Part shown: in pieces, positions 1-64,000 of the stretch
Numbering within the stretch: the stretch's first letter is position 1
Layout of the letters: the number at the start of each line of letters is the position of its first letter
DNA from: a virus
Virus record (IMG/VR): IMGVR_UViG_3300044956_000431
Location: 1 to 64,000 of that record
Reading direction: 5' to 3' (one strand)
Length of the DNA stretch: 64,000 nt
Position numbers and translations under genes: made by a program
Notes under the pieces: model-generated
Seen by the model: the letters and a program-made list of their open reading frames with translations, nothing else
What the model was told of the DNA's origin: nothing
Database searches by the model: none

Positions 1-205
1 GAGTATTTTTTTGACTACGGACTAGCCCCTTTGCTTTTACCGCACTTCTCCATTTTTTAGCATAGAGATTAGCACAAGATTTACATTGAGGAATAACAAG
101 CCTATCGACATCTTTCTCAACCTTCAGAAGAGAACTAGGAAAGAAGTGTTCTTCAGAAGACTCTAACAATCTTTTACATTTGCCGCAAGTATAATGTGAT
201 CTCAT
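1..205 (-). CDS. Zn-finger protein, possibly the N-terminus of an HNH-type endonuclease (runs off the window edge)
   Basis: Manual translation MRSHYTCGKCKRLL...PQCKSCANLYAKKWR with two CxxC pairs; not in the ORF track. Confidence 0.55.
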   Translation of the reverse strand, partial: MRSHYTCGKCKRLLESSEEHFFPSSLLKVEKDVDRLVIPQCKSCANLYAKKWRSAVKAKGLVRSQKNT

Positions 206-208
206 TCT

Positions 209-469
209 TCAATTCCATCTCAGTAGTGTAAGTGTTGCCATCTGGGGATCACGGAACCACCATGAGCATCCATAGTCAGCGTCCAGTGGATTTTGATTAT
301 AGGTTCTGCCCCAGTCTTTGTTATACTCACCAACATGGTGAGCCAACCAACGACCAAAGTCAATCTGAGCATCTACTGAGTAGATGCCATCTACTGAGTA
401 GAGGCCAGTGGCATCTATTACCTGATCTAGCCTCAATGCTCGTAATTGTCTTTGATGTATCTTTGTCAT
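209..469 (-). CDS. hypothetical phage protein
   Basis: 86-aa ORF in the minus-strand early run. Confidence 0.6.
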   Translation of the reverse strand: MTKIHQRQLRALRLDQVIDATGLYSVDGIYSVDAQIDFGRWLAHHVGEYNKDWGRTYNQNPLDADYGCSWWFRDPQMATLTLLRWN

Positions 470-545
470 TCTTCAACTCCAAAATGTTGTTTGATCAAAT
501 CAGCGTACCAGATTCTAATCCCAGTTTGATGATTCGTTCCTTCAT
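466..545 (-). pseudogene. internally deleted remnant of a small phage protein (MKERII...ADLIKQHFGVEE)
   Basis: Start MKERIIKLGLESG and end WYADLIKQHFGVEE* lie in different frames within 80 bp; the TGA overlaps the next ATG. Confidence 0.5.
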
Positions 546-547
546 TT

Positions 548-763
548 TTATTTGCCTTCAGATATTTTAATTAAAACTTCATGTTCGATCTCACGCATTA
601 GATTAAATCTATCTACATATCTCACAGAAGAAGGCAATATGTATGTTTTACCAAAAAGCCGAGTTTCAACATTATGTTTTGCCCAAATTTCATCTAGTTT
701 TTCATTGGACAATACTTTCGTCAACACTTTCTTTGGTACCACTGTCGATACTTTCTGATTCAT
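548..763 (-). CDS. hypothetical protein
   Basis: AGGAG RBS upstream of ATG 763 (MNQKVST...); shorter than the ORF-track call. Confidence 0.6.
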   Translation of the reverse strand: MNQKVSTVVPKKVLTKVLSNEKLDEIWAKHNVETRLFGKTYILPSSVRYVDRFNLMREIEHEVLIKISEGK

Positions 764-801
764 GACTAAATCTCCTAATAATGCAAGTCTAAAATGGTTC
801 C

Positions 802-912
802 TCAACAATGGCGGAGTAAACGGAACTTGATTGCGGCAATGATGCTGTCTAGTTGATCGTTGGTGAGATCGCCTTGCATGATAGCTTGATTGATTTCTGA
901 AATAGTGGGCAT
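802..912 (-). CDS. short, possibly truncated early protein (MPTISEINQAIMQGDL...)
   Basis: AAGGAG RBS and a strong promoter upstream; only 36 aa. Confidence 0.5.
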   Translation of the reverse strand: MPTISEINQAIMQGDLTNDQLDSIIAAIKFRLLRHC

Positions 913-942
913 CCAGCTCTCCTTTTTGTTTACTATGCCCAT

Positions 943-971
943 ATTTTAGCAAAATAGGCATTTCTGGTCAA
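943..971 (-). promoter_or_regulatory. sigma70-type early promoter
   Basis: TTGACC-17 bp-TAAAAT; spacer similar to those at 1212-1240 and 34723-34752. Confidence 0.75.
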
Positions 972-981
972 CCAAACTAGG

Positions 982-1185
982 TTAGTGCCCACTAACCCGG
1001 TCAAAGATGCTTTGTTGTAAAAGAGCCACATCTTCGCGGTCTACGTAAAAATCAGTGCGAGGGTCCCAGTACTCGCCAGCCCGGGGATCATAGTACAAGA
1101 CCTGTCCGTTGGGGTAGTGGAACGGGCCTTCCAGTCCTGGGCGTGAACCGTAGTTTTGATTGTGCTTGAAAACTGAGTAGGTCAT
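982..1185 (-). CDS. hypothetical phage protein
   Basis: AGGAG RBS, own promoter; GLEGPF...YYDP motif. Confidence 0.7.
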   Translation of the reverse strand: MTYSVFKHNQNYGSRPGLEGPFHYPNGQVLYYDPRAGEYWDPRTDFYVDREDVALLQQSIFDRVSGH

Positions 1186-1211
1186 GGTAAACTCCTAACT
1201 GTTGAACCCAT

Positions 1212-1240
1212 ATTGTAGCAAAATGGGCATTTCTGGTCAA
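1212..1240 (-). promoter_or_regulatory. sigma70-type early promoter
   Basis: TTGACC-17 bp-TACAAT. Confidence 0.75.
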
Positions 1241-1325
1241 CCGCAATAAAACTTTTATATTTTGCGGCAGTGCAATACATAAATATCATTAAAAACACTA
1301 ATATGGTTTCTACTAAGGAGAATAT

Positions 1326-1448
1326 ATGAAAAAAATATTAGAAAAAGTTTGGGAATTTTTAGTTGCGCTTGGCGAAGCTCATTATGCCGCTAAACTGGCT
1401 CGCAATGGTCGTGTGGAAGAAGCCAAAAGAGTATATCAAAATGATTGA
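1326..1448 (+). CDS. small protein (40 aa, MKKILEKVWEFLVALGEAH...)
   Basis: TAAGGAG RBS and upstream CATAAATA; below the ORF-track length cutoff. Confidence 0.6.
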   Translation: MKKILEKVWEFLVALGEAHYAAKLARNGRVEEAKRVYQND

Positions 1449-1515
1449 AATACTAACATGGTGGCCTGTGACTGACGAAGAGTGGGAACAGCTTAACTAT
1501 CCTGGTAAACGATAG
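1441..1515 (+). CDS. putative 24-aa peptide MIEILTWWPVTDEEWEQLNYPGKR
   Basis: ATG overlaps the end of the preceding ORF (possible translational coupling). Confidence 0.35.
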   Translation: MIEILTWWPVTDEEWEQLNYPGKR

Positions 1516-1948
1516 GTTCCAGTAACCAACCCTGACCGGTAATGCCGTGCCTCCATTGATAGAATGGCCGGTCGATGTCTAACTTCCAACTACCGTTGAT
1601 TCCTAGATAACTCGTTGGTCCCTGCAGACCACGTTCGGTGTCGTACACAGCCAAATGGTTCCAGGCTGGCACCAGCTCAAACCCATCTATACGCACACTG
1701 TCAATCTTGATGGCTGTTTCACGCCGTTGATCATATCGCTTGTCGATCAAGCCTATTTCGATTTGCAATGGTTCTCGCAAGGCCACTTCAAACTGATGTT
1801 CCACTGACTCAGTGAGCTGTAGGTACTCGATTACATCCTGATTTACACGCACACTGGCACCCGGATAGCCATTGTCTGTGATCACTGACAGTTGTATGAT
1901 CACTGAAATTGTAGGTTCAGTATCCGGCAGATCGGAAAAGTTCTTCAT
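1493..1948 (-). CDS. hypothetical protein
   Basis: 151-aa ORF overlapping the radical SAM gene end. Confidence 0.6.
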   Translation of the reverse strand: MKNFSDLPDTEPTISVIIQLSVITDNGYPGASVRVNQDVIEYLQLTESVEHQFEVALREPLQIEIGLIDKRYDQRRETAIKIDSVRIDGFELVPAWNHLAVYDTERGLQGPTSYLGINGSWKLDIDRPFYQWRHGITGQGWLLEPIVYQDS

Positions 1949-3206
1949 ATTCGGGCAAGTAGTCTAGCACACAGTTACGACGACTGTGTTCCATGGTTTT
2001 TAGATAGCTGATCAAATCAGGAAGTCTGTGGCTTTCGTCAGGTTGAGTTTCAAGATATTTCACATAGCTCAAAGCATCTTGCAGTACCTGCGCTGTGGAT
2101 TGATTGGGGTCTCTGGTGTTGATCACAGGGATCTCTGCCACGGTGTTTTGTTTTTTGATCCAGGTTTGCAATCGATCAATGACAGTTTCACGATGCTCAC
2201 GTGTCAACACAGTGGGCCGCATGAACGCAGGATCATTGAGAAAGTTACAGCTCTCTACAGCAATACCTTGTTGCATAGCAAACTCATAGATAGTATTAAG
2301 ATGCAACACAGTGAGTATGGTTGGAGTGATGCGTATCTGCATAAGCCAATCCTGCTGGCGTGCCATATCAATCCAACGCTTCATCATGCGTTCTACCGTG
2401 GCAAGATTACTGCCATATCTTGCGTAGTCATTTACCGGGTGTAAACATTCCACACTCATACCAAGATTGACTTCTTTAAACTCGCACAATAACTTTACAA
2501 TGTCTGAATCCCAGGTAGTGAGATTGGTAGTAAAACCAATACTGACCTGTTGGCATAGATTGTTGTCTACCAGAGCCTGCAATATTTTACGGAACGCAGG
2601 TGTGATCAAGGTCTCGCCGCCTATGAAATGTAGATAGGCCAACCTTGGAGTGCGTTCTAAGGTGGTAATAAACATGTCCATGCTGGCAGGATCGTCTACC
2701 CAGGCTTCAGGAGGAAGCTCTTTGATAAAACCTATGCGTTTGAACTCCGAAGCTAGACGACTGCTGGAATGCGGTTCACAGAACAAGCAGGCCGAGTTAC
2801 AGAAGTTACCAAGGTCGATCTGCCAGTCCTGTGGCAGTTGATCTGTGGCGCCATCTCTGTCCTTACTATTTTTAAACTCTTGGAGCCAAGGCGAACTCAG
2901 CATGGTTTTGTCAAAATCTTGCACTGTAACTCCTATCTTGAGTAGTTGTCTTTGCCGACCAGACACTTTGCCGTGCTGTTCCATTTGATAACACTCGCTG
3001 CAGCCCACTGGCTGTTGGCCATCCAGCATCTGCTGACGTATTGTACTCATGCCATATTGGAACCAGTACACTGTACTGTGCGTGCGTATACTGGGCAGAC
3101 CCTGTCGATCATGCTTCACGGCCCAGCGACAGTATTCATAGTTGCCTGAGTTGTTGATCCTGGTATGGAACCAAGGACTAGGGCAGAAACTGTCTTTGAG
3201 ACTCAT
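1917..3206 (-). CDS. radical SAM protein with N-terminal SPASM/twitch-like Cys cluster
   Basis: CNSACLFC motif, GGET, TTN; N-terminal CPSPW...CSEC. Confidence 0.85.
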   Translation of the reverse strand: MSLKDSFCPSPWFHTRINNSGNYEYCRWAVKHDRQGLPSIRTHSTVYWFQYGMSTIRQQMLDGQQPVGCSECYQMEQHGKVSGRQRQLLKIGVTVQDFDKTMLSSPWLQEFKNSKDRDGATDQLPQDWQIDLGNFCNSACLFCEPHSSSRLASEFKRIGFIKELPPEAWVDDPASMDMFITTLERTPRLAYLHFIGGETLITPAFRKILQALVDNNLCQQVSIGFTTNLTTWDSDIVKLLCEFKEVNLGMSVECLHPVNDYARYGSNLATVERMMKRWIDMARQQDWLMQIRITPTILTVLHLNTIYEFAMQQGIAVESCNFLNDPAFMRPTVLTREHRETVIDRLQTWIKKQNTVAEIPVINTRDPNQSTAQVLQDALSYVKYLETQPDESHRLPDLISYLKTMEHSRRNCVLDYLPEYEELFRSAGY

Positions 3207-3799
3207 TACTCTCTATGCTCAATGATGCGGTCAACCAAGCCATACTCCAAGGCTTCCTGTGCAGACATAAAGGTATCTCTATCCATGTCACGTTCAAAGT
3301 CTTGATAGGTTTTGCCTGCGGTGTTGTGTCGGACATAGAGTTCAGTCAAGATATGCTTCATCTTAGTGATTTCTTTGTACTGGATTTCAATATCACTTTG
3401 CATTCCACGAGCACCGCCCGATGGTTGATGGATCATGTGGCGAGCATAGGGCAGGATCATGCGTTTGCCTGCGGCACCCGCATTGGCTAGAAAACTACCC
3501 ATGGAGCAGGCCTGACCCATCACAATAGTCTGCACATCGCACTTGATAAACTGCATGGTATCATAGATGGCCATACCTGCTGTGATCACGCCGCCCGGTG
3601 AGTTGATGTAAAACGAAATGTCCTTGGCAGGATTTTCTGCTTCCAAAAACAGCATCTGGGCTACGATTAATGAAGCTGAATGTTCGTTGACATCTGTGTC
3701 CAGCATGATCACTCGATCTCGTAGCAATCGGCTGTAGATATCGTAACTGCGTTCGCCGCGGCTAGTTTGTTCTAGAACTATGGGCACTAGATTAGGCAT
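3206..3799 (-). CDS. clpP: ATP-dependent Clp protease proteolytic subunit
   Basis: [36 protein letters not shown]. Confidence 0.95.
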
Positions 3800-4523
3800 T
3801 TTTTTCCTTTATGAAGTTGTAGATTTGGTCGGCATAATATGCTTGGCTCAACGGGCCAGGGTGTGTATCAGCCTCCGACACTGAGTCTAGTTTACATGAT
3901 TGCCAGCTGTTTGTCAAGTTTATCCATTTTGTTTGATCAACTCGATCACAGGACGATTTTACTTTGTTCAGCAGTTGCTCTAACATTTTGTCATCAAACT
4001 CATCAACCTGCAGTAAAAACTCTAGAAAGCGATTTTTGGTTTGTAAAGGGATGTTCCAATCAACATACCAAAAATCTTGGTCCCACGGCAACATTCCATT
4101 GATGAAATAAATGTTTTCCTGTTGTTGTAATATCTCTATCATATCTATGAGATCAAAAAAGTGTTTCCAATCTTGATTGAGCAAAGTCAAAAGCCGCACA
4201 AAGTTTGAAATTTCTTGGGCATCGACGCCTGGTAAAGATTGTGCCAAATAAGTGTTGTTGTGGGAAAGAACTATTTTGGGATTGACAGGCGATGGCGACA
4301 CTGTGATACGGTTTAAAGCTGTCCATTGCACCAGTTTTATATCTGCTGATGTGGTTCTAGCCTTTAATATTGATAGAAAAATATCATGATTACTGTCGGC
4401 TGTTTGTGCAAGATTAATTAGGTTTACCCCAAGTTTATGAGCAAGCATTTGCGACCATGTTTGCATTGGATTTCTAAATCCCCATCCTGAACTGAACGAA
4501 CATCCTGTAACCAATAGAGTCAT
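3792..4523 (-). CDS. SGNH/GDSL-hydrolase-like protein
   Basis: N-terminal GCSFSSG and C-terminal DTHPG. Confidence 0.6.
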
Positions 4524-4572
4524 ATGTTATAAGTATCCAGGATAAGTATAGCATACACAGAAAAGCATTGCA

Positions 4573-6141
4573 ATGAGAGACCTACTAAATCTAGTCGATG
4601 AGTTTTCAGAAGCACGTGGACTCAGCGCCAGAAAACCTGGCGAAATCTATGCCCGTGTTGGCAGTGATGCCGAAGATGACCAAATAACCTTTCAAGCTCT
4701 GGATTTTTATCCAGATCGCGGATCCTACGAGTCCATGGATCAAATGATGGATGTGTTGGATCAACTAGAGACCCAAGCAGGCATAAAGTTTGAGCCTATA
4801 AATCAACCCAGCAACCGCACCAAAGCCTTTGGTGTGGCTGCCTTTGATACCGCAGTGGGTCGCAGATATCTAGTAAAGTTTGCCGCAGACATCAAGCCTG
4901 TGCGTACTCAAAACACTTTTTTCCAGACCAAAGACATTCCGGGTGGGTTCAGCCAAACTGATGTTCGCGGTTCAAAGGAAAAAGTTGGATACAAGCCCAG
5001 TGACGTGCTTGAAGATTTCAAAAGCCAGACACCTGCTTCAATTTTGGCTCAGATAGCCAAACGTTTCAGTGAAGACAGCGATGAGTACAATGCTGCTGTG
5101 ATCATTGCCAATGCCAAACAGTTTCCTGTGTTGGTACCCGCAGGCAACATGAACTTCAAGGGCTTTCGTGACTACTTCTGTGAAATGCTACAGCCCTGTG
5201 TGCTGATCAATGGTGCACCGGTGAGTGGCAATGCGGCCAAGGCTGTCCAAGTGTTCATGGGCCAAAATGGATTCTCGGACTGTGTGGTCAGCTTCAACAC
5301 CAATGTATCAGGCACGTTGTATGATTCGCTATTGGTCAATCCTAAAGGCAAGCAGATCAAACTGTCTAGCAAGGGTGCCAAAGGCGCCATGGCTTCAGTG
5401 ATCAATCTGTTGAAATCCGCACGTGAACTGGAAGAAGCTGGTTTAGGCAACATCGTGGAACCTTACCAACAAATCATCGACGTACTAAAAATCATCGACA
5501 ATGGCGATCACAACTCGGGTCCATTAAACTTGGCCATACAACAAGAAATGATCACGCCCGAAGAAGCACAGCAAGTGATGTTGCTGAAATCAGCGGCTGG
5601 GAAAAAAGGGTTTGATATCGATCAGACCAATCTCACAGACAACTTAAAAGCCATATACAAAGAACGCACAGCAGAAGATCCCAGCAAAGTAGTGCCACTG
5701 AACCACATGGTAGCTTCTATCGCTTACAAAGTCTGCAACAAGATCAACACCAGCACCAACTTCTCCGAAGCGGCTGCTGACATCCTCAACAACTCGGCCT
5801 TTGTACAGATGTACACTGATGCCGCACAAAAAGGAGATCAGTTTGTGATCAAAGGTTTTACCACTGTGTGGCCTTCAAAACTGTTTACTGATGTAACGCT
5901 GGAGGCAAAAAAAAGCTATAGTTCGACCACCAGCTCGGGCGGCAAGTTGGTATTCAACATCAACAAAGAACCCAAGGCTGTACCCAACACAGAACAAAGT
6001 TCTACCACAGATGCTCCGGGTCCAAGTCGTGCCGGGGAACTGGTTGATTATATTCCGCCGCGCAGTGATCTCAAGGCTGCAGATACAGCAAAGGCCGGCA
6101 ATGATGCGGCCCTGGGTCGCAGACGTAGGAAAAGTTTTTAA
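4573..6141 (+). CDS. hypothetical, probable late/virion-internal protein with a possible restriction-endonuclease-like fold
   Basis: 522-aa ORF; LYDS...IKLSSK motif; MRDLLNL..E N-terminus. Confidence 0.5.
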   Translation: MRDLLNLVDEFSEARGLSARKPGEIYARVGSDAEDDQITFQALDFYPDRGSYESMDQMMDVLDQLETQAGIKFEPINQPSNRTKAFGVAAFDTAVGRRYLVKFAADIKPVRTQNTFFQTKDIPGGFSQTDVRGSKEKVGYKPSDVLEDFKSQTPASILAQIAKRFSEDSDEYNAAVIIANAKQFPVLVPAGNMNFKGFRDYFCEMLQPCVLINGAPVSGNAAKAVQVFMGQNGFSDCVVSFNTNVSGTLYDSLLVNPKGKQIKLSSKGAKGAMASVINLLKSARELEEAGLGNIVEPYQQIIDVLKIIDNGDHNSGPLNLAIQQEMITPEEAQQVMLLKSAAGKKGFDIDQTNLTDNLKAIYKERTAEDPSKVVPLNHMVASIAYKVCNKINTSTNFSEAAADILNNSAFVQMYTDAAQKGDQFVIKGFTTVWPSKLFTDVTLEAKKSYSSTTSSGGKLVFNINKEPKAVPNTEQSSTTDAPGPSRAGELVDYIPPRSDLKAADTAKAGNDAALGRRRRKSF

Positions 6142-6722
6142 CGACTGATGTTGGCAATGTGATTGCAGATGCCCAGTTCCAGTGCTTCTTGGGCAGATAA
6201 CCAAACATCATTGGGTGGTAACAGTTTGGTTTTTATAGTTTCTTCATATAGTCCAGTGGTTTCTCGATAATGATTGATCATGCGCTGTTGGGTCAGGCCA
6301 AACTCTTTGGTTATAGCAAACAGTTCGTGATGCTTGCCATCTGACCCCCACGAATACTGATGACTCAAGATTGAAGTATTGGGAGTCAGCACTCGCCGGC
6401 CTTGTGTGCCTGCTAAGAAAATCAACAAGCCACAGCTGGCTATCTGTCCCAAGCCCACTGTTTTGATAGGAATGTTACTGCTCTTCATGACATCTATTAG
6501 CGCAAAGGCTTCTTCTATATTTCCGCCACGCGAACAAATCATCAAGATCAGCTCTTTCTTTTTCTTCTGTTTGACGATGTAGTTTTCATGCAAGATCCAC
6601 TCAATGATGGGCAACATGTTATTTTCATCGACGTCGCCCATAAAAGTATAGATACCACTCTTTTTGAGGTCGTCACCGGGAGAATATGTAATATCGTCTT
6701 TGTCTTGGATCATTGATGTCAT
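6138..6722 (-). CDS. divergent ClpP-family protease
   Basis: ICSRGG, IASCG (Ser), LSHQ (His), DVWLSAQEALELG (Asp). Confidence 0.85.
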   Translation of the reverse strand: MTSMIQDKDDITYSPGDDLKKSGIYTFMGDVDENNMLPIIEWILHENYIVKQKKKKELILMICSRGGNIEEAFALIDVMKSSNIPIKTVGLGQIASCGLLIFLAGTQGRRVLTPNTSILSHQYSWGSDGKHHELFAITKEFGLTQQRMINHYRETTGLYEETIKTKLLPPNDVWLSAQEALELGICNHIANISR

Positions 6723-6816
6723 AGTCTAGAAAAAGTGCTGTTGAATAAAGTATATATATTATAACATAAGTTTTGAACAGCTCACATACTTATGAGCAAA
6801 TCCAAAATCGGCTCAG

Positions 6817-7917
6817 TTAATTCGGGCATTGAGTATGGCGCACAACCTCCATTTTTACTGTGTCCAGCACCGGTGTTGTAGGGGTTAGATTAAAGGACAC
6901 ACGAGCATCCAATGTCAAATATCCATTGATCTGTAACCCATCGTTGGTTGGCTGTAGTAATCGCTCGTTAGGCACATACCCGCTCATCACATTGTCCAGC
7001 TCGCTCCAGCGTTGGCATCCGCGCCAGACCCTGCGTCCTTGCCGATCATCAATGGTGATCAGCACAGCAGGACGACTTTCAATTAGATTCTGGTATATCA
7101 AGGTCAGGGTGATTGAATCATCAAAAGCTGCTGTACGACTCCATCCGTGTGTGCCCGGGCGAGCTTTGATTGTGACATAGCCTTGGTAGGAACACCGACG
7201 GGCATTGAGTCCAATACAGTCTCCTGCATTGGCATTCTGACTTACGGTAGCCAGGGCTTCGCGCAGATTTTCTAGATACGCATGTCTCCATTTCAACCGG
7301 AAACTGAGCTCTAGTTGTTGTTGCCGCTGATCGTTGTAGTAGACTCTGCTGGGCCCTTGCTCGATTTCAAAAACTCTGCGTGGGAAATCAGCCAAGACCA
7401 TTTGTAACAATCGATCTCCTTGCTGTCGACTGTGTGTCAAAGTTTCGGCTTGCGCCTGTAATCGTTCTCCGTCAATATGCCCCGGAGTTCGATGATCTCC
7501 CAACAATCCATCCGAGAGTCGGCTACGTTTGACATACACATCCATGGTCATGACCACAAAACCGTTTTCTTGGGAGATATTTTTTACTTCGTAACGATCC
7601 ACAAAGCCAGCCGCATACTGCACCACTTCACTGCGTTGCAGCCGTTGTCCTGATACTTCTCGCTCTGAGTTTACAACGGATCCCACTGCCTGATCCACTG
7701 CGCCACGAAGAGCTTGAGTTTTGGCTTCTTCGGTGGTTTGCCCATAGCCTTTGACTGTGACAAAGTAGTAGCGTTCGCTGTCTTTGAGAAACCAAGGAAC
7801 CACTGTGAGAATCACACTGACCGGGTGCGGTTTCAACACCGACGCTGTGTAGGCCGATTGGGCTGTTGCATTGGCCGAGAACAGCAAGGCCAATGCCCAT
7901 ATCCACAGACGCATCAC
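6817..7917 (-). CDS. exported protein with LPP20/FlgT-N-like domain
   Basis: Signal peptide (…ANATA); VKGYGQTTEEAKTQALRGAV motif. Confidence 0.55.
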   Translation of the reverse strand: MMRLWIWALALLFSANATAQSAYTASVLKPHPVSVILTVVPWFLKDSERYYFVTVKGYGQTTEEAKTQALRGAVDQAVGSVVNSEREVSGQRLQRSEVVQYAAGFVDRYEVKNISQENGFVVMTMDVYVKRSRLSDGLLGDHRTPGHIDGERLQAQAETLTHSRQQGDRLLQMVLADFPRRVFEIEQGPSRVYYNDQRQQQLELSFRLKWRHAYLENLREALATVSQNANAGDCIGLNARRCSYQGYVTIKARPGTHGWSRTAAFDDSITLTLIYQNLIESRPAVLITIDDRQGRRVWRGCQRWSELDNVMSGYVPNERLLQPTNDGLQINGYLTLDARVSFNLTPTTPVLDTVKMEVVRHTQCPN

Positions 7918-8594
7918 TGCATCATTTCACGCATGATCACGCGGCGCTGGGTGTTGTCTTTGCGATCCCAGCGAACGATGACCTGCACGTTGCGGCCATC
8001 ATTGATCACTTTGCCTTGTTTGATCACAACACCACCCAAGATACCCGACCGTTGGATGCTCACAGTGGCACGGATGTTGGATGCAATATTGAGCGCATCG
8101 TTGCGTACCGCAGTGTTCTCCTGGCGATTGACTTCTCCTTCTTGGGCGGTTTCTGTGTCCGAAGTTTCAAAATCAGCATCACCTTTGCGATTGGTAGCAA
8201 AATTGTTGGTCTTGTTGTCTCTGGCTTTTTCCACGTTGCGAGCGATAGTATCTACCACTCGCTTGCTGGTGATATTCTCTGGATGCAAGAATGAACTCAT
8301 TCGATCTTTGGCTAAAACATAGGCAGTTTCATAGGCCTGTTGCAAGGTATTTTGGCTGTTGCCCCACACCGCTGCATAGCCCACAGCTTCTACGGCCTGC
8401 AAGTCGCCTGTGAATGAATAAATCACTCGTACACCTTCGCGCTTGAAATCTGAAGCCGCACGTTGTTCAGAGATTGCTTGTTGTGTGCCCAGAGGTACAG
8501 CAGTACCTGAGCCCACGTCTGAGACCTTGGTTGAGCTACAGGCAGTGAGACCCAATGCCATGACCACGGCTAGATAGAGTGCTGTGTTTTTCAT
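7914..8594 (-). CDS. lipoprotein (LPP20-like)
   Basis: Lipobox LTAC after a hydrophobic leader. Confidence 0.65.
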   Translation of the reverse strand: MKNTALYLAVVMALGLTACSSTKVSDVGSGTAVPLGTQQAISEQRAASDFKREGVRVIYSFTGDLQAVEAVGYAAVWGNSQNTLQQAYETAYVLAKDRMSSFLHPENITSKRVVDTIARNVEKARDNKTNNFATNRKGDADFETSDTETAQEGEVNRQENTAVRNDALNIASNIRATVSIQRSGILGGVVIKQGKVINDGRNVQVIVRWDRKDNTQRRVIMREMMQ

Positions 8595-8713
8595 TTGTTT
8601 TTAATCCATTCTCCAACTTTAGAAAGATCTTGGCCAGCGCCGGAAACCGCGCCCCCAATCGTGCCACAGCCTGTCATACAGGTTACCAGTAATAGTACAA
8701 CCAAGTGTTTCAT
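8591..8713 (-). CDS. entericidin EcnA/B-like small lipoprotein
   Basis: MKHLVVLLLVTCMTGCGTIGGAVSGAGQDLSKVGEWIKNK; AGGAG RBS; ATGA overlap with the next gene; not in the ORF track. Confidence 0.7.
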   Translation of the reverse strand: MKHLVVLLLVTCMTGCGTIGGAVSGAGQDLSKVGEWIKNK

Positions 8714-8817
8714 AGTAACTCCTAAAAGATTGGTCATAAAAAAATCCTACTATGTGTGTATTATTACACAAGTAGGATTTTCTGGTCTAGCTACAGTTTA
8801 ACCGTTTTTTAACCGAT

Positions 8818-9093
8818 TTAATTGGTTTTGGTCTGTGCTGTGTATGCTTTCATGATGCCTTCACCAAACTTGGTGTAGTCAAACTTGGCGGCTTCTTGGG
8901 CGTGTTTCACAGTTTCTTGGATCACCGTGATACCTGCGTCGATGGTGGCTTTGACAGCTTTTTTAGTGTACTCAGTCTGGTTGTCGATGAACTGGTTCAG
9001 TGCGTCAGCGATTTTTTCGTCTGTGACGAAAGTCTTTACGAACTGCTTCTTACCTGTTTGTACTGCGTCGATTGTTGCGTCATATGTAAACAT
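8818..9093 (-). CDS. phasin-like (PHA granule-associated) protein
   Basis: 91-aa amphipathic Ala/Thr/Lys-rich helical protein; strong RBS; TGC-rich palindrome upstream. Confidence 0.6.
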   Translation of the reverse strand: MFTYDATIDAVQTGKKQFVKTFVTDEKIADALNQFIDNQTEYTKKAVKATIDAGITVIQETVKHAQEAAKFDYTKFGEGIMKAYTAQTKTN

Positions 9094-9152
9094 TGTTTTC
9101 TCCTTGATTAAGCTGGTTTACTAAACAAGACCCGCCCTATGCGGCATCTTGT
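9094..9152 (-). promoter_or_regulatory. structured 5' leader shared with the hsp20 leader
   Basis: ACAAGA-TGCCG-CATAGGG-CGGG-TCTTGT hairpin followed by TTAGTAAACCAGCTTAATCAAGGAGAAAACAATG. Confidence 0.65.
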
Positions 9153-9176
9153 GTGTTGCATTATTATATATGATAC

Positions 9177-9197
9177 TTATGTTGCAATGCAACATAA
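9177..9197. promoter_or_regulatory. palindromic operator, PhaR-box-like
   Basis: TTATGTTGCA-A-TGCAACATAA perfect inverted repeat upstream of the phasin gene. Confidence 0.55.
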
Positions 9198-9223
9198 ATT
9201 ATGCCCAGATTAAGGCATTTTGG

Positions 9224-10165
9224 TTATTTTAACCAAAGTGCTCTTTGTTGTTCAATTTCGCGGCGCCATGCTGTGGGATTGGTAAATCTTGTATCTAAAT
9301 CCATTAGCGCATCTTCTCTGCGTTGTCGATTGTCATCTGTGGCCATGGCACGATTGAGTTCGGTAGTGTACCAATCAACTACCGCTTTGTCAGTGCCGCG
9401 TGGCAACATAACACCCCAATGGTTCTCGTGTACATATCCCGGCAATGCTTCTCGGGCAAGACTAACAGTTTTGATTTTTTCAATACGGTTAGAACCTGTC
9501 TGTGCCACAAACTTTACTTTGCCGTCCAAGTATAAACCATAGGCAATGGGAGCAGACAATAGTGCAAAAGGTAAATGTCCGCCAGCAACATCTAATGCGG
9601 CTTGGTTTCCGCTTTTGTACGGAACAGAGATTGCTTGATGATCACGAACTCCAATTAAGTTGAACAAATGCTCAGTTGGAATCTTACCGCTGGTTCCGAT
9701 ACCGATTTTAATCTGACGACTGTCTTTGCGGAAGTATTCAACAAACTCCTTCATGTTGTTTACCAGAACGCCAGGATGTGCTATCAAAACAAAAGGTGCT
9801 TTGCCGATGCTGATGACCGGTGTATAATCGTCCAGACTATAGCGCATGGCCTGTTTATTGTAGAGTTCGCTGATGATAAATGTAGCGTCTATAGAGATTA
9901 CTTGTATGTGATGTCCATCATTGGGCATCTTAACAAACTCGTTGCTACCAAGTACAGTTTCAACTCCAGGGATGTGTTGGTTAATAAACTTTGCACGACC
10001 TTCGCGTTCTATCAAAGAAGCAGGAATACTAAAAGCACGTTCATTGCCCGACCCAGGGCCAATACCGTAGACTACTGTGATGGGTTTTGTAGGTTGCCAC
10101 TGCGCCAGTGCAAGGACTGGCAACAGTGACAATATTAGCGTAAAGAAATGTTTTTTCATGGTCAC
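9224..10165 (-). CDS. Bug/TctC tripartite tricarboxylate transporter substrate-binding protein
   Basis: Signal peptide, WQPTKPITVV, VPYKSGNQAALDVAGGH, WGVMLPRGT. Confidence 0.85.
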   Translation of the reverse strand: MTMKKHFFTLILSLLPVLALAQWQPTKPITVVYGIGPGSGNERAFSIPASLIEREGRAKFINQHIPGVETVLGSNEFVKMPNDGHHIQVISIDATFIISELYNKQAMRYSLDDYTPVISIGKAPFVLIAHPGVLVNNMKEFVEYFRKDSRQIKIGIGTSGKIPTEHLFNLIGVRDHQAISVPYKSGNQAALDVAGGHLPFALLSAPIAYGLYLDGKVKFVAQTGSNRIEKIKTVSLAREALPGYVHENHWGVMLPRGTDKAVVDWYTTELNRAMATDDNRQRREDALMDLDTRFTNPTAWRREIEQQRALWLK

Positions 10166-10180
10166 CTATAACTAAAAATA

Positions 10181-10876
10181 TTAGTTATAAGCGTTTTCCA
10201 TGAGCTGGCGACTTTCTTCAAGCATGCCTGTTTTGCTACATGTGATAGCAAAAAGATCGCGACGCATTTCGTTAATGATAGAAACCACACGTTGTTGATT
10301 CTGTTCATCACGGCAGAGCTTTTCCAACTTCAAACGACCAATGTCGCTGTGGAACTTTTCGTCTTTGGCAATTTTAGCGTAAGTGCTGGCAATAAATGGA
10401 TCTTCAATACATTGACTCATCATTGCCCAGTTACGTGCGGCACGGCCTTCGGCAACAAACTGATACAATGCCAACATTAGCTCATCTTCTTGAGCTTCGT
10501 ATTTGGCAATAAGACTTGCACCTTTTTGATGCAGTTTGTCTTTGTGTGTAGCAATAGCGGCTTCCATGTCAATCTTGTGACCCAACAAATGCTCAACTAC
10601 GTCACGCACCATGCGGAAGTGTTTGGCTTCGTCTAAGGCCTGCTTGGCCAGCATTTGAACTTCGTCTGGGTCAGCATCTTCGGGCATGTTGGCCACTTTG
10701 TTGCTGATTTCAACCATGTTCATACGCTCATTGACCATGCGACCAATAAAGTTATCCACCAACTCTTCTTGGCTTGGATTGCTGTCATAGTATGCTTTGA
10801 TTTGTAGTTCAGAAGCGCGAAAAAGTGCTTCATTGTCTTGTCCAAGTTTATGGACAAATTCTCTTGCTGATAGCAT
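10181..10876 (-). CDS. ferritin-like diiron-carboxylate protein
   Basis: E...DEAKH and E...DEKFH paired ExxH motifs. Confidence 0.75.
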   Translation of the reverse strand: MLSAREFVHKLGQDNEALFRASELQIKAYYDSNPSQEELVDNFIGRMVNERMNMVEISNKVANMPEDADPDEVQMLAKQALDEAKHFRMVRDVVEHLLGHKIDMEAAIATHKDKLHQKGASLIAKYEAQEDELMLALYQFVAEGRAARNWAMMSQCIEDPFIASTYAKIAKDEKFHSDIGRLKLEKLCRDEQNQQRVVSIINEMRRDLFAITCSKTGMLEESRQLMENAYN

Positions 10877-11010
10877 TGTGTCTGTTTCCTCTAATCAAGT
10901 TAGTTTCAACAGATGTTGAACCCTTCAACACCTGTAGTGTTGATAAGATTATTAACTTCTCCCATCAGACGCTTTTATTTAGTAAAAAAATATCCAAAGT
11001 TAAATACAGC

Positions 11011-11700
11011 ATGTTTTATCACTCTGGATACCCAAAATCCTGGAATACCCCTATACGACTCTATGCTATCTACGAGCACACTCACGACTGTTTTTTATAT
11101 GTTCATTACGATAAGAACTTGGTTAAAAAAGTCAAAAGTTTGTTGTCTAGCAAAACAATGACCTGGTTGTATGAACTGCGACTACCGGCAGATCAGTCGT
11201 TGACCCAAACCATAACCAATGCCAACGCCACGGACTATACTCTGCAGTCTGACGCCGTTAGGCCTGATCCTGTGTTCTATTTACACACGAGCACCAGGAT
11301 GGCAGCCACAATCAACTGCACAGTAAATATTCTTGGGGAAATATCTGGCCTAGAATACATGCCAAAGCTACATGATCCAGCACTGCAAACTCTACAGGAA
11401 TGGACTCAGTTTGTTGCATGGGTAATCAATGAAATACAAAACGATGAAATCTTTGATGATGAATTGATCACGCGAGCACTAATAGCAGACATCAACAACA
11501 ATAAATCGCAGATGTTAGACAATAACATGTATATGATTGCCAGTAAAATCTATAAAGTTCTTCTATTAGAACAAGACATCAAAGAAACCTGCTGTAAAAT
11601 TGGGCAGATTGCATTGCAAGCTCAGAACGCAAATAGTGTTGACGTAGGTCTTAGACCCTACAAAAACATAGCCAAACTCCGACATGATTCTGCGCCGTGA
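11011..11700 (+). CDS. hypothetical protein
   Basis: ORF with likely ATG at 11011; GTGA overlap with the PP-loop gene. Confidence 0.55.
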   Translation: MFYHSGYPKSWNTPIRLYAIYEHTHDCFLYVHYDKNLVKKVKSLLSSKTMTWLYELRLPADQSLTQTITNANATDYTLQSDAVRPDPVFYLHTSTRMAATINCTVNILGEISGLEYMPKLHDPALQTLQEWTQFVAWVINEIQNDEIFDDELITRALIADINNNKSQMLDNNMYMIASKIYKVLLLEQDIKETCCKIGQIALQAQNANSVDVGLRPYKNIAKLRHDSAP

Positions 11701-12857
11701 ATCTGTCCCTAATCCACTACCGTCATTTGGTTTCGGATCAGCTGAAGTCGTCCTGGCCCACTGCTCAACATGCCACAGATGTATGCATGGTCTCGGGCAT
11801 GGAGATCACTGCCAAGCGTAACTGGCTATTGCCTATGAGAGGCATCAACAACTTACCGTTTGAACCGTCATTGGTTCTTGATAGAATACAAAATCACATA
11901 CCAATTTCAGACTGCGAGCCTGACTACAGTACAACCTGGGCTAATGTCACGGATTCTTTGGCACCTGAACTCATTGCGCGTGCCAAGGCCAACAACAAAA
12001 AAATCATGTTGTCCTGGTCCGGTGGTGTGGATTCCACTGTTATTTTGATTGCCTTGTTGAAACATCTGTCTCACAGCGATCAAGATCTACTGACCATTGC
12101 CCTCACAAGATCTTCAATATTTGAAGCCAGTCAGATATATTTCAAATATGTGCATGGACAGTTTGCCATTGTGGACTTTGATCACTTTGTTGACAACTGC
12201 TCTCTAGACCAATATCAAAAATATATCCACGTCAACGGTGACCCTGCTGATCAACTGTGTATAGCTATAAACAGCACCAGTACGGCATTTTTGGAAGATA
12301 CCAGCTGGGGTCGACGATCTTTCAGAGATATTGGCCAGCTAGAAACTCTGCTGACTGACACATTCAATCAAGACATTGCCAAATGGCTGGCACCCAAGTT
12401 GATTGAAAACATTGAATCAACCACAGCTCCTATTGAATCCTGTTATCAAGCTGTTTGGTGGATATCATTTAACTATTTGTTCAGCGGTAGTGCCTGCGCT
12501 ACTTGGTGCCATACTTGGTGGCTCAAAGGCTTGCTGTTTGACCAATGGCTAGACCACCAGTTTTTTTGGTTTTGTGATTTGCGCTATCAACGCTGGGCCC
12601 TGGCCAACTGCGGTAGATATGATGTGCTGTTTGGGCCTAATATCAATCACTGGAAGTGGATGAGTAAACAATACATCGTAGACTACACCAAAGATCAGTT
12701 TTGGTTGAGATATAAAACAAAGATGTCGTCCAACAATAGACGTACACAACGATCCAACCCACCTTGGGTAGCATTGCATGGAAATCGTTTGCTGACATTG
12801 GAGCAAAATATTGACGAACTGAGTGAACTGTTGCCACAGTGCCTGCGTCAATCGTGA
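11697..12857 (+). CDS. PP-loop ATP pyrophosphatase (asparagine-synthetase-like, AANH superfamily)
   Basis: SWSGGVDS PP-loop, NGDPADQL motif. Confidence 0.7.
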   Translation: MNLSLIHYRHLVSDQLKSSWPTAQHATDVCMVSGMEITAKRNWLLPMRGINNLPFEPSLVLDRIQNHIPISDCEPDYSTTWANVTDSLAPELIARAKANNKKIMLSWSGGVDSTVILIALLKHLSHSDQDLLTIALTRSSIFEASQIYFKYVHGQFAIVDFDHFVDNCSLDQYQKYIHVNGDPADQLCIAINSTSTAFLEDTSWGRRSFRDIGQLETLLTDTFNQDIAKWLAPKLIENIESTTAPIESCYQAVWWISFNYLFSGSACATWCHTWWLKGLLFDQWLDHQFFWFCDLRYQRWALANCGRYDVLFGPNINHWKWMSKQYIVDYTKDQFWLRYKTKMSSNNRRTQRSNPPWVALHGNRLLTLEQNIDELSELLPQCLRQS

Positions 12858-13058
12858 CTATCTATTGACTTCTAGTGCAGATTTCCCTAGTTGTACACTG
12901 AGTGGTAGACTGGGATCTATCATGGTCATTATGACGTGATTTAACCAAGGTGGAGGCGATGCAAAAAACCCACGCCATTGTTCCGCTAACCAGATTATCA
13001 CAGACACTGCCACGGTGATTGTAAGCATCCATAAAAAATGTTTTTTTGTCAGTTTCAT
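12858..13058 (-). CDS. small membrane protein
   Basis: N-terminal hydrophobic helix. Confidence 0.45.
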   Translation of the reverse strand: MKLTKKHFLWMLTITVAVSVIIWLAEQWRGFFASPPPWLNHVIMTMIDPSLPLSVQLGKSALEVNR

Positions 13059-13126
13059 TGCTTCCTATTTAGGCTGAGGTTTTGTCAGGCAGTGTAAATA
13101 ACTAACACAACATATAGGAGAGTGTA

Positions 13127-13375
13127 ATGTTAATGTTTCTAAAAAAGTTTTTTGGTGAAAGACCCACTGTATCGCCTTGCCCTGAAGCACCATACAAAAT
13201 AGAAAATCCAGTGGTCATACCCGAAACCACTGTAGCTGCGGTACCTTTGACCACACAGCATGTGCAATCACCATCTGAAGAAGCCAAAGCTGCGGTCAAG
13301 AAAAAGCCAGCCGCTCGTAAGCCTGCTGGCAAAAAGAAACCCACTGCGCGAGCTAGAACTAAAAAATCATCCTAA
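13127..13375 (+). CDS. small protein with a Lys/Ala/Pro-rich histone-like tail
   Basis: KAAVKKKPAARKPAGKKKP; AGGAG RBS and TAAATA upstream. Confidence 0.65.
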   Translation: MLMFLKKFFGERPTVSPCPEAPYKIENPVVIPETTVAAVPLTTQHVQSPSEEAKAAVKKKPAARKPAGKKKPTARARTKKSS

Positions 13376-13646
13376 TCAATCCAATACTGTCAATGGTTGT
13401 TAGCAGGATATAGTTAGCCAACATGCCAAATGATTTCCTAGTGTAACTAGCCCAAGCATACATAGCACAACCACTAATCCAAATGGGATAAAGCACAAGC
13501 AAAGGAGGGTTGGGTACAGTGACTGCCATTGTAATAGCACAGCCAATGCTAATAGCCCAAGCCAACAACTCAACAACAAAACGAAAAGGATTAGAATGCC
13601 AATCATCTTGTATCCATTCTAGTGTGGGTCGAAATATATCAATCAT
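13359..13646 (-). CDS. small multi-pass membrane protein
   Basis: Three hydrophobic segments; start overlaps the uvsE stop. Confidence 0.65.
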   Translation of the reverse strand: MIDIFRPTLEWIQDDWHSNPFRFVVELLAWAISIGCAITMAVTVPNPPLLVLYPIWISGCAMYAWASYTRKSFGMLANYILLTTIDSIGLIRMIF

Positions 13647-14671
13647 AAAATCTCGATGGAGTTGACAAAACCATCGCGAGCAAGATTTTTGCCCTTGGCT
13701 TCGCACTGTATGTCAAACTGCGCACCAAAACTGCCCGCCCACTCGTTTACAGCTTGATTCCAATAGAAGTCTGAGTGGGCACGGAGTTGCTGTTTCTTAT
13801 GACCTCGTGCAAGAAGTCCAGCAAGATCTGGGCGAACTCGGGTATCATGACCAACAAGAATATCTTCGCGACTAACACTGTAATGCATAGCAGGGCGACA
13901 ACCACGCCAAGACTCAACCACACGCTGAACACGACTGTCTGTTGGGGAGATGTATTCTCCTGTTTTGACCCAATGATGATGAATGTCCAGCACAAGAGCC
14001 ACGTTATCAGCCACAAGCAGAGTAAGGTCTAAGCCATTTGATATCTCGTCGTTTTCAATAGTTATGAGGTTGCGAGCCTCGGGCGATAGTTTGCCAAGAC
14101 TGCGTAGGAACTTTTCAGGACCGCCTTTGCCTGACAAGTGTACATTGATCTTAAAACCATGATCATGCCATGAGCTGCCATAACCCATCCAACGAGCCAT
14201 GTCCGCATGATATTCAAACTCCAAAATAGAGCGTTCCACAATGCCATCATTTTCAGAAGCCAGTACACAAAACTGCCCTGGATGGAAACTCAGTCGTACG
14301 CCCAGCTCTCTAGCACAAGCTCCCACAGGAGCAAAGATTTTTTCAAGATGTCGCTGGATGTCGGCCTGTTGCCACCAATCGATCCAGTTGGGTTCTGTAT
14401 AGCCCTGTAGCATTTCTGAACCCAAGCGTACCATGCGGAGATGTTCGGGCAAAGCACCCACTCGTTCAACCATCATCAATGCGGCACGAGCATTGTGATT
14501 CATGATATCCCATTGACGCTGTTCAGCCTGATCTTTGTGCTCGCGGAGCCAGCGCATAGTAGTTGATCGGCCGTTGATATCACGGTCCTTGGCATTGACT
14601 TTCATGCCACCAGTTTCACTGGAGTCATTGAGCCATTTGCAACAGAAACCAAAACGAGTGTGTGTAGTCAT
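13643..14671 (-). CDS. uvsE: UV damage endonuclease (UVDE)
   Basis: RLSFHPGQF, INVH, TIENDE, LDIHHH, RAHSD, EAKGKN motifs. Confidence 0.9.
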   Translation of the reverse strand: MTTHTRFGFCCKWLNDSSETGGMKVNAKDRDINGRSTTMRWLREHKDQAEQRQWDIMNHNARAALMMVERVGALPEHLRMVRLGSEMLQGYTEPNWIDWWQQADIQRHLEKIFAPVGACARELGVRLSFHPGQFCVLASENDGIVERSILEFEYHADMARWMGYGSSWHDHGFKINVHLSGKGGPEKFLRSLGKLSPEARNLITIENDEISNGLDLTLLVADNVALVLDIHHHWVKTGEYISPTDSRVQRVVESWRGCRPAMHYSVSREDILVGHDTRVRPDLAGLLARGHKKQQLRAHSDFYWNQAVNEWAGSFGAQFDIQCEAKGKNLARDGFVNSIEIL

Positions 14672-14677
14672 AGTGTT

Positions 14678-14707
14678 ATTGTACAGCTCTTTTTGTTTTG
14701 TTGTCAA
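14678..14707 (-). promoter_or_regulatory. sigma70 promoter giving a probably leaderless uvsE mRNA
   Basis: TTGACA-18 bp-TACAAT, 6 nt before the ATG. Confidence 0.55.
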
Positions 14708-14754
14708 GATTTACCTTGTTTGGACTAAATACCTATATCAAAAGGAGTCCAAAT

Positions 14755-15060
14755 ATGGCAATTTACAGCAGATCAACCTTTAACTACAGTGCTTCGCAAG
14801 CAATCAAAGATCAGATGACAGCTGGTATTGCTCCAATCATACAGCCTTATGTCACTGCTGGAGTTTGTTTAACTGATTTTACTCATACACCAGCACTACC
14901 AGATGGCAAATATCCACCAGCCACGGGTGAATATATGGCTCAACGAAGCTGGACAGATCTGGGTCAGGCACAGACTTGTATTGCGGCAGTCAATGCTTGG
15001 TTAGATGCCAATCCTGAATGTAAAGCCTACAACTACGGCCCAACAGTGGTACAAGTTTAA
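14755..15060 (+). CDS. hypothetical late protein
   Basis: CTAAATA late promoter and AAGGAG RBS upstream of ATG 14755. Confidence 0.65.
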   Translation: MAIYSRSTFNYSASQAIKDQMTAGIAPIIQPYVTAGVCLTDFTHTPALPDGKYPPATGEYMAQRSWTDLGQAQTCIAAVNAWLDANPECKAYNYGPTVVQV

Positions 15061-15063
15061 CAG

Positions 15064-15609
15064 TTACTTCAACAACTGTATCACGCTGTCAAAACTATCT
15101 TTTGTTAGATTTGGCATCGTTATTTTTTTGGTCACAGCATTTGGATGATCTATCAGTATCCACTGTGTGTTTGGGTAAGTGCTTAGAGTGGCACGAAAGG
15201 CATTGATATAGTTCAATCGTTTGTGTGTTTCAAATTTGTCAGTGTATTCTTTATCAGACAAATCAAAACCCAATAACAACACCAAATCGTTGTGTTCGGC
15301 TACCAAATGCATAGCAATAATTTCTTCTGGCCTGTCTAGTTCACCCGGGAAGTCACCTTCATAAAGATTTACCTTGAGTGGTCTGCCTAATGCGGCATAG
15401 TTTTTTTTGGCAGTGTAAAAGTTGCAAACGGAATGAAATGCTCGTTGAATAAGTTCTTGTGCCTTGCCAGCATTGTCACACAATACATTATCGGTATTCC
15501 AGGCTCGCCAGGTTTTCCAGCTTCCCCAACTGGGTGCGATATCTTTGAGTTGTTCAGCTGTGGTATGTGTGCTGGCAAACTCTTCACCGATGACCCAACA
15601 AACTCTCAT
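15064..15609 (-). CDS. hypothetical protein (possible MptE/Maf-like Rossmann domain)
   Basis: CWVIG N-terminus, LLLGFDL motif. Confidence 0.55.
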   Translation of the reverse strand: MRVCWVIGEEFASTHTTAEQLKDIAPSWGSWKTWRAWNTDNVLCDNAGKAQELIQRAFHSVCNFYTAKKNYAALGRPLKVNLYEGDFPGELDRPEEIIAMHLVAEHNDLVLLLGFDLSDKEYTDKFETHKRLNYINAFRATLSTYPNTQWILIDHPNAVTKKITMPNLTKDSFDSVIQLLK

Positions 15610-16902
15610 TTATTTGGCTCGCAGAGCTTGCCAACGGAAAGCACCAAGACATATCCAGGCAAAAACTCCCTCAGCAGTGGTGTTGACGTTGAACACTATG
15701 TCGCCTTTGGTACCGCTGTATCCTGGAGTTTCAGCTGACCAAGATATAGTGTTACGTCCAATGCGGAGTCGTTGCACGGTGGTCAACCCATCGCCATCTA
15801 TCTCAATATGATTCTGACGATTGGTACCCAGTACCAACTGACCTTTACGACCAGTGCCAACAAAGGCTGTGTTCTTGCTGAGCTTGCCCATGCTTACATT
15901 GACTTCTTCATCCCATACACTCAGTGCTGAATCAGGATCTTCTGTGTTGATACCTACTCGTCCGCGAGTGACTGTGACAGTGTCTCGCAAACTCACGTTG
16001 CCATCTACTTGCAAACTTTCCAAGGCTCCCACTGACACAAGATTGCTGTGTTTGATGCCCGAACTTAATGCGCCACCAGACACCAATGGCCAACCGTCAA
16101 CTGAAACGTCTTGCAGATTGATACCACGTCGAATGCTTGTCAGCATGGAGTCAGTGAGCTCTTTGGCAAAATCTTGTTTGATACGATCATAAGTTATGGC
16201 ACCTACATGGTCACTGAGTTCTTGCCAGCTTTTGTTGTCCACAGCGATCTTTCCTTGCACACCGAAATTTCCTTTGACCAGTAAACTTCCGTTGAGTGTG
16301 GTGTTGCGTTCCACCGAAAGATCTTGAGTGACTGTTTCGCCTTCTATCACAACCACTCCGTCCATAACAGTGAGCTGTGTAGTAAGGGCACGATCTGCTA
16401 TGCCTTGACTGGTGAAATTTTTAACCAGTTCATTTACAAGATGATCTTTGTTTTGTAACACTGCTTGAGCCAGTGCCTGATTGAGATCCACCTCTCGCAG
16501 CCTAGATCGTACTCGATCTTCTGTGCGTTGCGCTATCAAATTTTCTATCTTGGTTACCCACGCAGGATCTATGCTGAGAGCATCAATAGTTTGTTCTACA
16601 AACTTTTCCACGCCCAGATCCACTGCTTGCCGAATACGAGGTTGATCCACATAGTTGGCTAAATCAGGTACAAATCCATTGGCAAACATTTCACCAACTC
16701 GCTGTTCCACTGTGGCTACCAGGTCGGGCAAAGTGCCAATATTGCTGAATCGTGCCGTGATACGGTCTTGAACAAATCCTACGATTTGTTTTTCAAGGTC
16801 TTCTATCCAGGCTGTTTGGCTCACTGCCTGTTGCACCTGTTGCGCTACTGCGGTTCGTATTTCTTGTTCTACCAGCTGAGCTAGTTGTTGTGCGTCAAGC
16901 AT
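15610..16902 (-). CDS. hypothetical protein: coiled-coil N-terminus and fiber-like beta-rich C-terminus
   Basis: GRVGINTEDP, GTKGDIVFN...WICLG motifs typical of fiber/virion proteins. Confidence 0.55.
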   Translation of the reverse strand: MLDAQQLAQLVEQEIRTAVAQQVQQAVSQTAWIEDLEKQIVGFVQDRITARFSNIGTLPDLVATVEQRVGEMFANGFVPDLANYVDQPRIRQAVDLGVEKFVEQTIDALSIDPAWVTKIENLIAQRTEDRVRSRLREVDLNQALAQAVLQNKDHLVNELVKNFTSQGIADRALTTQLTVMDGVVVIEGETVTQDLSVERNTTLNGSLLVKGNFGVQGKIAVDNKSWQELSDHVGAITYDRIKQDFAKELTDSMLTSIRRGINLQDVSVDGWPLVSGGALSSGIKHSNLVSVGALESLQVDGNVSLRDTVTVTRGRVGINTEDPDSALSVWDEEVNVSMGKLSKNTAFVGTGRKGQLVLGTNRQNHIEIDGDGLTTVQRLRIGRNTISWSAETPGYSGTKGDIVFNVNTTAEGVFAWICLGAFRWQALRAK

Positions 16903-17815
16903 GTTGTCTCCATAGATCCAAAGTAACACAGTGAAATCCTCCGCCTAGTGTGCGGCTGTGACTGAGCTTATGAGGTATAACAGTTATACCGTACCTTTCA
17001 ATCTCTCTTCTCAAAACCGTCTGGTCTTGATCCATGATCACAGTGTTGGGGTCCACTACCAACATATTTAACGCAATCCACTTTGAAGCAAAGGGGTATT
17101 GATAAAACCCTTGTTCTTCAACATTATCCACATACAAAACCTCCCAGTTTTTCAATGCTTTGGGCAAGGTATCGGGGGTGACACGAGCCGCATTGACCAG
17201 AACCAGGCCTTCACGCAAGGGTGTTATTGTTGAATCAATATGTACTCCTGCATAGAAGTTACAAAGTTCTATGGTAACATTGGGAAACTGATCACACAAC
17301 CATTCATAGGCTTTACGATTGCCTGATGCGCTTTCCAAATACAACCAGGTGTCTCCTAGTCTGCAGATATTGGCTGCATCTAAAATCATGCCTTCGTTCC
17401 TGGGCATGTGTAGATAGCGTTCACAAGCGTAAACTATGTTATAGTACGCAGCCAACTCCATGTCTCTGCAAGGATACAACATGGCTGGATCTACAATGCT
17501 AGTTCCTGCTACCAACAGTCGATCTCTTGGGCAATAGTTGTACATACCGCCTAACTTAACAAAGTTTATTTCTGTAGGACGATGTACTTCAACTCCTAAA
17601 TCAGTGAGTTTGTGAGCCAACTCATCTAGTTCAGCTTCGGCTTGGTCAACAATCCAAGCAGGCACAGGACCAGCAGGTACAGGTGTTTCTTTCCACAGAG
17701 TTTTTTTACTTTCCAGCGCAAACACAGGATCTTGTGTAGGCCAGTTGGCATGTTTGGCACTGCCAACTACTATGCTTCGCAGTGGGTCCCACTCGTTATA
17801 GGAATGGATCTTCAA
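16895..17815 (-). CDS. amidinotransferase (glycine/inosamine-phosphate amidinotransferase family)
   Basis: SYNEWDPL, CPRD, DAAN, HIDST, GGGFHCVT catalytic Cys. Confidence 0.88.
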   Translation of the reverse strand: MKIHSYNEWDPLRSIVVGSAKHANWPTQDPVFALESKKTLWKETPVPAGPVPAWIVDQAEAELDELAHKLTDLGVEVHRPTEINFVKLGGMYNYCPRDRLLVAGTSIVDPAMLYPCRDMELAAYYNIVYACERYLHMPRNEGMILDAANICRLGDTWLYLESASGNRKAYEWLCDQFPNVTIELCNFYAGVHIDSTITPLREGLVLVNAARVTPDTLPKALKNWEVLYVDNVEEQGFYQYPFASKWIALNMLVVDPNTVIMDQDQTVLRREIERYGITVIPHKLSHSRTLGGGFHCVTLDLWRQHA

Positions 17816-18329
17816 TAGGTACTCCTGTGATTTGTAGTGTGTATCTGTCGGTCATTCCGTTGTTTGCTGCAAGATGTTTGACATCATTTTGCCAAATGTA
17901 TACATCACCAGCAATCCATTTTGTCATTGGGTTGCCGTCAACTTCAAGATAGTGTCCACTTTGCCAATCCTCTAACATTACGATAGCCCGATATATTGAA
18001 TCGTCGTCTGTGATGTTGTAGAGTTTCTTAAATCTTGCATAGGTGTCGGAGTGATTGGGCAAAACTGTTCCTGGAGGCATGCGATACACGGACCAAGAAA
18101 AATGCTGCCAGGGAAAGTGAAATCTAAACTGTGCAATCCAAGCTGGTTCGGGATTACGCATGTCATACATGTCGCCTGTGAATTTGGTTTGAGTATAACC
18201 TAGTTTTCTCCATAACTCCAAGCTGTCAGGATCATTAAATGGCTCGTTGGTATAGGGCAAGTCTCTATGATTCACCCACCAAGATTCAATCCAGGTCTTA
18301 CTCCATTTAGTTTTTTCTTGTGTTACCAT
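17796..18329 (-). CDS. cupin/2OG-Fe(II) oxygenase-like protein
   Basis: HSD...H facial triad and RYTLQITG. Confidence 0.7.
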   Translation of the reverse strand: MVTQEKTKWSKTWIESWWVNHRDLPYTNEPFNDPDSLELWRKLGYTQTKFTGDMYDMRNPEPAWIAQFRFHFPWQHFSWSVYRMPPGTVLPNHSDTYARFKKLYNITDDDSIYRAIVMLEDWQSGHYLEVDGNPMTKWIAGDVYIWQNDVKHLAANNGMTDRYTLQITGVPIEDPFL

Positions 18330-19554
18330 AATGAATAACGGTGTGATTTCCTGTTAGTCCTAGCTTGCGCCATGGGTCAACGATAACTGACCCTTGTGGA
18401 ATGTCACAATAGAATGTATCGTCGCGTACATCGCCGGTATAACCATAGGTAATCTGGCGGTTATGTGCCATGAGCAACACGCAGGGTTGGTCAACACGAT
18501 CTACCACATTGGTTTTGTCATCTGCCAAGGGATCAAGGTACACCACCTTGCGACCCATTTCTTCAATGTAATAACCAATCAGTGTAGAATAACTGCCAAT
18601 ACAGTAAGGAACATCAGGCTTGTAGGCTTTGCCATGAATCACTATAGGCAAGTCCTGCCCAACAATATAACTGTCAGCTTGGTCTACCAGAAACTTGGCA
18701 AGGTTTTTGGCCTGTACTTCACGTGCGGCCATGATAGTGTCAAACAAATCATAGCCAATGTCGTATTCTTCTGCCAGCCAACGTAGAGCAATGTTGTCTC
18801 TGGGGTGGCAAGCACCTGCGTCACCCATGCCTGCTGTCATGTACTTGGGTCCCATGATGCGCATGGTTGATTGTGCTAGAGCGTCTGTTACAACGTCCAC
18901 ATTGATGTTGCCAATCTTCAATGCAAAGTCCTGGATCATGTTTACCAAACCAACCTTGGCTGAAATGAATGTGTTGTAGAAAATCTTGATAGCTTCGCAT
19001 TCGTCCCAGGTGCCTGTGACATAGCGAGGATTGTTTTTCATTAACGGACGATACAAGTCAATGAGATCGCGCATTTCACTAGGGTTACCTGTTTCTGTGC
19101 CAATCATAACCATTTCTGGATTGGCCATGTCCCATTTCACCGAACCCATGGCGATCAAATAGGGATTGTATAAAAACTGATGTTTAGAATCCAACAACGT
19201 GGCAAAATGTCTACGTGTAGTACCTGGTAGCACAGTAGAAATCAATACCACTCGTTTGGGCTCCTTGGCATAGGTGTTGACATAGCCAATGGCTTGTTTT
19301 ACGGCGTCGTGTCCAAAGTCGCGAGGCTCCATGTGTGAGCTGGGGACTGATCCATCATAGCCTTCGGCATGTGGTGTGGGTACTGCAATAAACAACCAGT
19401 CACTGTTGTCTAGTACTTCTTCTACTGTGGTGCAAACTTTCACTGTGTCACTGTATCGTGGATATATATCGTATCCGTAAACCGTGTAGCGTTCTGCAAA
19501 GACTTCTGCACAGTCCAAACCCAGTTTACCCAAACCAATAAAACCTATTTTCAT
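18307..19554 (-). CDS. UDP-glucose/GDP-mannose dehydrogenase family protein
   Basis: GLGKLG, AVPTP, STVLPGT, IKIFYN, GACHPRD. Confidence 0.88.
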   Translation of the reverse strand: MKIGFIGLGKLGLDCAEVFAERYTVYGYDIYPRYSDTVKVCTTVEEVLDNSDWLFIAVPTPHAEGYDGSVPSSHMEPRDFGHDAVKQAIGYVNTYAKEPKRVVLISTVLPGTTRRHFATLLDSKHQFLYNPYLIAMGSVKWDMANPEMVMIGTETGNPSEMRDLIDLYRPLMKNNPRYVTGTWDECEAIKIFYNTFISAKVGLVNMIQDFALKIGNINVDVVTDALAQSTMRIMGPKYMTAGMGDAGACHPRDNIALRWLAEEYDIGYDLFDTIMAAREVQAKNLAKFLVDQADSYIVGQDLPIVIHGKAYKPDVPYCIGSYSTLIGYYIEEMGRKVVYLDPLADDKTNVVDRVDQPCVLLMAHNRQITYGYTGDVRDDTFYCDIPQGSVIVDPWRKLGLTGNHTVIHYGNTRKN

Positions 19555-19566
19555 TGTATCCTCCAT

Positions 19567-20889
19567 ATGTCGGTTCCTACAGATAATTTATATGATTTTA
19601 TCCACCAGGCTACAGAAAAGCGGTACTGGATGCTACGATTTTACCCTTGGGGTAGTAGGCGTTTGTTGGACTGCGGTGACTATCAGTCCAGTCTAGAACA
19701 TCTAAAAGGTCCCAACGGAATACCCAATCCTGTGGTCAATCAACTGTTGTCTGAACTTCTTACTGAACTGCCTTACGAAAGACAAGTACGCATCTTTCAA
19801 CCCATTTTGTTTTGCCACGACCAGGAACCCCTCAACTATAATTTGTATCAAGACCAAAGTTCTGAAATGACAGAATATTGCAATAGTTCAGCTTGGGATT
19901 CATCTTTTCCGCATCCTGATTTTAATTTAAGAAACACCATTGTTTGGAGTTGGCAACGAACTTGGACTTTATTGCACAGCGAACTTAATAGTCCTGAAGT
20001 TGAAAAATACGAACGCACTGGAAAATATGCAGGTGCTTATTGGTGGAGCCATGCTATGATTTCGCTTGACTGGTATCGGTATGCCAAACACGATCAAAGT
20101 TTACAATACAGTGATATAGACAAACTGTTTTTAATATATGCTCGTGACTTCACAGGTACCAGAACTTATAGAAAAGATTTTTTAAATCAAATCACGGCCA
20201 TCAAATCTCACTGTCAAATAGGATCAGTTGGTACGCATCATCAAGTAACGTCGGCCAGCAGTGCAGCATATTGCAGTGAAGATTTCAACTGTACTGGTAT
20301 CAGTGTAGTGCTAGAAACACTGTGTGATGATCCTCGTATCTATTTAACAGAAAAGACCTTGAGACCCATTGCCTGCGGGCACCCATTTATTCTTGCGGCC
20401 GGTCCTGGCAGCCTAGCATTGGTTCAAAAATACGGATTTGAAACTTTTAGTCCTTGGGTCAACGAAAGCTACGACACCATTGTTGACAGTCAACAACGCC
20501 TGGCTGCTATTGTAGCAGAAATGCAGAGATTGTCCAGTCTCAGTGCAGAACAACAGAAGTGGGTATTAGAATCCTGTCGTGCAGTGGCTGAAAGAAACAA
20601 GAAAAGATTTTTCCACTCTGACTTTTTTGATACCATTGTTGATGAACTGGTGGATAATGTCAACTCGGCGTGGCAAAGACATCAGGGCCAGTTAAGCCCT
20701 GATTTCTATTGGAAAACTCTACGCTGGAGACGTAGACATAAACCTGATTATTTTACTCCAGATAAAGTTGCTAACCTGCGAATGTTGTTACCGCTGGTTA
20801 GACAACTACGGCAATCACTTAAACAAAATCAAAGACATCAACACCGCCTGGACAATAAATCCAGCGCCAATGGTAATGATATTCAATGA
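19567..20889 (+). CDS. glycosyltransferase-like hypothetical protein
   Basis: VVLET...YLTEKTLRPIACGHPFI...GFETF...ESYD (GT10-like C-terminal motif). Confidence 0.5.
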   Translation: MSVPTDNLYDFIHQATEKRYWMLRFYPWGSRRLLDCGDYQSSLEHLKGPNGIPNPVVNQLLSELLTELPYERQVRIFQPILFCHDQEPLNYNLYQDQSSEMTEYCNSSAWDSSFPHPDFNLRNTIVWSWQRTWTLLHSELNSPEVEKYERTGKYAGAYWWSHAMISLDWYRYAKHDQSLQYSDIDKLFLIYARDFTGTRTYRKDFLNQITAIKSHCQIGSVGTHHQVTSASSAAYCSEDFNCTGISVVLETLCDDPRIYLTEKTLRPIACGHPFILAAGPGSLALVQKYGFETFSPWVNESYDTIVDSQQRLAAIVAEMQRLSSLSAEQQKWVLESCRAVAERNKKRFFHSDFFDTIVDELVDNVNSAWQRHQGQLSPDFYWKTLRWRRRHKPDYFTPDKVANLRMLLPLVRQLRQSLKQNQRHQHRLDNKSSANGNDIQ

Positions 20890-21138
20890 ATCTTTAAGTA
20901 TCACTGCACGACCAAACAGTAACAACAGTCCAGACCACATCAATAAAATAATGTCTACACTGGGTGTGCGATCACTGAGTCCAGTGAGTATGGCCAATAG
21001 CGTGGGCACTGTGGTGCAGTGGATCAAGATCACTGCCAACCAACCCAGTGTTTCAGCTGATACTGTATGCAGGCTTTCTCGGATCCATTGATTGAAGTTG
21101 GTTGTTACCCGATCAATAAAATTAAAAAATCGACTCAT
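20815..21138 (-). CDS. small membrane protein
   Basis: Three TM-like segments; coupled to the hydrolase gene. Confidence 0.65.
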   Translation of the reverse strand: MSRFFNFIDRVTTNFNQWIRESLHTVSAETLGWLAVILIHCTTVPTLLAILTGLSDRTPSVDIILLMWSGLLLLFGRAVILKDSLNIITIGAGFIVQAVLMSLILFK

Positions 21139-21740
21139 TGCTTGGATTCCTTTTTCTTGTAGAATAAATGATTACCAAACTTGGCCACGTATTGCATATT
21201 GGGCCAGGCAGGGTTTACATAATCAGCATGAAAATAAAGAGCATCTTTCAAACTGGGCAAACGAAATCCTTCTAACAGCACTTTCTTGGCCACTTCCATG
21301 CTTTCATCCCATAGTGCAGGATGCACAGGGCGCACTTTGTGTGTGGATTCGCAGTACCATGAAAACTGGCAAACTACCTTTTCGTAGATGACGTTCTTTT
21401 GGTATACCACACCGCAGACGTCTTTGCCAAAACGTCCATCCTCCACGCGGTTCATGGTTACCTGGGCCACACCTACCTTGCCTTCAAAAGGCTGATTGGC
21501 GCTTTCCCAGTAAATGTTGCGGGCCAAGCATTCCAACTGTTTGAAACGGTCCGCTGTAGATACGAAGCCTTGACGCCATAAGGCTGCTTCGTTATCAGAT
21601 GCAAGTGCATTCAGACGCAAATTTGTGACTGTGATCAAGATCGATGCAACGATCATTAGGCCGATCACACGGGGCAGACTTACAAAAAGTTTGACCATGC
21701 CAACTTGGTGCGTTTCTGACTTTGATGTTGTCTCTGTCAT
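21135..21740 (-). CDS. cell wall hydrolase, SleB/Hydrolase_2 family
   Basis: CLARNIYWES, VAQVTMNRV, CQFSW, ALYFHADYVNPAW, GNHLFY; N-terminal TM. Confidence 0.9.
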   Translation of the reverse strand: MTETTSKSETHQVGMVKLFVSLPRVIGLMIVASILITVTNLRLNALASDNEAALWRQGFVSTADRFKQLECLARNIYWESANQPFEGKVGVAQVTMNRVEDGRFGKDVCGVVYQKNVIYEKVVCQFSWYCESTHKVRPVHPALWDESMEVAKKVLLEGFRLPSLKDALYFHADYVNPAWPNMQYVAKFGNHLFYKKKESKQ

Positions 21741-21872
21741 AACTTCCTCCTTGTTTACAGGTTATTTTTACCGTAGTAATATGTACATCACATACAACCA
21801 CAGATAACTCGGTATATTTCCAAAAGAGCTATATTTACAAAAAACACTCCAAAAGAAACAAACACAAGCTAT

Positions 21873-21901
21873 ATTTTATCCTATTTTGAGATAGAAGTCA
21901 A
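21873..21901 (-). promoter_or_regulatory. sigma70-type promoter
   Basis: TTGACT-17 bp-TAAAAT. Confidence 0.55.
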
Positions 21902-22105
21902 ATTATTTTTTGCCAATACTCAATGGCAGCCAGATCAAGGTAAATATTTCAAAGGATCCCCACAGAGAATCAAAGAAGCTAAAATGGACTTTTCAAACTC
22001 GTGACCAAGGTTGGTTTTCCAATTGCGGCGGCATGCGCTGGCGGCTACTTCATTTTTCTAACATGGCAGGAGTGATGAGTTGGGTGCAGGGTCTTTTGGG
22101 CATAA

Positions 22106-22153
22106 TCACTGCTCTGGTAAGTTGTCTGTTATAATTAAGATTGTCTTTGTCAT
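22106..22153 (-). pseudogene. 5' stub of a GT4-type glycosyltransferase gene
   Basis: MTKTILIITDNLPEQ*, ATGA-coupled to rimK; resembles the GT4 N-terminus (ILIxTDxxxPQ.NGV). Confidence 0.5.
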
Positions 22154-23040
22154 TGTATTTTGAACCTTACATAGTCAACAATCCGTTGTGCCATATCTTG
22201 TTCACAAAACTTGTCCATGCCTTTGAACCCTGGACTTGAATTTGCCTCACAGATTTTGTAACCGTCTCGATCAAATAACAGATCAACTCCGGCAATTTGC
22301 AGTCCTAAAACTCTTGCTGTTTCTCTGGCCAAGTAATCAATTTCTTCGTTTATTTCAAATAATTCAGCAGAGCCGCCTTGACTGATGTTGGCACGGAAGT
22401 CACCATCAACACCTTTCCGCTTCATAGCAACAACACACTTGCCGCCAATTACCCATACACGAAGATCCGTGCCTGGTTGTGCGTCTACAAACTCTTGAAT
22501 GATAAGTGTTTTCTTTAGAGCAATGCTTGACAACAATTCCATTAGACCATCGAATATTTTGCGGCTTTCGCATAGATAAACAGTTTTGCCTCTGCTTCCA
22601 CTTGTGGCTTTTACCACACATGGGAACCCAATTTCTTTTTCAATTAAATCAACATCGACATCACCATTGACCAAAACAGTCTTGGGAATTGATAGTCCTG
22701 CTTGTGCTAGTGCTTGACTGGTAGCCAGTTTGTCTGCCACTGTTCCAACACTGGCACTGTCGTTAATTACAGGAACACTCAATCGTTCAAATTGGCGCAT
22801 CAGTGCCAAAGTGAAATAAGCACTACCCGATCCTGTCCTACTTAGAATTAAATCTGGTAAATCAATACGTTCACCTCTGTAACGTATACTTTTACCACTT
22901 CCACGACTGACAATAATATCAAAATATTTTGGTTCAAGAATTTTGGCTTCTATTTCATTACTAGAAAAGCATTCTAACAATCTTTTATTTTCGTAATTTT
23001 CTATACCGGATGCATGATGCAATATCCAAACTTTTTTCAT
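22150..23040 (-). CDS. rimK: RimK-family ATP-grasp alpha-L-glutamate ligase
   Basis: DKL, FPCVVK..GSRG, IIQEFV, DLRVWVIG, FRANISQGG, GVDLL, EANSSPG. Confidence 0.88.
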   Translation of the reverse strand: MKKVWILHHASGIENYENKRLLECFSSNEIEAKILEPKYFDIIVSRGSGKSIRYRGERIDLPDLILSRTGSGSAYFTLALMRQFERLSVPVINDSASVGTVADKLATSQALAQAGLSIPKTVLVNGDVDVDLIEKEIGFPCVVKATSGSRGKTVYLCESRKIFDGLMELLSSIALKKTLIIQEFVDAQPGTDLRVWVIGGKCVVAMKRKGVDGDFRANISQGGSAELFEINEEIDYLARETARVLGLQIAGVDLLFDRDGYKICEANSSPGFKGMDKFCEQDMAQRIVDYVRFKIQ

Positions 23041-23795
23041 TACTCATCCTTTTCTCGAGTCCAAGTTACGATTTCCCAACGGCCATTCCAATGTTCTACA
23101 AGTGCTGTCATTGACTCAACCCAGTCGCCGTCGTTCATGTAGACTACACCATCTATTTCTTTGATTTCTGCGTGATGTATGTGCCCGCAGATCACTCCAT
23201 CGAACCCACGCTTCTTACAGTATGCGGCAAGATTTTTTTCAAACTGGAAAATAAAATCTATAGATTTTTTAACTCTTGTTTTGAGATACTTGCTTAAACT
23301 CCAATAACCCAGTCCTAGTCTGTGTCTCAGAGCGTTGAATTTACTGTTTAAGTCTAGCACAAAATCATACATCTTGTCGCCCAAAAAACTCAGCCATGGG
23401 GCCAGTCTGGTAATGCCGTCAAAAAGATCTCCATGAGTAACCAGATAATGTTTTCCGTCTAAACCAATGTGCTCAGTCTGATTGAAAACTTCAATCATAC
23501 CAAAACCTATACCGTATGGAATCAATGGGCGAAGAAACTCATCATGATTGCCTGCTACATACGCAACACGAGTTCCACGCTTGGCATGCCCTAGGATACG
23601 TCTAACTACGTTGGTATGACTTTGTTTCCAACGCCACCGGTTTTGTTGAATTTTCCACGCATCGATAATGTCGCCAACAAGATAGAGTGTTTCACAGGTA
23701 TTATGTTTGAGAAAGTTATTGAGTTGCTCGGCCTTGCAGTCGCGGGTACCTAAGTGTATGTCAGAAATAAAAATAGAGCGATAAGTCTTTTGCAC
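23040..23795 (-). CDS. UDP-2,3-diacylglucosamine diphosphatase-like metallophosphoesterase (LpxH-like)
   Basis: SDIHLG, GDIID, GNHD, HGD, GHIH, NDGDWVES. Confidence 0.85.
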   Translation of the reverse strand: MQKTYRSIFISDIHLGTRDCKAEQLNNFLKHNTCETLYLVGDIIDAWKIQQNRWRWKQSHTNVVRRILGHAKRGTRVAYVAGNHDEFLRPLIPYGIGFGMIEVFNQTEHIGLDGKHYLVTHGDLFDGITRLAPWLSFLGDKMYDFVLDLNSKFNALRHRLGLGYWSLSKYLKTRVKKSIDFIFQFEKNLAAYCKKRGFDGVICGHIHHAEIKEIDGVVYMNDGDWVESMTALVEHWNGRWEIVTWTREKDE

Positions 23796-23828
23796 AGCAA
23801 TATTTAATCTCTTGTAGCATGCAGATTA

Positions 23829-24161
23829 TTACAATATTGTAATAGATTTTTTTTGATCGATTTCTTCCTTAACAGATTCAAATTGTTTTATTGATTTAAG
23901 TTGCCCTGGATCCGACTTTTTATCATAAGGAACCGGCATCGTTTGCCATTCTTCTTCGGATACATCTGAAATGACTACCAATTCATATACATGACCATCC
24001 GAACTAAAAAGATTTATTGATTCTAAACCAACAAACCCACGGGCGGCCTTTTCTATAGTTTTAGATAGTTCTAAAAGTCCTTTTTTATCTCCGACAATGT
24101 AAGCACGACCCTGGGGCTCTTTGTGTGAGTGCAGGTGTACTCTACTCAATATTGATTTCAT
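23829..24161 (-). CDS. hypothetical protein coupled to the DnaE-like gene
   Basis: ATGA overlap with the dnaE-like stop. Confidence 0.6.
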   Translation of the reverse strand: MKSILSRVHLHSHKEPQGRAYIVGDKKGLLELSKTIEKAARGFVGLESINLFSSDGHVYELVVISDVSEEEWQTMPVPYDKKSDPGQLKSIKQFESVKEEIDQKKSITIL

Positions 24162-25861
24162 TTTATATGCTCCATTTCCTCTAATTTCATACGTTTATGT
24201 TTGTAAACTGTAACATATTCTGTGTTATTTTTATACCCCAATTTTCCTGTTCCCCATACGATTGGATGATCGTGTAGACTAACAGCATGAGGTAATACCA
24301 CATCAAGATATCGTCCATTGCCGGTGCCTAATGTTATAAATGTAATATAATCTTTTGATCCGCTTTTGAATACACGATAATTGGCAACTAGCCCGCAGAA
24401 TTCTACACTACCCGGTTTTCTTATTTCAGAACACACAGGTATAAACCTATTTGACTGCCATTTTCCTGTTTGTTTTAAATCCTGCACTTCATAGCCCTCT
24501 ATGATAGAAGGTTGTACTGCTCCTGCTAATTTGGCTTCTTGCCAATAAACCCAACGAGCGTAACTGCCCTGACAATGTTTGAGAGCGGCCTGCCAAAACT
24601 TAACTGGGTTATGTGCCTTCTGATAGGCCAAAGCCCAAATCAAACGTCCTAGATTGATAGCATGAGCGCGACACAGACCAAAATGACTGAGTTCTTTGAG
24701 TGCGGCAAACACATCATCTTTTCTAGGATGGTCGCCCACTAACTGCATGAACTCAAACATTTTCTCTTCATTCTTTTTGGCAAAGGCACGACGCCACATG
24801 TCTGCTTCGTATTGATCGCAGCCTAGTATCTCTCCGATTAGATCGATAGCATCGTCTTCAAATACAATAGTATCTTCAAATTTATCTTGGCTCCAATCTT
24901 GAAAGAAACTGGCACGGCGGCGACCTTGTGTGGCCACAGGACGGATCAGTGCTGTGCATAGCACACAGTCATTTCTATTCTGCGGACGGATTGCACGGAA
25001 TAATCTCTTCATAGCAGGCGATTCTGCCTGAGTGACGCCTAAGATATCACCACGACTCAGTAATTCTGCTGTGGCTTCGTCTTCTTCAGGATAATCCATG
25101 AGATCTCGTTGTTCTATTTCCCACAACTGACTTAGGCCGCGGTTGGCCAAGATATCTATCTTGAAGTGTTCGAGATCTTCAATTTCATACTTGTCTAGTA
25201 AGATCTGATTTTCACCGTTGATAAGACTCTTAGGTACACTACGATCAAATATCAGTATACCGCCGCAGTGTTTTGAAATACAGCGTTTTTTACCTAACAA
25301 TTTATTTGCCAGTCGTTCAGCATCCGGTACGAAGCCTTTGTCTATAACTTCTTCAAGTTTGAAATTACGTTTAAGTTTTCCTTTAGCTCCTAATCTCTTG
25401 GCTGCTTCGCGACGAGCAGATTTTTCTTTATAAGTAACGTAGTTGCTTACTCTAGCACTTTGCCCAGGCCAGTGTTTGAATATACGATTCATCACTGTTT
25501 CCTGTTGCCAATGCGGAAAGTCTAAATCAATGTCTGGGAGATCATCACGTTTAGGATTCATAAAACGTGATAAGGGTATGCGTTCTTTGACTGGGTCTAC
25601 TGTAGATATACCTAGCATCCAACAGATTAAACTACTGCCAGCTGACCCTCTAGTTATGTGTGGTATGTCTTTAGTTAAATTTAATATTTCAACTACTCGT
25701 AAGAAATGTTTTGTAAAGCCTAACTTAGCAACAAGTTCCAGTTCTTCTTCTAGTCTAGTTGCATATTCCTTGCCTTCTGGTAAATCTTTAATAAATTTGC
25801 CTACAAGAGTTTCTAATTCTTTATATCTTGATTCCATAAATGCCTCATTTGCCTTGGGCAT
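24158..25861 (-). CDS. DNA polymerase III alpha-like (C-family) polymerase lacking the PHP domain
   Basis: RGSAGSSL, RFMNPKR..PDIDLDF, KHCGG, FKIDILA, ALIRP, ADMWRRA, RAHA, C-terminal OB-like region. Confidence 0.85.
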   Translation of the reverse strand: MPKANEAFMESRYKELETLVGKFIKDLPEGKEYATRLEEELELVAKLGFTKHFLRVVEILNLTKDIPHITRGSAGSSLICWMLGISTVDPVKERIPLSRFMNPKRDDLPDIDLDFPHWQQETVMNRIFKHWPGQSARVSNYVTYKEKSARREAAKRLGAKGKLKRNFKLEEVIDKGFVPDAERLANKLLGKKRCISKHCGGILIFDRSVPKSLINGENQILLDKYEIEDLEHFKIDILANRGLSQLWEIEQRDLMDYPEEDEATAELLSRGDILGVTQAESPAMKRLFRAIRPQNRNDCVLCTALIRPVATQGRRRASFFQDWSQDKFEDTIVFEDDAIDLIGEILGCDQYEADMWRRAFAKKNEEKMFEFMQLVGDHPRKDDVFAALKELSHFGLCRAHAINLGRLIWALAYQKAHNPVKFWQAALKHCQGSYARWVYWQEAKLAGAVQPSIIEGYEVQDLKQTGKWQSNRFIPVCSEIRKPGSVEFCGLVANYRVFKSGSKDYITFITLGTGNGRYLDVVLPHAVSLHDHPIVWGTGKLGYKNNTEYVTVYKHKRMKLEEMEHIK

Positions 25862-25908
25862 TTATTTATAATTGGAAATATTGAATAAGATGATATTTTG
25901 AGCAAATG

Positions 25909-25930
25909 GAAACCCGCCAGGGGCGGGTTT
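25909..25930. terminator. intrinsic terminator hairpin
   Basis: AAACCCGCC-AGG-GGCGGGTTT. Confidence 0.7.
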
Positions 25931-26068
25931 GTTTCTGTTAGACTATTTTAAGTTGTTTAAATCTGAACCAAAGTCCATTTGTTCATAGTCTGCTCCTTGA
26001 CTTCAACTACACTATTTAACTAGAGCAGACTAATCTAAAACGGCTGTTTAATCTAGATTAAAAGATGA

Positions 26069-26311
26069 TTATTTGATAGGAAGATTTTTCAGAAATTCAA
26101 TACACTCATTGAATACAATTTGTGCATCAAGTTCGCCTGCACTCAGCTGGATGTTTTCTAATCTTTGCAAGTCTGTCATGAGTTCTTGAAACTCACGCTC
26201 ATCAATGTCACCACGGGCCAAGGCATCTCGATAACTCACTGCCAGGCGTACACGATGCCTAAGTTCGCCTTCACTGTTACAAAAGTTATTAACTATGTCT
26301 ATCATACTCAT
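26069..26311 (-). CDS. hypothetical protein
   Basis: 80-aa ORF coupled to the lipoprotein gene. Confidence 0.6.
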   Translation of the reverse strand: MSMIDIVNNFCNSEGELRHRVRLAVSYRDALARGDIDEREFQELMTDLQRLENIQLSAGELDAQIVFNECIEFLKNLPIK

Positions 26312-26700
26312 GATCTAGGTCTCCTGCCACTGACATCCAACATTCTAGTTGTGGCTTCATTTATTATTTTTATTTTTGCCCGGCAGTAAAAATGACTAGG
26401 CTGTTTTTCTCGTTGATACGACATTCGAAAATCTTGTGTGACTCCGGCAAGATTTTTTGTCATGTCTGTCAGTGCATTATTACGTGGTATTGATGCACTG
26501 TAAATTTGTAACCACTGTGCAGAATGATCTATATCTTTTGCAACTGTGGCTATGTCGGCTCGCGCACAAACAGAATCATCCTGGCTCAGCAGGATGATGT
26601 CAGTGATACGAGCTTGTTCGTTGGCATCAAAATAGCTAGGAAATAATGCGCAAGACGATAGTGTGAGTGCAACACTAACTGCTGCGATTGTATTTTTCAT
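26308..26700 (-). CDS. lipoprotein
   Basis: Lipobox LSSC. Confidence 0.65.
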   Translation of the reverse strand: MKNTIAAVSVALTLSSCALFPSYFDANEQARITDIILLSQDDSVCARADIATVAKDIDHSAQWLQIYSASIPRNNALTDMTKNLAGVTQDFRMSYQREKQPSHFYCRAKIKIINEATTRMLDVSGRRPRS

Positions 26701-27049
26701 AAACGCCTTTCCAATCTGGACCTGGGCCCTGTTCTTTGTACTTAGCTATTCTATTAGAAATTTCTTGGTAGAAACTGTTTACAGTTCCACCCCAGGCATT
26801 GTGCAAATGCTCCAAGGCTTGTTCACAAAAATTCCAGTTCTTCTTACGATAGTTTTCCATGAGTTTATTGTGTAAAAGCTGTAGATTTTCTATCTTCCAG
26901 ATGTCCTCCAATGGAATCTGTTCTTTTTCCAATATACAGTAAGTATCCAATACCGGACCTTGGGGTTCAATCTGTATGCGATCCAACTCCAATACTGTGT
27001 ACTTTTCTTTCATTTCATTAGCTACTGTGTTGCCAAATATTATGTGCAT
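26675..27049 (-). CDS. hypothetical protein (TPR-like C-terminus)
   Basis: 124-aa ORF ending …PDWKGVY. Confidence 0.6.
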   Translation of the reverse strand: MHIIFGNTVANEMKEKYTVLELDRIQIEPQGPVLDTYCILEKEQIPLEDIWKIENLQLLHNKLMENYRKKNWNFCEQALEHLHNAWGGTVNSFYQEISNRIAKYKEQGPGPDWKGVYEKYNRSS

Positions 27050-27073
27050 GTTATATCCTTTTAAATATGTATC

Positions 27074-27865
27074 ATGAAACTTGCATTTGATTTAATTTCA
27101 GATCTTCACATCGAAACTTGGGAAGGATCTTTTGATTGGACCGGGCAATCTACCAGCATGATTTGTGTAGTAGCCGGAGACATCGCTAGAGACAGAGACA
27201 TCGTGATCAAAACTCTTACCCATCTGGGTCAGTGTTATCGAGCTGTGTTTTACATAGATGGCAACGATGAGCATCGTTTTTCTCTGGATGACATGGGCGA
27301 AAGTTATCGTAGTCTGGCCAAACAGATAGAACAAATACCCAATGTGACCTATCTACAGGACAATGTGTGCATTGTTGATGGCGTGGCTTTTCTTGGTACC
27401 AATGCATGGTGGACCTTTGATCTAGACTCAGAAATAGACTATGACCAAAGCAGACAATGGTTCCGTGAAAGATACCAGATCAATGAACCTGAAGTAAACA
27501 ATGTTGAAGCCATGGCATTCAATGACTATGCATACCTAGCCAAAAGTGTGGAACGACTGCAAACACACCGTGATGTAAAAAAAATAGTGCTGGTCACCCA
27601 CACTGTACCATCTCTACAGTTGATCGATCATGATCTAGAGCTTGCTGGTACCTACAGACTCAACTGTACCGGCAACAGCCACATACTCAAAGTTTTCCAA
27701 AATGACACCGAACGCAAGATCAGCACATGGTGCTTTGGACACTATCACAACGATGTTGATCATGAGATAGCAGGTGTACGATTTGTGAATAACTGTCGAG
27801 GACGTAGAGGTACTGCCTGGAGCAAATCAGTGTATTATCCCAAGCGCATAGAAGTGACCCTTTAG
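27074..27865 (+). CDS. calcineurin-like metallophosphoesterase
   Basis: SDLH, AGD, GNDEH, THTVP, FGHYH, NNCRG. Confidence 0.85.
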   Translation: MKLAFDLISDLHIETWEGSFDWTGQSTSMICVVAGDIARDRDIVIKTLTHLGQCYRAVFYIDGNDEHRFSLDDMGESYRSLAKQIEQIPNVTYLQDNVCIVDGVAFLGTNAWWTFDLDSEIDYDQSRQWFRERYQINEPEVNNVEAMAFNDYAYLAKSVERLQTHRDVKKIVLVTHTVPSLQLIDHDLELAGTYRLNCTGNSHILKVFQNDTERKISTWCFGHYHNDVDHEIAGVRFVNNCRGRRGTAWSKSVYYPKRIEVTL

Positions 27866-28176
27866 GTCGCGTCAGGCTCGAGTTTGACCTGTAAAGGATA
27901 TCCGGCGCCACGTGCATCAACTGTAACTTCGATGCCTTTTTGCTCGGCCATTTCATAAGGTAACACTGCTACAACAGCAGAACCTTCTTGGTGGATATCT
28001 ATGGTGAGTTTTTCAGCAGTTGAGGGACTGTAATCAAAATGCTCCACCAAGCTGTCAATCACAAACTCCATGCTGGTCTGATTATCATTGAGATAAATGA
28101 CTTTGAACATGGGCGGCTCTTTGATATCTTCTCTGGGTTTTATTTTAGTTTTAGTTTCGGTAGCAGTATATAACAT
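27862..28176 (-). CDS. clpS: Clp protease adaptor ClpS
   Basis: PPMFKVIYLNDNQTSMEFV...IHQEGSAVV...YEMAEQK...YPL. Confidence 0.92.
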   Translation of the reverse strand: MLYTATETKTKIKPREDIKEPPMFKVIYLNDNQTSMEFVIDSLVEHFDYSPSTAEKLTIDIHQEGSAVVAVLPYEMAEQKGIEVTVDARGAGYPLQVKLEPDAT

Positions 28177-28192
28177 CTCTTTCCCTTGCGTT

Positions 28193-28215
28193 GTGTGGGG
28201 GCGTCGCCCCCACAC
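28193..28215. terminator. GC-rich hairpin between hsp20 and clpS (terminator or 5' stabilizer)
   Basis: GTGTGGGGGCG-T-CGCCCCCACAC just after a TAAATA box. Confidence 0.5.
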
Positions 28216-28243
28216 GTATTTACGATGCTATGCTAGTATTATA

Positions 28244-28681
28244 TCACTTTGCATAACTAATAACAATACGCTTTGGCTTCATTTCTTCGGGCACAATGCG
28301 TTGCAGGTGTACACAAAGGATACCGTCTTTCATAACAGCGTCACGAACTTCTACATAGTCTGCCAGTTGAAAAGTACGCACAAACTTGCGGGCACTGATT
28401 CCACGGTGTAGATAGTTCAGTTCGCTTTCATCGTTGTTTTTCTCGCCGGTGACAACCAACTGTCCTTCGTGAAAATCCACAGACACTTCGCCTTCGGCAA
28501 ATCCTGCTACAGCGATCTGGATTTCATAGGTGTCTTCACCGGTTTTCAAGATGTTGTAGGGCGGATAGTTTTGGCTCTGTGCGGCATGGTCAAACTGATC
28601 CATGATGCGGTTGAACAAGCGATCAACGCCGATTGTGTTGCGATAGAAAGGTGTGAGATCAAAAGATGTGATTTTAGTCAT
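28244..28681 (-). CDS. small heat shock protein Hsp20 (IbpA-like)
   Basis: NYPPYNI, AVAGF, YLHRGISARKF.R.F.L. Confidence 0.93.
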   Translation of the reverse strand: MTKITSFDLTPFYRNTIGVDRLFNRIMDQFDHAAQSQNYPPYNILKTGEDTYEIQIAVAGFAEGEVSVDFHEGQLVVTGEKNNDESELNYLHRGISARKFVRTFQLADYVEVRDAVMKDGILCVHLQRIVPEEMKPKRIVISYAK

Positions 28682-28739
28682 AGTTTTCTCCTTTTAATAA
28701 GCAAGTTGACTAGTGTAGACCCGACCATCGGCATCTACA
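28682..28739 (-). promoter_or_regulatory. ROSE-like RNA thermometer leader
   Basis: 5' hairpin TGTAGA-TGCCG-ATGGT-CGGG-TCTACA, then CTTGCT able to pair with the AGGAG SD. Confidence 0.6.
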
Positions 28740-28770
28740 TGCTTATTTATAATAGATTTTTTAGAGGGTG

Positions 28771-28989
28771 TCAATAACCTTCGTTGCCGATATTGACTAT
28801 TTTGTAGGGTTCACCTTGCCAGCTCATGCGAAAAAGAGTAAAGTCTCTTTCTCGATTGAGTCCTAAGCGATGTTGATTTTTGATAGTTTTTTGTGTGTAT
28901 TGTATTTGATACTGTTGGGCCCAGTCAGCTATCTGTTGCTTGACTAGTTCTAAGTCAACAACAGATCTGACATCAAATACAATGTACAT
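28771..28989 (-). CDS. hypothetical protein
   Basis: 72-aa ORF coupled to the bS21 gene. Confidence 0.55.
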   Translation of the reverse strand: MYIVFDVRSVVDLELVKQQIADWAQQYQIQYTQKTIKNQHRLGLNRERDFTLFRMSWQGEPYKIVNIGNEGY

Positions 28990-29210
28990 TAAAACAATTT
29001 AGGCGGCAGTTGTTGACTGCGTAGATATTTTTGCCAGCGTTTTTTGGCTGCTGATGCTTTGAGCTTGCGCTGTGTAGTAGCCTTGACATGGTGTTCGCGT
29101 TCTTTGAGCTCAAACAACAGACCCGAGTTTTCTATCTTTTTCTTTAACTTGCGCAGGGCTCGTTCTATGTTGCCGTCATTGACTATCACTGATTTTCCCA
29201 AACTATTCAT
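28989..29210 (-). CDS. rpsU: 30S ribosomal protein bS21
   Basis: V.DGNIERALRKLKKK...ELKERE...K.T.QRK...AAKKR. Confidence 0.85.
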   Translation of the reverse strand: MNSLGKSVIVNDGNIERALRKLKKKIENSGLLFELKEREHHVKATTQRKLKASAAKKRWQKYLRSQQLPPKLF

Positions 29211-30402
29211 CCTTGTATATTGGTCTAGGATTATTTATTTGGGTCTTGTCAATAACTACGCGATTTATTCCGCGATCGCGATAGCGTTTGATATGATACA
29301 TGTGCGGCAACAACACCCGTTCCATTTCTGAATGCAAAGCACGGGCACCGGTACCAAAGTCTGCGGATCTCTGTGCAATGGTTTCTAGAGCGCCTTGGTC
29401 AAAATCCAAATCAACTTGATCCACTGCAAATAGCTGTTGATACTGGCGTACCAGGCTGTTCTTGGTATCTGTGAGCACATGTATGAGATCATCGGTTGTG
29501 AGCTCATCTAAGTTTACCCAACTAGGAAAGCGACCCACAAACTCAGGAATCATACCAAACTTCACAAGATCATCGGGTACCACTTGATCCAGGCCAACGT
29601 CTTTGGTCTGCCGCACTTCTGCGTTGAAGCCCATGGAACTGCCATACAGACGTTTTTGCACCAGAGCTTCCAGGCCGACAAAAGCACCACCTGCAATGAA
29701 CAAGATGTTGCGTGTGTCTATTTCTATCATCTCGCCACCGGGATGTTTGCGGCCACCCTGCGGAGGTACTCTGCACAGGGTGCCTTCTACCATTTTTAAC
29801 AAGGCTTGTTGCACACCTTCACCGGATACATCTCTGGTAATAGAAGTTGATTCAGATTTGCGGGCAATCTTGTCTATTTCATCCACAAACACTATGCCGC
29901 GTTTGCATCTCTCTACGTCACCGCCGGCTGCGGTGAGCAGTCTAGTAATAAGACTTTCTACATCATCGCCTACATAGCCAGCTTCGGTAATGCTGGTAGC
30001 ATCTGCTATGGCAAAAGGTACGTCAAGATAACGTGCCACTGTCTTGGCCAACAGAGTTTTACCCGACCCTGTAGGACCGAGCATGAGAATATTGGCCTTG
30101 TCTATTTCTACGTCTTTGCTGGTGTGTTGTATGCGTTTGTAATGATTGGCGATGGCCACACTGAGCACGGTTTTGGCTCGATCTTGCCCGATAACATATT
30201 GATCCAAATAGGCTTTGAGTTCTTGCGGATCAATATCGTTTAGATCTTTTTTGTCAGGAGTGGCTTGTTCGTCGATCAGCAGGCTCTGACATAGATCCAC
30301 ACATTCGTTGCAAATAGCTACTTCGTTGCCAACGATGAGTTTCTTTACTTCGTCTTTGTGTTTGTTACAAAAACTGCATTTTTCATAGAGGTTTTCTGCC
30401 AT
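29203..30402 (-). CDS. clpX: ATP-dependent Clp protease ATP-binding subunit
   Basis: C4 zinc finger [34 protein letters not shown] loop. Confidence 0.95.
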
Positions 30403-30404
30403 GT

Positions 30405-31808
30405 TTATCCTAGTTTGCTGTCAGCACGTAGGCGTTGTTCTATTTGTTGTTTTTCGTTGTCGTTGAGGAGATCAGGATCGTATTCGCCGGATCCAATCTT
30501 GGCAATAAGGTGGTCAATGTATTCATCATTATATGCAAATGTGTCCGTGGAGTTTTTGTCTATCTCGATCCATTTCTGTCCATTCCATTTGAACAGCTTG
30601 GTTGGAAGATAGTCTACTCGTATATATGCATCGCCTTTGACCGGGTCGTTGGGAAACCGAGTGCCAAAGTCAACATCATTGAAATCATCAATGTCATCTG
30701 TTCGTGCTTGGATCACATCTTCCCAAGGCAGTTTTTGTATCCTGCCTTGCTCTAGCAGTTGTTCTTGACGATGTATGGTATCGTCAGGATTTTGTTCTTT
30801 CCACAATCTACGAGCTATCTTTTCAGGATTGTTTTCGTCAGTGGATTCTTTAGGGTAGGTACTCGCTGTTTCTATTTCTGGCTCTAATGGTCTTTGTTCT
30901 GGTTCTGCTTGTGGTGTATCCACCACTGCAACCAAGGGTTGCACATCAGGCTCAGTTCTTGTATCCAATCCCACCAAATTTTTGGCATTAGATTTATCAT
31001 GATCATCCAGTTGGCCGGCATCGTCACTCTCCTTTGTTGTTTGAGTATGTTTTTCGCGTTCCCACTTCATTGATTCAGTGGCGGCAAGCAACATTATAAC
31101 GGCCAAAGGATCAAATACCAAGACTAAAACGATTATAACCCAACTTACTGCTTTTTCCAACAGATTGGCGTCAGGATTGTCACCGTAGATCAAAGCTGCG
31201 ATATATTTTACAGGACCGACCTCAGCTTCTACTTTGCGCAGTTCGCTGGCAACGGGTGCTCGTTCTTCGTTGAGTGCGGCTATTTTTTTCTGTGCTGTGG
31301 TAATATCATTTTGCAATATACCACGCTCACGTGCTTGACTGCGTCTTAGTTGTGCGGCTTTGTCTGCACCTTTTTCATCGTTGCTACGACTCATGGTTTG
31401 ATCCACCGCCTCGTCCATTTGACGCAGAGCTTTGCGGGCGGCTTCTATGTTGTCACGCTCGGTCTTGATTTTTTCATCTATGAGCTGTACTCGGGCGGCT
31501 ACATCTCCTGTGGGCACTACTTGATCTAAATGCGCCTTGCTCAAGAATCCAAATATACCCATCGAAGTGATCAGCATCAGTACCGCCACCGCAGTGACCA
31601 AATACAGTTTCATGCTACGTCTGACCTGTGCCCAGTATTCATGCAACCACACTGTTACAGTGAGCTTGGCGATTTCTAACACGGATCCCATTACAGCAAT
31701 AGGTACAGCTGCCGCGGCAAAGATGACCATGAGACCCACTATAGAATAAAAAGCAGCGATAGCGCTAAGGCACAGTGCCACTCCCAGCATGATATATGTT
31801 AAGAGCAT
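30405..31808 (-). CDS. membrane-anchored coiled-coil protein
   Basis: Three N-terminal TM helices, coiled coil, further TM, acidic tail. Confidence 0.65.
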   Translation of the reverse strand: MLLTYIMLGVALCLSAIAAFYSIVGLMVIFAAAAVPIAVMGSVLEIAKLTVTVWLHEYWAQVRRSMKLYLVTAVAVLMLITSMGIFGFLSKAHLDQVVPTGDVAARVQLIDEKIKTERDNIEAARKALRQMDEAVDQTMSRSNDEKGADKAAQLRRSQARERGILQNDITTAQKKIAALNEERAPVASELRKVEAEVGPVKYIAALIYGDNPDANLLEKAVSWVIIVLVLVFDPLAVIMLLAATESMKWEREKHTQTTKESDDAGQLDDHDKSNAKNLVGLDTRTEPDVQPLVAVVDTPQAEPEQRPLEPEIETASTYPKESTDENNPEKIARRLWKEQNPDDTIHRQEQLLEQGRIQKLPWEDVIQARTDDIDDFNDVDFGTRFPNDPVKGDAYIRVDYLPTKLFKWNGQKWIEIDKNSTDTFAYNDEYIDHLIAKIGSGEYDPDLLNDNEKQQIEQRLRADSKLG

Positions 31809-31812
31809 AAAT

Positions 31813-32082
31813 TTATTTACCGGCTCGATGCTTGGCCTCCCCGGCCACCTGCAGACTGTATTTCACTGAAATCCATGTGGCTATGCGTAGGTCTGGCACT
31901 TCAAACCATACCTGAACGCTGGGGCGATCGCAATCATACCTTTGACTTTCGGTCAGCTTGCGCTTGACTCTGGGTTGTGTACGCCAGTTCTTACCAAACC
32001 AAATTCGGCACTCTTGCATGATACCGTACCACTGCTCTTCTGTAGAGACAGATACGTAGATTCGATGTAGTCTAGCTTCCAT
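31813..32082 (-). CDS. hypothetical protein
   Basis: 89-aa ORF with TATAAT just upstream. Confidence 0.6.
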   Translation of the reverse strand: MEARLHRIYVSVSTEEQWYGIMQECRIWFGKNWRTQPRVKRKLTESQRYDCDRPSVQVWFEVPDLRIATWISVKYSLQVAGEAKHRAGK

Positions 32083-32100
32083 AATATATTATACTAGGAG

Positions 32101-32625
32101 TTAGTCCCAAGTGCGATCCTTTTCGGCAACCCACTCCAAGCCATTATATTCGTCTATTTCTCACTCAATGTTAGCGGGTATTACTTCTACCTTAAGAGAA
32201 GCGAATTGACTGTCTGCTTTTTCACCAAGCTCTCGAACTACTTGTACTAGCACTGGGTCGTCTTGGGCAATGTCTTTATCGTCAAATACTTGCTGTTCGT
32301 GCAGTTGGTTATGTTTTTGTGGTTCAGTCAAAGACATTGCATTCCATGTTGATGCGTCAAGTTCGCTGAGGCGTTGTTCTTCTGGCACCAGCCAATATAT
32401 AGATCCAAGACTACTGTATTTTTTATGAGGAACTACCTAGTGCTCTATACCTTTTATTTCAAGATATCGTTCAACACCTTCTTGGCTTAAACCAAAACCG
32501 CCATGCTGTTTGTTGATCACAACATAGCGGACGCCTTGGATTTCATTGAGAAACTGTTTTTGATCTACTGTGAGATCAGAGTCTTCAAGAGCTTTTATAA
32601 GTTTGCCATGTGTTGGTTTCGTCGT
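32101..32625 (-). pseudogene. pseudogene of a small phage protein (VINxxHGGFGLS...DDPVLVQVV...EYNGLEWVAE)
   Basis: Single frame with in-frame TAG (32437-32439) and TGA (32161-32163), and no ATG start. Confidence 0.7.
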
Positions 32626-32872
32626 TCCAATGTCGTGAATCCACTATACGCAGATCCACGGTATATCCAAATACATTGATCGTGGCCCAAGGTCCTGCAT
32701 GATCGGTCTGTCGCCAGTTAAAATCTATTGCAAGCTCGAACCAGTTGAATCGATAATAACTAAACTGTAGTTCTACAAACTTATGTTCGGTCAACTGTTT
32801 TGCACCGGCCCAGATATTTCTAAATGGGCTAGCCGGAAATGGATTACGGAGTCGGATACCAAAGTCGATCAT
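32585..32872 (-). CDS. hypothetical protein
   Basis: 95-aa Trp/Phe-rich ORF (DHAG motif). Confidence 0.65.
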   Translation of the reverse strand: MIDFGIRLRNPFPASPFRNIWAGAKQLTEHKFVELQFSYYRFNWFELAIDFNWRQTDHAGPWATINVFGYTVDLRIVDSRHWNDETNTWQTYKSS

Positions 32873-33054
32873 TTGTCAGTCCTTACACAAATAAACTTCA
32901 TGGCCTTGTTAGTGGCTGTGGCCATTTTTACAGCCTAATCACCAGCGGCTTGACATGCTGGTTGATTCTGGAATCCACCAATGCTGGTCATGACCATAGA
33001 GTCAGCGTTGCTTAATGCACCAGCATGCACAATAATAATCTGTATCCAGTTCAT
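32869..33054 (-). pseudogene. small protein gene with an internal TAG
   Basis: MNWIQ...CQAAGD*AVKMA...FICVRTDK; ATGA-coupled at both ends; TAG at 32935-32937. Confidence 0.6.
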
Positions 33055-34424
33055 ATTTTTTCTCCTGCTGCCCAACCACGGAATCTCACAAAACGTGGAA
33101 ACCTTAGGCTGTATGTTCCATCTTGATTTTGGGTTACCGCATCAGCTTCGATTTCAACCAAGCGACCAACAAGGTCATCGCGGGCGAGCCAATACTCATC
33201 ACGATCGCTATCAGACAAACCGCTACCAACATTAACGCGAATGTCACGTCCATTGTCAACTCCTTCACAGATTAACGCACCCAAACGATCCGAGTTTCGA
33301 CCGGTGCCTTGTTCGAAACCAACAATATTCAAATCCACAGTGATGGTGGGCTTCCACTTCATCCAGAAACTGCTACGTTTACACTCGTAAGGAGCATCAA
33401 TATCTTTGATCATGATGCCTTCGTAGCCTTGTGTGACAGCATTTTCAGCAAAGCGCCGCATGATATCATGCCCTTCTGATGTGTCAAGATCAACATCCAG
33501 GCCAGGCATCACACGCACACAGTCGCTGGCGTCAATAACGGCCTGGCAATCTTCTAGGATCTGTGTACGCTTGTACTGTTGAGCGTTCCAGAATCCACGC
33601 TCAAAGTCTTGCATAGTTATTACGTCAAACACATAATAAGTCATGCCGTCTGTCTTGGCATCGCTCTTGCGGTGTGCTTGGCGCATGAGTTGTTGAAAAC
33701 TTTCACCCACAATCTCACCATCTAGCACAAACGGGCCCTTGGTTGTGAGACTCATCTTGTTGCGAAATGACTCAATGGCCGCGGCCACTTGCGGAAAGTT
33801 GTCAAAGGGCTTGCCATTGCGGCTGTACAAGTTTACGGTGTTTTTACTGACCACTGCCAGTACACGAACACCGTCTAGTTTACATTCGATACGTTTGGTG
33901 CCTCGGAGCTTGTTTTGGTGATCGTTGGAATCTGTGGCCAACTGGCAAGTAAACACAGGAATCTTCCATTCCGAGTTGCCCAGAACTTTGTTCAAGGTTT
34001 TTTCTGAGATACCACAACGGAGATCTTTGATCAAAACTCGGCGGGCCAGGCTGTTCCACTCCGCAGAGTCAAAACGACTGGCCAGCTCTTCTATCTTGTC
34101 CTTTGCCTTGCCGCCAGTGATGCTACGAGTGCGGAGAGCTTCTGTCAGTGCCCAGAACTCTGTCCAAGGATTGTCCTTGCCTGTGAGCCCTGAGGTTTTA
34201 GGAACTTTCTTTACACCATAGACGAAATAAGGATTGTAGGCCAGGTAGCAGTTGTATAAAAAACACTGCGCCCCTGCCGAGCCCAATCGAGCCGCTACCA
34301 GAGCCTTTTCGATCACTGCTTCTTTGTGTAGCCTAGAGTCTGAGCCTTCGAGATCTTCGATCCAATCTGCCGCCACTTTTAATCCATTGAATTCTTTATT
34401 TTGCCAATTGCAAGCCTGTGTCAT
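33051..34424 (-). CDS. ATP-dependent DNA ligase
   Basis: KLDGVR, LDGE, EGIMIK, WMKWK, VGSG, SLRFPRF. Confidence 0.93.
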   Translation of the reverse strand: MTQACNWQNKEFNGLKVAADWIEDLEGSDSRLHKEAVIEKALVAARLGSAGAQCFLYNCYLAYNPYFVYGVKKVPKTSGLTGKDNPWTEFWALTEALRTRSITGGKAKDKIEELASRFDSAEWNSLARRVLIKDLRCGISEKTLNKVLGNSEWKIPVFTCQLATDSNDHQNKLRGTKRIECKLDGVRVLAVVSKNTVNLYSRNGKPFDNFPQVAAAIESFRNKMSLTTKGPFVLDGEIVGESFQQLMRQAHRKSDAKTDGMTYYVFDVITMQDFERGFWNAQQYKRTQILEDCQAVIDASDCVRVMPGLDVDLDTSEGHDIMRRFAENAVTQGYEGIMIKDIDAPYECKRSSFWMKWKPTITVDLNIVGFEQGTGRNSDRLGALICEGVDNGRDIRVNVGSGLSDSDRDEYWLARDDLVGRLVEIEADAVTQNQDGTYSLRFPRFVRFRGWAAGEKI

Positions 34425-34440
34425 GCCTGTACCTTTTTAT

Positions 34441-34689
34441 TTAAACCAGATCTACTTGGAAATCAATGTCCATTTTTTGCATCTTGCTGTCATATATGCT
34501 GGTACAACTGGCCATGCCCAAGATACCTTTGCGAGCAATACGCTCAAGAGCAGTCCACACAGCCATACGCTGTTCAGTGAAACACATCTTAGTCATGCCT
34601 TGCACAGTAGTGTAGAATCCCAAACCGTTAACAATGACTCGGATTTTTTGGCTGTTGTTCAGACCTTGGATGATTTGTTTTTGACGCAT
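34441..34689 (-). CDS. hypothetical early protein
   Basis: AGGAG RBS and own promoter. Confidence 0.65.
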   Translation of the reverse strand: MRQKQIIQGLNNSQKIRVIVNGLGFYTTVQGMTKMCFTEQRMAVWTALERIARKGILGMASCTSIYDSKMQKMDIDFQVDLV

Positions 34690-34722
34690 GTTTAGCTCCT
34701 GCTTTATTACTCTCTATGCTAT

Positions 34723-34752
34723 ATTATAGCCGAAATGGACGTTTCTGGTCAA
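34723..34752 (-). promoter_or_regulatory. sigma70-type early promoter
   Basis: TTGACC-18 bp-TATAAT. Confidence 0.7.
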
Positions 34753-34816
34753 CTGTTTTAAGATAGTGTGTACAAACCACAAAAAACTCTGCTATTTGCA
34801 GGGTAAATACTTTAGT

Positions 34817-35008
34817 TTACTTTTTTGTAATTCTAGCACGGAAGTAGTAATCTGGGTTGCCGCCCTCTTCCGAATGCTTTGCATAGTGTTCTGCTTCTTC
34901 CAGGGTGGAAAATAAGCAAGTATCGTTGGGGGCAACCCGCTGTCCCCAGCCCCGCTCGTACTCGATTATACTAACTTTTAACAGTCCGGAAAGTTTGACT
35001 TCTACCAT
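34817..35008 (-). CDS. hypothetical early protein
   Basis: AAGGAG RBS; IEYERGWGQR motif. Confidence 0.65.
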   Translation of the reverse strand: MVEVKLSGLLKVSIIEYERGWGQRVAPNDTCLFSTLEEAEHYAKHSEEGGNPDYYFRARITKK

Positions 35009-35045
35009 TTTGAGCTCCTTTTTGACTACTACATACTGTAACTAT

Positions 35046-35074
35046 AGTATAAGCGAAATGGAGTTACTTGTCAA
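35046..35074 (-). promoter_or_regulatory. sigma70-type early promoter
   Basis: TTGACA-17 bp-TATACT. Confidence 0.7.
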
Positions 35075-37311
35075 CTACGGATTAACAAGGCCTCGGCTTG
35101 TTCTTTGGTGTATTGATTTGGCGCCAAGGTGCCTGGCTCTTCGATTGTGGTTGTGTCAAGGGCAGTGTCTTGTTCAAGGCCAGCCGCATTTAATCTTTGT
35201 ACGTTTCTACCTTCTCTCATGGCCGCGATAATGGCCTGACCGCCTAGACTGTTTGCCACAGCCACACGCTCTAACCACATAGCCGGTCCGCCAAACTCTG
35301 TGCGCTTTCCGTATTCAGGCAGTTGCTCAGCAAAACTCATGGCCACGGTATTGTTTGGTAGAATATCTTCTGCTACCAAGTCTATGCGTTGACGGTTGAG
35401 GTATTCTCGACCCAACTGATCTTGCCAGGCATTTTCATTGTTATATACTGTTTGCGCCACAGGATAGTTTTGGATGATGTCTACATTGGCCAATGCTGTA
35501 AAAGGAATGATACCGTTGATCCAGGCGTCTTCGTAGGCCTCTTCTGCTGTGTCAAATGGACCATATGTGCCGGCAGCAGCCCACCCTGCTGGAATTTCAA
35601 CTTCCCATTCAGGAGGGTCTGTTTCAGGATAAACTGCTACGTTAACTGGTCCAAAGATACCTTGGCTAAAGGCCTGGATGGTTTCGTAGATACCTTGTAC
35701 CTGTGTGAACTCATCAAATGCACCAATAGCATCTAGTTCTGCTAACTTTGTTGAATTGTCTTGCAGGTATGATCCACTGTTATAACCGGCGGCAAAACCA
35801 ATCACATCCGATATCACTAGTTGCCCTAGAGCACCAGTGCCCAGCGGAATATCATAATCTTCATTGTACTGTGCTTTCCAATAATCTAGAACACCTTGTG
35901 GCGCATTCTGTGTTTGATTTTGTATCAGTGGTAGACCTTCAAGGTTTTCCAATCCGCTGATTGCCGCGGCTATCAAGTCTGTGCTAGAATTTTGTATACC
36001 TTTGATCTGTAGCAAACTGCGAGCTACCGCATCGTTGGCCACAGCCAAATCATCAGGAACGATGCCTTTGAGATTTTGACCAAGATTATTGAGTTCGGGG
36101 TTTACTGCACCCGAAGAATCTTCATATATGGCCCTAAAGCCCACTGATGCTGTACGTATGGGAGTGGTCAGTGTGGTATAACTCTTTCCAAACAGTTTGG
36201 TTGGATTTAGCAAGTCCTGACCTTGTCTAACACTAGCCTGTGTGTTGTTCAATATAGCCTTGACTTGTGACACTTCTGTTGGATTCAATGTACCCAACTG
36301 CCTATATATTTCTTTTTGTATGGTGGGTGGAAGGTTGGTACCTCTTCTGGCTAGACCATTTAAGTCTACTCCCAGTTCTTTGAGAGTGATATTTTGTGTC
36401 AAGTCTCCTAATCCGGTGCTGGATTTTTTACCAGTGACCACATTAAAAGCCGACGTTACAAGATTGTAACCAAGTTCTTGGGCAGTTTTTTCATTGACTC
36501 GGATCGCTCCCAACTTATCATACATGGGTCCTAGAGTCCCATTATTTTCCATATTGGCCATGAGCTGTCCTGGACTGCCAAGATTTTTGAGATTTTTCCA
36601 ACTCACTGTATCACCAAGGTTGCCAATATCTTCGCCTACGCCTTCTGTCCAGTTCGACACGCCTGTGACTCCAGCAGTGATGGTGTTTTCCATATTGGTA
36701 AATGTTTTTTTAGGGTACTTGTCGCTACGCTCAGCCGCATTGACAAAACTGTTGGTAGTGTCTACATAGCTCTGTGCCGAGTTGAAAATACTTCCCAATA
36801 CTTTAGCATCACCTTGTAAAACTCCCGATACAAACTCTCCAGGGCCGCCTAAGCTAGTACCAGCCCATTTGATGCCAGTTTGTATGGCAGTGCTATAGGC
36901 TTTTTCGGTCACGGTCTCCAAAAACGCGGCTGTTTTGGGTCCGTAGGTTCCTACAGTGCTCAAGAATACTATGTTGTCAGCAGCCACTGGAGCTGTGGCA
37001 ATCTGATTCCAGGCAGTACGCATAGGTTCGGTAAACTCTAGCACAGCAGTTTTCATCTCACCAAGAGTTTGTGTGAGACTGCTGTACCAGCTTTGGCTAG
37101 TTGTAGATAACAGACCTTGTGACGTGGCCTGGGCAGTGCTCATGACCTGGCTAACACCATCAGGAAAAAATGCAGTGACTTCGCCGAGACCGCCCAGGGC
37201 CTCAGCACCCCCAATGGGTGCGCCACCCAGGATATCTGCCAAACCGCCGTTGGCAATAAAGCTGGCGCCCGCAGTCATGATGATAGAGGTAAACCCACCT
37301 TGGCAGGCCAT
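35071..37311 (-). CDS. large putative virion (baseplate-associated) protein
   Basis: 746-aa Gly/Ala/Thr-rich ORF directly after the PAAR gene. Confidence 0.55.
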   Translation of the reverse strand: MACQGGFTSIIMTAGASFIANGGLADILGGAPIGGAEALGGLGEVTAFFPDGVSQVMSTAQATSQGLLSTTSQSWYSSLTQTLGEMKTAVLEFTEPMRTAWNQIATAPVAADNIVFLSTVGTYGPKTAAFLETVTEKAYSTAIQTGIKWAGTSLGGPGEFVSGVLQGDAKVLGSIFNSAQSYVDTTNSFVNAAERSDKYPKKTFTNMENTITAGVTGVSNWTEGVGEDIGNLGDTVSWKNLKNLGSPGQLMANMENNGTLGPMYDKLGAIRVNEKTAQELGYNLVTSAFNVVTGKKSSTGLGDLTQNITLKELGVDLNGLARRGTNLPPTIQKEIYRQLGTLNPTEVSQVKAILNNTQASVRQGQDLLNPTKLFGKSYTTLTTPIRTASVGFRAIYEDSSGAVNPELNNLGQNLKGIVPDDLAVANDAVARSLLQIKGIQNSSTDLIAAAISGLENLEGLPLIQNQTQNAPQGVLDYWKAQYNEDYDIPLGTGALGQLVISDVIGFAAGYNSGSYLQDNSTKLAELDAIGAFDEFTQVQGIYETIQAFSQGIFGPVNVAVYPETDPPEWEVEIPAGWAAAGTYGPFDTAEEAYEDAWINGIIPFTALANVDIIQNYPVAQTVYNNENAWQDQLGREYLNRQRIDLVAEDILPNNTVAMSFAEQLPEYGKRTEFGGPAMWLERVAVANSLGGQAIIAAMREGRNVQRLNAAGLEQDTALDTTTIEEPGTLAPNQYTKEQAEALLIRS

Positions 37312-37312
37312 G

Positions 37313-37597
37313 TCAGTTTCCTACTATTACGTTCAAGCTACCCAAGACTCTGGGATCGAAACAGGTGTCTAGTGATCCTACATACACTATGGGTTTACCC
37401 TCGGCCGTGACAGAACGGCTACCCAATGTTGTCTTTGCTCGACAATGTATTTTCATTACGGGGCAAGGTAGGTGTGGCGAGACAGATGTACCTGTAATGC
37501 AGGCTGGACGTCCATTGATCAGTACGCTCCTGGCTCCGGGAGACATAGCAAGTCCTCCCGCTTCGTTTGGATCACCAATTCTAACTGCTGGTGGCAT
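37313..37597 (-). CDS. PAAR-domain baseplate spike tip protein
   Basis: MPPAVRIGD, VLINGRPA, GSRSVTAEGKP, GSLNVIVG. Confidence 0.85.
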   Translation of the reverse strand: MPPAVRIGDPNEAGGLAMSPGARSVLINGRPACITGTSVSPHLPCPVMKIHCRAKTTLGSRSVTAEGKPIVYVGSLDTCFDPRVLGSLNVIVGN

Positions 37598-37601
37598 AAG
37601 T

Positions 37602-37907
37602 TTATCCTGTTATGATTTGCTTGGCAGGAGGAGTGACAATGCCTGTGGTGGCTTCGAGATATTTGGCACGTACGTCTTCGCGAGTTTCACCTGTCAATGC
37701 AATACTAGCAGTATTTATATGCACATTTTTATTGGGATTTAAGCTCAACAAACAGGGCATCATTTGTAGCCCTTGCGGGCCCAAGACCATGCAGATGGGC
37801 TGGGCTACTTCGATGCTGTCTGAAGTTTTTTTGTAGACTTTGGCTGTGATTTCTTCACCGCTGACCAGTTTAAAAGTGTAGATCTGGTTGAGTTGTATAT
37901 GGTTCAT
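37602..37907 (-). CDS. conserved T4-like phage hypothetical protein (Sm-like)
   Basis: FKLVSGEEI motif and C-terminal GIVTP..IIT. Confidence 0.6.
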   Translation of the reverse strand: MNHIQLNQIYTFKLVSGEEITAKVYKKTSDSIEVAQPICMVLGPQGLQMMPCLLSLNPNKNVHINTASIALTGETREDVRAKYLEATTGIVTPPAKQIITG

Positions 37908-37914
37908 AGGGTTC

Positions 37915-38172
37915 CTAGGTTTTCAGTAAGGCCATACGAGTACGGATCTCGTCTGTGCTCAGCTTACTTAAACCTTGGAATCCACCTTCTACTAATAATT
38001 CACCATTGTGATAGATCTGCGGAACTGTGCGATGTCCTTGGCCAACAATAAAATCTCGTGCGGCTGAGTCTTCGTCGATTTTGATTTCTTCAAACGCAAT
38101 GTCTTTGCTTTGAAGCAGAGCTTTGGCTTGATCGCAAAATGGGCAGTGTTTTTTTGAATATACTGTTAGCAT
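37915..38172 (-). CDS. glutaredoxin
   Basis: CPFC, RTVPQI, GG. Confidence 0.92.
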   Translation of the reverse strand: MLTVYSKKHCPFCDQAKALLQSKDIAFEEIKIDEDSAARDFIVGQGHRTVPQIYHNGELLVEGGFQGLSKLSTDEIRTRMALLKT

Positions 38173-38173
38173 C

Positions 38174-38833
38174 CTATTTTCCTTGATGTATTTTTGAAGC
38201 TAGAACTATTTTACAAATATGCTCTAGTCGTTCAATGTGTTCAAATGCACGCCACGGAGTGGAATCTATGGCCACGACTCCGTGTTCTTTGATACCTACG
38301 ATATCGTAAGCAACATTGCCTTCATTATCTAGCTCAAAATGATGATGACATTGATCGGCTAGTTCTTGACTGATGGGCGGAACATCTCCTACATTGTAAG
38401 CGACCTTAGTATAGCGACTTAGTTCAGGAAACTTTCGGGCAATAGCCCCTAGTTCAATACCGGCATGCATGGCCGCCACACAATAGGTAGGATGTAGATG
38501 AACTACTACCCGCACATCGGTTGAGTGCTGACCCATGGCTCGCTGTAATCCAAAGTGCAAAGGTAACTCGCCGCTAGGTTTTAGGTTAGCACTAATATCA
38601 GTGTAATAATCTTCTTGCCAGGTTTTGCTTAAGAACGGAGGCACCGTGCTGAGTTGATCAATAATGCGAATTTTCTTGAACTGGTCAGGTTGCAGTGTTT
38701 GTTTACGAACACCACTGGGAGTGATGTAAAAGTAATCACGGTCATGATGACGTATGCTGACATTACCATCGCGACTGGTAATCCAGTTACGACGATATGC
38801 CTCTACTAAAGTTTCGCAGATAGTCTCTAGCAT
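38174..38833 (-). CDS. class II aldolase/adducin family protein
   Basis: DGNVS, ITPSG, PSGE..LH, HLHP, HGVV. Confidence 0.85.
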   Translation of the reverse strand: MLETICETLVEAYRRNWITSRDGNVSIRHHDRDYFYITPSGVRKQTLQPDQFKKIRIIDQLSTVPPFLSKTWQEDYYTDISANLKPSGELPLHFGLQRAMGQHSTDVRVVVHLHPTYCVAAMHAGIELGAIARKFPELSRYTKVAYNVGDVPPISQELADQCHHHFELDNEGNVAYDIVGIKEHGVVAIDSTPWRAFEHIERLEHICKIVLASKIHQGK

Positions 38834-39957
38834 TAAAGACTCATGCCCGTAAATGTGTTTAAGTCAACGTCTTGTTTGGTACCACCAATTACGTAAGAGG
38901 TGATTTCTGTTTCTTGTGGTGCCACTTGCACATCGCCGCCAGCAATCCACTTCTGAGTCCACGGCAGTGGATTTGATTCGCCCTTATAATGATTAGGCAA
39001 ACCCAAGGCAGTCATTCGCTTGTGCGCAATCCACTCTATATAGTCGCGGAGCAACTGCTTGTTGAGACCAAGCATAGATCCGTCTTTGAACAAATAGTCA
39101 GCCCAGGCTTCTTCTTGCGCCACAGCAGAATCAAACATAGCTACAACTTCAGCTTGTGTTTCCTGGCGTATCTTTACAAAATCGGCATCGTCTTGTGGAA
39201 GAATCTTCAACAGACTTTGTGAGAAGCCCAAGTGGACGTTTTCGTCACGTGCAATAAGTTTGATAATCTTGGCATTGCCTTCCATCTTTTTCAGTTCGGC
39301 AAAGGCCCAGCTACAAGCAAAGCTCACATAGAAGCGAATGCCTTCTAGCACATTGACCGAGTTAAGGCACAGCCACAGTTTCTTCTTGAGCTCATACTTT
39401 GATACTTCAAACTCAACACCATTGCATGTGTGTTTGCCTGCGCCCAACAGTTGATACCATTGGCTGTAACCTATCAAATCGTCATAGTATTTGGAAATAT
39501 CATTGCCGCAGGCAATGATGTCGTCAATCTCCAGCATCTCGTCAAACACTCTAGCAGGATCTGAATACACATTACGGATGATGTGAGTGTAACTACGACT
39601 GTGAATGGTTTCGGAAAAGGCCCAAGTTTCAATCCAAGTCTCTAGTTCTGGCAGAGTAACAATGGGAAGAAATGCCAAGTTTGGTGAACGACCTTGTACT
39701 GAGTCCAAAAGAATCTGACGCTTGAGGTTGGCGGTAAAGATGTGTTGTTCAAACGGAGTTAGGTCTTTGAAGTCCTTGGCATCACGCAACACATCAACTT
39801 CTTCAGGTCGCCAGAAAAAACCCAACTGCTTGTCAGTGAGCTTGTCAAACTGACGATACTTCAATGTATCATATCGTTGCATGCCCAGGCTACCTTGAGG
39901 ATCAAGAAAGGCCAGGGCGGTGGTATGGTCACGCTTTTTTAGATTAAGTACGGTCAT
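38833..39957 (-). CDS. nrdB: ribonucleotide reductase class Ia beta subunit
   Basis: FFWRPEEV, ETIHSRSY, EGIRFYVSF, RDENVH, VAPQETE. Confidence 0.96.
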   Translation of the reverse strand: MTVLNLKKRDHTTALAFLDPQGSLGMQRYDTLKYRQFDKLTDKQLGFFWRPEEVDVLRDAKDFKDLTPFEQHIFTANLKRQILLDSVQGRSPNLAFLPIVTLPELETWIETWAFSETIHSRSYTHIIRNVYSDPARVFDEMLEIDDIIACGNDISKYYDDLIGYSQWYQLLGAGKHTCNGVEFEVSKYELKKKLWLCLNSVNVLEGIRFYVSFACSWAFAELKKMEGNAKIIKLIARDENVHLGFSQSLLKILPQDDADFVKIRQETQAEVVAMFDSAVAQEEAWADYLFKDGSMLGLNKQLLRDYIEWIAHKRMTALGLPNHYKGESNPLPWTQKWIAGGDVQVAPQETEITSYVIGGTKQDVDLNTFTGMSL

Positions 39958-39969
39958 ATTTATTCTCTT

Positions 39970-42282
39970 TTAAATTTTACAACTATCGCAGTCGGCATCA
40001 TCTGCGATCATTATGTCAGGTGCTTGGATCAGGATTTCTTGTCGATTAATTCTGTCAACATCTATTTCTCCTGACCCGTCATAGGTATTGAAGTAATAGA
40101 GTTGCTTGCCGCCATACTTATAAAACATGATCATATGCTTGAGCATTTCGCTCATTGGAATCTTTTCATCATCAAAGAATTGCGGATTATAGCTGGTGTT
40201 TACACTGATACCTTGGTCAATGTATTTCTGTAACATTGCCATGATCTTCAAGTAACCTTCGGGCGACTTCTGATCCCACAGCAGTTCGTATTTGTTTTTC
40301 AATCTGCGGTATTCGGGAACCACTTGTTTGAGCACACCGTCCTTGCTTTGTTTCACTGTGACATAGCTACGAGGAGGTTCTACTCCATTGGTCGAGTTTG
40401 AAATCTGTGCTGATGTTTCTGCTGGCATCAACGCCATTAGCGTGGAGTTGCGAATACCCGTTGTCTTGAGTTGTTTGCGAAGTTCTGCCCAGTCTACTAC
40501 ATCAACGTGTGGCACCAGCTCGTCAACTTCACGCTTGTAAGTATCCACAGGAAGGATACCGTCACCGTACTTGGTTTCGTTGCTCTTGGGGCAAGCACCA
40601 AACTCACGTGCAAGATCTGCTGATGCTTTGATCAAATAGTATGACCAGTACTGTGCCCAACGATCTACCACAGGCAAGGCTGCTGGATCACTGTAGCTCA
40701 GATCATTCTTGGCCAGCCAGTAGGCAAAGTTAATGATTCCAACTCCCAACGGACGTCGTGCTTCTGTGGCCAACTGTGCGGCAATGATAGGATAGTTTTG
40801 ATAACTCAACAGTGCATCAAGTCCGCGCACTGACAGTGTGCAGGCTTTTTCCATGTCTTCAGGATTACGGAACACACCCCAGTTGATTGCACTTAGTGTA
40901 CACAAGGCAATCTCACCATTCTCATCATGTACATCGTCTAGAGGTTTGGTTGGCAACGTGATCTCACAGCAGAGGTTGCTCATTTTAACAGGCGCCAAGT
41001 CTGGTTTGAATGATCCGTGAGTGTTGGCGTGATCAACGTTTTGTAAGTACACACGACCCGTGTCCTTACGTTCTTGCATGAAAGCAGTAAACAGGTCAAT
41101 GGCTTTGACTTTTTTCTTACGTAGTTTGGTATTGCGCTCAGCTGTTTCATACAGCTCGCGGAATCGATCTACGTCTGAGAAGAAAGCTTCATACATCTCT
41201 GGCACGTCATGCGGCGAGAACAAGGTAATGTCGCCGCCCATGAGCAATCGTTCGTACATGACTTTGTTGAACTGCACACCGTAGTCCATGTGACGCACAC
41301 GATTGTCTTCAGTGCCTTTGTTGTTTTTAAGCACTAGAAGATCTTCAACTTCATAGTGCCAGATTGGGTAATAGAGAGTGGCGGCTCCATTGCGTACACC
41401 GCCTTGGCTACACGAGCGGGTAGCTGCCTGAAACATTTTGTAAAAGGGAATAACACCTGTATGGTATGCATCACCATTGCGAATAGGTGATCCTAGCGCA
41501 CGAATGCGACCGCCGCCAATGCCAATGCCGGCTTTTTGGCTCACATACTTTACAATACTAGACGATGTAGCATTGATCGAATCCAGACTGTCTCCTGTTT
41601 CAATCAACACACAGCTTGAGAACTGGCGCATGGGAGTACGCACACCGGCCATCACAGGAGTGGGCAGACTCACTTGATGCTGACTAATGGCATCATAGTA
41701 TTCGCGAACCCACATCATGCGGCTGTCTTGGGGATAGTGCTGGAACAAGGTGGCTGCGATCAACGCATAGGCCATCTGCGGTGTTTCAAAGATTTCTTTG
41801 GTCACTCTATTCTGTACAAGATACTTGCCACGGAACTGTTCCATGGCTGCATAGGTCAACTGCTCGTCGCGATCGTGACGAATGAAACTGTTGATGCGCC
41901 GCCATTCATTTGCGTTATATACTGTAAGCAACTCATTGTCATAGAATCCAGCAGCCACATTTTTCTTCACAAGATCAAGGATGTGCCAAGGCTGGAACTG
42001 ACCATAGACTTGTTTGCGAAGATGATAGCAAATCAATCTGCCAGCCACGTACTGATAGTTAGGAGTTTCTTCCGTAATCAAGTCTGCCGCGCTCTTGATC
42101 AGTGTTTCTTGAATGTCTGCTGTTTTGATTCCGTTGTAAAACTGTATGTGTGATTTGATTTCAACTTGACTGGCCGAAACTCCTGTGATACCTTCTGTGG
42201 CCCAAAACACCACTTTATGCAGTTTCTCTAAATCCAGTGGCTCCCGTCGTCCGTCTCTTTTTGTTATTTGTATTTGTGTCAT
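39970..42282 (-). CDS. nrdA: ribonucleotide reductase class Ia alpha subunit
   Basis: ATP cone, QFSSC, SNLCCEI, C-terminal CDSC. Confidence 0.97.
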   Translation of the reverse strand: MTQIQITKRDGRREPLDLEKLHKVVFWATEGITGVSASQVEIKSHIQFYNGIKTADIQETLIKSAADLITEETPNYQYVAGRLICYHLRKQVYGQFQPWHILDLVKKNVAAGFYDNELLTVYNANEWRRINSFIRHDRDEQLTYAAMEQFRGKYLVQNRVTKEIFETPQMAYALIAATLFQHYPQDSRMMWVREYYDAISQHQVSLPTPVMAGVRTPMRQFSSCVLIETGDSLDSINATSSSIVKYVSQKAGIGIGGGRIRALGSPIRNGDAYHTGVIPFYKMFQAATRSCSQGGVRNGAATLYYPIWHYEVEDLLVLKNNKGTEDNRVRHMDYGVQFNKVMYERLLMGGDITLFSPHDVPEMYEAFFSDVDRFRELYETAERNTKLRKKKVKAIDLFTAFMQERKDTGRVYLQNVDHANTHGSFKPDLAPVKMSNLCCEITLPTKPLDDVHDENGEIALCTLSAINWGVFRNPEDMEKACTLSVRGLDALLSYQNYPIIAAQLATEARRPLGVGIINFAYWLAKNDLSYSDPAALPVVDRWAQYWSYYLIKASADLAREFGACPKSNETKYGDGILPVDTYKREVDELVPHVDVVDWAELRKQLKTTGIRNSTLMALMPAETSAQISNSTNGVEPPRSYVTVKQSKDGVLKQVVPEYRRLKNKYELLWDQKSPEGYLKIMAMLQKYIDQGISVNTSYNPQFFDDEKIPMSEMLKHMIMFYKYGGKQLYYFNTYDGSGEIDVDRINRQEILIQAPDIMIADDADCDSCKI

Positions 42283-42289
42283 CGCTATC

Positions 42290-42721
42290 TCAGTTAATTT
42301 TCTTTACTACCACTTGTGAATCTACGCTCCTCTTTATGCTTACTTGTGTGGATGTCATATTTAACAACTCCCCCGATGCCCAATTCAGGATATATTTTCC
42401 CCCGTTCACTAGAACTAAATTGTCCCCGGAATCACCATTGTCGGCTATGTGCATGGCGGTTATGTCAGATCTTCCGGTCATTTGGATAGTATACACTATG
42501 CCCAGAGCTTTTGCAAGACTGCAAAAGTGATTGTCAACCAATAACTGCCAAGGATCTGGCCAATCATGCAAATCGTCCCAATGCAAATAATGATTGACCA
42601 TGGGTGCCTGTTGCCACCAATCATTGATGGCCAACAGTGCTTGATCGATTGGATTATTTTGGTTGGCAGTGCGTAGTTCTCTCCACTGAACCAACCGTTC
42701 TTCATAACGGTCAGACCACAC
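42290..42721 (-). CDS. hypothetical protein
   Basis: 143-aa Trp-rich ORF (WPDPWQL..N.FC). Confidence 0.6.
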   Translation of the reverse strand: MWSDRYEERLVQWRELRTANQNNPIDQALLAINDWWQQAPMVNHYLHWDDLHDWPDPWQLLVDNHFCSLAKALGIVYTIQMTGRSDITAMHIADNGDSGDNLVLVNGGKYILNWASGELLNMTSTQVSIKRSVDSQVVVKKIN

Positions 42722-42723
42722 AG

Positions 42724-44343
42724 TTATCCTAGATAGCTGATGGAATATTTTAATGTGCCGCCAGTGGCAATGCCACCCAGTGTGTACTGTACGTTGATAT
42801 TGCTACCGCTTTGGGTCACACTCAATACCAAGTCTGTGGGATTGTTTTCAGTATAATCATCTGTGTAGCTCAAGGTACCTGCCGAATCATCGCTGTCTTG
42901 TGCTACCACTGTTAGTGTGCCAAAACGTATGGTTAAGTTTAAATCGTCTCTAAATCTGTATTGCATAGTAAACGCCTGTGCTTCTGCTGTATTAATAGTC
43001 ATCACAGTAGTTGGTGCACCAGTAAGATCTAGATAGACCTGGTCGCCTGCGTTTTGAATATAGGTACCAAACTTGTAACGTTCACCTTTGTCTAAGGCAA
43101 AAACTTTTTTATTATTAACCTTGATTCTAGGCTCAACAATGTTGAACGCTTCATCTCGCTCAAACATGTCTCCTAGCGACACGTTGTTGTCATTTTGTAT
43201 GTCAACGATGGGTGCTGTGGGAGTCTGGTTACCGCCCTGGAAGTTTGTGGCCACATCCAAGAAGATGTTATAGCCAGTCATGTTGTTTTCAACAGCACCA
43301 ATAATGATGCCTTCTTGCGCTATATTATCAAACAGATTATGCAACACACGGAAGCCTACAGGTCCGCCGTTGACGGGTGCACCTGTGCCTAACAATATGC
43401 CTTGGTACAGTACATTGAACTTAGAGTTTTGTACGGTCACGCCCTGTATCTGCTGGTCTGCGTTAAATGCATAGGTCATGCCTGTGTAGTGGCAAAAATC
43501 AAACGTGATGGTGTTGGTAATATAACTCACAGTGCTGGCAAATCTCACACAGACAATGTTGGCCGTGGTTACATCGCCGGCATTGTTTTCAATGTAACTC
43601 TGACTAAAAGGACCTCGAAAGCTAACGTTTTGAAAGGTGATCTGTTCAGCGTCTTCAACCAAGAAAAGATCAACTTCTTCGTTGCTTTGGAAACCCATGT
43701 TGTAGATTTCAATGTTCTGTGGAGGTGCGGCACCATTGTTACCAATGTTTACACCTGTTTGCTGTAGACTGTCAGCAGTGCGAGCCGCATAAGATGCCAC
43801 TGTAGAGTCATCTCTAGCAACAAGGAATATGATAGAACTGTCACCACCTTCGCCATATAGTTTGGCGTAAGGCGGAATGTTAATGGTCTCATTGACAAGA
43901 TACACACCAGCTGGAAAAAACAAACTACGGCGCACTTGTGGATTGGCTTCGCGACAGAACATCTGGAACAGCGCACGATTGATAGCATCTGTATCGTCGG
44001 TTTCTCCGTCTCCAGTGGCACCAAAGTCCTTGACTGATGCCATTTCGTCCAGTACCGACTGTAGGGTACGTTTTACAGGATTGCTGGATGTGGGACCTGT
44101 TTGTACAGTGTATCCACCAGCTTCGCCTTTGTAGGTATAGAGTCCGGCGATAGCAAATATGTCAGAATACTGTGTGAGTATTTCAGTGTTGCCAATGGCA
44201 GGTGCACCTTCTTGTATGGTGCCGTTACCAATGAAAAGCCGACGCTCGTCAATGACCCAGCCAAACTCTGCACCTGCTAGTTGCGGTAAGTTTTCACTGA
44301 GTCCTTTGCGCTGGGTGATACGTGATATCTGAACTATTGCCAT
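42724..44343 (-). CDS. tail/virion protein with pectate-lyase-like beta-helix
   Basis: LPQLAGAEFGW...LFIGNG N-terminus; SVKDFGATGDGETDDTDAINRA, FFPAGVY. Confidence 0.75.
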   Translation of the reverse strand: MAIVQISRITQRKGLSENLPQLAGAEFGWVIDERRLFIGNGTIQEGAPAIGNTEILTQYSDIFAIAGLYTYKGEAGGYTVQTGPTSSNPVKRTLQSVLDEMASVKDFGATGDGETDDTDAINRALFQMFCREANPQVRRSLFFPAGVYLVNETINIPPYAKLYGEGGDSSIIFLVARDDSTVASYAARTADSLQQTGVNIGNNGAAPPQNIEIYNMGFQSNEEVDLFLVEDAEQITFQNVSFRGPFSQSYIENNAGDVTTANIVCVRFASTVSYITNTITFDFCHYTGMTYAFNADQQIQGVTVQNSKFNVLYQGILLGTGAPVNGGPVGFRVLHNLFDNIAQEGIIIGAVENNMTGYNIFLDVATNFQGGNQTPTAPIVDIQNDNNVSLGDMFERDEAFNIVEPRIKVNNKKVFALDKGERYKFGTYIQNAGDQVYLDLTGAPTTVMTINTAEAQAFTMQYRFRDDLNLTIRFGTLTVVAQDSDDSAGTLSYTDDYTENNPTDLVLSVTQSGSNINVQYTLGGIATGGTLKYSISYLG

Positions 44344-44363
44344 TCTTGTCTCCGATCACGTAT

Positions 44364-45074
44364 TTAGCTGGTCAAGTAGTAGAGATCCACACGCTTGTTC
44401 CACTCATTTTTCCAGTGCGCAAACTCTTCTTTTTCTATCACAAACTCCTGATATTCGGGGGTTGTATAGGTGTTGTCTTCCAACAGTTTGGGCTGGGCAG
44501 CCATCAAAATTACGCCCGTGTCTATGTCTGTGCCATGCATGTGATCATGAGCTTGTGCATAGGCCGCCAGTTGAATGAAGTAATCGCTGATCCATTCACG
44601 ACGTTTGGGTTTGTTTGTTTGTTTAAAGTCCATGATTGCAGGACGCCCTTTCCAGATACCAACACAGTCTGTGGTCCCTGCGTACAGTCCTGAATAATAC
44701 AGCGGAACTTCGCTGCCCCAGTATTCGTCAACATTGCACAGTCCCTGGAGTATGACTTCTGCAGCCATGAACCACGACGGGTGTGCAAAAGGATTGCCTG
44801 GCAAAGGTTTCATATCATCGCTGAGAATATAACGTTCAAGATAAGCATGCATTCTCGTGCCACGATTGGCGGCTTCTGTGGTAATAGTCTGTGCCTGTTG
44901 CTCGCCCACTCGCTTTTTCCAGTTGGCCAAAGCTTCACGTTGTTCTGCGGGCTTGGTTCGGTCTAAAATAGTTGTTACCGAAGGAACTTTTGAGCCATCG
45001 GGTAGACAATAGTGTCGTTTGCCTTCTAGTGTAGTGCGATCCAACGGTGCATAGTTGTAGCATTGTGTTATCAT
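44364..45074 (-). CDS. PD-(D/E)XK exonuclease (Cas4/MGME1-like)
   Basis: PSVTTIL, RGTRMH, E...YAGTTD, MDFK, QLAAYA. Confidence 0.85.
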   Translation of the reverse strand: MITQCYNYAPLDRTTLEGKRHYCLPDGSKVPSVTTILDRTKPAEQREALANWKKRVGEQQAQTITTEAANRGTRMHAYLERYILSDDMKPLPGNPFAHPSWFMAAEVILQGLCNVDEYWGSEVPLYYSGLYAGTTDCVGIWKGRPAIMDFKQTNKPKRREWISDYFIQLAAYAQAHDHMHGTDIDTGVILMAAQPKLLEDNTYTTPEYQEFVIEKEEFAHWKNEWNKRVDLYYLTS

Positions 45075-45403
45075 TAAACTCGGAAACTTTCTCCGCAACC
45101 ACAGCGATCACGTTCATTGGGGTTAACAAAATCAAATCCTTCATTGAGTCCTTTACGGACCCAATCCATGATCATACCTTCAAGGTAAGGACGATGTTTG
45201 GGATCTACATAAATGCGCACACCATTGACATCATAGTGCGCTATACAGTGTTCTCGGCCCTGCTCTGTATCCACATATTCCAAAGTGTAGGCTAGCCCCG
45301 AACAACCTGTGGTTTTTACTCCAATCTTGATACCTAGACCGCGCCCACGACGTGCAATGTTTTCCTTGACTTTGCAGGCAGCTAGTTCAGTTATATTAAT
45401 CAT
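45074..45403 (-). CDS. iscA: Fe-S cluster assembly A-type carrier
   Basis: TTGCSGLAY, NPNE..RCGCGESF. Confidence 0.92.
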   Translation of the reverse strand: MINITELAACKVKENIARRGRGLGIKIGVKTTGCSGLAYTLEYVDTEQGREHCIAHYDVNGVRIYVDPKHRPYLEGMIMDWVRKGLNEGFDFVNPNERDRCGCGESFRV

Positions 45404-46392
45404 TGTTTGAAATATTTTCCAATCAAACTAGCGTAGATATCGCGATTGTAATCTGCAATAGCATTGATTTGAGTCAGCATCTTTTGTTTCTGCTCATAGT
45501 CCAAAGATGCTATACGACGTATTTCGTCTTTGATCATGTCAAAACGTTTTTCTGGGTTTGACTCTTTATCGTAGTCTTCGTTGATCCATGGATCAAAAGT
45601 CTTGAACCCTAGGCCTCTCAAATCAACTAACTGCCCCTGAGTGCCTAACAGAATAAAAGGTTTACCTGATACCAAACACTTGGCAGTTTTTTCTGTCCAC
45701 CAACCACATTCATATACATTGGTTTCTATTACAACTTCTATATGATACAATGGAAAAACATTGTGATAATCTGGCAAGCAGTTGAATCCATCTACTCGCC
45801 CATTGTATCCACCTTCGATGGTAGCATTTTTCTCTTGTCTTGATCGCAACCAATCAAGTTCTTTAACAAACCATTTCTTTACGGATTCAAATTCGTATTC
45901 TGCCCATTCAATCTTGGGTTGGAACGCCACAACACTGTGTTGTGCTATCTCTGTTTCCAAAAAATACGCCATCAAAAATCTATGAGGAGTAAATCTTCCA
46001 AAAAAGCCCCCAAACATCCTGGCGTTGGGATCTCGAATGCATTTGTCAACCTTAATGTCTCTGAGCGCCTGTGTTAAACTTGTGCTAGGTCTCGTTATCA
46101 CCGTAGCCCAGGGAGTTTCAAACAGTGGAACATGATCGTAGGTATCCAACACAAGTCTGTGTTTGGGCAGTGACATCGTAGTAGCTACATGTTCTAACAC
46201 ACGATCAAATGCTACCATCCTAAAAGGTTCTGTTTCGTGAGACAAGAATCTCACGGTGCGGGTACTGATAGTGTCGCTGAGCTGATAGAGAGTCCTATAC
46301 AGTTCTGGTAAATGATGCACATATCCGTCATGTTTGATATAATCGGTTAGACGTACAATCACTTCATTGTCTGTGACGTTTACACAATCCAT
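45400..46392 (-). CDS. glycosyltransferase-like hypothetical protein
   Basis: VVIET...TEKTAKCL..GKPFI...GFKTF...EDYD; paralog of 19567..20889. Confidence 0.5.
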   Translation of the reverse strand: MDCVNVTDNEVIVRLTDYIKHDGYVHHLPELYRTLYQLSDTISTRTVRFLSHETEPFRMVAFDRVLEHVATTMSLPKHRLVLDTYDHVPLFETPWATVITRPSTSLTQALRDIKVDKCIRDPNARMFGGFFGRFTPHRFLMAYFLETEIAQHSVVAFQPKIEWAEYEFESVKKWFVKELDWLRSRQEKNATIEGGYNGRVDGFNCLPDYHNVFPLYHIEVVIETNVYECGWWTEKTAKCLVSGKPFILLGTQGQLVDLRGLGFKTFDPWINEDYDKESNPEKRFDMIKDEIRRIASLDYEQKQKMLTQINAIADYNRDIYASLIGKYFKQ

Positions 46393-46779
46393 TTAGGCCT
46401 GATGTTTTTTACGATAATCGTCTACTGCGGCCTTGATAGCATCCTCGGCCAGGATTGAACAATGTATCTTTACTGGTGGAAGTGCTAGTTCTTCTGCAAT
46501 GGCTGAGTTTTTGATTGAACTGGCTTGGTCGAGAGTTTTACCTTTGACCCACTCTGTGACCAGACTTGAGCTTGCGATAGCCGATCCGCAGCCATACGTT
46601 TTAAATTTCGCATCTGTAATAATACCTGTAGCATCATCTACCTTTATCTGTAGTTTCATTACATCCCCGCAAGCAGGTGCTCCAACCATACCAGTACCAA
46701 CGGTAGGATCAGACTTATCAAGACTACCAACATTACGGGGGTTTTCATAGTGATCTACGACCATATTGCTGTACGCCAT
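46393..46779 (-). CDS. iscU: Fe-S cluster scaffold protein
   Basis: DHYENPRNVG, GAPACGD, GCGSAIASSS, LPPVKIHCS. Confidence 0.96.
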   Translation of the reverse strand: MAYSNMVVDHYENPRNVGSLDKSDPTVGTGMVGAPACGDVMKLQIKVDDATGIITDAKFKTYGCGSAIASSSLVTEWVKGKTLDQASSIKNSAIAEELALPPVKIHCSILAEDAIKAAVDDYRKKHQA

Positions 46780-46811
46780 AAGAACCTCCTTTTGTTATTA
46801 TACTAGATTAT

Positions 46812-47147
46812 TTACTTTAGGTCAATGGCACGTTTGGCCATTTGGTTCACGGTTTTACGGGCTTGATCCACACTCATTTTTTGATTGCTGGCATCTGGAG
46901 TTTTAGAACCTTTCCAAATAATCTCGCCGTTTTGAATAGAGTCAATGACATTGTTGAGCGGTGGTTGTACTGCCAAGGTTTCCAGGCGTTCGGCTGTCAT
47001 GTTGATACCATTCTCGTGAGCAAGACTGATAAATGCATCCACATTCATGGGTTTGATTGCGTCTGTATCTTGAGCCCGCTTGAGTAAAAAATGGCCTATG
47101 GCGGCCAGTTTTGTTGAGTCTGGATCCCGGAACTCTCGGATCAACAT
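46812..47147 (-). CDS. hypothetical late protein
   Basis: Likely start MLIREF at 47147. Confidence 0.55.
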   Translation of the reverse strand: MLIREFRDPDSTKLAAIGHFLLKRAQDTDAIKPMNVDAFISLAHENGINMTAERLETLAVQPPLNNVIDSIQNGEIIWKGSKTPDASNQKMSVDQARKTVNQMAKRAIDLK

Positions 47148-47148
47148 A

Positions 47149-48147
47149 TTATCTACGCTCTCGGCCCAGGGCCTTGGCAGGGATTTCTTCGCTGTCTTCT
47201 GGTGGAAGATTAGCATCAAGATCTAAATCTGCACTCATGTCTACTTCGCCAGTGTCAGCACCGGATACATTGCCTCCTGGAAGGGTAGGTGCGTCGGCAT
47301 CAGCATCTTGTCCTGGCACCACTGGGGCTTGGCCTGTAAGTACACCTTGTGCGGTTTCCAGCTGGGTTTTGGAACCCTGAAGTCCCTGGATGAGACCTTG
47401 TAGTGCGGTTGTGACGTCATTGTTAAACTGTTGTGCTTGATCCATGCCAACATCGTTGCGGATAGAATCTACAAGAGCAGGAAGATCTTTGAACTGCATG
47501 GCCGAAACTTGTTCGATCATTTTCTGGATCTGATCAACCATGTCTTGAGCGGCCAGAACAACTTGTGCTTGTTGTAACTCGCTGGCTTCGCGCAGTCTGC
47601 GTCCACGATGTTTTTTGCTTTCTGCGGCAGTGGCTTTTTTCAACATCTGCTGCAGACGTGACGCTGTAGCTGGATCGCTCATGGCTTTTTGTAACCCACC
47701 TAGTTGTGTGCCGAGTGCGGTACGTTGTCTAGGATCTAGTATTTTGCCTGCCACTGCTGTATCAATGGCTTTGCCAAGTAAATTGGCCTGAGCACCTTGT
47801 CCTGTGGCAGCGGCAACTTTTCTAACTCCAGCGGCTGCGGCTGCGGCTTGCTTGGGGTCTTGTTGCGCCATGGCCATGCCTGGTGCGGCGCCTGGTTGTG
47901 ATTCTTTTACGCGGCTTTCAAGAGCACGTTCCATTACCACTAGTTTGAGATAAGCTGGATTGCGCTCACTGCGATGAAACTCAGAAGTTTCGCGATATTC
48001 GCGTATCAATCCCCGTACACGTTTGAGCATGGTCTGTGCCTGACCAGGTGTCATAGTATCAATGGCCAAATTCTGACCAAAGTGGCTTTCAAAGACTTCC
48101 AGGCTTTGTTGTGTTTTGGTTTTTGATTCCAATTCTTGCAGTTTCAT
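47149..48147 (-). CDS. hypothetical late/head-associated protein
   Basis: CTAAATA promoter and GAGGA RBS; MKLQELE start; coiled coil. Confidence 0.6.
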   Translation of the reverse strand: MKLQELESKTKTQQSLEVFESHFGQNLAIDTMTPGQAQTMLKRVRGLIREYRETSEFHRSERNPAYLKLVVMERALESRVKESQPGAAPGMAMAQQDPKQAAAAAAGVRKVAAATGQGAQANLLGKAIDTAVAGKILDPRQRTALGTQLGGLQKAMSDPATASRLQQMLKKATAAESKKHRGRRLREASELQQAQVVLAAQDMVDQIQKMIEQVSAMQFKDLPALVDSIRNDVGMDQAQQFNNDVTTALQGLIQGLQGSKTQLETAQGVLTGQAPVVPGQDADADAPTLPGGNVSGADTGEVDMSADLDLDANLPPEDSEEIPAKALGRERR

Positions 48148-48574
48148 CGTTGAATCCTCTTTGTTGCCAGTATTTAGCACGATTTAAACATTCTTCGAGA
48201 TGTTTTTGAGCGTATTTTAGGCGTGCCTGGCTTTCCCATAACCTATCGCTGACCACGGATTTTCTTATAGCATCTTCGCTGTGCTCTAGCGTGTATCTAT
48301 AATGAGCTATTTCGTTTTGGCGTCGCTCTATTTCCTGGTCCAGCATTAGCAGTTGGTGTGCCAATGTGTCTTTACCATACTTGTCCGCCACACACCAACT
48401 GAGAGCTACCTTGCCGGAGCTGGGTTCAGCAGCCAAAGTAGCACTGCGATATACCTGATATCCAGTGGTATTCTTCGTTATTGTATATTTGCCAAACGCT
48501 CGTATTGCATCATACAAGCGTATGATAGCGTTGGGATTGTTTAATAGATGATCTCGGGTAAGGCGTTCCAGCAT
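48089..48574 (-). CDS. hypothetical protein
   Basis: C-terminal part of the ORF-track call; the upstream part overlaps the next gene. Confidence 0.5.
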   Translation of the reverse strand: MLERLTRDHLLNNPNAIIRLYDAIRAFGKYTITKNTTGYQVYRSATLAAEPSSGKVALSWCVADKYGKDTLAHQLLMLDQEIERRQNEIAHYRYTLEHSEDAIRKSVVSDRLWESQARLKYAQKHLEECLNRAKYWQQRGFNDETARIGIKNQNTTKPGSL

Positions 48575-48594
48575 GAGCTGGGTCTGGCGTTCGC

Positions 48595-48855
48595 TTACTT
48601 TAAGACGTAGTGTGTGAGAAACCAGCCTATTATCCCTGCTAGGAACACTATGATCCCGATCCCCCAGTTGATCAGTCGATCCGTGTGCTTGTCGCTCATT
48701 TTTTGCATCATGCCATGGATCTCTTGAATCACTGTGTTGAGATTTATCATGTTTTGTTCTACGTTTTCCAGCTTCTCTTCCAGATACTTGTACCTCTGGG
48801 CGCATAGTTCCACGTGAGTTTCTAGACTTTTCTTTTCGATGTCCGTTGTTTCCAT
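48595..48855 (-). CDS. coiled-coil protein with C-terminal TM (holin/XhlA-like)
   Basis: SLETHVELCAQRY coiled coil followed by a hydrophobic helix. Confidence 0.55.
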   Translation of the reverse strand: METTDIEKKSLETHVELCAQRYKYLEEKLENVEQNMINLNTVIQEIHGMMQKMSDKHTDRLINWGIGIIVFLAGIIGWFLTHYVLK

Positions 48856-48878
48856 TGGGGTCTTTCCTGGTTGACTGT

Positions 48879-49355
48879 TTATTTATTTGTTTTGGCATAA
48901 TAAATGATATTAATGTTAGGGCCTTGTGTTTTAATCCAAGGTTCCATTTTTGCTGTTTCTGTTAATCCTAATAGTATAGGAGTAAGTTCGCTGTCGGCTT
49001 TTAAAATACAAAAATTGTCTCCGTCCACAGTCCATTGTGATTGAGGTTCTATTTCAAATGTAAATCTCCATACCCGACTCTCAGTGCCTGCCCATGCAAA
49101 CTCTGGTGGTATGTCGGAAGTGATTTCAGATTTAGAGATTTCAAATACTTGTGTTCGCATACCCAATAACTGCAATACAGTATCTAAGTTGCGTTGTTGA
49201 TTTCTAGCTTGCGCCAAGTCTCGAGGGTTGTTGATCTCAACCCCACTACGACTGACATAAGGATATTCTACGTTGCGTTGATGTCCATTTACGGCTGTAG
49301 ATGTGATATCAAACAAGCACCAACATTCAACCTTTTGCAGGGTACTTGAGTTCAT
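48879..49355 (-). CDS. hypothetical protein
   Basis: LFDIT...RNQQRN motif. Confidence 0.6.
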   Translation of the reverse strand: MNSSTLQKVECWCLFDITSTAVNGHQRNVEYPYVSRSGVEINNPRDLAQARNQQRNLDTVLQLLGMRTQVFEISKSEITSDIPPEFAWAGTESRVWRFTFEIEPQSQWTVDGDNFCILKADSELTPILLGLTETAKMEPWIKTQGPNINIIYYAKTNK

Positions 49356-49569
49356 AATATACTCGGACCTGATCTAACATTTCTTTGAGCGCAGGATCAT
49401 TTAAACTAGCACGACGAATATCACCCCAGAGTTTATCTTCTTTTAACCTGTTGAGTTGGTCTTGAGTTTCTCTATCCACTGAGACTAGTTCTCTATCTTG
49501 TTTGCCCACGTACCGACGATATACAGTGTGTCCACCATCGGGGCTTTCAAAAACATATTCTCCGCTCAT
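49327..49569 (-). CDS. hypothetical protein
   Basis: ESPDGGHTVYRR motif; TAAATA just upstream. Confidence 0.65.
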   Translation of the reverse strand: MSGEYVFESPDGGHTVYRRYVGKQDRELVSVDRETQDQLNRLKEDKLWGDIRRASLNDPALKEMLDQVRVYYELKYPAKG

Positions 49570-49586
49570 GCAGGTATTTAAGCCGT

Positions 49587-49621
49587 AAAAAAAACCCTAG
49601 TTAAAGAACTAGGGCTTTTTA
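49587..49621. terminator. intrinsic terminator
   Basis: A-run, CCCTAGTT-aaag-AACTAGGG, T-run; follows 49640..50023. Confidence 0.75.
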
Positions 49622-49639
49622 GGTCTGATCTAACTGCTA

Positions 49640-50023
49640 TTAAGCGGCTAGTTTGAAACCGTTTGCTGTTGCGCTGTCCAACTGGAAACCAGTGTAAGTG
49701 ATGTTAGCGGCTGCCAAGAAAGCGGCTGCGTCTTCAAATGCTTTGGTTGGGTACACAGCAACAGAAAGTGCTGTGTTGTCAACTTGGTACATAGCTACTG
49801 TAGCTGTTTGCGAGATCGCTTGGATCACGTTTGCAACATACTCTGCAACACCGCCTTCACCGTTGATGCTAGTGTTAGCAACTGCACGGAAGAAGTCAAG
49901 TTTAGGACCTTGTGGTTGTACAGGAACGCCTGCCAACGAAGTTGAAGGTGCAACTGGACCGTTTTGTGTGTCTAGCGCGAATACTGGTTGTGAATCACCA
50001 TTGACTCTTGTAAATTGTGCCAT
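49640..50023 (-). CDS. probable abundant virion structural protein
   Basis: TATAAATA late promoter, AAGGAG RBS, own terminator, Ala/Thr-rich. Confidence 0.6.
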   Translation of the reverse strand: MAQFTRVNGDSQPVFALDTQNGPVAPSTSLAGVPVQPQGPKLDFFRAVANTSINGEGGVAEYVANVIQAISQTATVAMYQVDNTALSVAVYPTKAFEDAAAFLAAANITYTGFQLDSATANGFKLAA

Positions 50024-50062
50024 TTCAAATCTCCTTGATATGTGACCTCATTGGGTCTACTT

Positions 50063-50070
50063 TTATTTAT
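50063..50070 (-). promoter_or_regulatory. T4-like late promoter TATAAATA
   Basis: Exact T4 late consensus upstream of a structural gene. Confidence 0.7.
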
Positions 50071-50094
50071 ACCAAAATGGAGAAATCGGCAGTA

Positions 50095-51960
50095 TCAGTC
50101 CAGATCAGGATTATTGCGGACAAAGTTTGCCTGGCTAAAACGCATGCGATCAACGTATTTCATGCCCTGCCCTACATAACCTTCGTGTCCAGGTTCTCCG
50201 TTGATTGATGCTTGTACATCGTGTGCTTGTGCATCTAGTTGACGCACTAACTCATTTTTAAGACTGCTTAGATCTAAGAATGCTTGAAACACAGCGGCCA
50301 GGGCTGCTTTGTTTTCGTTGGCCCATTCAAAAATACGCAGTGCTTTAGTGGATTCCTTGGCTTGTACCCAAGGCCCAAACCCGGCCAACAAATCATTGAA
50401 GTTTCCTTCTCGAACACGGCTATTGATATATGCCTTCATTAACTGTGGAAGGTTGCTGATTTTCCTAGCTCTGAGCTCTTGAGGGTTAAAGAGCTGGTCA
50501 ATGGCCGCACCTTGTGCTGTGGCTATCTTTTTTAGATTTGCCACAGTGCTGGCGTTGAGTTTGATATTTCTAGGTTCTTTAAGGCTGGGGTCAAGAATCA
50601 ACAAGCCCGGCACTGGTTTGAGCGCGGCTGCTCGTATGGGCTGAGGTTGTGCGCCAGGCGCTTCTAACGAAGTGTGTATTACTACAGCGGCTTCGCTCTT
50701 GCCAACCTGCTGGCCCAAGGACGAGTCTGCAGGAATAGAATATGTCACAGTGTTGGGTTGGAAAACATAGGAACCGTTGACTAGCTGTGGTGTTTGACTG
50801 TACAACAAATCGCCCTGAATATATCCGCGGAAGTCTGGCGGTACAGCGGCCCTTAGTAGTGGAAATAGCTTTTGGTACAGTGCTACAAGTTCACCACGCT
50901 CGCCACCACGTTGAGCCATGATCTGTGCGATCTGTTGCGGGCTAGTGGCCAGGCCATCATAGCCTTTGGCTAAAAATCCACTTTTGTCTGTGAGCACAAA
51001 ATCACCGTTGGGTTTGCGACCAAATATAATAGCTGGCTTGCCATCCCATTTCACTGTGGCAGTGTTGGGTTCACGTGCTGTGTTGACAATACCTGTGATG
51101 GCTTGTTGTATGCCGCGACTGCCCATGTCAAATACCATGTCTTCAGGATGCTCAATACGCACACCCTCCATGATCATAATCATGCCTTGGTTCACAATAC
51201 GATCACGCAGGCGTGCCAAGAAGTGTACGTCATTTTCTGCCACAGGTGCATCAGGATCAGTCAGGCCTTCACGTGCTAGATATTCTCTGAAGTCAGCCAG
51301 TTTGGCATCACGCTGTGGGTCTCGGGCCAGGGCCGCATAAATGCTTTCTACGTTTTTTAAGTTTTCCCGAGTGGACTTTTTGCCCAACAATGCCTGTGCC
51401 ACATAATCAGGATCTAAACCGCCGTCGACTAGTTCATTGGTAGTTCTGCTGAACATGCCATTGGCGCCAACTTTGAGTCCTAGATACTTGGCTATGGAGC
51501 TCATCAATACATTGCGTACCATGACTTTGTATGCACTGTTTTCGCCACCAGCATAAAAGAATGTGCCCCAATCTAAGTTAGGGAAAAACATAAAGTCTGT
51601 TTGAACAAACCCACGTTTTGGGTCGCCAGCAATGGGTGTGCGCAAATGAACTTCGCCACTCTTTTTGACCCATAACTTTGGATCTTCACCGTGGCTTTGC
51701 GCCCACTGAATAAGTTTGGCTGCCAGTTGATCCTTGCTAACTTCATTGACATCAACTGCCATATCTAAATCGCCTGATGTTGTGTCTCGCCCTGTGGAAC
51801 CTAGCCAGCGTTCTCGAGGAAAATCTATACCTGTGAGTTGCTCCAGCCACATCACAGTGGCAGGAACATCGCTTTGATTGATACGTTGTGTGAGTGGGTT
51901 GCCGTCTTTGTCTTTGAAGACGTTGCCACCTTCAAATAGTTGCCGCACCGCTACCACCAA
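50095..51960 (-). CDS. fusion of a Pol-beta-type nucleotidyltransferase and a DUF6267-like (KxDG ligase-like) domain
   Basis: LGSTG...SGDLDMAVD and VQTDFM; then IEHPED, TVKWDGKPA, QGDLLY, FQPNTVTY, HEGYV. Confidence 0.6.
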   Translation of the reverse strand: MVVAVRQLFEGGNVFKDKDGNPLTQRINQSDVPATVMWLEQLTGIDFPRERWLGSTGRDTTSGDLDMAVDVNEVSKDQLAAKLIQWAQSHGEDPKLWVKKSGEVHLRTPIAGDPKRGFVQTDFMFFPNLDWGTFFYAGGENSAYKVMVRNVLMSSIAKYLGLKVGANGMFSRTTNELVDGGLDPDYVAQALLGKKSTRENLKNVESIYAALARDPQRDAKLADFREYLAREGLTDPDAPVAENDVHFLARLRDRIVNQGMIMIMEGVRIEHPEDMVFDMGSRGIQQAITGIVNTAREPNTATVKWDGKPAIIFGRKPNGDFVLTDKSGFLAKGYDGLATSPQQIAQIMAQRGGERGELVALYQKLFPLLRAAVPPDFRGYIQGDLLYSQTPQLVNGSYVFQPNTVTYSIPADSSLGQQVGKSEAAVVIHTSLEAPGAQPQPIRAAALKPVPGLLILDPSLKEPRNIKLNASTVANLKKIATAQGAAIDQLFNPQELRARKISNLPQLMKAYINSRVREGNFNDLLAGFGPWVQAKESTKALRIFEWANENKAALAAVFQAFLDLSSLKNELVRQLDAQAHDVQASINGEPGHEGYVGQGMKYVDRMRFSQANFVRNNPDLD

Positions 51961-52603
51961 TGGTTATAGTGCTACCTGACGCGGCCGCGGCTTGATCCAT
52001 GGCCTGTTGTACTAGATCAGAATGTAATGCAGTGTAGGTAGGTACCTCTGCGCCACGAGCATCCACGAAACGTCCTTTGGAGCTATCCCAGGTATAAGTT
52101 ACCTTGCTGGTTTTTCTGCCCACAGTGGTTGTGGTATCTATTTTAGTACCATTGGGTATGACAAACACAGGGTTGGTTTGTGCTTTGAGATATCCTGGGA
52201 TAAAATGTTGGGTGAAATAGTTTTTTACTGCTTCAATACTCTGCACAGGTATCAATGTTTTTAATGGTGCGTTGTTAACGTTGACCTTGGCTGCTTTTTC
52301 TAGCCAGGATCTAAAAAGTCCGCGGTATTCATCATCAGTAAAAGGCTTACCTGCGGCAGCTTCTATTCGTTTTAATTCTTTGTCCCAGGCCGCTGTCCAT
52401 GCATTGGCCAGCATACCTGCCTGTTGTTTGGCTTTTTCAGCTCCGACCTTGTCAGACAGATCTTTGTACCATTGAGGAGTTATCTCACCACGAAATACTG
52501 AGAGAGCTTGTTTGATTTTTTGTGCGTTCTGTGCTTGACTGGCCTTGCCTATAGCTCTTAGATCATCAAACACACCTTCATTGACTATGTCATTGACTTT
52601 CAT
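51932..52603 (-). CDS. hypothetical, probable capsid-internal protein
   Basis: MKVNDIVNEG N-terminus. Confidence 0.55.
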   Translation of the reverse strand: MKVNDIVNEGVFDDLRAIGKASQAQNAQKIKQALSVFRGEITPQWYKDLSDKVGAEKAKQQAGMLANAWTAAWDKELKRIEAAAGKPFTDDEYRGLFRSWLEKAAKVNVNNAPLKTLIPVQSIEAVKNYFTQHFIPGYLKAQTNPVFVIPNGTKIDTTTTVGRKTSKVTYTWDSSKGRFVDARGAEVPTYTALHSDLVQQAMDQAAAASGSTITIGGSGAATI

Positions 52604-52844
52604 CAGTGCGCCTTACTGTACGGGTAAACTTAGATGCATCGCGCATCTTTATGGCGTTGATCAGTTTGCGCTGTAGATTTTCTGCTGATTCAGTGTTGTA
52701 GGTCTGCTCGATCTGTTCCAAGAGACGGATAGCACTGGCAATGATATTGCTGGCGCGATTTTCTATCACATGACGTCGATCTCTCTCGATGTACATAGCA
52801 TCAAGTTCTTCTAATATACTACGGGTCTTTTTTTGCATGATCAC
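52590..52844 (-). CDS. hypothetical protein
   Basis: MQKKTRSILEEL...; TAAATA upstream. Confidence 0.65.
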   Translation of the reverse strand: MIMQKKTRSILEELDAMYIERDRRHVIENRASNIIASAIRLLEQIEQTYNTESAENLQRKLINAIKMRDASKFTRTVRRTDESQ

Positions 52845-52862
52845 AAAGCCTTTGTTTTATAT

Positions 52863-53870
52863 TTATTGGCTTTGTCCACAAACGTCATTGCAAATAACCA
52901 AGCGGCCCTGCTCAAAGGTAGATATTTTCCAGGATTTTTCCACGGTTACGAACCAGTCTATGCAGGATTCCAAATCATTTTCTAGAGCATTGTTGTTTTT
53001 TAATATAGATTTAACTTGTTTATTGGCTGCTTGATGGTAGTTGCCGTGCCCATAAGTGCTGGGATTGAATCCTAAAAAACAACAAGGGTAAACATCGCCA
53101 GTACTGCTGACATAAACTGATTTGTTTTTTTGTATTTGACAAGCGATGGGCTTAGGGGCCCGACTGGGAGTTATATCTTCCAATAGCACTTCGTCAGTTT
53201 TTCTGCTGTCAAACAATATTTTAAACTCTGTTTGTTTAGGAGTACCAATCACATGAGTTAGTTCACCGCGAGAGTTGTAAACAGGTGTCTGATCTCTACC
53301 GTGATTTACCAACCGAAACTCTTGAAATCCTAGCTCTTGTGCCAACTCACGGGCCTGGCCCCATTGGTGCTGATTATGTTCAAACTCAATCATTTTCCAC
53401 ACAGCATGACCTCCTGCCAAAATAAAAGTTTCAGCATTTTTCATCACAGTGGAATACAAGGTGTTTTGTCTATAGAGACTGTGCGTGTCCTCAAGCCCAT
53501 CAATACAGAAAATCACTATAACATTTAACTTGGCCAATGCTTGCCAAAATTTACGATCGCGAGCGCCACCATTGGTGCTGACTGATATTTTTATGTTGGA
53601 ATTTTGTGTTCGGAAATAAGTTAAAATATCAACTGTGTCAAGATTCATCACAGCATCGCCAAAGTTACCATTGACGTAGAGTTGGTCAAGTTGTGCTATG
53701 AAATCAGGGTGAAATATCTTTTGTGCTTCCTCCAAGGTCATGTCATGTTCAACATAACCATCATTATAGGGATATCCGTAAAAGTTCCTGGGGCACAGTG
53801 GGCAGGCGGCATTGCACCTACTGGATATTTCTAAATGAACGTGACGTATCTGATTGAAGCTGTATATCAT
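52863..53870 (-). CDS. radical SAM protein with C-terminal SPASM/twitch domain
   Basis: CNAACPLC, STNG, IDG, C...GDVYPCC...C..VC. Confidence 0.88.
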   Translation of the reverse strand: MIYSFNQIRHVHLEISSRCNAACPLCPRNFYGYPYNDGYVEHDMTLEEAQKIFHPDFIAQLDQLYVNGNFGDAVMNLDTVDILTYFRTQNSNIKISVSTNGGARDRKFWQALAKLNVIVIFCIDGLEDTHSLYRQNTLYSTVMKNAETFILAGGHAVWKMIEFEHNQHQWGQARELAQELGFQEFRLVNHGRDQTPVYNSRGELTHVIGTPKQTEFKILFDSRKTDEVLLEDITPSRAPKPIACQIQKNKSVYVSSTGDVYPCCFLGFNPSTYGHGNYHQAANKQVKSILKNNNALENDLESCIDWFVTVEKSWKISTFEQGRLVICNDVCGQSQ

Positions 53871-55273
53871 CCGTTGGCTTTGATATTGCTTAACATCTTT
53901 TTCAACGCAGAGCTTTGTACATCTGCGGATACCTTTAATACTTCGCCGGTTTCTTCATCTAGAGATTCACTGCCACTGACTTGACTCTTAGCTTTGATAG
54001 ATTCATAAATGCTGGGTTTCTTTACAAAGCCTGAACTTTGTTGCTGATCTTCCCCTAGGTCTCTGATGCGCAGACTTTCAATGTCAAACTCTAAGTCTAC
54101 CTTTTGTCCAACACCGCTGGAACTACGAGTTTTCATCAGCTGAATCTGATAACGTCCACGCTCACGCATAGCGCGGCTAGTAAAAATACCAAATACGTTA
54201 TCCGCAGTATTAATCTTTGAAATACCACCTGAAATATGTGAGTGATCAAATTCAATCTCCTCTACAGCCGCACGGTTCAACTGCGATGCTGTGACAAATA
54301 GCACATTGAGTTCTTTGGCCAAGTTACGCAGTTCTTCACTCACGTACTTGTCTTTGACAAACAAGTCATTGGGAGATACTTTTGCGCTGACAGGCATGAT
54401 CAAGTCCAAGTAGTCAACACACAAAAAGTCCACACGCTTGCCAGTTTTAACTTGTAGTTCTTTAAGATAAGCACGAATGTCGTTGACTGTGCTTTGTGCT
54501 GGCATGTATTTGATTTGCAGTGCGCCCGACTTCTTCTGCATCATTTTGACTTTCATTTCAACTGTGTCAATATCTCGGAAAATCTCTTTGGCAGACGTAT
54601 TGGTCATCATAGAATCAATACGCATTGAACACAAACCTTCTGAAAGTTCTAGTGTGATATAACAACCATTGAGTCCGGCCTGTGCCCAGTTTACAGCCAA
54701 GTTCTGCATGAACAAACTCTTGCCTGACCCTGAACCACCAGCAAAGATCTGTAGTTCGCCACGATTGAATCCGCCATATAGTAGTTGGTCCAACGCAGGC
54801 CAACCTGTGGAGTTTTGTCCGTTGTTGTTTTTAAGTGCCATGAGTCGAGCACGTGGATCGTCGAAGTAATCTGTGCCTAAGTCTTTGGTCAATGATATCT
54901 GCACAGCATCTTTGATCAACTTCTCTACAGGATCAAAGTTTCCTTTTTCCAACAAGTCTGCTGATTTAAGAATAGCACGTTCTAGTTCTTGGCGTCTAGT
55001 AAAGCCTTCAAACTCTTCCATGAACCAGTCAAGATGGCCATCATTGAGTTCAGGTATTTCTTCCAAGCTCACACTGGTCACTGCTCGCACTTGTTTGCGG
55101 TCAGGCAATGTTTTGTGTTTGTCTGCATGTTCTTTGATAAACTTTGCGGCACTGCGTAAGCTACGATCAAAGTTTTCGTCGTTGTAGATATTTTGCACTC
55201 GCACAAAACTCTGCGCATCTTGCATCATGATCTCAAGAAACAATCGCTGTACTTCTACTGGGTAATCTTTCAT
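53867..55273 (-). CDS. replicative DnaB-like helicase (T4 gp41-like)
   Basis: GGSGSGKS, TLEL, VDYLD, TASQLNR, MKTRSS. Confidence 0.9.
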   Translation of the reverse strand: MKDYPVEVQRLFLEIMMQDAQSFVRVQNIYNDENFDRSLRSAAKFIKEHADKHKTLPDRKQVRAVTSVSLEEIPELNDGHLDWFMEEFEGFTRRQELERAILKSADLLEKGNFDPVEKLIKDAVQISLTKDLGTDYFDDPRARLMALKNNNGQNSTGWPALDQLLYGGFNRGELQIFAGGSGSGKSLFMQNLAVNWAQAGLNGCYITLELSEGLCSMRIDSMMTNTSAKEIFRDIDTVEMKVKMMQKKSGALQIKYMPAQSTVNDIRAYLKELQVKTGKRVDFLCVDYLDLIMPVSAKVSPNDLFVKDKYVSEELRNLAKELNVLFVTASQLNRAAVEEIEFDHSHISGGISKINTADNVFGIFTSRAMRERGRYQIQLMKTRSSSGVGQKVDLEFDIESLRIRDLGEDQQQSSGFVKKPSIYESIKAKSQVSGSESLDEETGEVLKVSADVQSSALKKMLSNIKANG

Positions 55274-55286
55274 GGTGTCTTTCGTA

Positions 55287-55976
55287 TTACGTATCTATGC
55301 GTTCTAATATGAGTTTGACAAGTTTTGCATGAGTATCTGGGCCTGGATGTGCATCCATTGGTGCTTTATCCGTTTGCATGTTGGCAACACTTTGCCAAGG
55401 ATTGGCCCATGATTTCCAATCAACTAGTTCAAAGTTATTGACCAGTTGTTGCGCAAAGTTTGCTCGTTGTTCTTTTTTTAGATCGCACAAAAGATTTTCA
55501 AACTCAGTACTCATTGGTAGACTACTGTCAGCCATGTCCGGAGTCATATCAATCCTTCCATTGATAAAAACTACCTTTTTGTTTTTACACTTGGCTATGT
55601 CTTGTATTATACGACAAAAATCTATAAGTTGCATTATATTTCCGTAGTCATGATTTCTTTTCTGAAACTCTGCTACAAATCTCGTGTCATCCCCACTTTC
55701 TAGTGGTGTGCCAATAAATAATCCCGAATCAGGTGTAGGATAAAGCCAATGGCGATGTATTGCCGTCCACTGTACTACAAAAATTTCACATTGATTATCA
55801 ATAAGGGCTTTGCAAGTCCGTAAAAATATTTTAAGATTGCTAGAGCCGCCTTCGGCATCGTTAATCACATCCATCTTTAATGCTTGGGCCAAAAGATTTG
55901 GATAGATCCTAGCATCGACTTGCTCTTGTTCAAATCCTGCACCTGTAGATATGCTACAGCCTCCTATATAAATCAT
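55287..55976 (-). CDS. SGNH-hydrolase-like protein
   Basis: GGCSIS, GGSSN, DAHPG. Confidence 0.6.
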   Translation of the reverse strand: MIYIGGCSISTGAGFEQEQVDARIYPNLLAQALKMDVINDAEGGSSNLKIFLRTCKALIDNQCEIFVVQWTAIHRHWLYPTPDSGLFIGTPLESGDDTRFVAEFQKRNHDYGNIMQLIDFCRIIQDIAKCKNKKVVFINGRIDMTPDMADSSLPMSTEFENLLCDLKKEQRANFAQQLVNNFELVDWKSWANPWQSVANMQTDKAPMDAHPGPDTHAKLVKLILERIDT

Positions 55977-56518
55977 ACCATACGCTCCTTGATATATTGA
56001 TAAATTTTACTGTTGCCCTGTGTATCAAGATGATTGATGTTGCCTGGATTAGTTTGTCTTAGTGTGAAAAATGAATGTATGTGAGTATTACTAAGATCAA
56101 ATCCTGTGCAATGTATTGCACTCTGGCACTGCTGGAATAATCTATCTAACAAAAGATCAAAAAGATCATCTTGAAACTGCTGATCATAAAAGTTTTTGTA
56201 ATATCCTTTGACGATATCTGCCCACCCTACTTTGTCTAAACTGTCATTGGCCAGCATATCGCAGTAGGGATGTGTTTGTAAGGTGCGACTAGGGTGAGTT
56301 ACATGATCCGGCACAAATACTCGGTCAGGGTTGGTATGAAATACTATGATATGATTGTAGTTTGTTAGATCCCGTTGCTGTATGCTTTTATAAATGCGGT
56401 ATTCGCTAACTCCGCGCTGTGCAAAGTTATCAACTTTGAACTCTCTAGCTAACTGCGACGCCCAGGAATCTGCTCTGTCAATGGTAGCAAAACTATCTCC
56501 AAATATTGCTACTCTCAT
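55973..56518 (-). CDS. SGNH-hydrolase-like protein
   Basis: FGDSF, GVS, NHL. Confidence 0.6.
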   Translation of the reverse strand: MRVAIFGDSFATIDRADSWASQLAREFKVDNFAQRGVSEYRIYKSIQQRDLTNYNHIIVFHTNPDRVFVPDHVTHPSRTLQTHPYCDMLANDSLDKVGWADIVKGYYKNFYDQQFQDDLFDLLLDRLFQQCQSAIHCTGFDLSNTHIHSFFTLRQTNPGNINHLDTQGNSKIYQYIKERMV

Positions 56519-57222
56519 ACCCATCCCAACTGTTGTAGCTTGGGTTCTAACACTTGTTCCCACCAACGCTGATTACCATCGGATCCATAATGACCGTGCC
56601 AGCCAAACTTGTCAAAGTCTACAGGACAATAGACATCTTTGTTGACACTGTAATAGGTGTCATCAAATATGATGCTGTGTGGATCAGCTGAAAATCTTCG
56701 TTGGATACTGCCTAATACTGGCCAATCAGTCTTGGGTTGAAACGGTTCTGCTAGATTTACAAACAAGTACTGATCAGTCCATCCTTTGATGTATCTACTT
56801 AACAAAAAAAGTTCTCGCAAAGTTTGTGCTTCTTGCCAACTTCGATTCCAAGCCGTCACATATCCACGACCCAGTTGATGTGTAGTTACCTGACGTAGAC
56901 CATCATGCTCCGGCAGTTCTGGCTGATCAATGGGTTGAAGATTTCCAAACATTTTGTGATATCGGGGCGGCCGTGATTCAGTATCGTACACTGTAAAACG
57001 TTCAATGGGTGGCACACCAACTACAACATAGTCATCTTGAGCAAATCCTGCACCAGCAACAATGAGATGAGATATGCTGTCTATATTGTTGCCTGGCCAG
57101 CTGTAGTTTTCTACTGTGTCAACTTGTAGTGCCCAAGCCATCAAACCCCACCAAGAGTCCTGTGGTTCTACACAAAATCTTGGTGTGCTGTAGCTATCTC
57201 CGTAGATAATCAGTCTAGACAT
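56515..57222 (-). CDS. SGNH-hydrolase-like protein
   Basis: YGDSY, PGNN, GHYG. Confidence 0.6.
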   Translation of the reverse strand: MSRLIIYGDSYSTPRFCVEPQDSWWGLMAWALQVDTVENYSWPGNNIDSISHLIVAGAGFAQDDYVVVGVPPIERFTVYDTESRPPRYHKMFGNLQPIDQPELPEHDGLRQVTTHQLGRGYVTAWNRSWQEAQTLRELFLLSRYIKGWTDQYLFVNLAEPFQPKTDWPVLGSIQRRFSADPHSIIFDDTYYSVNKDVYCPVDFDKFGWHGHYGSDGNQRWWEQVLEPKLQQLGWV

Positions 57223-58174
57223 TGAGTTTCCTTGCTAGATTTTTTTTGGACATTTCTATACGTATGCGATTACTATTTCTAGCTTCAAAAATACTCAGCA
57301 GTGTGGCTGCACGTCCATATTTTCTCACAGCATCATTGACGTCTTTGATATCTAAGCCCCAGTTGGGTATACTTACTGCCCAGCCCAGTTCCAGGGCACG
57401 ATCTATCAACCGAATGCCTGCTTCATCTTGATCAGGCACAACTGTTATTTTTTTGCCCAGGCTACAGATCAGACGTACTTGGGCATCGTTGATTTCTGCG
57501 TGTAACACTGCTAGACCGCTGACGCTGAGTGCATCAAACACTCCTTCCATGATCAGAACATGTTGCCATGAATCTTTCTGCAAGTCTGTGCCAAATACAT
57601 AGCCATGCTGGATATCTTGTATGTACTTGGGTGTGCGATCATCTAAAAATCTTGTGGTGTGTCCTACCACTTGGCCATCGTGTGTGAATGGAATCACTAT
57701 GCCCGGGCGTGGCATGGTCTTATACAAGAAAGGATAGTCCAACGGTACTGAACGGTTGTTGAGATATGATTGCGCGACATCTGTAAGTGGTTGAGTATCC
57801 GTGGGCAACAGTCGATCTTCAAACTCAATGTTTTGTAGTTTTTGAACTATCTGTTGACGCTCGGCTACCAGGCCTTCTATGTTACGATGTCGAAGGCTTT
57901 CTAAGTTGATGCGTTCAATCTCATTACGATCTATATTGAGCCACCCCAACAGCTTGCGAGCTTTGAAACTGAGATTCCTACCTAGCACAAAGCTGGCAGT
58001 GAATCCGCAGTTGAAGCAATGATAACTCCATCCTTGAGCAGTGACCTTAATACCACCTCGCTGACGTCGGTCAGCTGACTCTCCATTGTGTACACAGCAA
58101 GGTGCATTGAAGCTTGTCCAGCCTGAACTGGTGTTTTTGCGCTTTATGGGTAGGTAGGAAAGGACATCGATCAC
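57215..58174 (-). CDS. DNA primase (T4 gp61-like)
   Basis: Zn-binding CC.H...HCFNCG, TOPRIM MEGVFDA, PDQDEAG, KDVND. Confidence 0.9.
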   Translation of the reverse strand: MIDVLSYLPIKRKNTSSGWTSFNAPCCVHNGESADRRQRGGIKVTAQGWSYHCFNCGFTASFVLGRNLSFKARKLLGWLNIDRNEIERINLESLRHRNIEGLVAERQQIVQKLQNIEFEDRLLPTDTQPLTDVAQSYLNNRSVPLDYPFLYKTMPRPGIVIPFTHDGQVVGHTTRFLDDRTPKYIQDIQHGYVFGTDLQKDSWQHVLIMEGVFDALSVSGLAVLHAEINDAQVRLICSLGKKITVVPDQDEAGIRLIDRALELGWAVSIPNWGLDIKDVNDAVRKYGRAATLLSIFEARNSNRIRIEMSKKNLARKLNV

Positions 58175-58911
58175 TCTAATATTTTAGCATGTTTTATGTG
58201 TTCAATCAAGTGATCTGCTATGATCTGATGGCCTTTTTCATTGGGATGACCGCCAGATGCAAAAGGCTCTATGCCCAGTTCTTGTTTTTTTTGGTACAGG
58301 ATTTCTCGCCAGCTTAGACCTGGATAGATAAGGCTGGGTGCCGTAACTCCATAACGGTTAGGCAACACTGAAAACTGTATGACCGGAATCTTGTAACGAC
58401 TAGTGGCCTGATCAAACAAGTTGATTGATGTCTGAAAGTTGTACTCGGCCCAATCTGCGTGAAAACTCATACCTAACCAAAGTTTCTGTAGACGGAACCA
58501 GTTTTCGTCAATGTCAGGATTGGGCTGAGTGAGCCATGTGCCATGCATGTGTCGATTCCATTGTGGATCCTTGCGACTTATTTCGTGCAAAGGATTGAAC
58601 CAACTCTGGCGAGTGGCGTCTGTGTGTCCTACCAAAAACAATACATCATCAATGCTTTGTCCGTTGCGCAAATACCACATAAAGTTCCAGCGCATGCTTT
58701 CCAAGCTAGAACCAGGAAAGGCCATGTTGTCCAGTTCGAGACCAAACTTATCGGCTACTAGACCTGCGTAACCGTGTTTCAATCTGTAACTACGATTTTC
58801 ATCGTAGTGATCTCTAAACTCAGACGCCGATAACCCTCTAAACTCAGGCGTCACAAGTTCATCGCCATAGGTCCAGCTATCGCCAAATACTACCAGTTTG
58901 CGTATCTTCAT
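58171..58911 (-). CDS. SGNH-hydrolase-like protein
   Basis: FGDSWTYG, PGSS, GGHPNEKGH. Confidence 0.65.
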   Translation of the reverse strand: MKIRKLVVFGDSWTYGDELVTPEFRGLSASEFRDHYDENRSYRLKHGYAGLVADKFGLELDNMAFPGSSLESMRWNFMWYLRNGQSIDDVLFLVGHTDATRQSWFNPLHEISRKDPQWNRHMHGTWLTQPNPDIDENWFRLQKLWLGMSFHADWAEYNFQTSINLFDQATSRYKIPVIQFSVLPNRYGVTAPSLIYPGLSWREILYQKKQELGIEPFASGGHPNEKGHQIIADHLIEHIKHAKILE

Positions 58912-59903
58912 CTAAATGCTATTGACGTGATAAATCCGTTGTTGATGGCGGCGTTGGGATTGTTGACATAGCCTTCACCACCAGTGATCACAAAGGCGCC
59001 AGTAACATTGCCGCCTGATGCTTCTGCATAGGCAGTGGCTCCTGTGCCCTCGCCGTGGATTTCAATATTGGGCAAAGGTGTAGATATCCACTGACTGCCT
59101 TGATTGTTCATGGTAATGTTGGTGACTTGACCACCACTGACTATGACATTGCCCACTTTGGCTTTGTAGCCATACTGATTTATTTCAAACCGTATATAGT
59201 TGTGATAGCCTTCAATGTTCCAATGATCGCGAACTTCTTGGTTGATATATTGGCGTTGGCTACCAATGTCATACCAAGGGCCCAACTGTGTGTTGGAACC
59301 CTGTGGCTTCACATTGCCCGAAAAGTTATCAAAAGTCATTTGAAACGTAACCAGGGGGCGGCCCTGTACATACACAGCAGATGTGTGATTTCGATTGGGA
59401 TTGCTTTGGCTGATCTCTGGATTGGCAGGTATGGTCATGATTTCGCTGGGCACGAAATCAGGGTACACTGAATCTACCACATCAGCTTTGCCACGACCAC
59501 CGGAATAGGCATCTGTAAACACAGGTTCGTACAGTGTGCTGGTCACTGTGTTGCGTTCAAGACTCCAGCCCACGGGCTGTGCATCTATAGAATCCAGTTC
59601 AGTTGACAGCAAGGTCACTTTGGCTCTTCCAAAGGTGGCATTTAGGATTTCCAAGTCTTTGCTCAACAGTAATATGTCTCCATTGGTGCTGATCAGTCTA
59701 AATGTGATAGTTGATTCTGTGATATTCACAGGCTTTTCGTCTTGATTGACGAACTGAAACAATATGACGTTGTCTACGCCACGATGTATTTTTAGATTTT
59801 TTGTGTACACAGGTTGCCACCTCCGGTCAAAGTAAGCACCACTGGTATCAATCAATAATACCTGTTGTTTTTGCTGATATAAATAGGCAGTGGTAGAATA
59901 CAC
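58908..59903 (-). CDS. putative virion/baseplate protein
   Basis: LKIHRGVDN..F.F.NQD N-terminus; Gly-rich beta repeats at the C-terminus. Confidence 0.55.
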   Translation of the reverse strand: MYSTTAYLYQQKQQVLLIDTSGAYFDRRWQPVYTKNLKIHRGVDNVILFQFVNQDEKPVNITESTITFRLISTNGDILLLSKDLEILNATFGRAKVTLLSTELDSIDAQPVGWSLERNTVTSTLYEPVFTDAYSGGRGKADVVDSVYPDFVPSEIMTIPANPEISQSNPNRNHTSAVYVQGRPLVTFQMTFDNFSGNVKPQGSNTQLGPWYDIGSQRQYINQEVRDHWNIEGYHNYIRFEINQYGYKAKVGNVIVSGGQVTNITMNNQGSQWISTPLPNIEIHGEGTGATAYAEASGGNVTGAFVITGGEGYVNNPNAAINNGFITSIAFR

Positions 59904-59926
59904 TTTAATAATTCCTTAAGATATTT

Positions 59927-60304
59927 ATGGGCACAGAGATCTTCGCCAAAATAGCAGAACGCTATCCTTTCATTACATTCTGCACCTATGCAGGCAATGA
60001 GTACATCGGAGTAGTACAAAACCGCGACGATGCAGTGACCACTATCTATGATTTTGGAAATATTCCACACCCAGAGCTAAAAAAAGTGTTCTTAGAACTG
60101 GCCAATGTATGGTGGTGGGAAAGCAATCGTAGCATACCTATCAACATATTTCTCAAGCAAGATTGGGAAGTGTTCCGTCCGTTCCTGCGAACGTTTACCA
60201 ACAAAGATCTTGAAATATTGCACGGGCCTTGTACCAGCCTAACAGACATTGCCCGTAAAAAATCCAAACGTAAATCAATCACCCTGGTCCGCAGAATGGA
60301 CTAG
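59927..60304 (+). CDS. conserved hypothetical phage protein
   Basis: EYIGVVQN, WWWESNRSIPINIFL. Confidence 0.7.
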   Translation: MGTEIFAKIAERYPFITFCTYAGNEYIGVVQNRDDAVTTIYDFGNIPHPELKKVFLELANVWWWESNRSIPINIFLKQDWEVFRPFLRTFTNKDLEILHGPCTSLTDIARKKSKRKSITLVRRMD

Positions 60305-60850
60305 ATTCATGTGCAAGGCTACTAGCTGTGCGTAGCCTACAGCATGGCTTTTCTTGAAAAAATAACTGTCGTCCTGCGGGCGAGTCCAGATATCTTTGGC
60401 TATTGCAGACCACCCGCCCTGTGCTAGATGGCGTTTGGCCGGGCGGATCACTGCCAACAACATGGCCATTCTGGGTATGTTATCAGGCTGTAGTTGATGT
60501 ACTAGATCATAGTGGTTACCAATGTGCGCAATCTTTTCACAGAAATCACGCTCCTGCAAACGACACCACGGCGGTTCTTGTGCCAACATTGAATCATAGT
60601 GTGCTTGATCACGCACAAGCTGATATACTGTCATGTTCAACAGGTCTATCTTAAAATAGCCACGCTGTTTGGCTTCTTGGTAGTCTATGGCCGCACACTG
60701 ATTAACAGGATCTCTAGGTATGTCTGTGATATAAACACCAGAGTTATGCCGGCGCACACAACCGTCTACAATCTGTCGAGCAGACACATGCTGTATCAAC
60801 TTCAGCACTTGCTCTCTATCTGCTAGATCAATGTCTACATCTGCACTCAT
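60275..60850 (-). CDS. miniature DNA polymerase III alpha (C-family) catalytic fragment
   Basis: DVDID, RHNSGV, YFKIDLL, AVIRP, FFKKSHAVGYA in ~190 aa. Confidence 0.75.
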   Translation of the reverse strand: MSADVDIDLADREQVLKLIQHVSARQIVDGCVRRHNSGVYITDIPRDPVNQCAAIDYQEAKQRGYFKIDLLNMTVYQLVRDQAHYDSMLAQEPPWCRLQERDFCEKIAHIGNHYDLVHQLQPDNIPRMAMLLAVIRPAKRHLAQGGWSAIAKDIWTRPQDDSYFFKKSHAVGYAQLVALHMNLVHSADQGD

Positions 60851-61533
60851 TACCAACCTGCCCGGGCCAATATGTCTTTGACGTATTCTTGATCTGCTAG
60901 ATAGTCTCGAAACTTTTTCTGCCAGAACTCAGGATCAATCCAGGGCCAGATTATGGCCAGTTGTTCCCGGTCTAGATCGTCAAGGAACTGCTGACCAGAC
61001 GCACAGTTATACAACACCCAAGCACTGACACGCCCTGTGCTCACAGCATAGACCACTGCATTGGCATTGCCGTACCGTAAGAAATCGCTGGCTGGATGCT
61101 GGTGTGTTTCACTCCAGACAATCGAATGTTCAATGGCCCGTGCAAGTGCATCTGTAACACTTTCCTTGCGCATGTACTCATTGAGGTATTCTGTGTATAC
61201 ACTGTCTCTGCACCAATGATCAATCTTTTTGTTTTTTTCAACTACCCAATCAATAAACCGGGATGTGTTCACTGCATTGATAGCTACACAATACCTTCCA
61301 AACTTTACAAAGGCACGATAGTAAGGACTGGTCACAAAATCATCAAAAGTTTTGAGCTTGGCTGATCCTTGAGTCATTTCGTAAAATCGGAGATATGCCT
61401 GTAGACCCAACCTCACTCCTGGATCATCTTTGCTTTGGTAACGTTGTTTTTGCTCGCAGACATGTACAGAAAGACTGGTCTCTCTTTGAAAGTCTTTTTT
61501 GCAATATTGGCATGTATACTTTACTGCTTGCAC
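60850..61533 (-). CDS. zinc-finger protein
   Basis: CQYCKKDF...HVC. Confidence 0.6.
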   Translation of the reverse strand: MQAVKYTCQYCKKDFQRETSLSVHVCEQKQRYQSKDDPGVRLGLQAYLRFYEMTQGSAKLKTFDDFVTSPYYRAFVKFGRYCVAINAVNTSRFIDWVVEKNKKIDHWCRDSVYTEYLNEYMRKESVTDALARAIEHSIVWSETHQHPASDFLRYGNANAVVYAVSTGRVSAWVLYNCASGQQFLDDLDREQLAIIWPWIDPEFWQKKFRDYLADQEYVKDILARAGW

Positions 61534-61546
61534 GATTTATTGTAGC

Positions 61547-62707
61547 TTACTTGAACCAGTTTTGTACAGAGCCTTGCCGAGAAATATCATTGGTCACGCA
61601 ATGAATACCACAGTCCCAAAAATACTTGTGACGGAATGGCACTACATGAACTTCGATTCCATGTCGAGCACAGGCTTTCTCCACTTGATCGTTGTGGGTT
61701 GACACAACAATATTTTTTGGATCCATTATCAGTATGTTGACATCAAACACTGTTTCCGACACCTGGCCTACCCACTCATCAAAATAATGATCTACCATGT
61801 GTATGAGATTGTTGTCTTGTTCAAATCCAGGTATAAACCAACGACCTTTGTTGCGTTTCATTGAAAACTCAAACTCTCGCATGTGAGCATAGTTTGACGG
61901 TGGCAAATATACCACCTCCCAATCTGGGAATGTGTCAGTATAAGTGGGTATATCATTAAGGCTAATGATAAGTCCTGGAGCAACAGGGCAGTACACAGCA
62001 TCACCATGGCCGCCAGAGTTCACTACTTTGTTCACTGTGCGAGGGAACAGTTGATTAACTTGTTTCAGTATAGCCTGTTTATCATCGTGATATGTTTGTG
62101 TGGCAAAAAACAAGTTCTCACCAATGCGACTAACAAAGCAACCGTTGACAAAGTCTAGGTCGGTATATACAATCTCGTTACCTTGAGCACGTATTTCATC
62201 AAACACGTGATTGTAAAAACTCAACTTGCTGTCCAAATGACGTTGATCTGTTTCGCAAAACTTTGCAAACTTTTCACGAATCTCTTGAGCATGGTTAGGC
62301 CAGGCTTGGTAAAAATCATCTGGGCGTTCATAGTCTGGACAATGTACAGGTTTGTTTTGTCTGTAAAAAACTGACCAAGCATGACTGGCATTGGGTACAC
62401 GTGGTACCCAAAAACGATCTTCAATCATCAAGAAGTAGTCGCGTGGTGCAGTAGGAGGCTGGACCCACTTGCCATCAATATATAACTCATTTAGATCGCT
62501 AGGAAACTCAGGACGATGTATGCGTACACTAAAGTGTTGGGTCAATAGCTTGATCAGTTCTTGATAATCTTCCTCTGTTTCTTCTGCCAGCCGTTCAAAT
62601 CGACTGCGTGTCTCTGCGTCATTGATCCAGCTGTAGAACTCAGGAGGATAGGTAAGTCCCACTAAGCAAACCTTTAACGGATCCCAATGTTGGTATACTG
62701 AGTACAT
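61547..62707 (-). CDS. amidinotransferase family protein (second paralog)
   Basis: HWDPLK, APRD, GHGD, FDVN, DCGIHCVT. Confidence 0.8.
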   Translation of the reverse strand: MYSVYQHWDPLKVCLVGLTYPPEFYSWINDAETRSRFERLAEETEEDYQELIKLLTQHFSVRIHRPEFPSDLNELYIDGKWVQPPTAPRDYFLMIEDRFWVPRVPNASHAWSVFYRQNKPVHCPDYERPDDFYQAWPNHAQEIREKFAKFCETDQRHLDSKLSFYNHVFDEIRAQGNEIVYTDLDFVNGCFVSRIGENLFFATQTYHDDKQAILKQVNQLFPRTVNKVVNSGGHGDAVYCPVAPGLIISLNDIPTYTDTFPDWEVVYLPPSNYAHMREFEFSMKRNKGRWFIPGFEQDNNLIHMVDHYFDEWVGQVSETVFDVNILIMDPKNIVVSTHNDQVEKACARHGIEVHVVPFRHKYFWDCGIHCVTNDISRQGSVQNWFK

Positions 62708-63147
62708 TATTCTTTGTGTCCTTGATTTTTCAATATTTCTTTAAGTTCAGTCTTGGTCATCATGGCTGCCATGGTGTCAATGTCACTCATCTTCATGGCT
62801 GGATATAAGTCTACAAGAGATTTCTTTATTTCATTGTTTGCTGTTTCTTTTTTCTTGGGAGCAATCCATTGATGCCTATGTGTGCCTATGCCAGGACTCA
62901 CACTTGTGGCCATGAGCCACTGTAGCTTTGGATGTCGGTTTACTGCAAAGAAATGTTTGTTGAGTCGTTCGTTTGTGGCAATAACATAGAACTCTTGTAG
63001 TTCTTTCGATCCTTGCACACTGGATCCCCAACGTATCATAAGATAGTTAGAGAACTTCTTGCGTTCTTCCTCGGTGAGACTATCGTAGAACTCTCGATCT
63101 TTACGATCAAAGCACGTCATCTCGTTTTGTATTGAGAGTTTTTCCAT
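62707..63147 (-). CDS. putative clamp loader small subunit (T4 gp62-like)
   Basis: FSNYLMIRW..., HPKLQW, HQWI; located in the replication module. Confidence 0.55.
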   Translation of the reverse strand: MEKLSIQNEMTCFDRKDREFYDSLTEEERKKFSNYLMIRWGSSVQGSKELQEFYVIATNERLNKHFFAVNRHPKLQWLMATSVSPGIGTHRHQWIAPKKKETANNEIKKSLVDLYPAMKMSDIDTMAAMMTKTELKEILKNQGHKE

Positions 63148-63647
63148 TACCAAGCCTTGTTGTAATCTACTATCTCACAGTTACGACTGATGTCTTTGAC
63201 AAAATAAACACAATCGGGTTCTGGATCATTGTTCAGCGGTATGCACAGCATCTGTCCATTTTTTAGCTTAGGTGCAAACCACGCAACATCATGATACACG
63301 TCTACAATCTCAATGTCAAGAAAGCTGGGTCTAAAGCTGGTCAGAGGATTGAACTGAAATGCTTTGAACCCACGGTCATTGATTGATGTCAGTGGTAGCA
63401 TTTCTAAATCGCCAAGGTCGGGCTCTCCAATCAGGATTTGCCAGTCAATGGGCATCTTTAAACGATGCTCGCCAATCTGTAAAACCAACGCAGGTGAGTT
63501 AAAACTCTCTAAAAAGATTAATGGTATGTAGTGGTAGTCTGGGTCAGATGGGTCTGAGTTATCTAAAATAGCAAACCGCATGTCATCTACTTCTTCGGGT
63601 AGCGTATCTAGATCATAGGCTTTGTTGTCTAGTGTCAATATTTTCAT
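63147..63647 (-). CDS. conserved hypothetical protein
   Basis: IPLIFLESF, W..PKLK motifs. Confidence 0.6.
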   Translation of the reverse strand: MKILTLDNKAYDLDTLPEEVDDMRFAILDNSDPSDPDYHYIPLIFLESFNSPALVLQIGEHRLKMPIDWQILIGEPDLGDLEMLPLTSINDRGFKAFQFNPLTSFRPSFLDIEIVDVYHDVAWFAPKLKNGQMLCIPLNNDPEPDCVYFVKDISRNCEIVDYNKAW

Positions 63648-63655
63648 GTTATCCA

Positions 63656-64000
63656 TTATACAATATTATTACGTATTCCGCGACCAAGGATCACTCCGTA
63701 ATCGCCGGATTTTATAATTTGATAACCATTGATTATCAAATACGGTACCACAGCACCGCCCTTGCCTGTATAAACTGCATTGTGCTCATAGGTGTCGTCC
63801 ACACAGATAATACTCTTTGTTGCCATGCTAGGTAACAGGCCCATTATCTGACTGAGATGATTAACTTGGCAGTTGATATTGGTCATATCTATACCCATTT
63901 TGCAATACCAGGCCTGCTGTTGTCTCATATTATCGCTGGGCTTGTGTGATTCCCAATCCCAATCAAAGTTATCCAGATACAACACTTTGATAAGTTGGTG
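63656..64000 (-). CDS. methyltransferase-like protein, C-terminal part (5' end outside the window)
   Basis: LYLDNFD...DDT...GKG motif. Confidence 0.5.
   Translation of the reverse strand, partial: HQLIKVLYLDNFDWDWESHKPSDNMRQQQAWYCKMGIDMTNINCQVNHLSQIMGLLPSMATKSIICVDDTYEHNAVYTGKGGAVVPYLIINGYQIIKSGDYGVILGRGIRNNIV

Follow-up and report, generated by a model that had tools for sequence, protein, structure and literature searches.

ROSE-type RNA thermometers have been described as bacterial elements, located mostly before genes for small heat-shock proteins (sHsps), and a search of the literature turned up no phage-borne example. They are also known from genes that do not encode sHsps, as in Pseudomonas aeruginosa, where rhlA and lasI carry ROSE-like thermometers. 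Phages of the T4 type reportedly harbor promoter-stem-loop (PeSL) cassettes, which are said to be mobile, present in many copies and to include the promoter. The closest described relative of the element analysed here is ROSE_3 (Rfam RF02523), the short thermometer of Pseudomonas ibpA, whose features were described by Krajewski et al. 2013 (PMC3669281). In Escherichia coli, IbpA itself represses translation of ibpA and ibpB via thermometer-type 5′UTRs (bioRxiv 10.1101/2020.04.20.050740). This self-repression involves the ibpA, ibpB and rpoH 5′UTRs (Miwa and Taguchi; Cheng et al. 2023, PMC10474464), with one chaperone controlling more than one mRNA, and requires R93, an aromatic residue at position 34, a positive charge at 97/98 and the IXI oligomerisation motif (PMC10474464).

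The DNA analysed (the window) is a stretch of 64,000 nucleotides from the 110 kb IMG/VR record IMGVR_UViG_3300044956_000431, which belongs to a jumbo (giant) phage from lake water. Neither the region (megablast) nor the 91-aa protein discussed below (tblastn) had a match in 50,697 records of known phages. Direct reading of the sequence placed the leaders of an hsp20 gene and of the 91-aa gene, both on the minus strand, exactly where the original prediction had located them (Table 1). The bulged core that the two were said to share was found as well: the window holds two copies of GATGCCG-N-CGGGTC, where 0.01 would be expected by chance. The leaders align over their entire length with 46 of 60 positions identical (E 2e-5), and this likeness, which is real and far beyond chance, starts exactly at hairpin I and does not include the promoter. 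A profile of the two leaders detected no further copy in the 110 kb record at E < 1 (nhmmer), and a model built from phage leaders, R1, gave just two weak extra matches (19.7 and 14.8 bits) on the whole record.

In each leader the RNA folds into two hairpins, a 5′ one carrying a bulged G (hairpin I) and, after it, a short one masking the Shine-Dalgarno (SD) sequence (hairpin II). In hairpin I, the bulged G separates an outer stem of 7 bp from an inner stem of 4 bp, which is capped by a loop of 3 or 5 nt; the outer stem displays the anticipated compensatory swaps, ACAAGA/TCTTGT in the 91-aa gene leader and TGTAGA/TCTACA in that of hsp20. In hairpin II of the hsp20 leader, which has a bulged G at position 28702 and an AUUAA loop, the motif is nearly invariant among homologues. 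The UUGCU sequence highlighted in the original prediction belongs to this leader only, the 91-aa gene leader having CAGCU instead. The latter thus lacks the U(U/C)GCU motif that its homologues possess, these reading CUYGCUU where the window copy reads CCAGCUU, and its only firm hairpin II pairing is CUU:AAG (-1.1 kcal/mol at 20°C, 0 at 37°C). Since its anti-SD is degenerate (CCAGCU) and partly lost, this copy is probably leaky and mostly open. Minimum-energy folds propose a further helix (helix III) in both RNAs. In the 91-aa gene leader it is predicted to cover the G of the AUG and the next five bases, and its GUAAAC strand is retained in many homologues; in the hsp20 leader it is predicted to cover the UG of the AUG together with codon 2 and to enclose hairpin II.

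Table 1. Coordinates of the two leaders, their helices, promoters and genes in the window.
Feature	Position	Strand	Description
91-aa gene promoter region	9163-9197	minus	palindrome core TGTTGCA-nT-GCAACA 9180-9194 over -35 region; TATAAT 9168-9163
91-aa gene leader	9094-9152	minus	directly before ATG 9093-9091 of 91-aa ORF 8818-9093
91-aa leader hairpin I	9125-9152	minus	7-bp outer stem, bulged G 9145, inner stem CCGC/GCGG, loop AUAGG; folding
91-aa leader degenerate hairpin II	9100-9116	minus	CCAGCUU 9116-9110 opposite SD AAGGAG 9105-9100
91-aa leader proposed helix III	9086-9121	minus	GUAAAC 9121-9116 : GUUUAC 9091-9086; minimum-energy fold
91-aa all-helical protein gene, phasin-like (weak call)	8818-9093	minus	~890 close metagenomic homologues
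hsp20 promoter	28746-28774	minus	TTGACA 28774-28769, 17 nt, TATAAA 28751-28746 extending to TATAAATA; read from sequence
hsp20 leader	28682-28739	minus	directly before ATG 28681-28679 of Hsp20 ORF 28244-28681
hsp20 leader hairpin I	28714-28739	minus	7-bp outer stem, bulged G 28732, inner stem CCGA/UCGG, loop UGG; folding
hsp20 leader hairpin II	28688-28705	minus	anti-SD CUU[G]CUU 28705-28699 : SD AAGGAG 28693-28688; folding
hsp20 leader proposed helix III	28675-28712	minus	UAGUCA 28712-28707 : UGACUA 28680-28675; minimum-energy fold, longer RNA
hsp20 gene, IbpA-type small heat-shock protein, 145 aa	28244-28681	minus	Pfam HSP20 E 1e-17

Homologous loci were fetched by protein similarity only, so that their retrieval was unbiased for the RNA, and all leader counts were taken from these protein-anchored loci. 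A pattern scan of IMG/VR with the 15-base core gave mostly noise, was biased toward the core and was used solely to seed the model. For the 91-aa gene homologues, 76 of 80 loci had the leader directly before the start codon, as did about 63 of 80 for hsp20, each copy being inherited with its own gene while the proteins diverged to 58% (91-aa) and 40% (hsp20) identity. Hairpin I covaries strongly in both gene classes: 8 of its 10 pairs were changed on both sides among 58 distinct 91-aa gene leaders, all of which kept the bulged G, and 8 of 10 likewise among the hsp20 homologue leaders (98% of cells paired). Overall, 95-98% of cells were paired compared with 37-58% in slid controls, and none of 500 shuffles matched the covariation score. 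In hairpin II, the outer C:G pair becomes U:A where the SD reads AAGGAA (5 distinct sequences), and 57 of 58 distinct 91-aa gene leaders and 47 of 50 hsp20 leaders retain the bulged G; because this hairpin varies little, most of what supports it is conservation to be expected from the SD alone. Helix III shifts register between the gene classes, precluding a column-wise test, and cognate and non-cognate pairings were compared instead. Linkers fit their own start regions better than those of others, with a duplex energy of -3.5 kcal/mol versus -0.7 for non-cognate and -0.9 for shuffled partners. Helix III is absent in some lineages, such as the AUGACAAGA class.

Five near-complete phage genomes (316-353 kb, 91-100% complete) each carry the element exactly twice, once for either gene. 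Two copies per record are likewise present in a second phage lineage, which pairs hsp20 with a different small protein; the family of the latter ("sm") has no detectable homology to the 91-aa family (hhalign probability 0.06%) and no family was found for it in Pfam. Thus, the two phage genes share a conserved, covarying cis-regulatory leader, as had been proposed; conservation and covariation in homologous leaders, whose absence would have spoken against the proposal, are both present. That the pair reflects a chance likeness, or a functionless remnant of a recently duplicated promoter-leader cassette, might have been entertained from the window, which holds only two copies with unexceptional predicted folding energies (z-scores -1.5 to -1.9). 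This explanation is countered by the rarity of the core and by promoters that the two genes do not have in common, and is refuted by copies that track their own genes across diverged proteins with compensatory changes and by the two copies in each of the five genomes; we regard it as having next to no chance of being correct.

When compared with Rfam, the hsp20 leader had ROSE_3 as its top match (31.9 bits, E 3e-5), with the hairpin I core and the anti-SD aligned. ROSE_3 was also the top Rfam match for 17 other loci of both gene classes (24-36.5 bits), and the window 91-aa gene leader scored 19.5 bits with ROSE_3 and 20.3 bits with freshwater-2. Reciprocally, R1 recognised the ibpA leaders of Pseudomonas and Stutzerimonas, with scores of 34-48 bits. 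The comparison with ROSE elements was therefore upheld in both gene classes and in both directions, but below the Rfam gathering score of 43 bits, which no leader examined reached (best homologue 36.5 bits). The phage leaders are, like ROSE_3, 5′UTRs of ~60 nt made of two hairpins, ending at the start codon with similar spacing to the AUG. Hairpin I, to whose ROSE_3 counterpart the hsp20 hairpin aligns, is G+C-rich and has the core GAUGCCG...CGGGUC plus a bulged G in phage and Pseudomonas alike. The hsp20 hairpin II has the architecture of ROSE_3 hairpin II, C-U-Y-[G]-C-U paired with AGGAG (here CUUGCU), and the hsp20 copy precedes an IbpA-type sHsp gene. The element differs from ROSE_3 in being phage-encoded, in having a second copy on a non-sHsp gene, in its A+U-rich hairpin II without flanking G-C clamps (~4 kcal/mol weaker at 37°C), and in the extra helix predicted over the start codon, a codon left unpaired in Pseudomonas.

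Two further candidates were rejected. Freshwater-2 (RF02980), a three-hairpin model, scored 20.3-32.5 bits against a gathering score of 49.9, and its alignment lays hairpins over promoter DNA rather than along the leader helices; these weak matches rest on the common AAGGAGAAAAC-AUG end and a generic hairpin. A PeSL-type mobile cassette would likewise be a repeated stem-loop at the mRNA 5′ ends of different phage genes, but the leaders described here occur in two copies per genome, follow differing promoters and contain an anti-SD hairpin. With rhlA and lasI they share a ROSE-type anti-SD hairpin outside heat-shock genes; those are single bacterial loci, whereas the phage pairing with hsp20 is conserved over hundreds of phage contigs.

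What is common to both genes is the transcribed leader only. Both promoters look sigma-70-like or, given TATAAATA, T4-late-like, and not of the sigma-32 type used by ROSE_3. The TTGACA-17-TATAAATA layout recurs in hsp20 homologues; the consensus scanner missed this promoter because it accepts only T as the sixth base of the -10 hexamer. Judging from the promoter sequence, hsp20 transcription would start at about 28739-28740, placing hairpin I at the predicted mRNA 5′ end. In four freshwater RNA runs, contigs of relatives at 85-95% identity span the leader and coding region of hsp20, and none extends upstream of hairpin I, a weak hint as to the transcript 5′ end. The 91-aa gene promoter combines TATAAT with a palindrome that has its sole perfect match in the window there, is conserved in homologues and is absent from the hsp20 promoter.

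Together, these features suggest that both leaders are probably phage-borne relatives of the short two-hairpin ROSE-like thermometer, of the SD-masking type, possibly also read by an IbpA-like chaperone, so that the signal may be temperature, an sHsp or both. Transcription would start at the foot of hairpin I, a stable, G+C-rich structure with an invariant bulged G that may stay unmelted and protect the RNA or aid its folding. The anti-SD CUYGCUU would pair imperfectly with AAGGAG, with a bulged G and one G-U pair, and in most phage versions the linker preceding it would also pair with the start codon and codon 2. In the cold or in unstressed cells this weak A+U-rich structure would hide the ribosome binding site; warming would open it and translation would begin. 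In a possible second layer, an IbpA-like Hsp20 may bind the structured leader and be titrated away by unfolded protein. The computed stability of the isolated hsp20 hairpin II falls from -2.2 kcal/mol at 20°C to -0.3 at 37°C, a temperature at which validated thermometers have -4.1 to -4.6; this lower stability fits a lake-water host. Counting against the thermometer reading are the ROSE_3 scores below the gathering cut-off, the promoter type, the missing U(U/C)GCU in the 91-aa gene leader of the window, the low variability of hairpin II, the absence of helix III from some lineages, and nearly flat SD accessibility over 5-42°C in nearest-neighbour partition functions, a scan that was itself uninformative.

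Weak predicted masking of the SD is also what one would expect of a constitutive cassette in which a 5′ hairpin shields the mRNA from 5′-end-dependent decay and a strong SD drives expression with no switch. Hairpin I lies at the predicted mRNA 5′ end, its Pseudomonas counterpart was suggested to stabilise ibpA mRNA (Krajewski et al., PMC3669281), and metagenomes abound in members of the 91-aa protein family. However, the conserved anti-SD retains its bulged G and alters in step with the SD, the element occurs on just two of the several hundred genes in each genome, and a generic version would need neither a ROSE-type CUYGCU nor helix III over the start codon. We thus consider such a cassette very unlikely.

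The leader could instead be mainly an operator for sHsps, with temperature secondary: phage Hsp20 or host IbpA would, as oligomers, bind the structured 5′UTR and repress translation, until unfolded or aggregating protein titrates the chaperone during infection and frees both mRNAs. Besides the E. coli precedent, this idea draws on the hairpin I sequence and invariant bulged G, kept far beyond the needs of a stabilising stem, on a local Y-G-C / G-G motif common to both hairpins, and on the presence of the element on just two genes per genome. The phage protein, which scored 137 bits with the NCBIfam IbpA model, under that model's cut-off, and whose closest bacterial relatives (Devosia, Pseudomonas) are at most 50% identical, was aligned with E. 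coli IbpA and IbpB. R93, Y34, R97 and IVI (the IXI motif) are present, and the sequence features required for IbpA self-repression thus appear to be in place; the phage Hsp20s keep R93, Y34, R/K97 and IXI, whereas IbpB lacks R93. As binding of E. coli IbpA to its own 5′UTR depends on these residues, a shared RNA-binding factor behind both leaders, as the original prediction envisaged, is plausible. Yet R93 is widespread in proteobacterial IbpAs and hence weak evidence, and position 98 of the phage proteins is not cationic (T in the window). An operator acting mainly through sHsps is therefore, in our estimate, rather unlikely, although it is compatible with the thermometer model. The likeness to E. 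coli lies in an IbpA-type sHsp with R93, Y34 and IXI beside thermometer-type leaders and, as proposed for the phage pair, in one chaperone controlling several mRNAs; the difference is that the system is phage-encoded, its putative second target being a phasin-like gene.

The identification of that target as a phasin is a weak call. The window protein has no phasin-family match in Pfam or NCBIfam (Phasin_2: none at E <= 1), but 9 of 22 homologues match Phasin_2 below threshold (best E 1.2e-4) and the nearest named Atlas clusters, all below 0.9, are PHA-related. An AlphaFold2 model has three helices (pLDDT 85); searching it against the PDB returned nothing under E 0.68 and was uninformative. The support for a phasin-like protein is weak but consistent. 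The two genes had been called unrelated; functionally they are not, because IbpA is itself a PHA-granule protein (PMC10646324). Since exactly two genes per ~350 kb genome carry the element, the sHsp and phasin-like genes may form a two-gene translational regulon.

What is new here is a phage-encoded ROSE-like element, conserved in hundreds of environmental phage contigs, which by computation is weaker than validated mesophilic versions, appears extended by a start-codon helix and is reused on a second conserved gene. The phage leaders form a clear sub-threshold clade by which Rfam could widen ROSE_3. More speculatively, and with the odds well against the full scheme, giant freshwater phages would run their own proteostasis and storage-granule regulon: a phage IbpA-like chaperone would bind ROSE-like leaders on its own and the phasin-like mRNA, translation would track the unfolded-protein load (and temperature), a PhaR-type operator sensing host PHB would separately gate phasin-like transcription, and another lineage would have independently wired a different small protein to the leader. 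As a compact natural system, the leader pair lends itself to asking what role hairpin I and its invariant bulged G play, whether IbpA-type chaperones serve as RNA-binding regulators outside their own operon, and by what means phages perceive temperature or proteotoxic load.

The leader shared by the hsp20 gene (145 aa) and the gene for a 91-aa protein is a real, conserved and specific feature. Both copies were found in the window DNA with the sequences and at the positions of the original prediction, each directly before its ATG. The core GATGCCG-N(3-10)-CGGGTC occurs twice in the 64 kb, against 0.01 occurrences expected. Pairwise alignment gave 46/60 identities over the whole leader (E 2e-5) and placed the beginning of the similarity at the hairpin, leaving the promoter outside. 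Searches of the 110 kb record with a two-leader profile and a covariance model produced no third convincing copy. Both RNAs fold into a 5′ hairpin (hairpin I) in which a bulged G separates an outer stem of 7 bp from an inner stem of 4 bp that closes a small loop. A local motif, consisting of a U-G pair, a bulged G and a C:G pair, is present in hairpin I as well as in the anti-SD:SD hairpin (hairpin II), and could constitute a repeated recognition element. The record represents part of a jumbo phage from lake water (CheckV completeness 32%) and codes for DNA polymerase, a DnaB-like helicase, ligase, ribonucleotide reductase and a tail spike. Its hsp20 gene sits within a proteostasis cluster, and an ORF with a tripartite tricarboxylate transporter receptor (TctC-family) domain lies directly upstream of the 91-aa gene.

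Positions of the leaders and of neighbouring features in the window
Feature	Position	Strand	Remark
Leader of 91-aa ORF	9094-9152	minus	ATG at 9093-9091
Palindrome, core TGTTGCA-nT-GCAACA	9177-9197	minus	before 91-aa gene
Terminator-like hairpin	9201-9218		after TctC-family ORF
TctC-family ORF	9224-10165	minus
Proteostasis cluster	27862-30402	minus	includes hsp20
ClpS adaptor	27862-28215	minus	hsp20 cluster
Leader of Hsp20 ORF	28682-28739	minus	ATG at 28681-28679
Local motif, hairpin I	28731-28733 with 28720-28721		hsp20 leader
Local motif, hairpin II	28701-28703 with 28690-28691		hsp20 leader
72-aa ORF	28771-28989	minus	hsp20 cluster
Ribosomal protein S21	28989-29210	minus	hsp20 cluster
ClpX	29203-30402	minus	hsp20 cluster

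Homologous loci were retrieved from IMG/VR through protein similarity alone, so that conservation counts carry no bias for the RNA. Of 80 loci encoding homologues of the 91-aa protein (58-92% identity), 76 gave a match to a covariance model built from phage leaders (R1), and every one of these matches extended 17 nt into the ORF; among 80 loci encoding Hsp20 homologues (40-94% identity), about 63 gave a match. Both sides have changed in 8 of the 10 pairs of hairpin I, with 95-98% of cells paired; none of 500 shuffles reached the observed covariation score, and slid partners, used as a control, were only 37-58% paired. The covarying leader originally postulated is borne out, and the covariance-model scan of related phages that had been proposed recovers it. 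Every distinct leader sequence of the 91-aa gene and of hsp20 keeps the bulged G of hairpin I (58/58 and 49/49, respectively). Hairpin II varies little: U:A replaces its outer C:G pair in the five distinct leaders whose SD reads AAGGAA, and its bulged G is retained in 57/58 and 47/50 distinct leaders of the two classes. A phage-type leader (R1, 63.5 bits) also precedes an hsp20 gene on a contig binned in a Haliscomenobacter MAG (L290); this contig may have been mis-binned from a phage, or it may point to the host.

Each of five genomes 91-100% complete (316-353 kb) contains exactly two R1 matches, one 5′ of hsp20 and one 5′ of the 91-aa gene; the two genes are 13-25 kb apart in related contigs of this size. 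PeSL-type cassettes, considered as the identity of the leader, were rejected on account of the two copies per genome. A second phage lineage (contigs L034, L055, L059, L078, L081, L072 and L098) again has two R1 matches per record, 2.5-5 kb apart, preceding a second hsp20 type (hspB, beginning MVRNT..) and a gene, sm, for an 85-92-aa acidic protein unrelated to the 91-aa family. The sm protein has the motif LSLQDIA..QIID..S.RGGFEG and belongs to no Pfam family; tblastn detects distant relatives in the jumbo phages Atu_ph07, PA5oct and SCTP-2. The hsp20 promoter reads TTGACA-17-TATAAATA, the latter element being identical to the T4 late promoter consensus, and the 91-aa gene promoter has the palindrome over its −35 region followed by TATAAT or TACAAT. 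Since the promoters of the two genes differ, selection acts on the transcribed leader. Leaders from the same genome are no more alike than orthologous leaders elsewhere (L124 versus L204, L122 versus L210); therefore, each copy is inherited with its own gene. In several hsp20 lineages (L018, L043, L075, L080, L099, L248 and others), the −10 region (TATAATAAATA) lies within an inverted repeat (for example, CGTATTT...AAATACG) 10-45 nt upstream of hairpin I, and sm promoters contain CTCAT-TATAAT-ATGAG. These repeats may be operators.

At the gathering level, Rfam gave no match for the leaders. With E-value thresholds, ROSE_3 (RF02523), the short ROSE-like RNA thermometer of Pseudomonas ibpA, scored highest on the hsp20 leader (31.9 bits, E 3e-5), in an alignment that takes in hairpin I (consensus GAUGCCGAA.gUCGGGUC) as well as the C-U-Y-[G]-C-U : AGGAG hairpin. 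ROSE_3 was also the top match to leaders of both gene classes at 17 other loci, with scores (24-36.5 bits) all under its 43-bit cut-off. The Rfam scan proposed at the outset thus puts ROSE_3 first on the hsp20 leader, at a score below that limit. The 91-aa gene leader scored 19.5 bits with ROSE_3 and slightly higher (20.3 bits) with freshwater-2, a match that was examined and rejected. The Pseudomonas element combines a conserved, stable hairpin I with a hairpin II that has U(U/C)GCU opposite the SD and melts on warming (PMC3669281). What had been noticed as an identical bulged core corresponds to hairpin I, the conserved hairpin in this family (Rfam alignment; PMC3669281). Conversely, R1 matches ibpA leaders of Pseudomonas and Stutzerimonas (34-48 bits); it has no match at Devosia-type genes, the closest protein relatives of the phage Hsp20. 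A weak R1 match (15.2 bits) falls on the ibpB leader in the ibpA-ibpB intergenic region of E. coli K-12 (L281, 1881-1962), which likewise contains ACUCGCUU...AAGGAG.

Unlike ROSE_3, most phage leaders have a linker just 5′ of the anti-SD that is complementary to the start codon and codon 2 (helix III). The complementary sequences (linker and start region) are UAGUCA and UGACUA or GUCAU and AUGAC at hsp20, GUAAAC and GUUUAC at the 91-aa gene, UAACC and GGUUA at hspB, and UUAGUC and GACUGA at sm. Helix III is part of the minimum-energy fold predicted by RNAfold for most of eight phage leaders representing four gene classes, and for none of three Pseudomonas leaders. The mean duplex energy of linkers with their own start regions is −3.5 kcal/mol; combining them with other classes' start regions gives −0.7, and shuffled sequences give −0.9. 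Because helix III is missing in some lineages and few independent events lie behind it, the evidence for it is suggestive.

Read from the promoters, transcription is predicted to begin at the base of hairpin I, near 28739-28740 for hsp20 and near 9152-9156 for the 91-aa gene. Such a start would agree with the Pseudomonas element, whose hairpin I remains folded up to 50 C, with mRNA stabilisation as its suggested role (PMC3669281). Computed for the isolated hairpin, the stability of hairpin II in the window hsp20 leader is −2.2 kcal/mol at 20 C and −0.3 at 37 C; the P. stutzeri, P. guariconensis and E. coli thermometers give −4.1 to −4.6 at 37 C. Given this weak hairpin, the hsp20 switch would act at a lower temperature or need helix III or a protein; a lower switching temperature would fit the lake. 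The window 91-aa leader has CCAGCU instead of CUCGCU and is nearly open (−1.1 at 20 C, 0 at 37 C); that of a close relative (L121), with CUCGCU intact, reaches −3.5 at 37 C. In a thermodynamic scan of the leaders by partition function, predicted SD accessibility hardly varied between 5 and 42 C. E. coli IbpA binds the thermometer-type 5′UTRs of ibpA and ibpB and represses translation (bioRxiv 10.1101/2020.04.20.050740), which requires R93, an aromatic residue at 34, a positive charge at 97/98 and the IXI motif (PMC10474464). Alignment shows that phage Hsp20s retain R93, Y34, R/K97 and IXI. By analogy, a second, chaperone-based layer of control is plausible, in which the IbpA-like phage Hsp20 may bind the leaders and repress translation.

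The 91-aa protein, originally called a phasin, has about 890 close metagenomic homologues, and no Pfam domain is recorded for it. No phasin match was obtained with the window protein; 9 of 22 homologues match Phasin_2 below threshold (best E 1.2e-4). Its AlphaFold2 model has three helices (pLDDT 85), and the named Atlas clusters closest to it (Phasin_2, PHB_acc and PHA synthase subunit E) all stay below 0.9. The palindrome is matched perfectly at only one place in the window and is retained 5′ of almost every homologue; its core TGCA-T-TGCA (TGCA-N-TGCA) agrees with the published PhaR core YGCRNYGCR (PMC12542648). Together, these features make "phasin-like" a reasonable, provisional designation. 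The two genes had been regarded as unrelated; however, IbpA, too, attaches to PHA granules and has been described as phasin-like (PMC10646324), so their pairing makes functional sense.

The literature searched contained no description of a ROSE-like element in a phage. The phage leader differs from ROSE_3 in its phage origin, promoter type, weaker hairpin II, helix III and second target gene, and by Rfam's own threshold is not a member of that family; it is probably related to ROSE_3 and most likely works like it. In the leader, a known type of regulatory RNA occurs in a new, phage-borne form that would respond to a putative signal.
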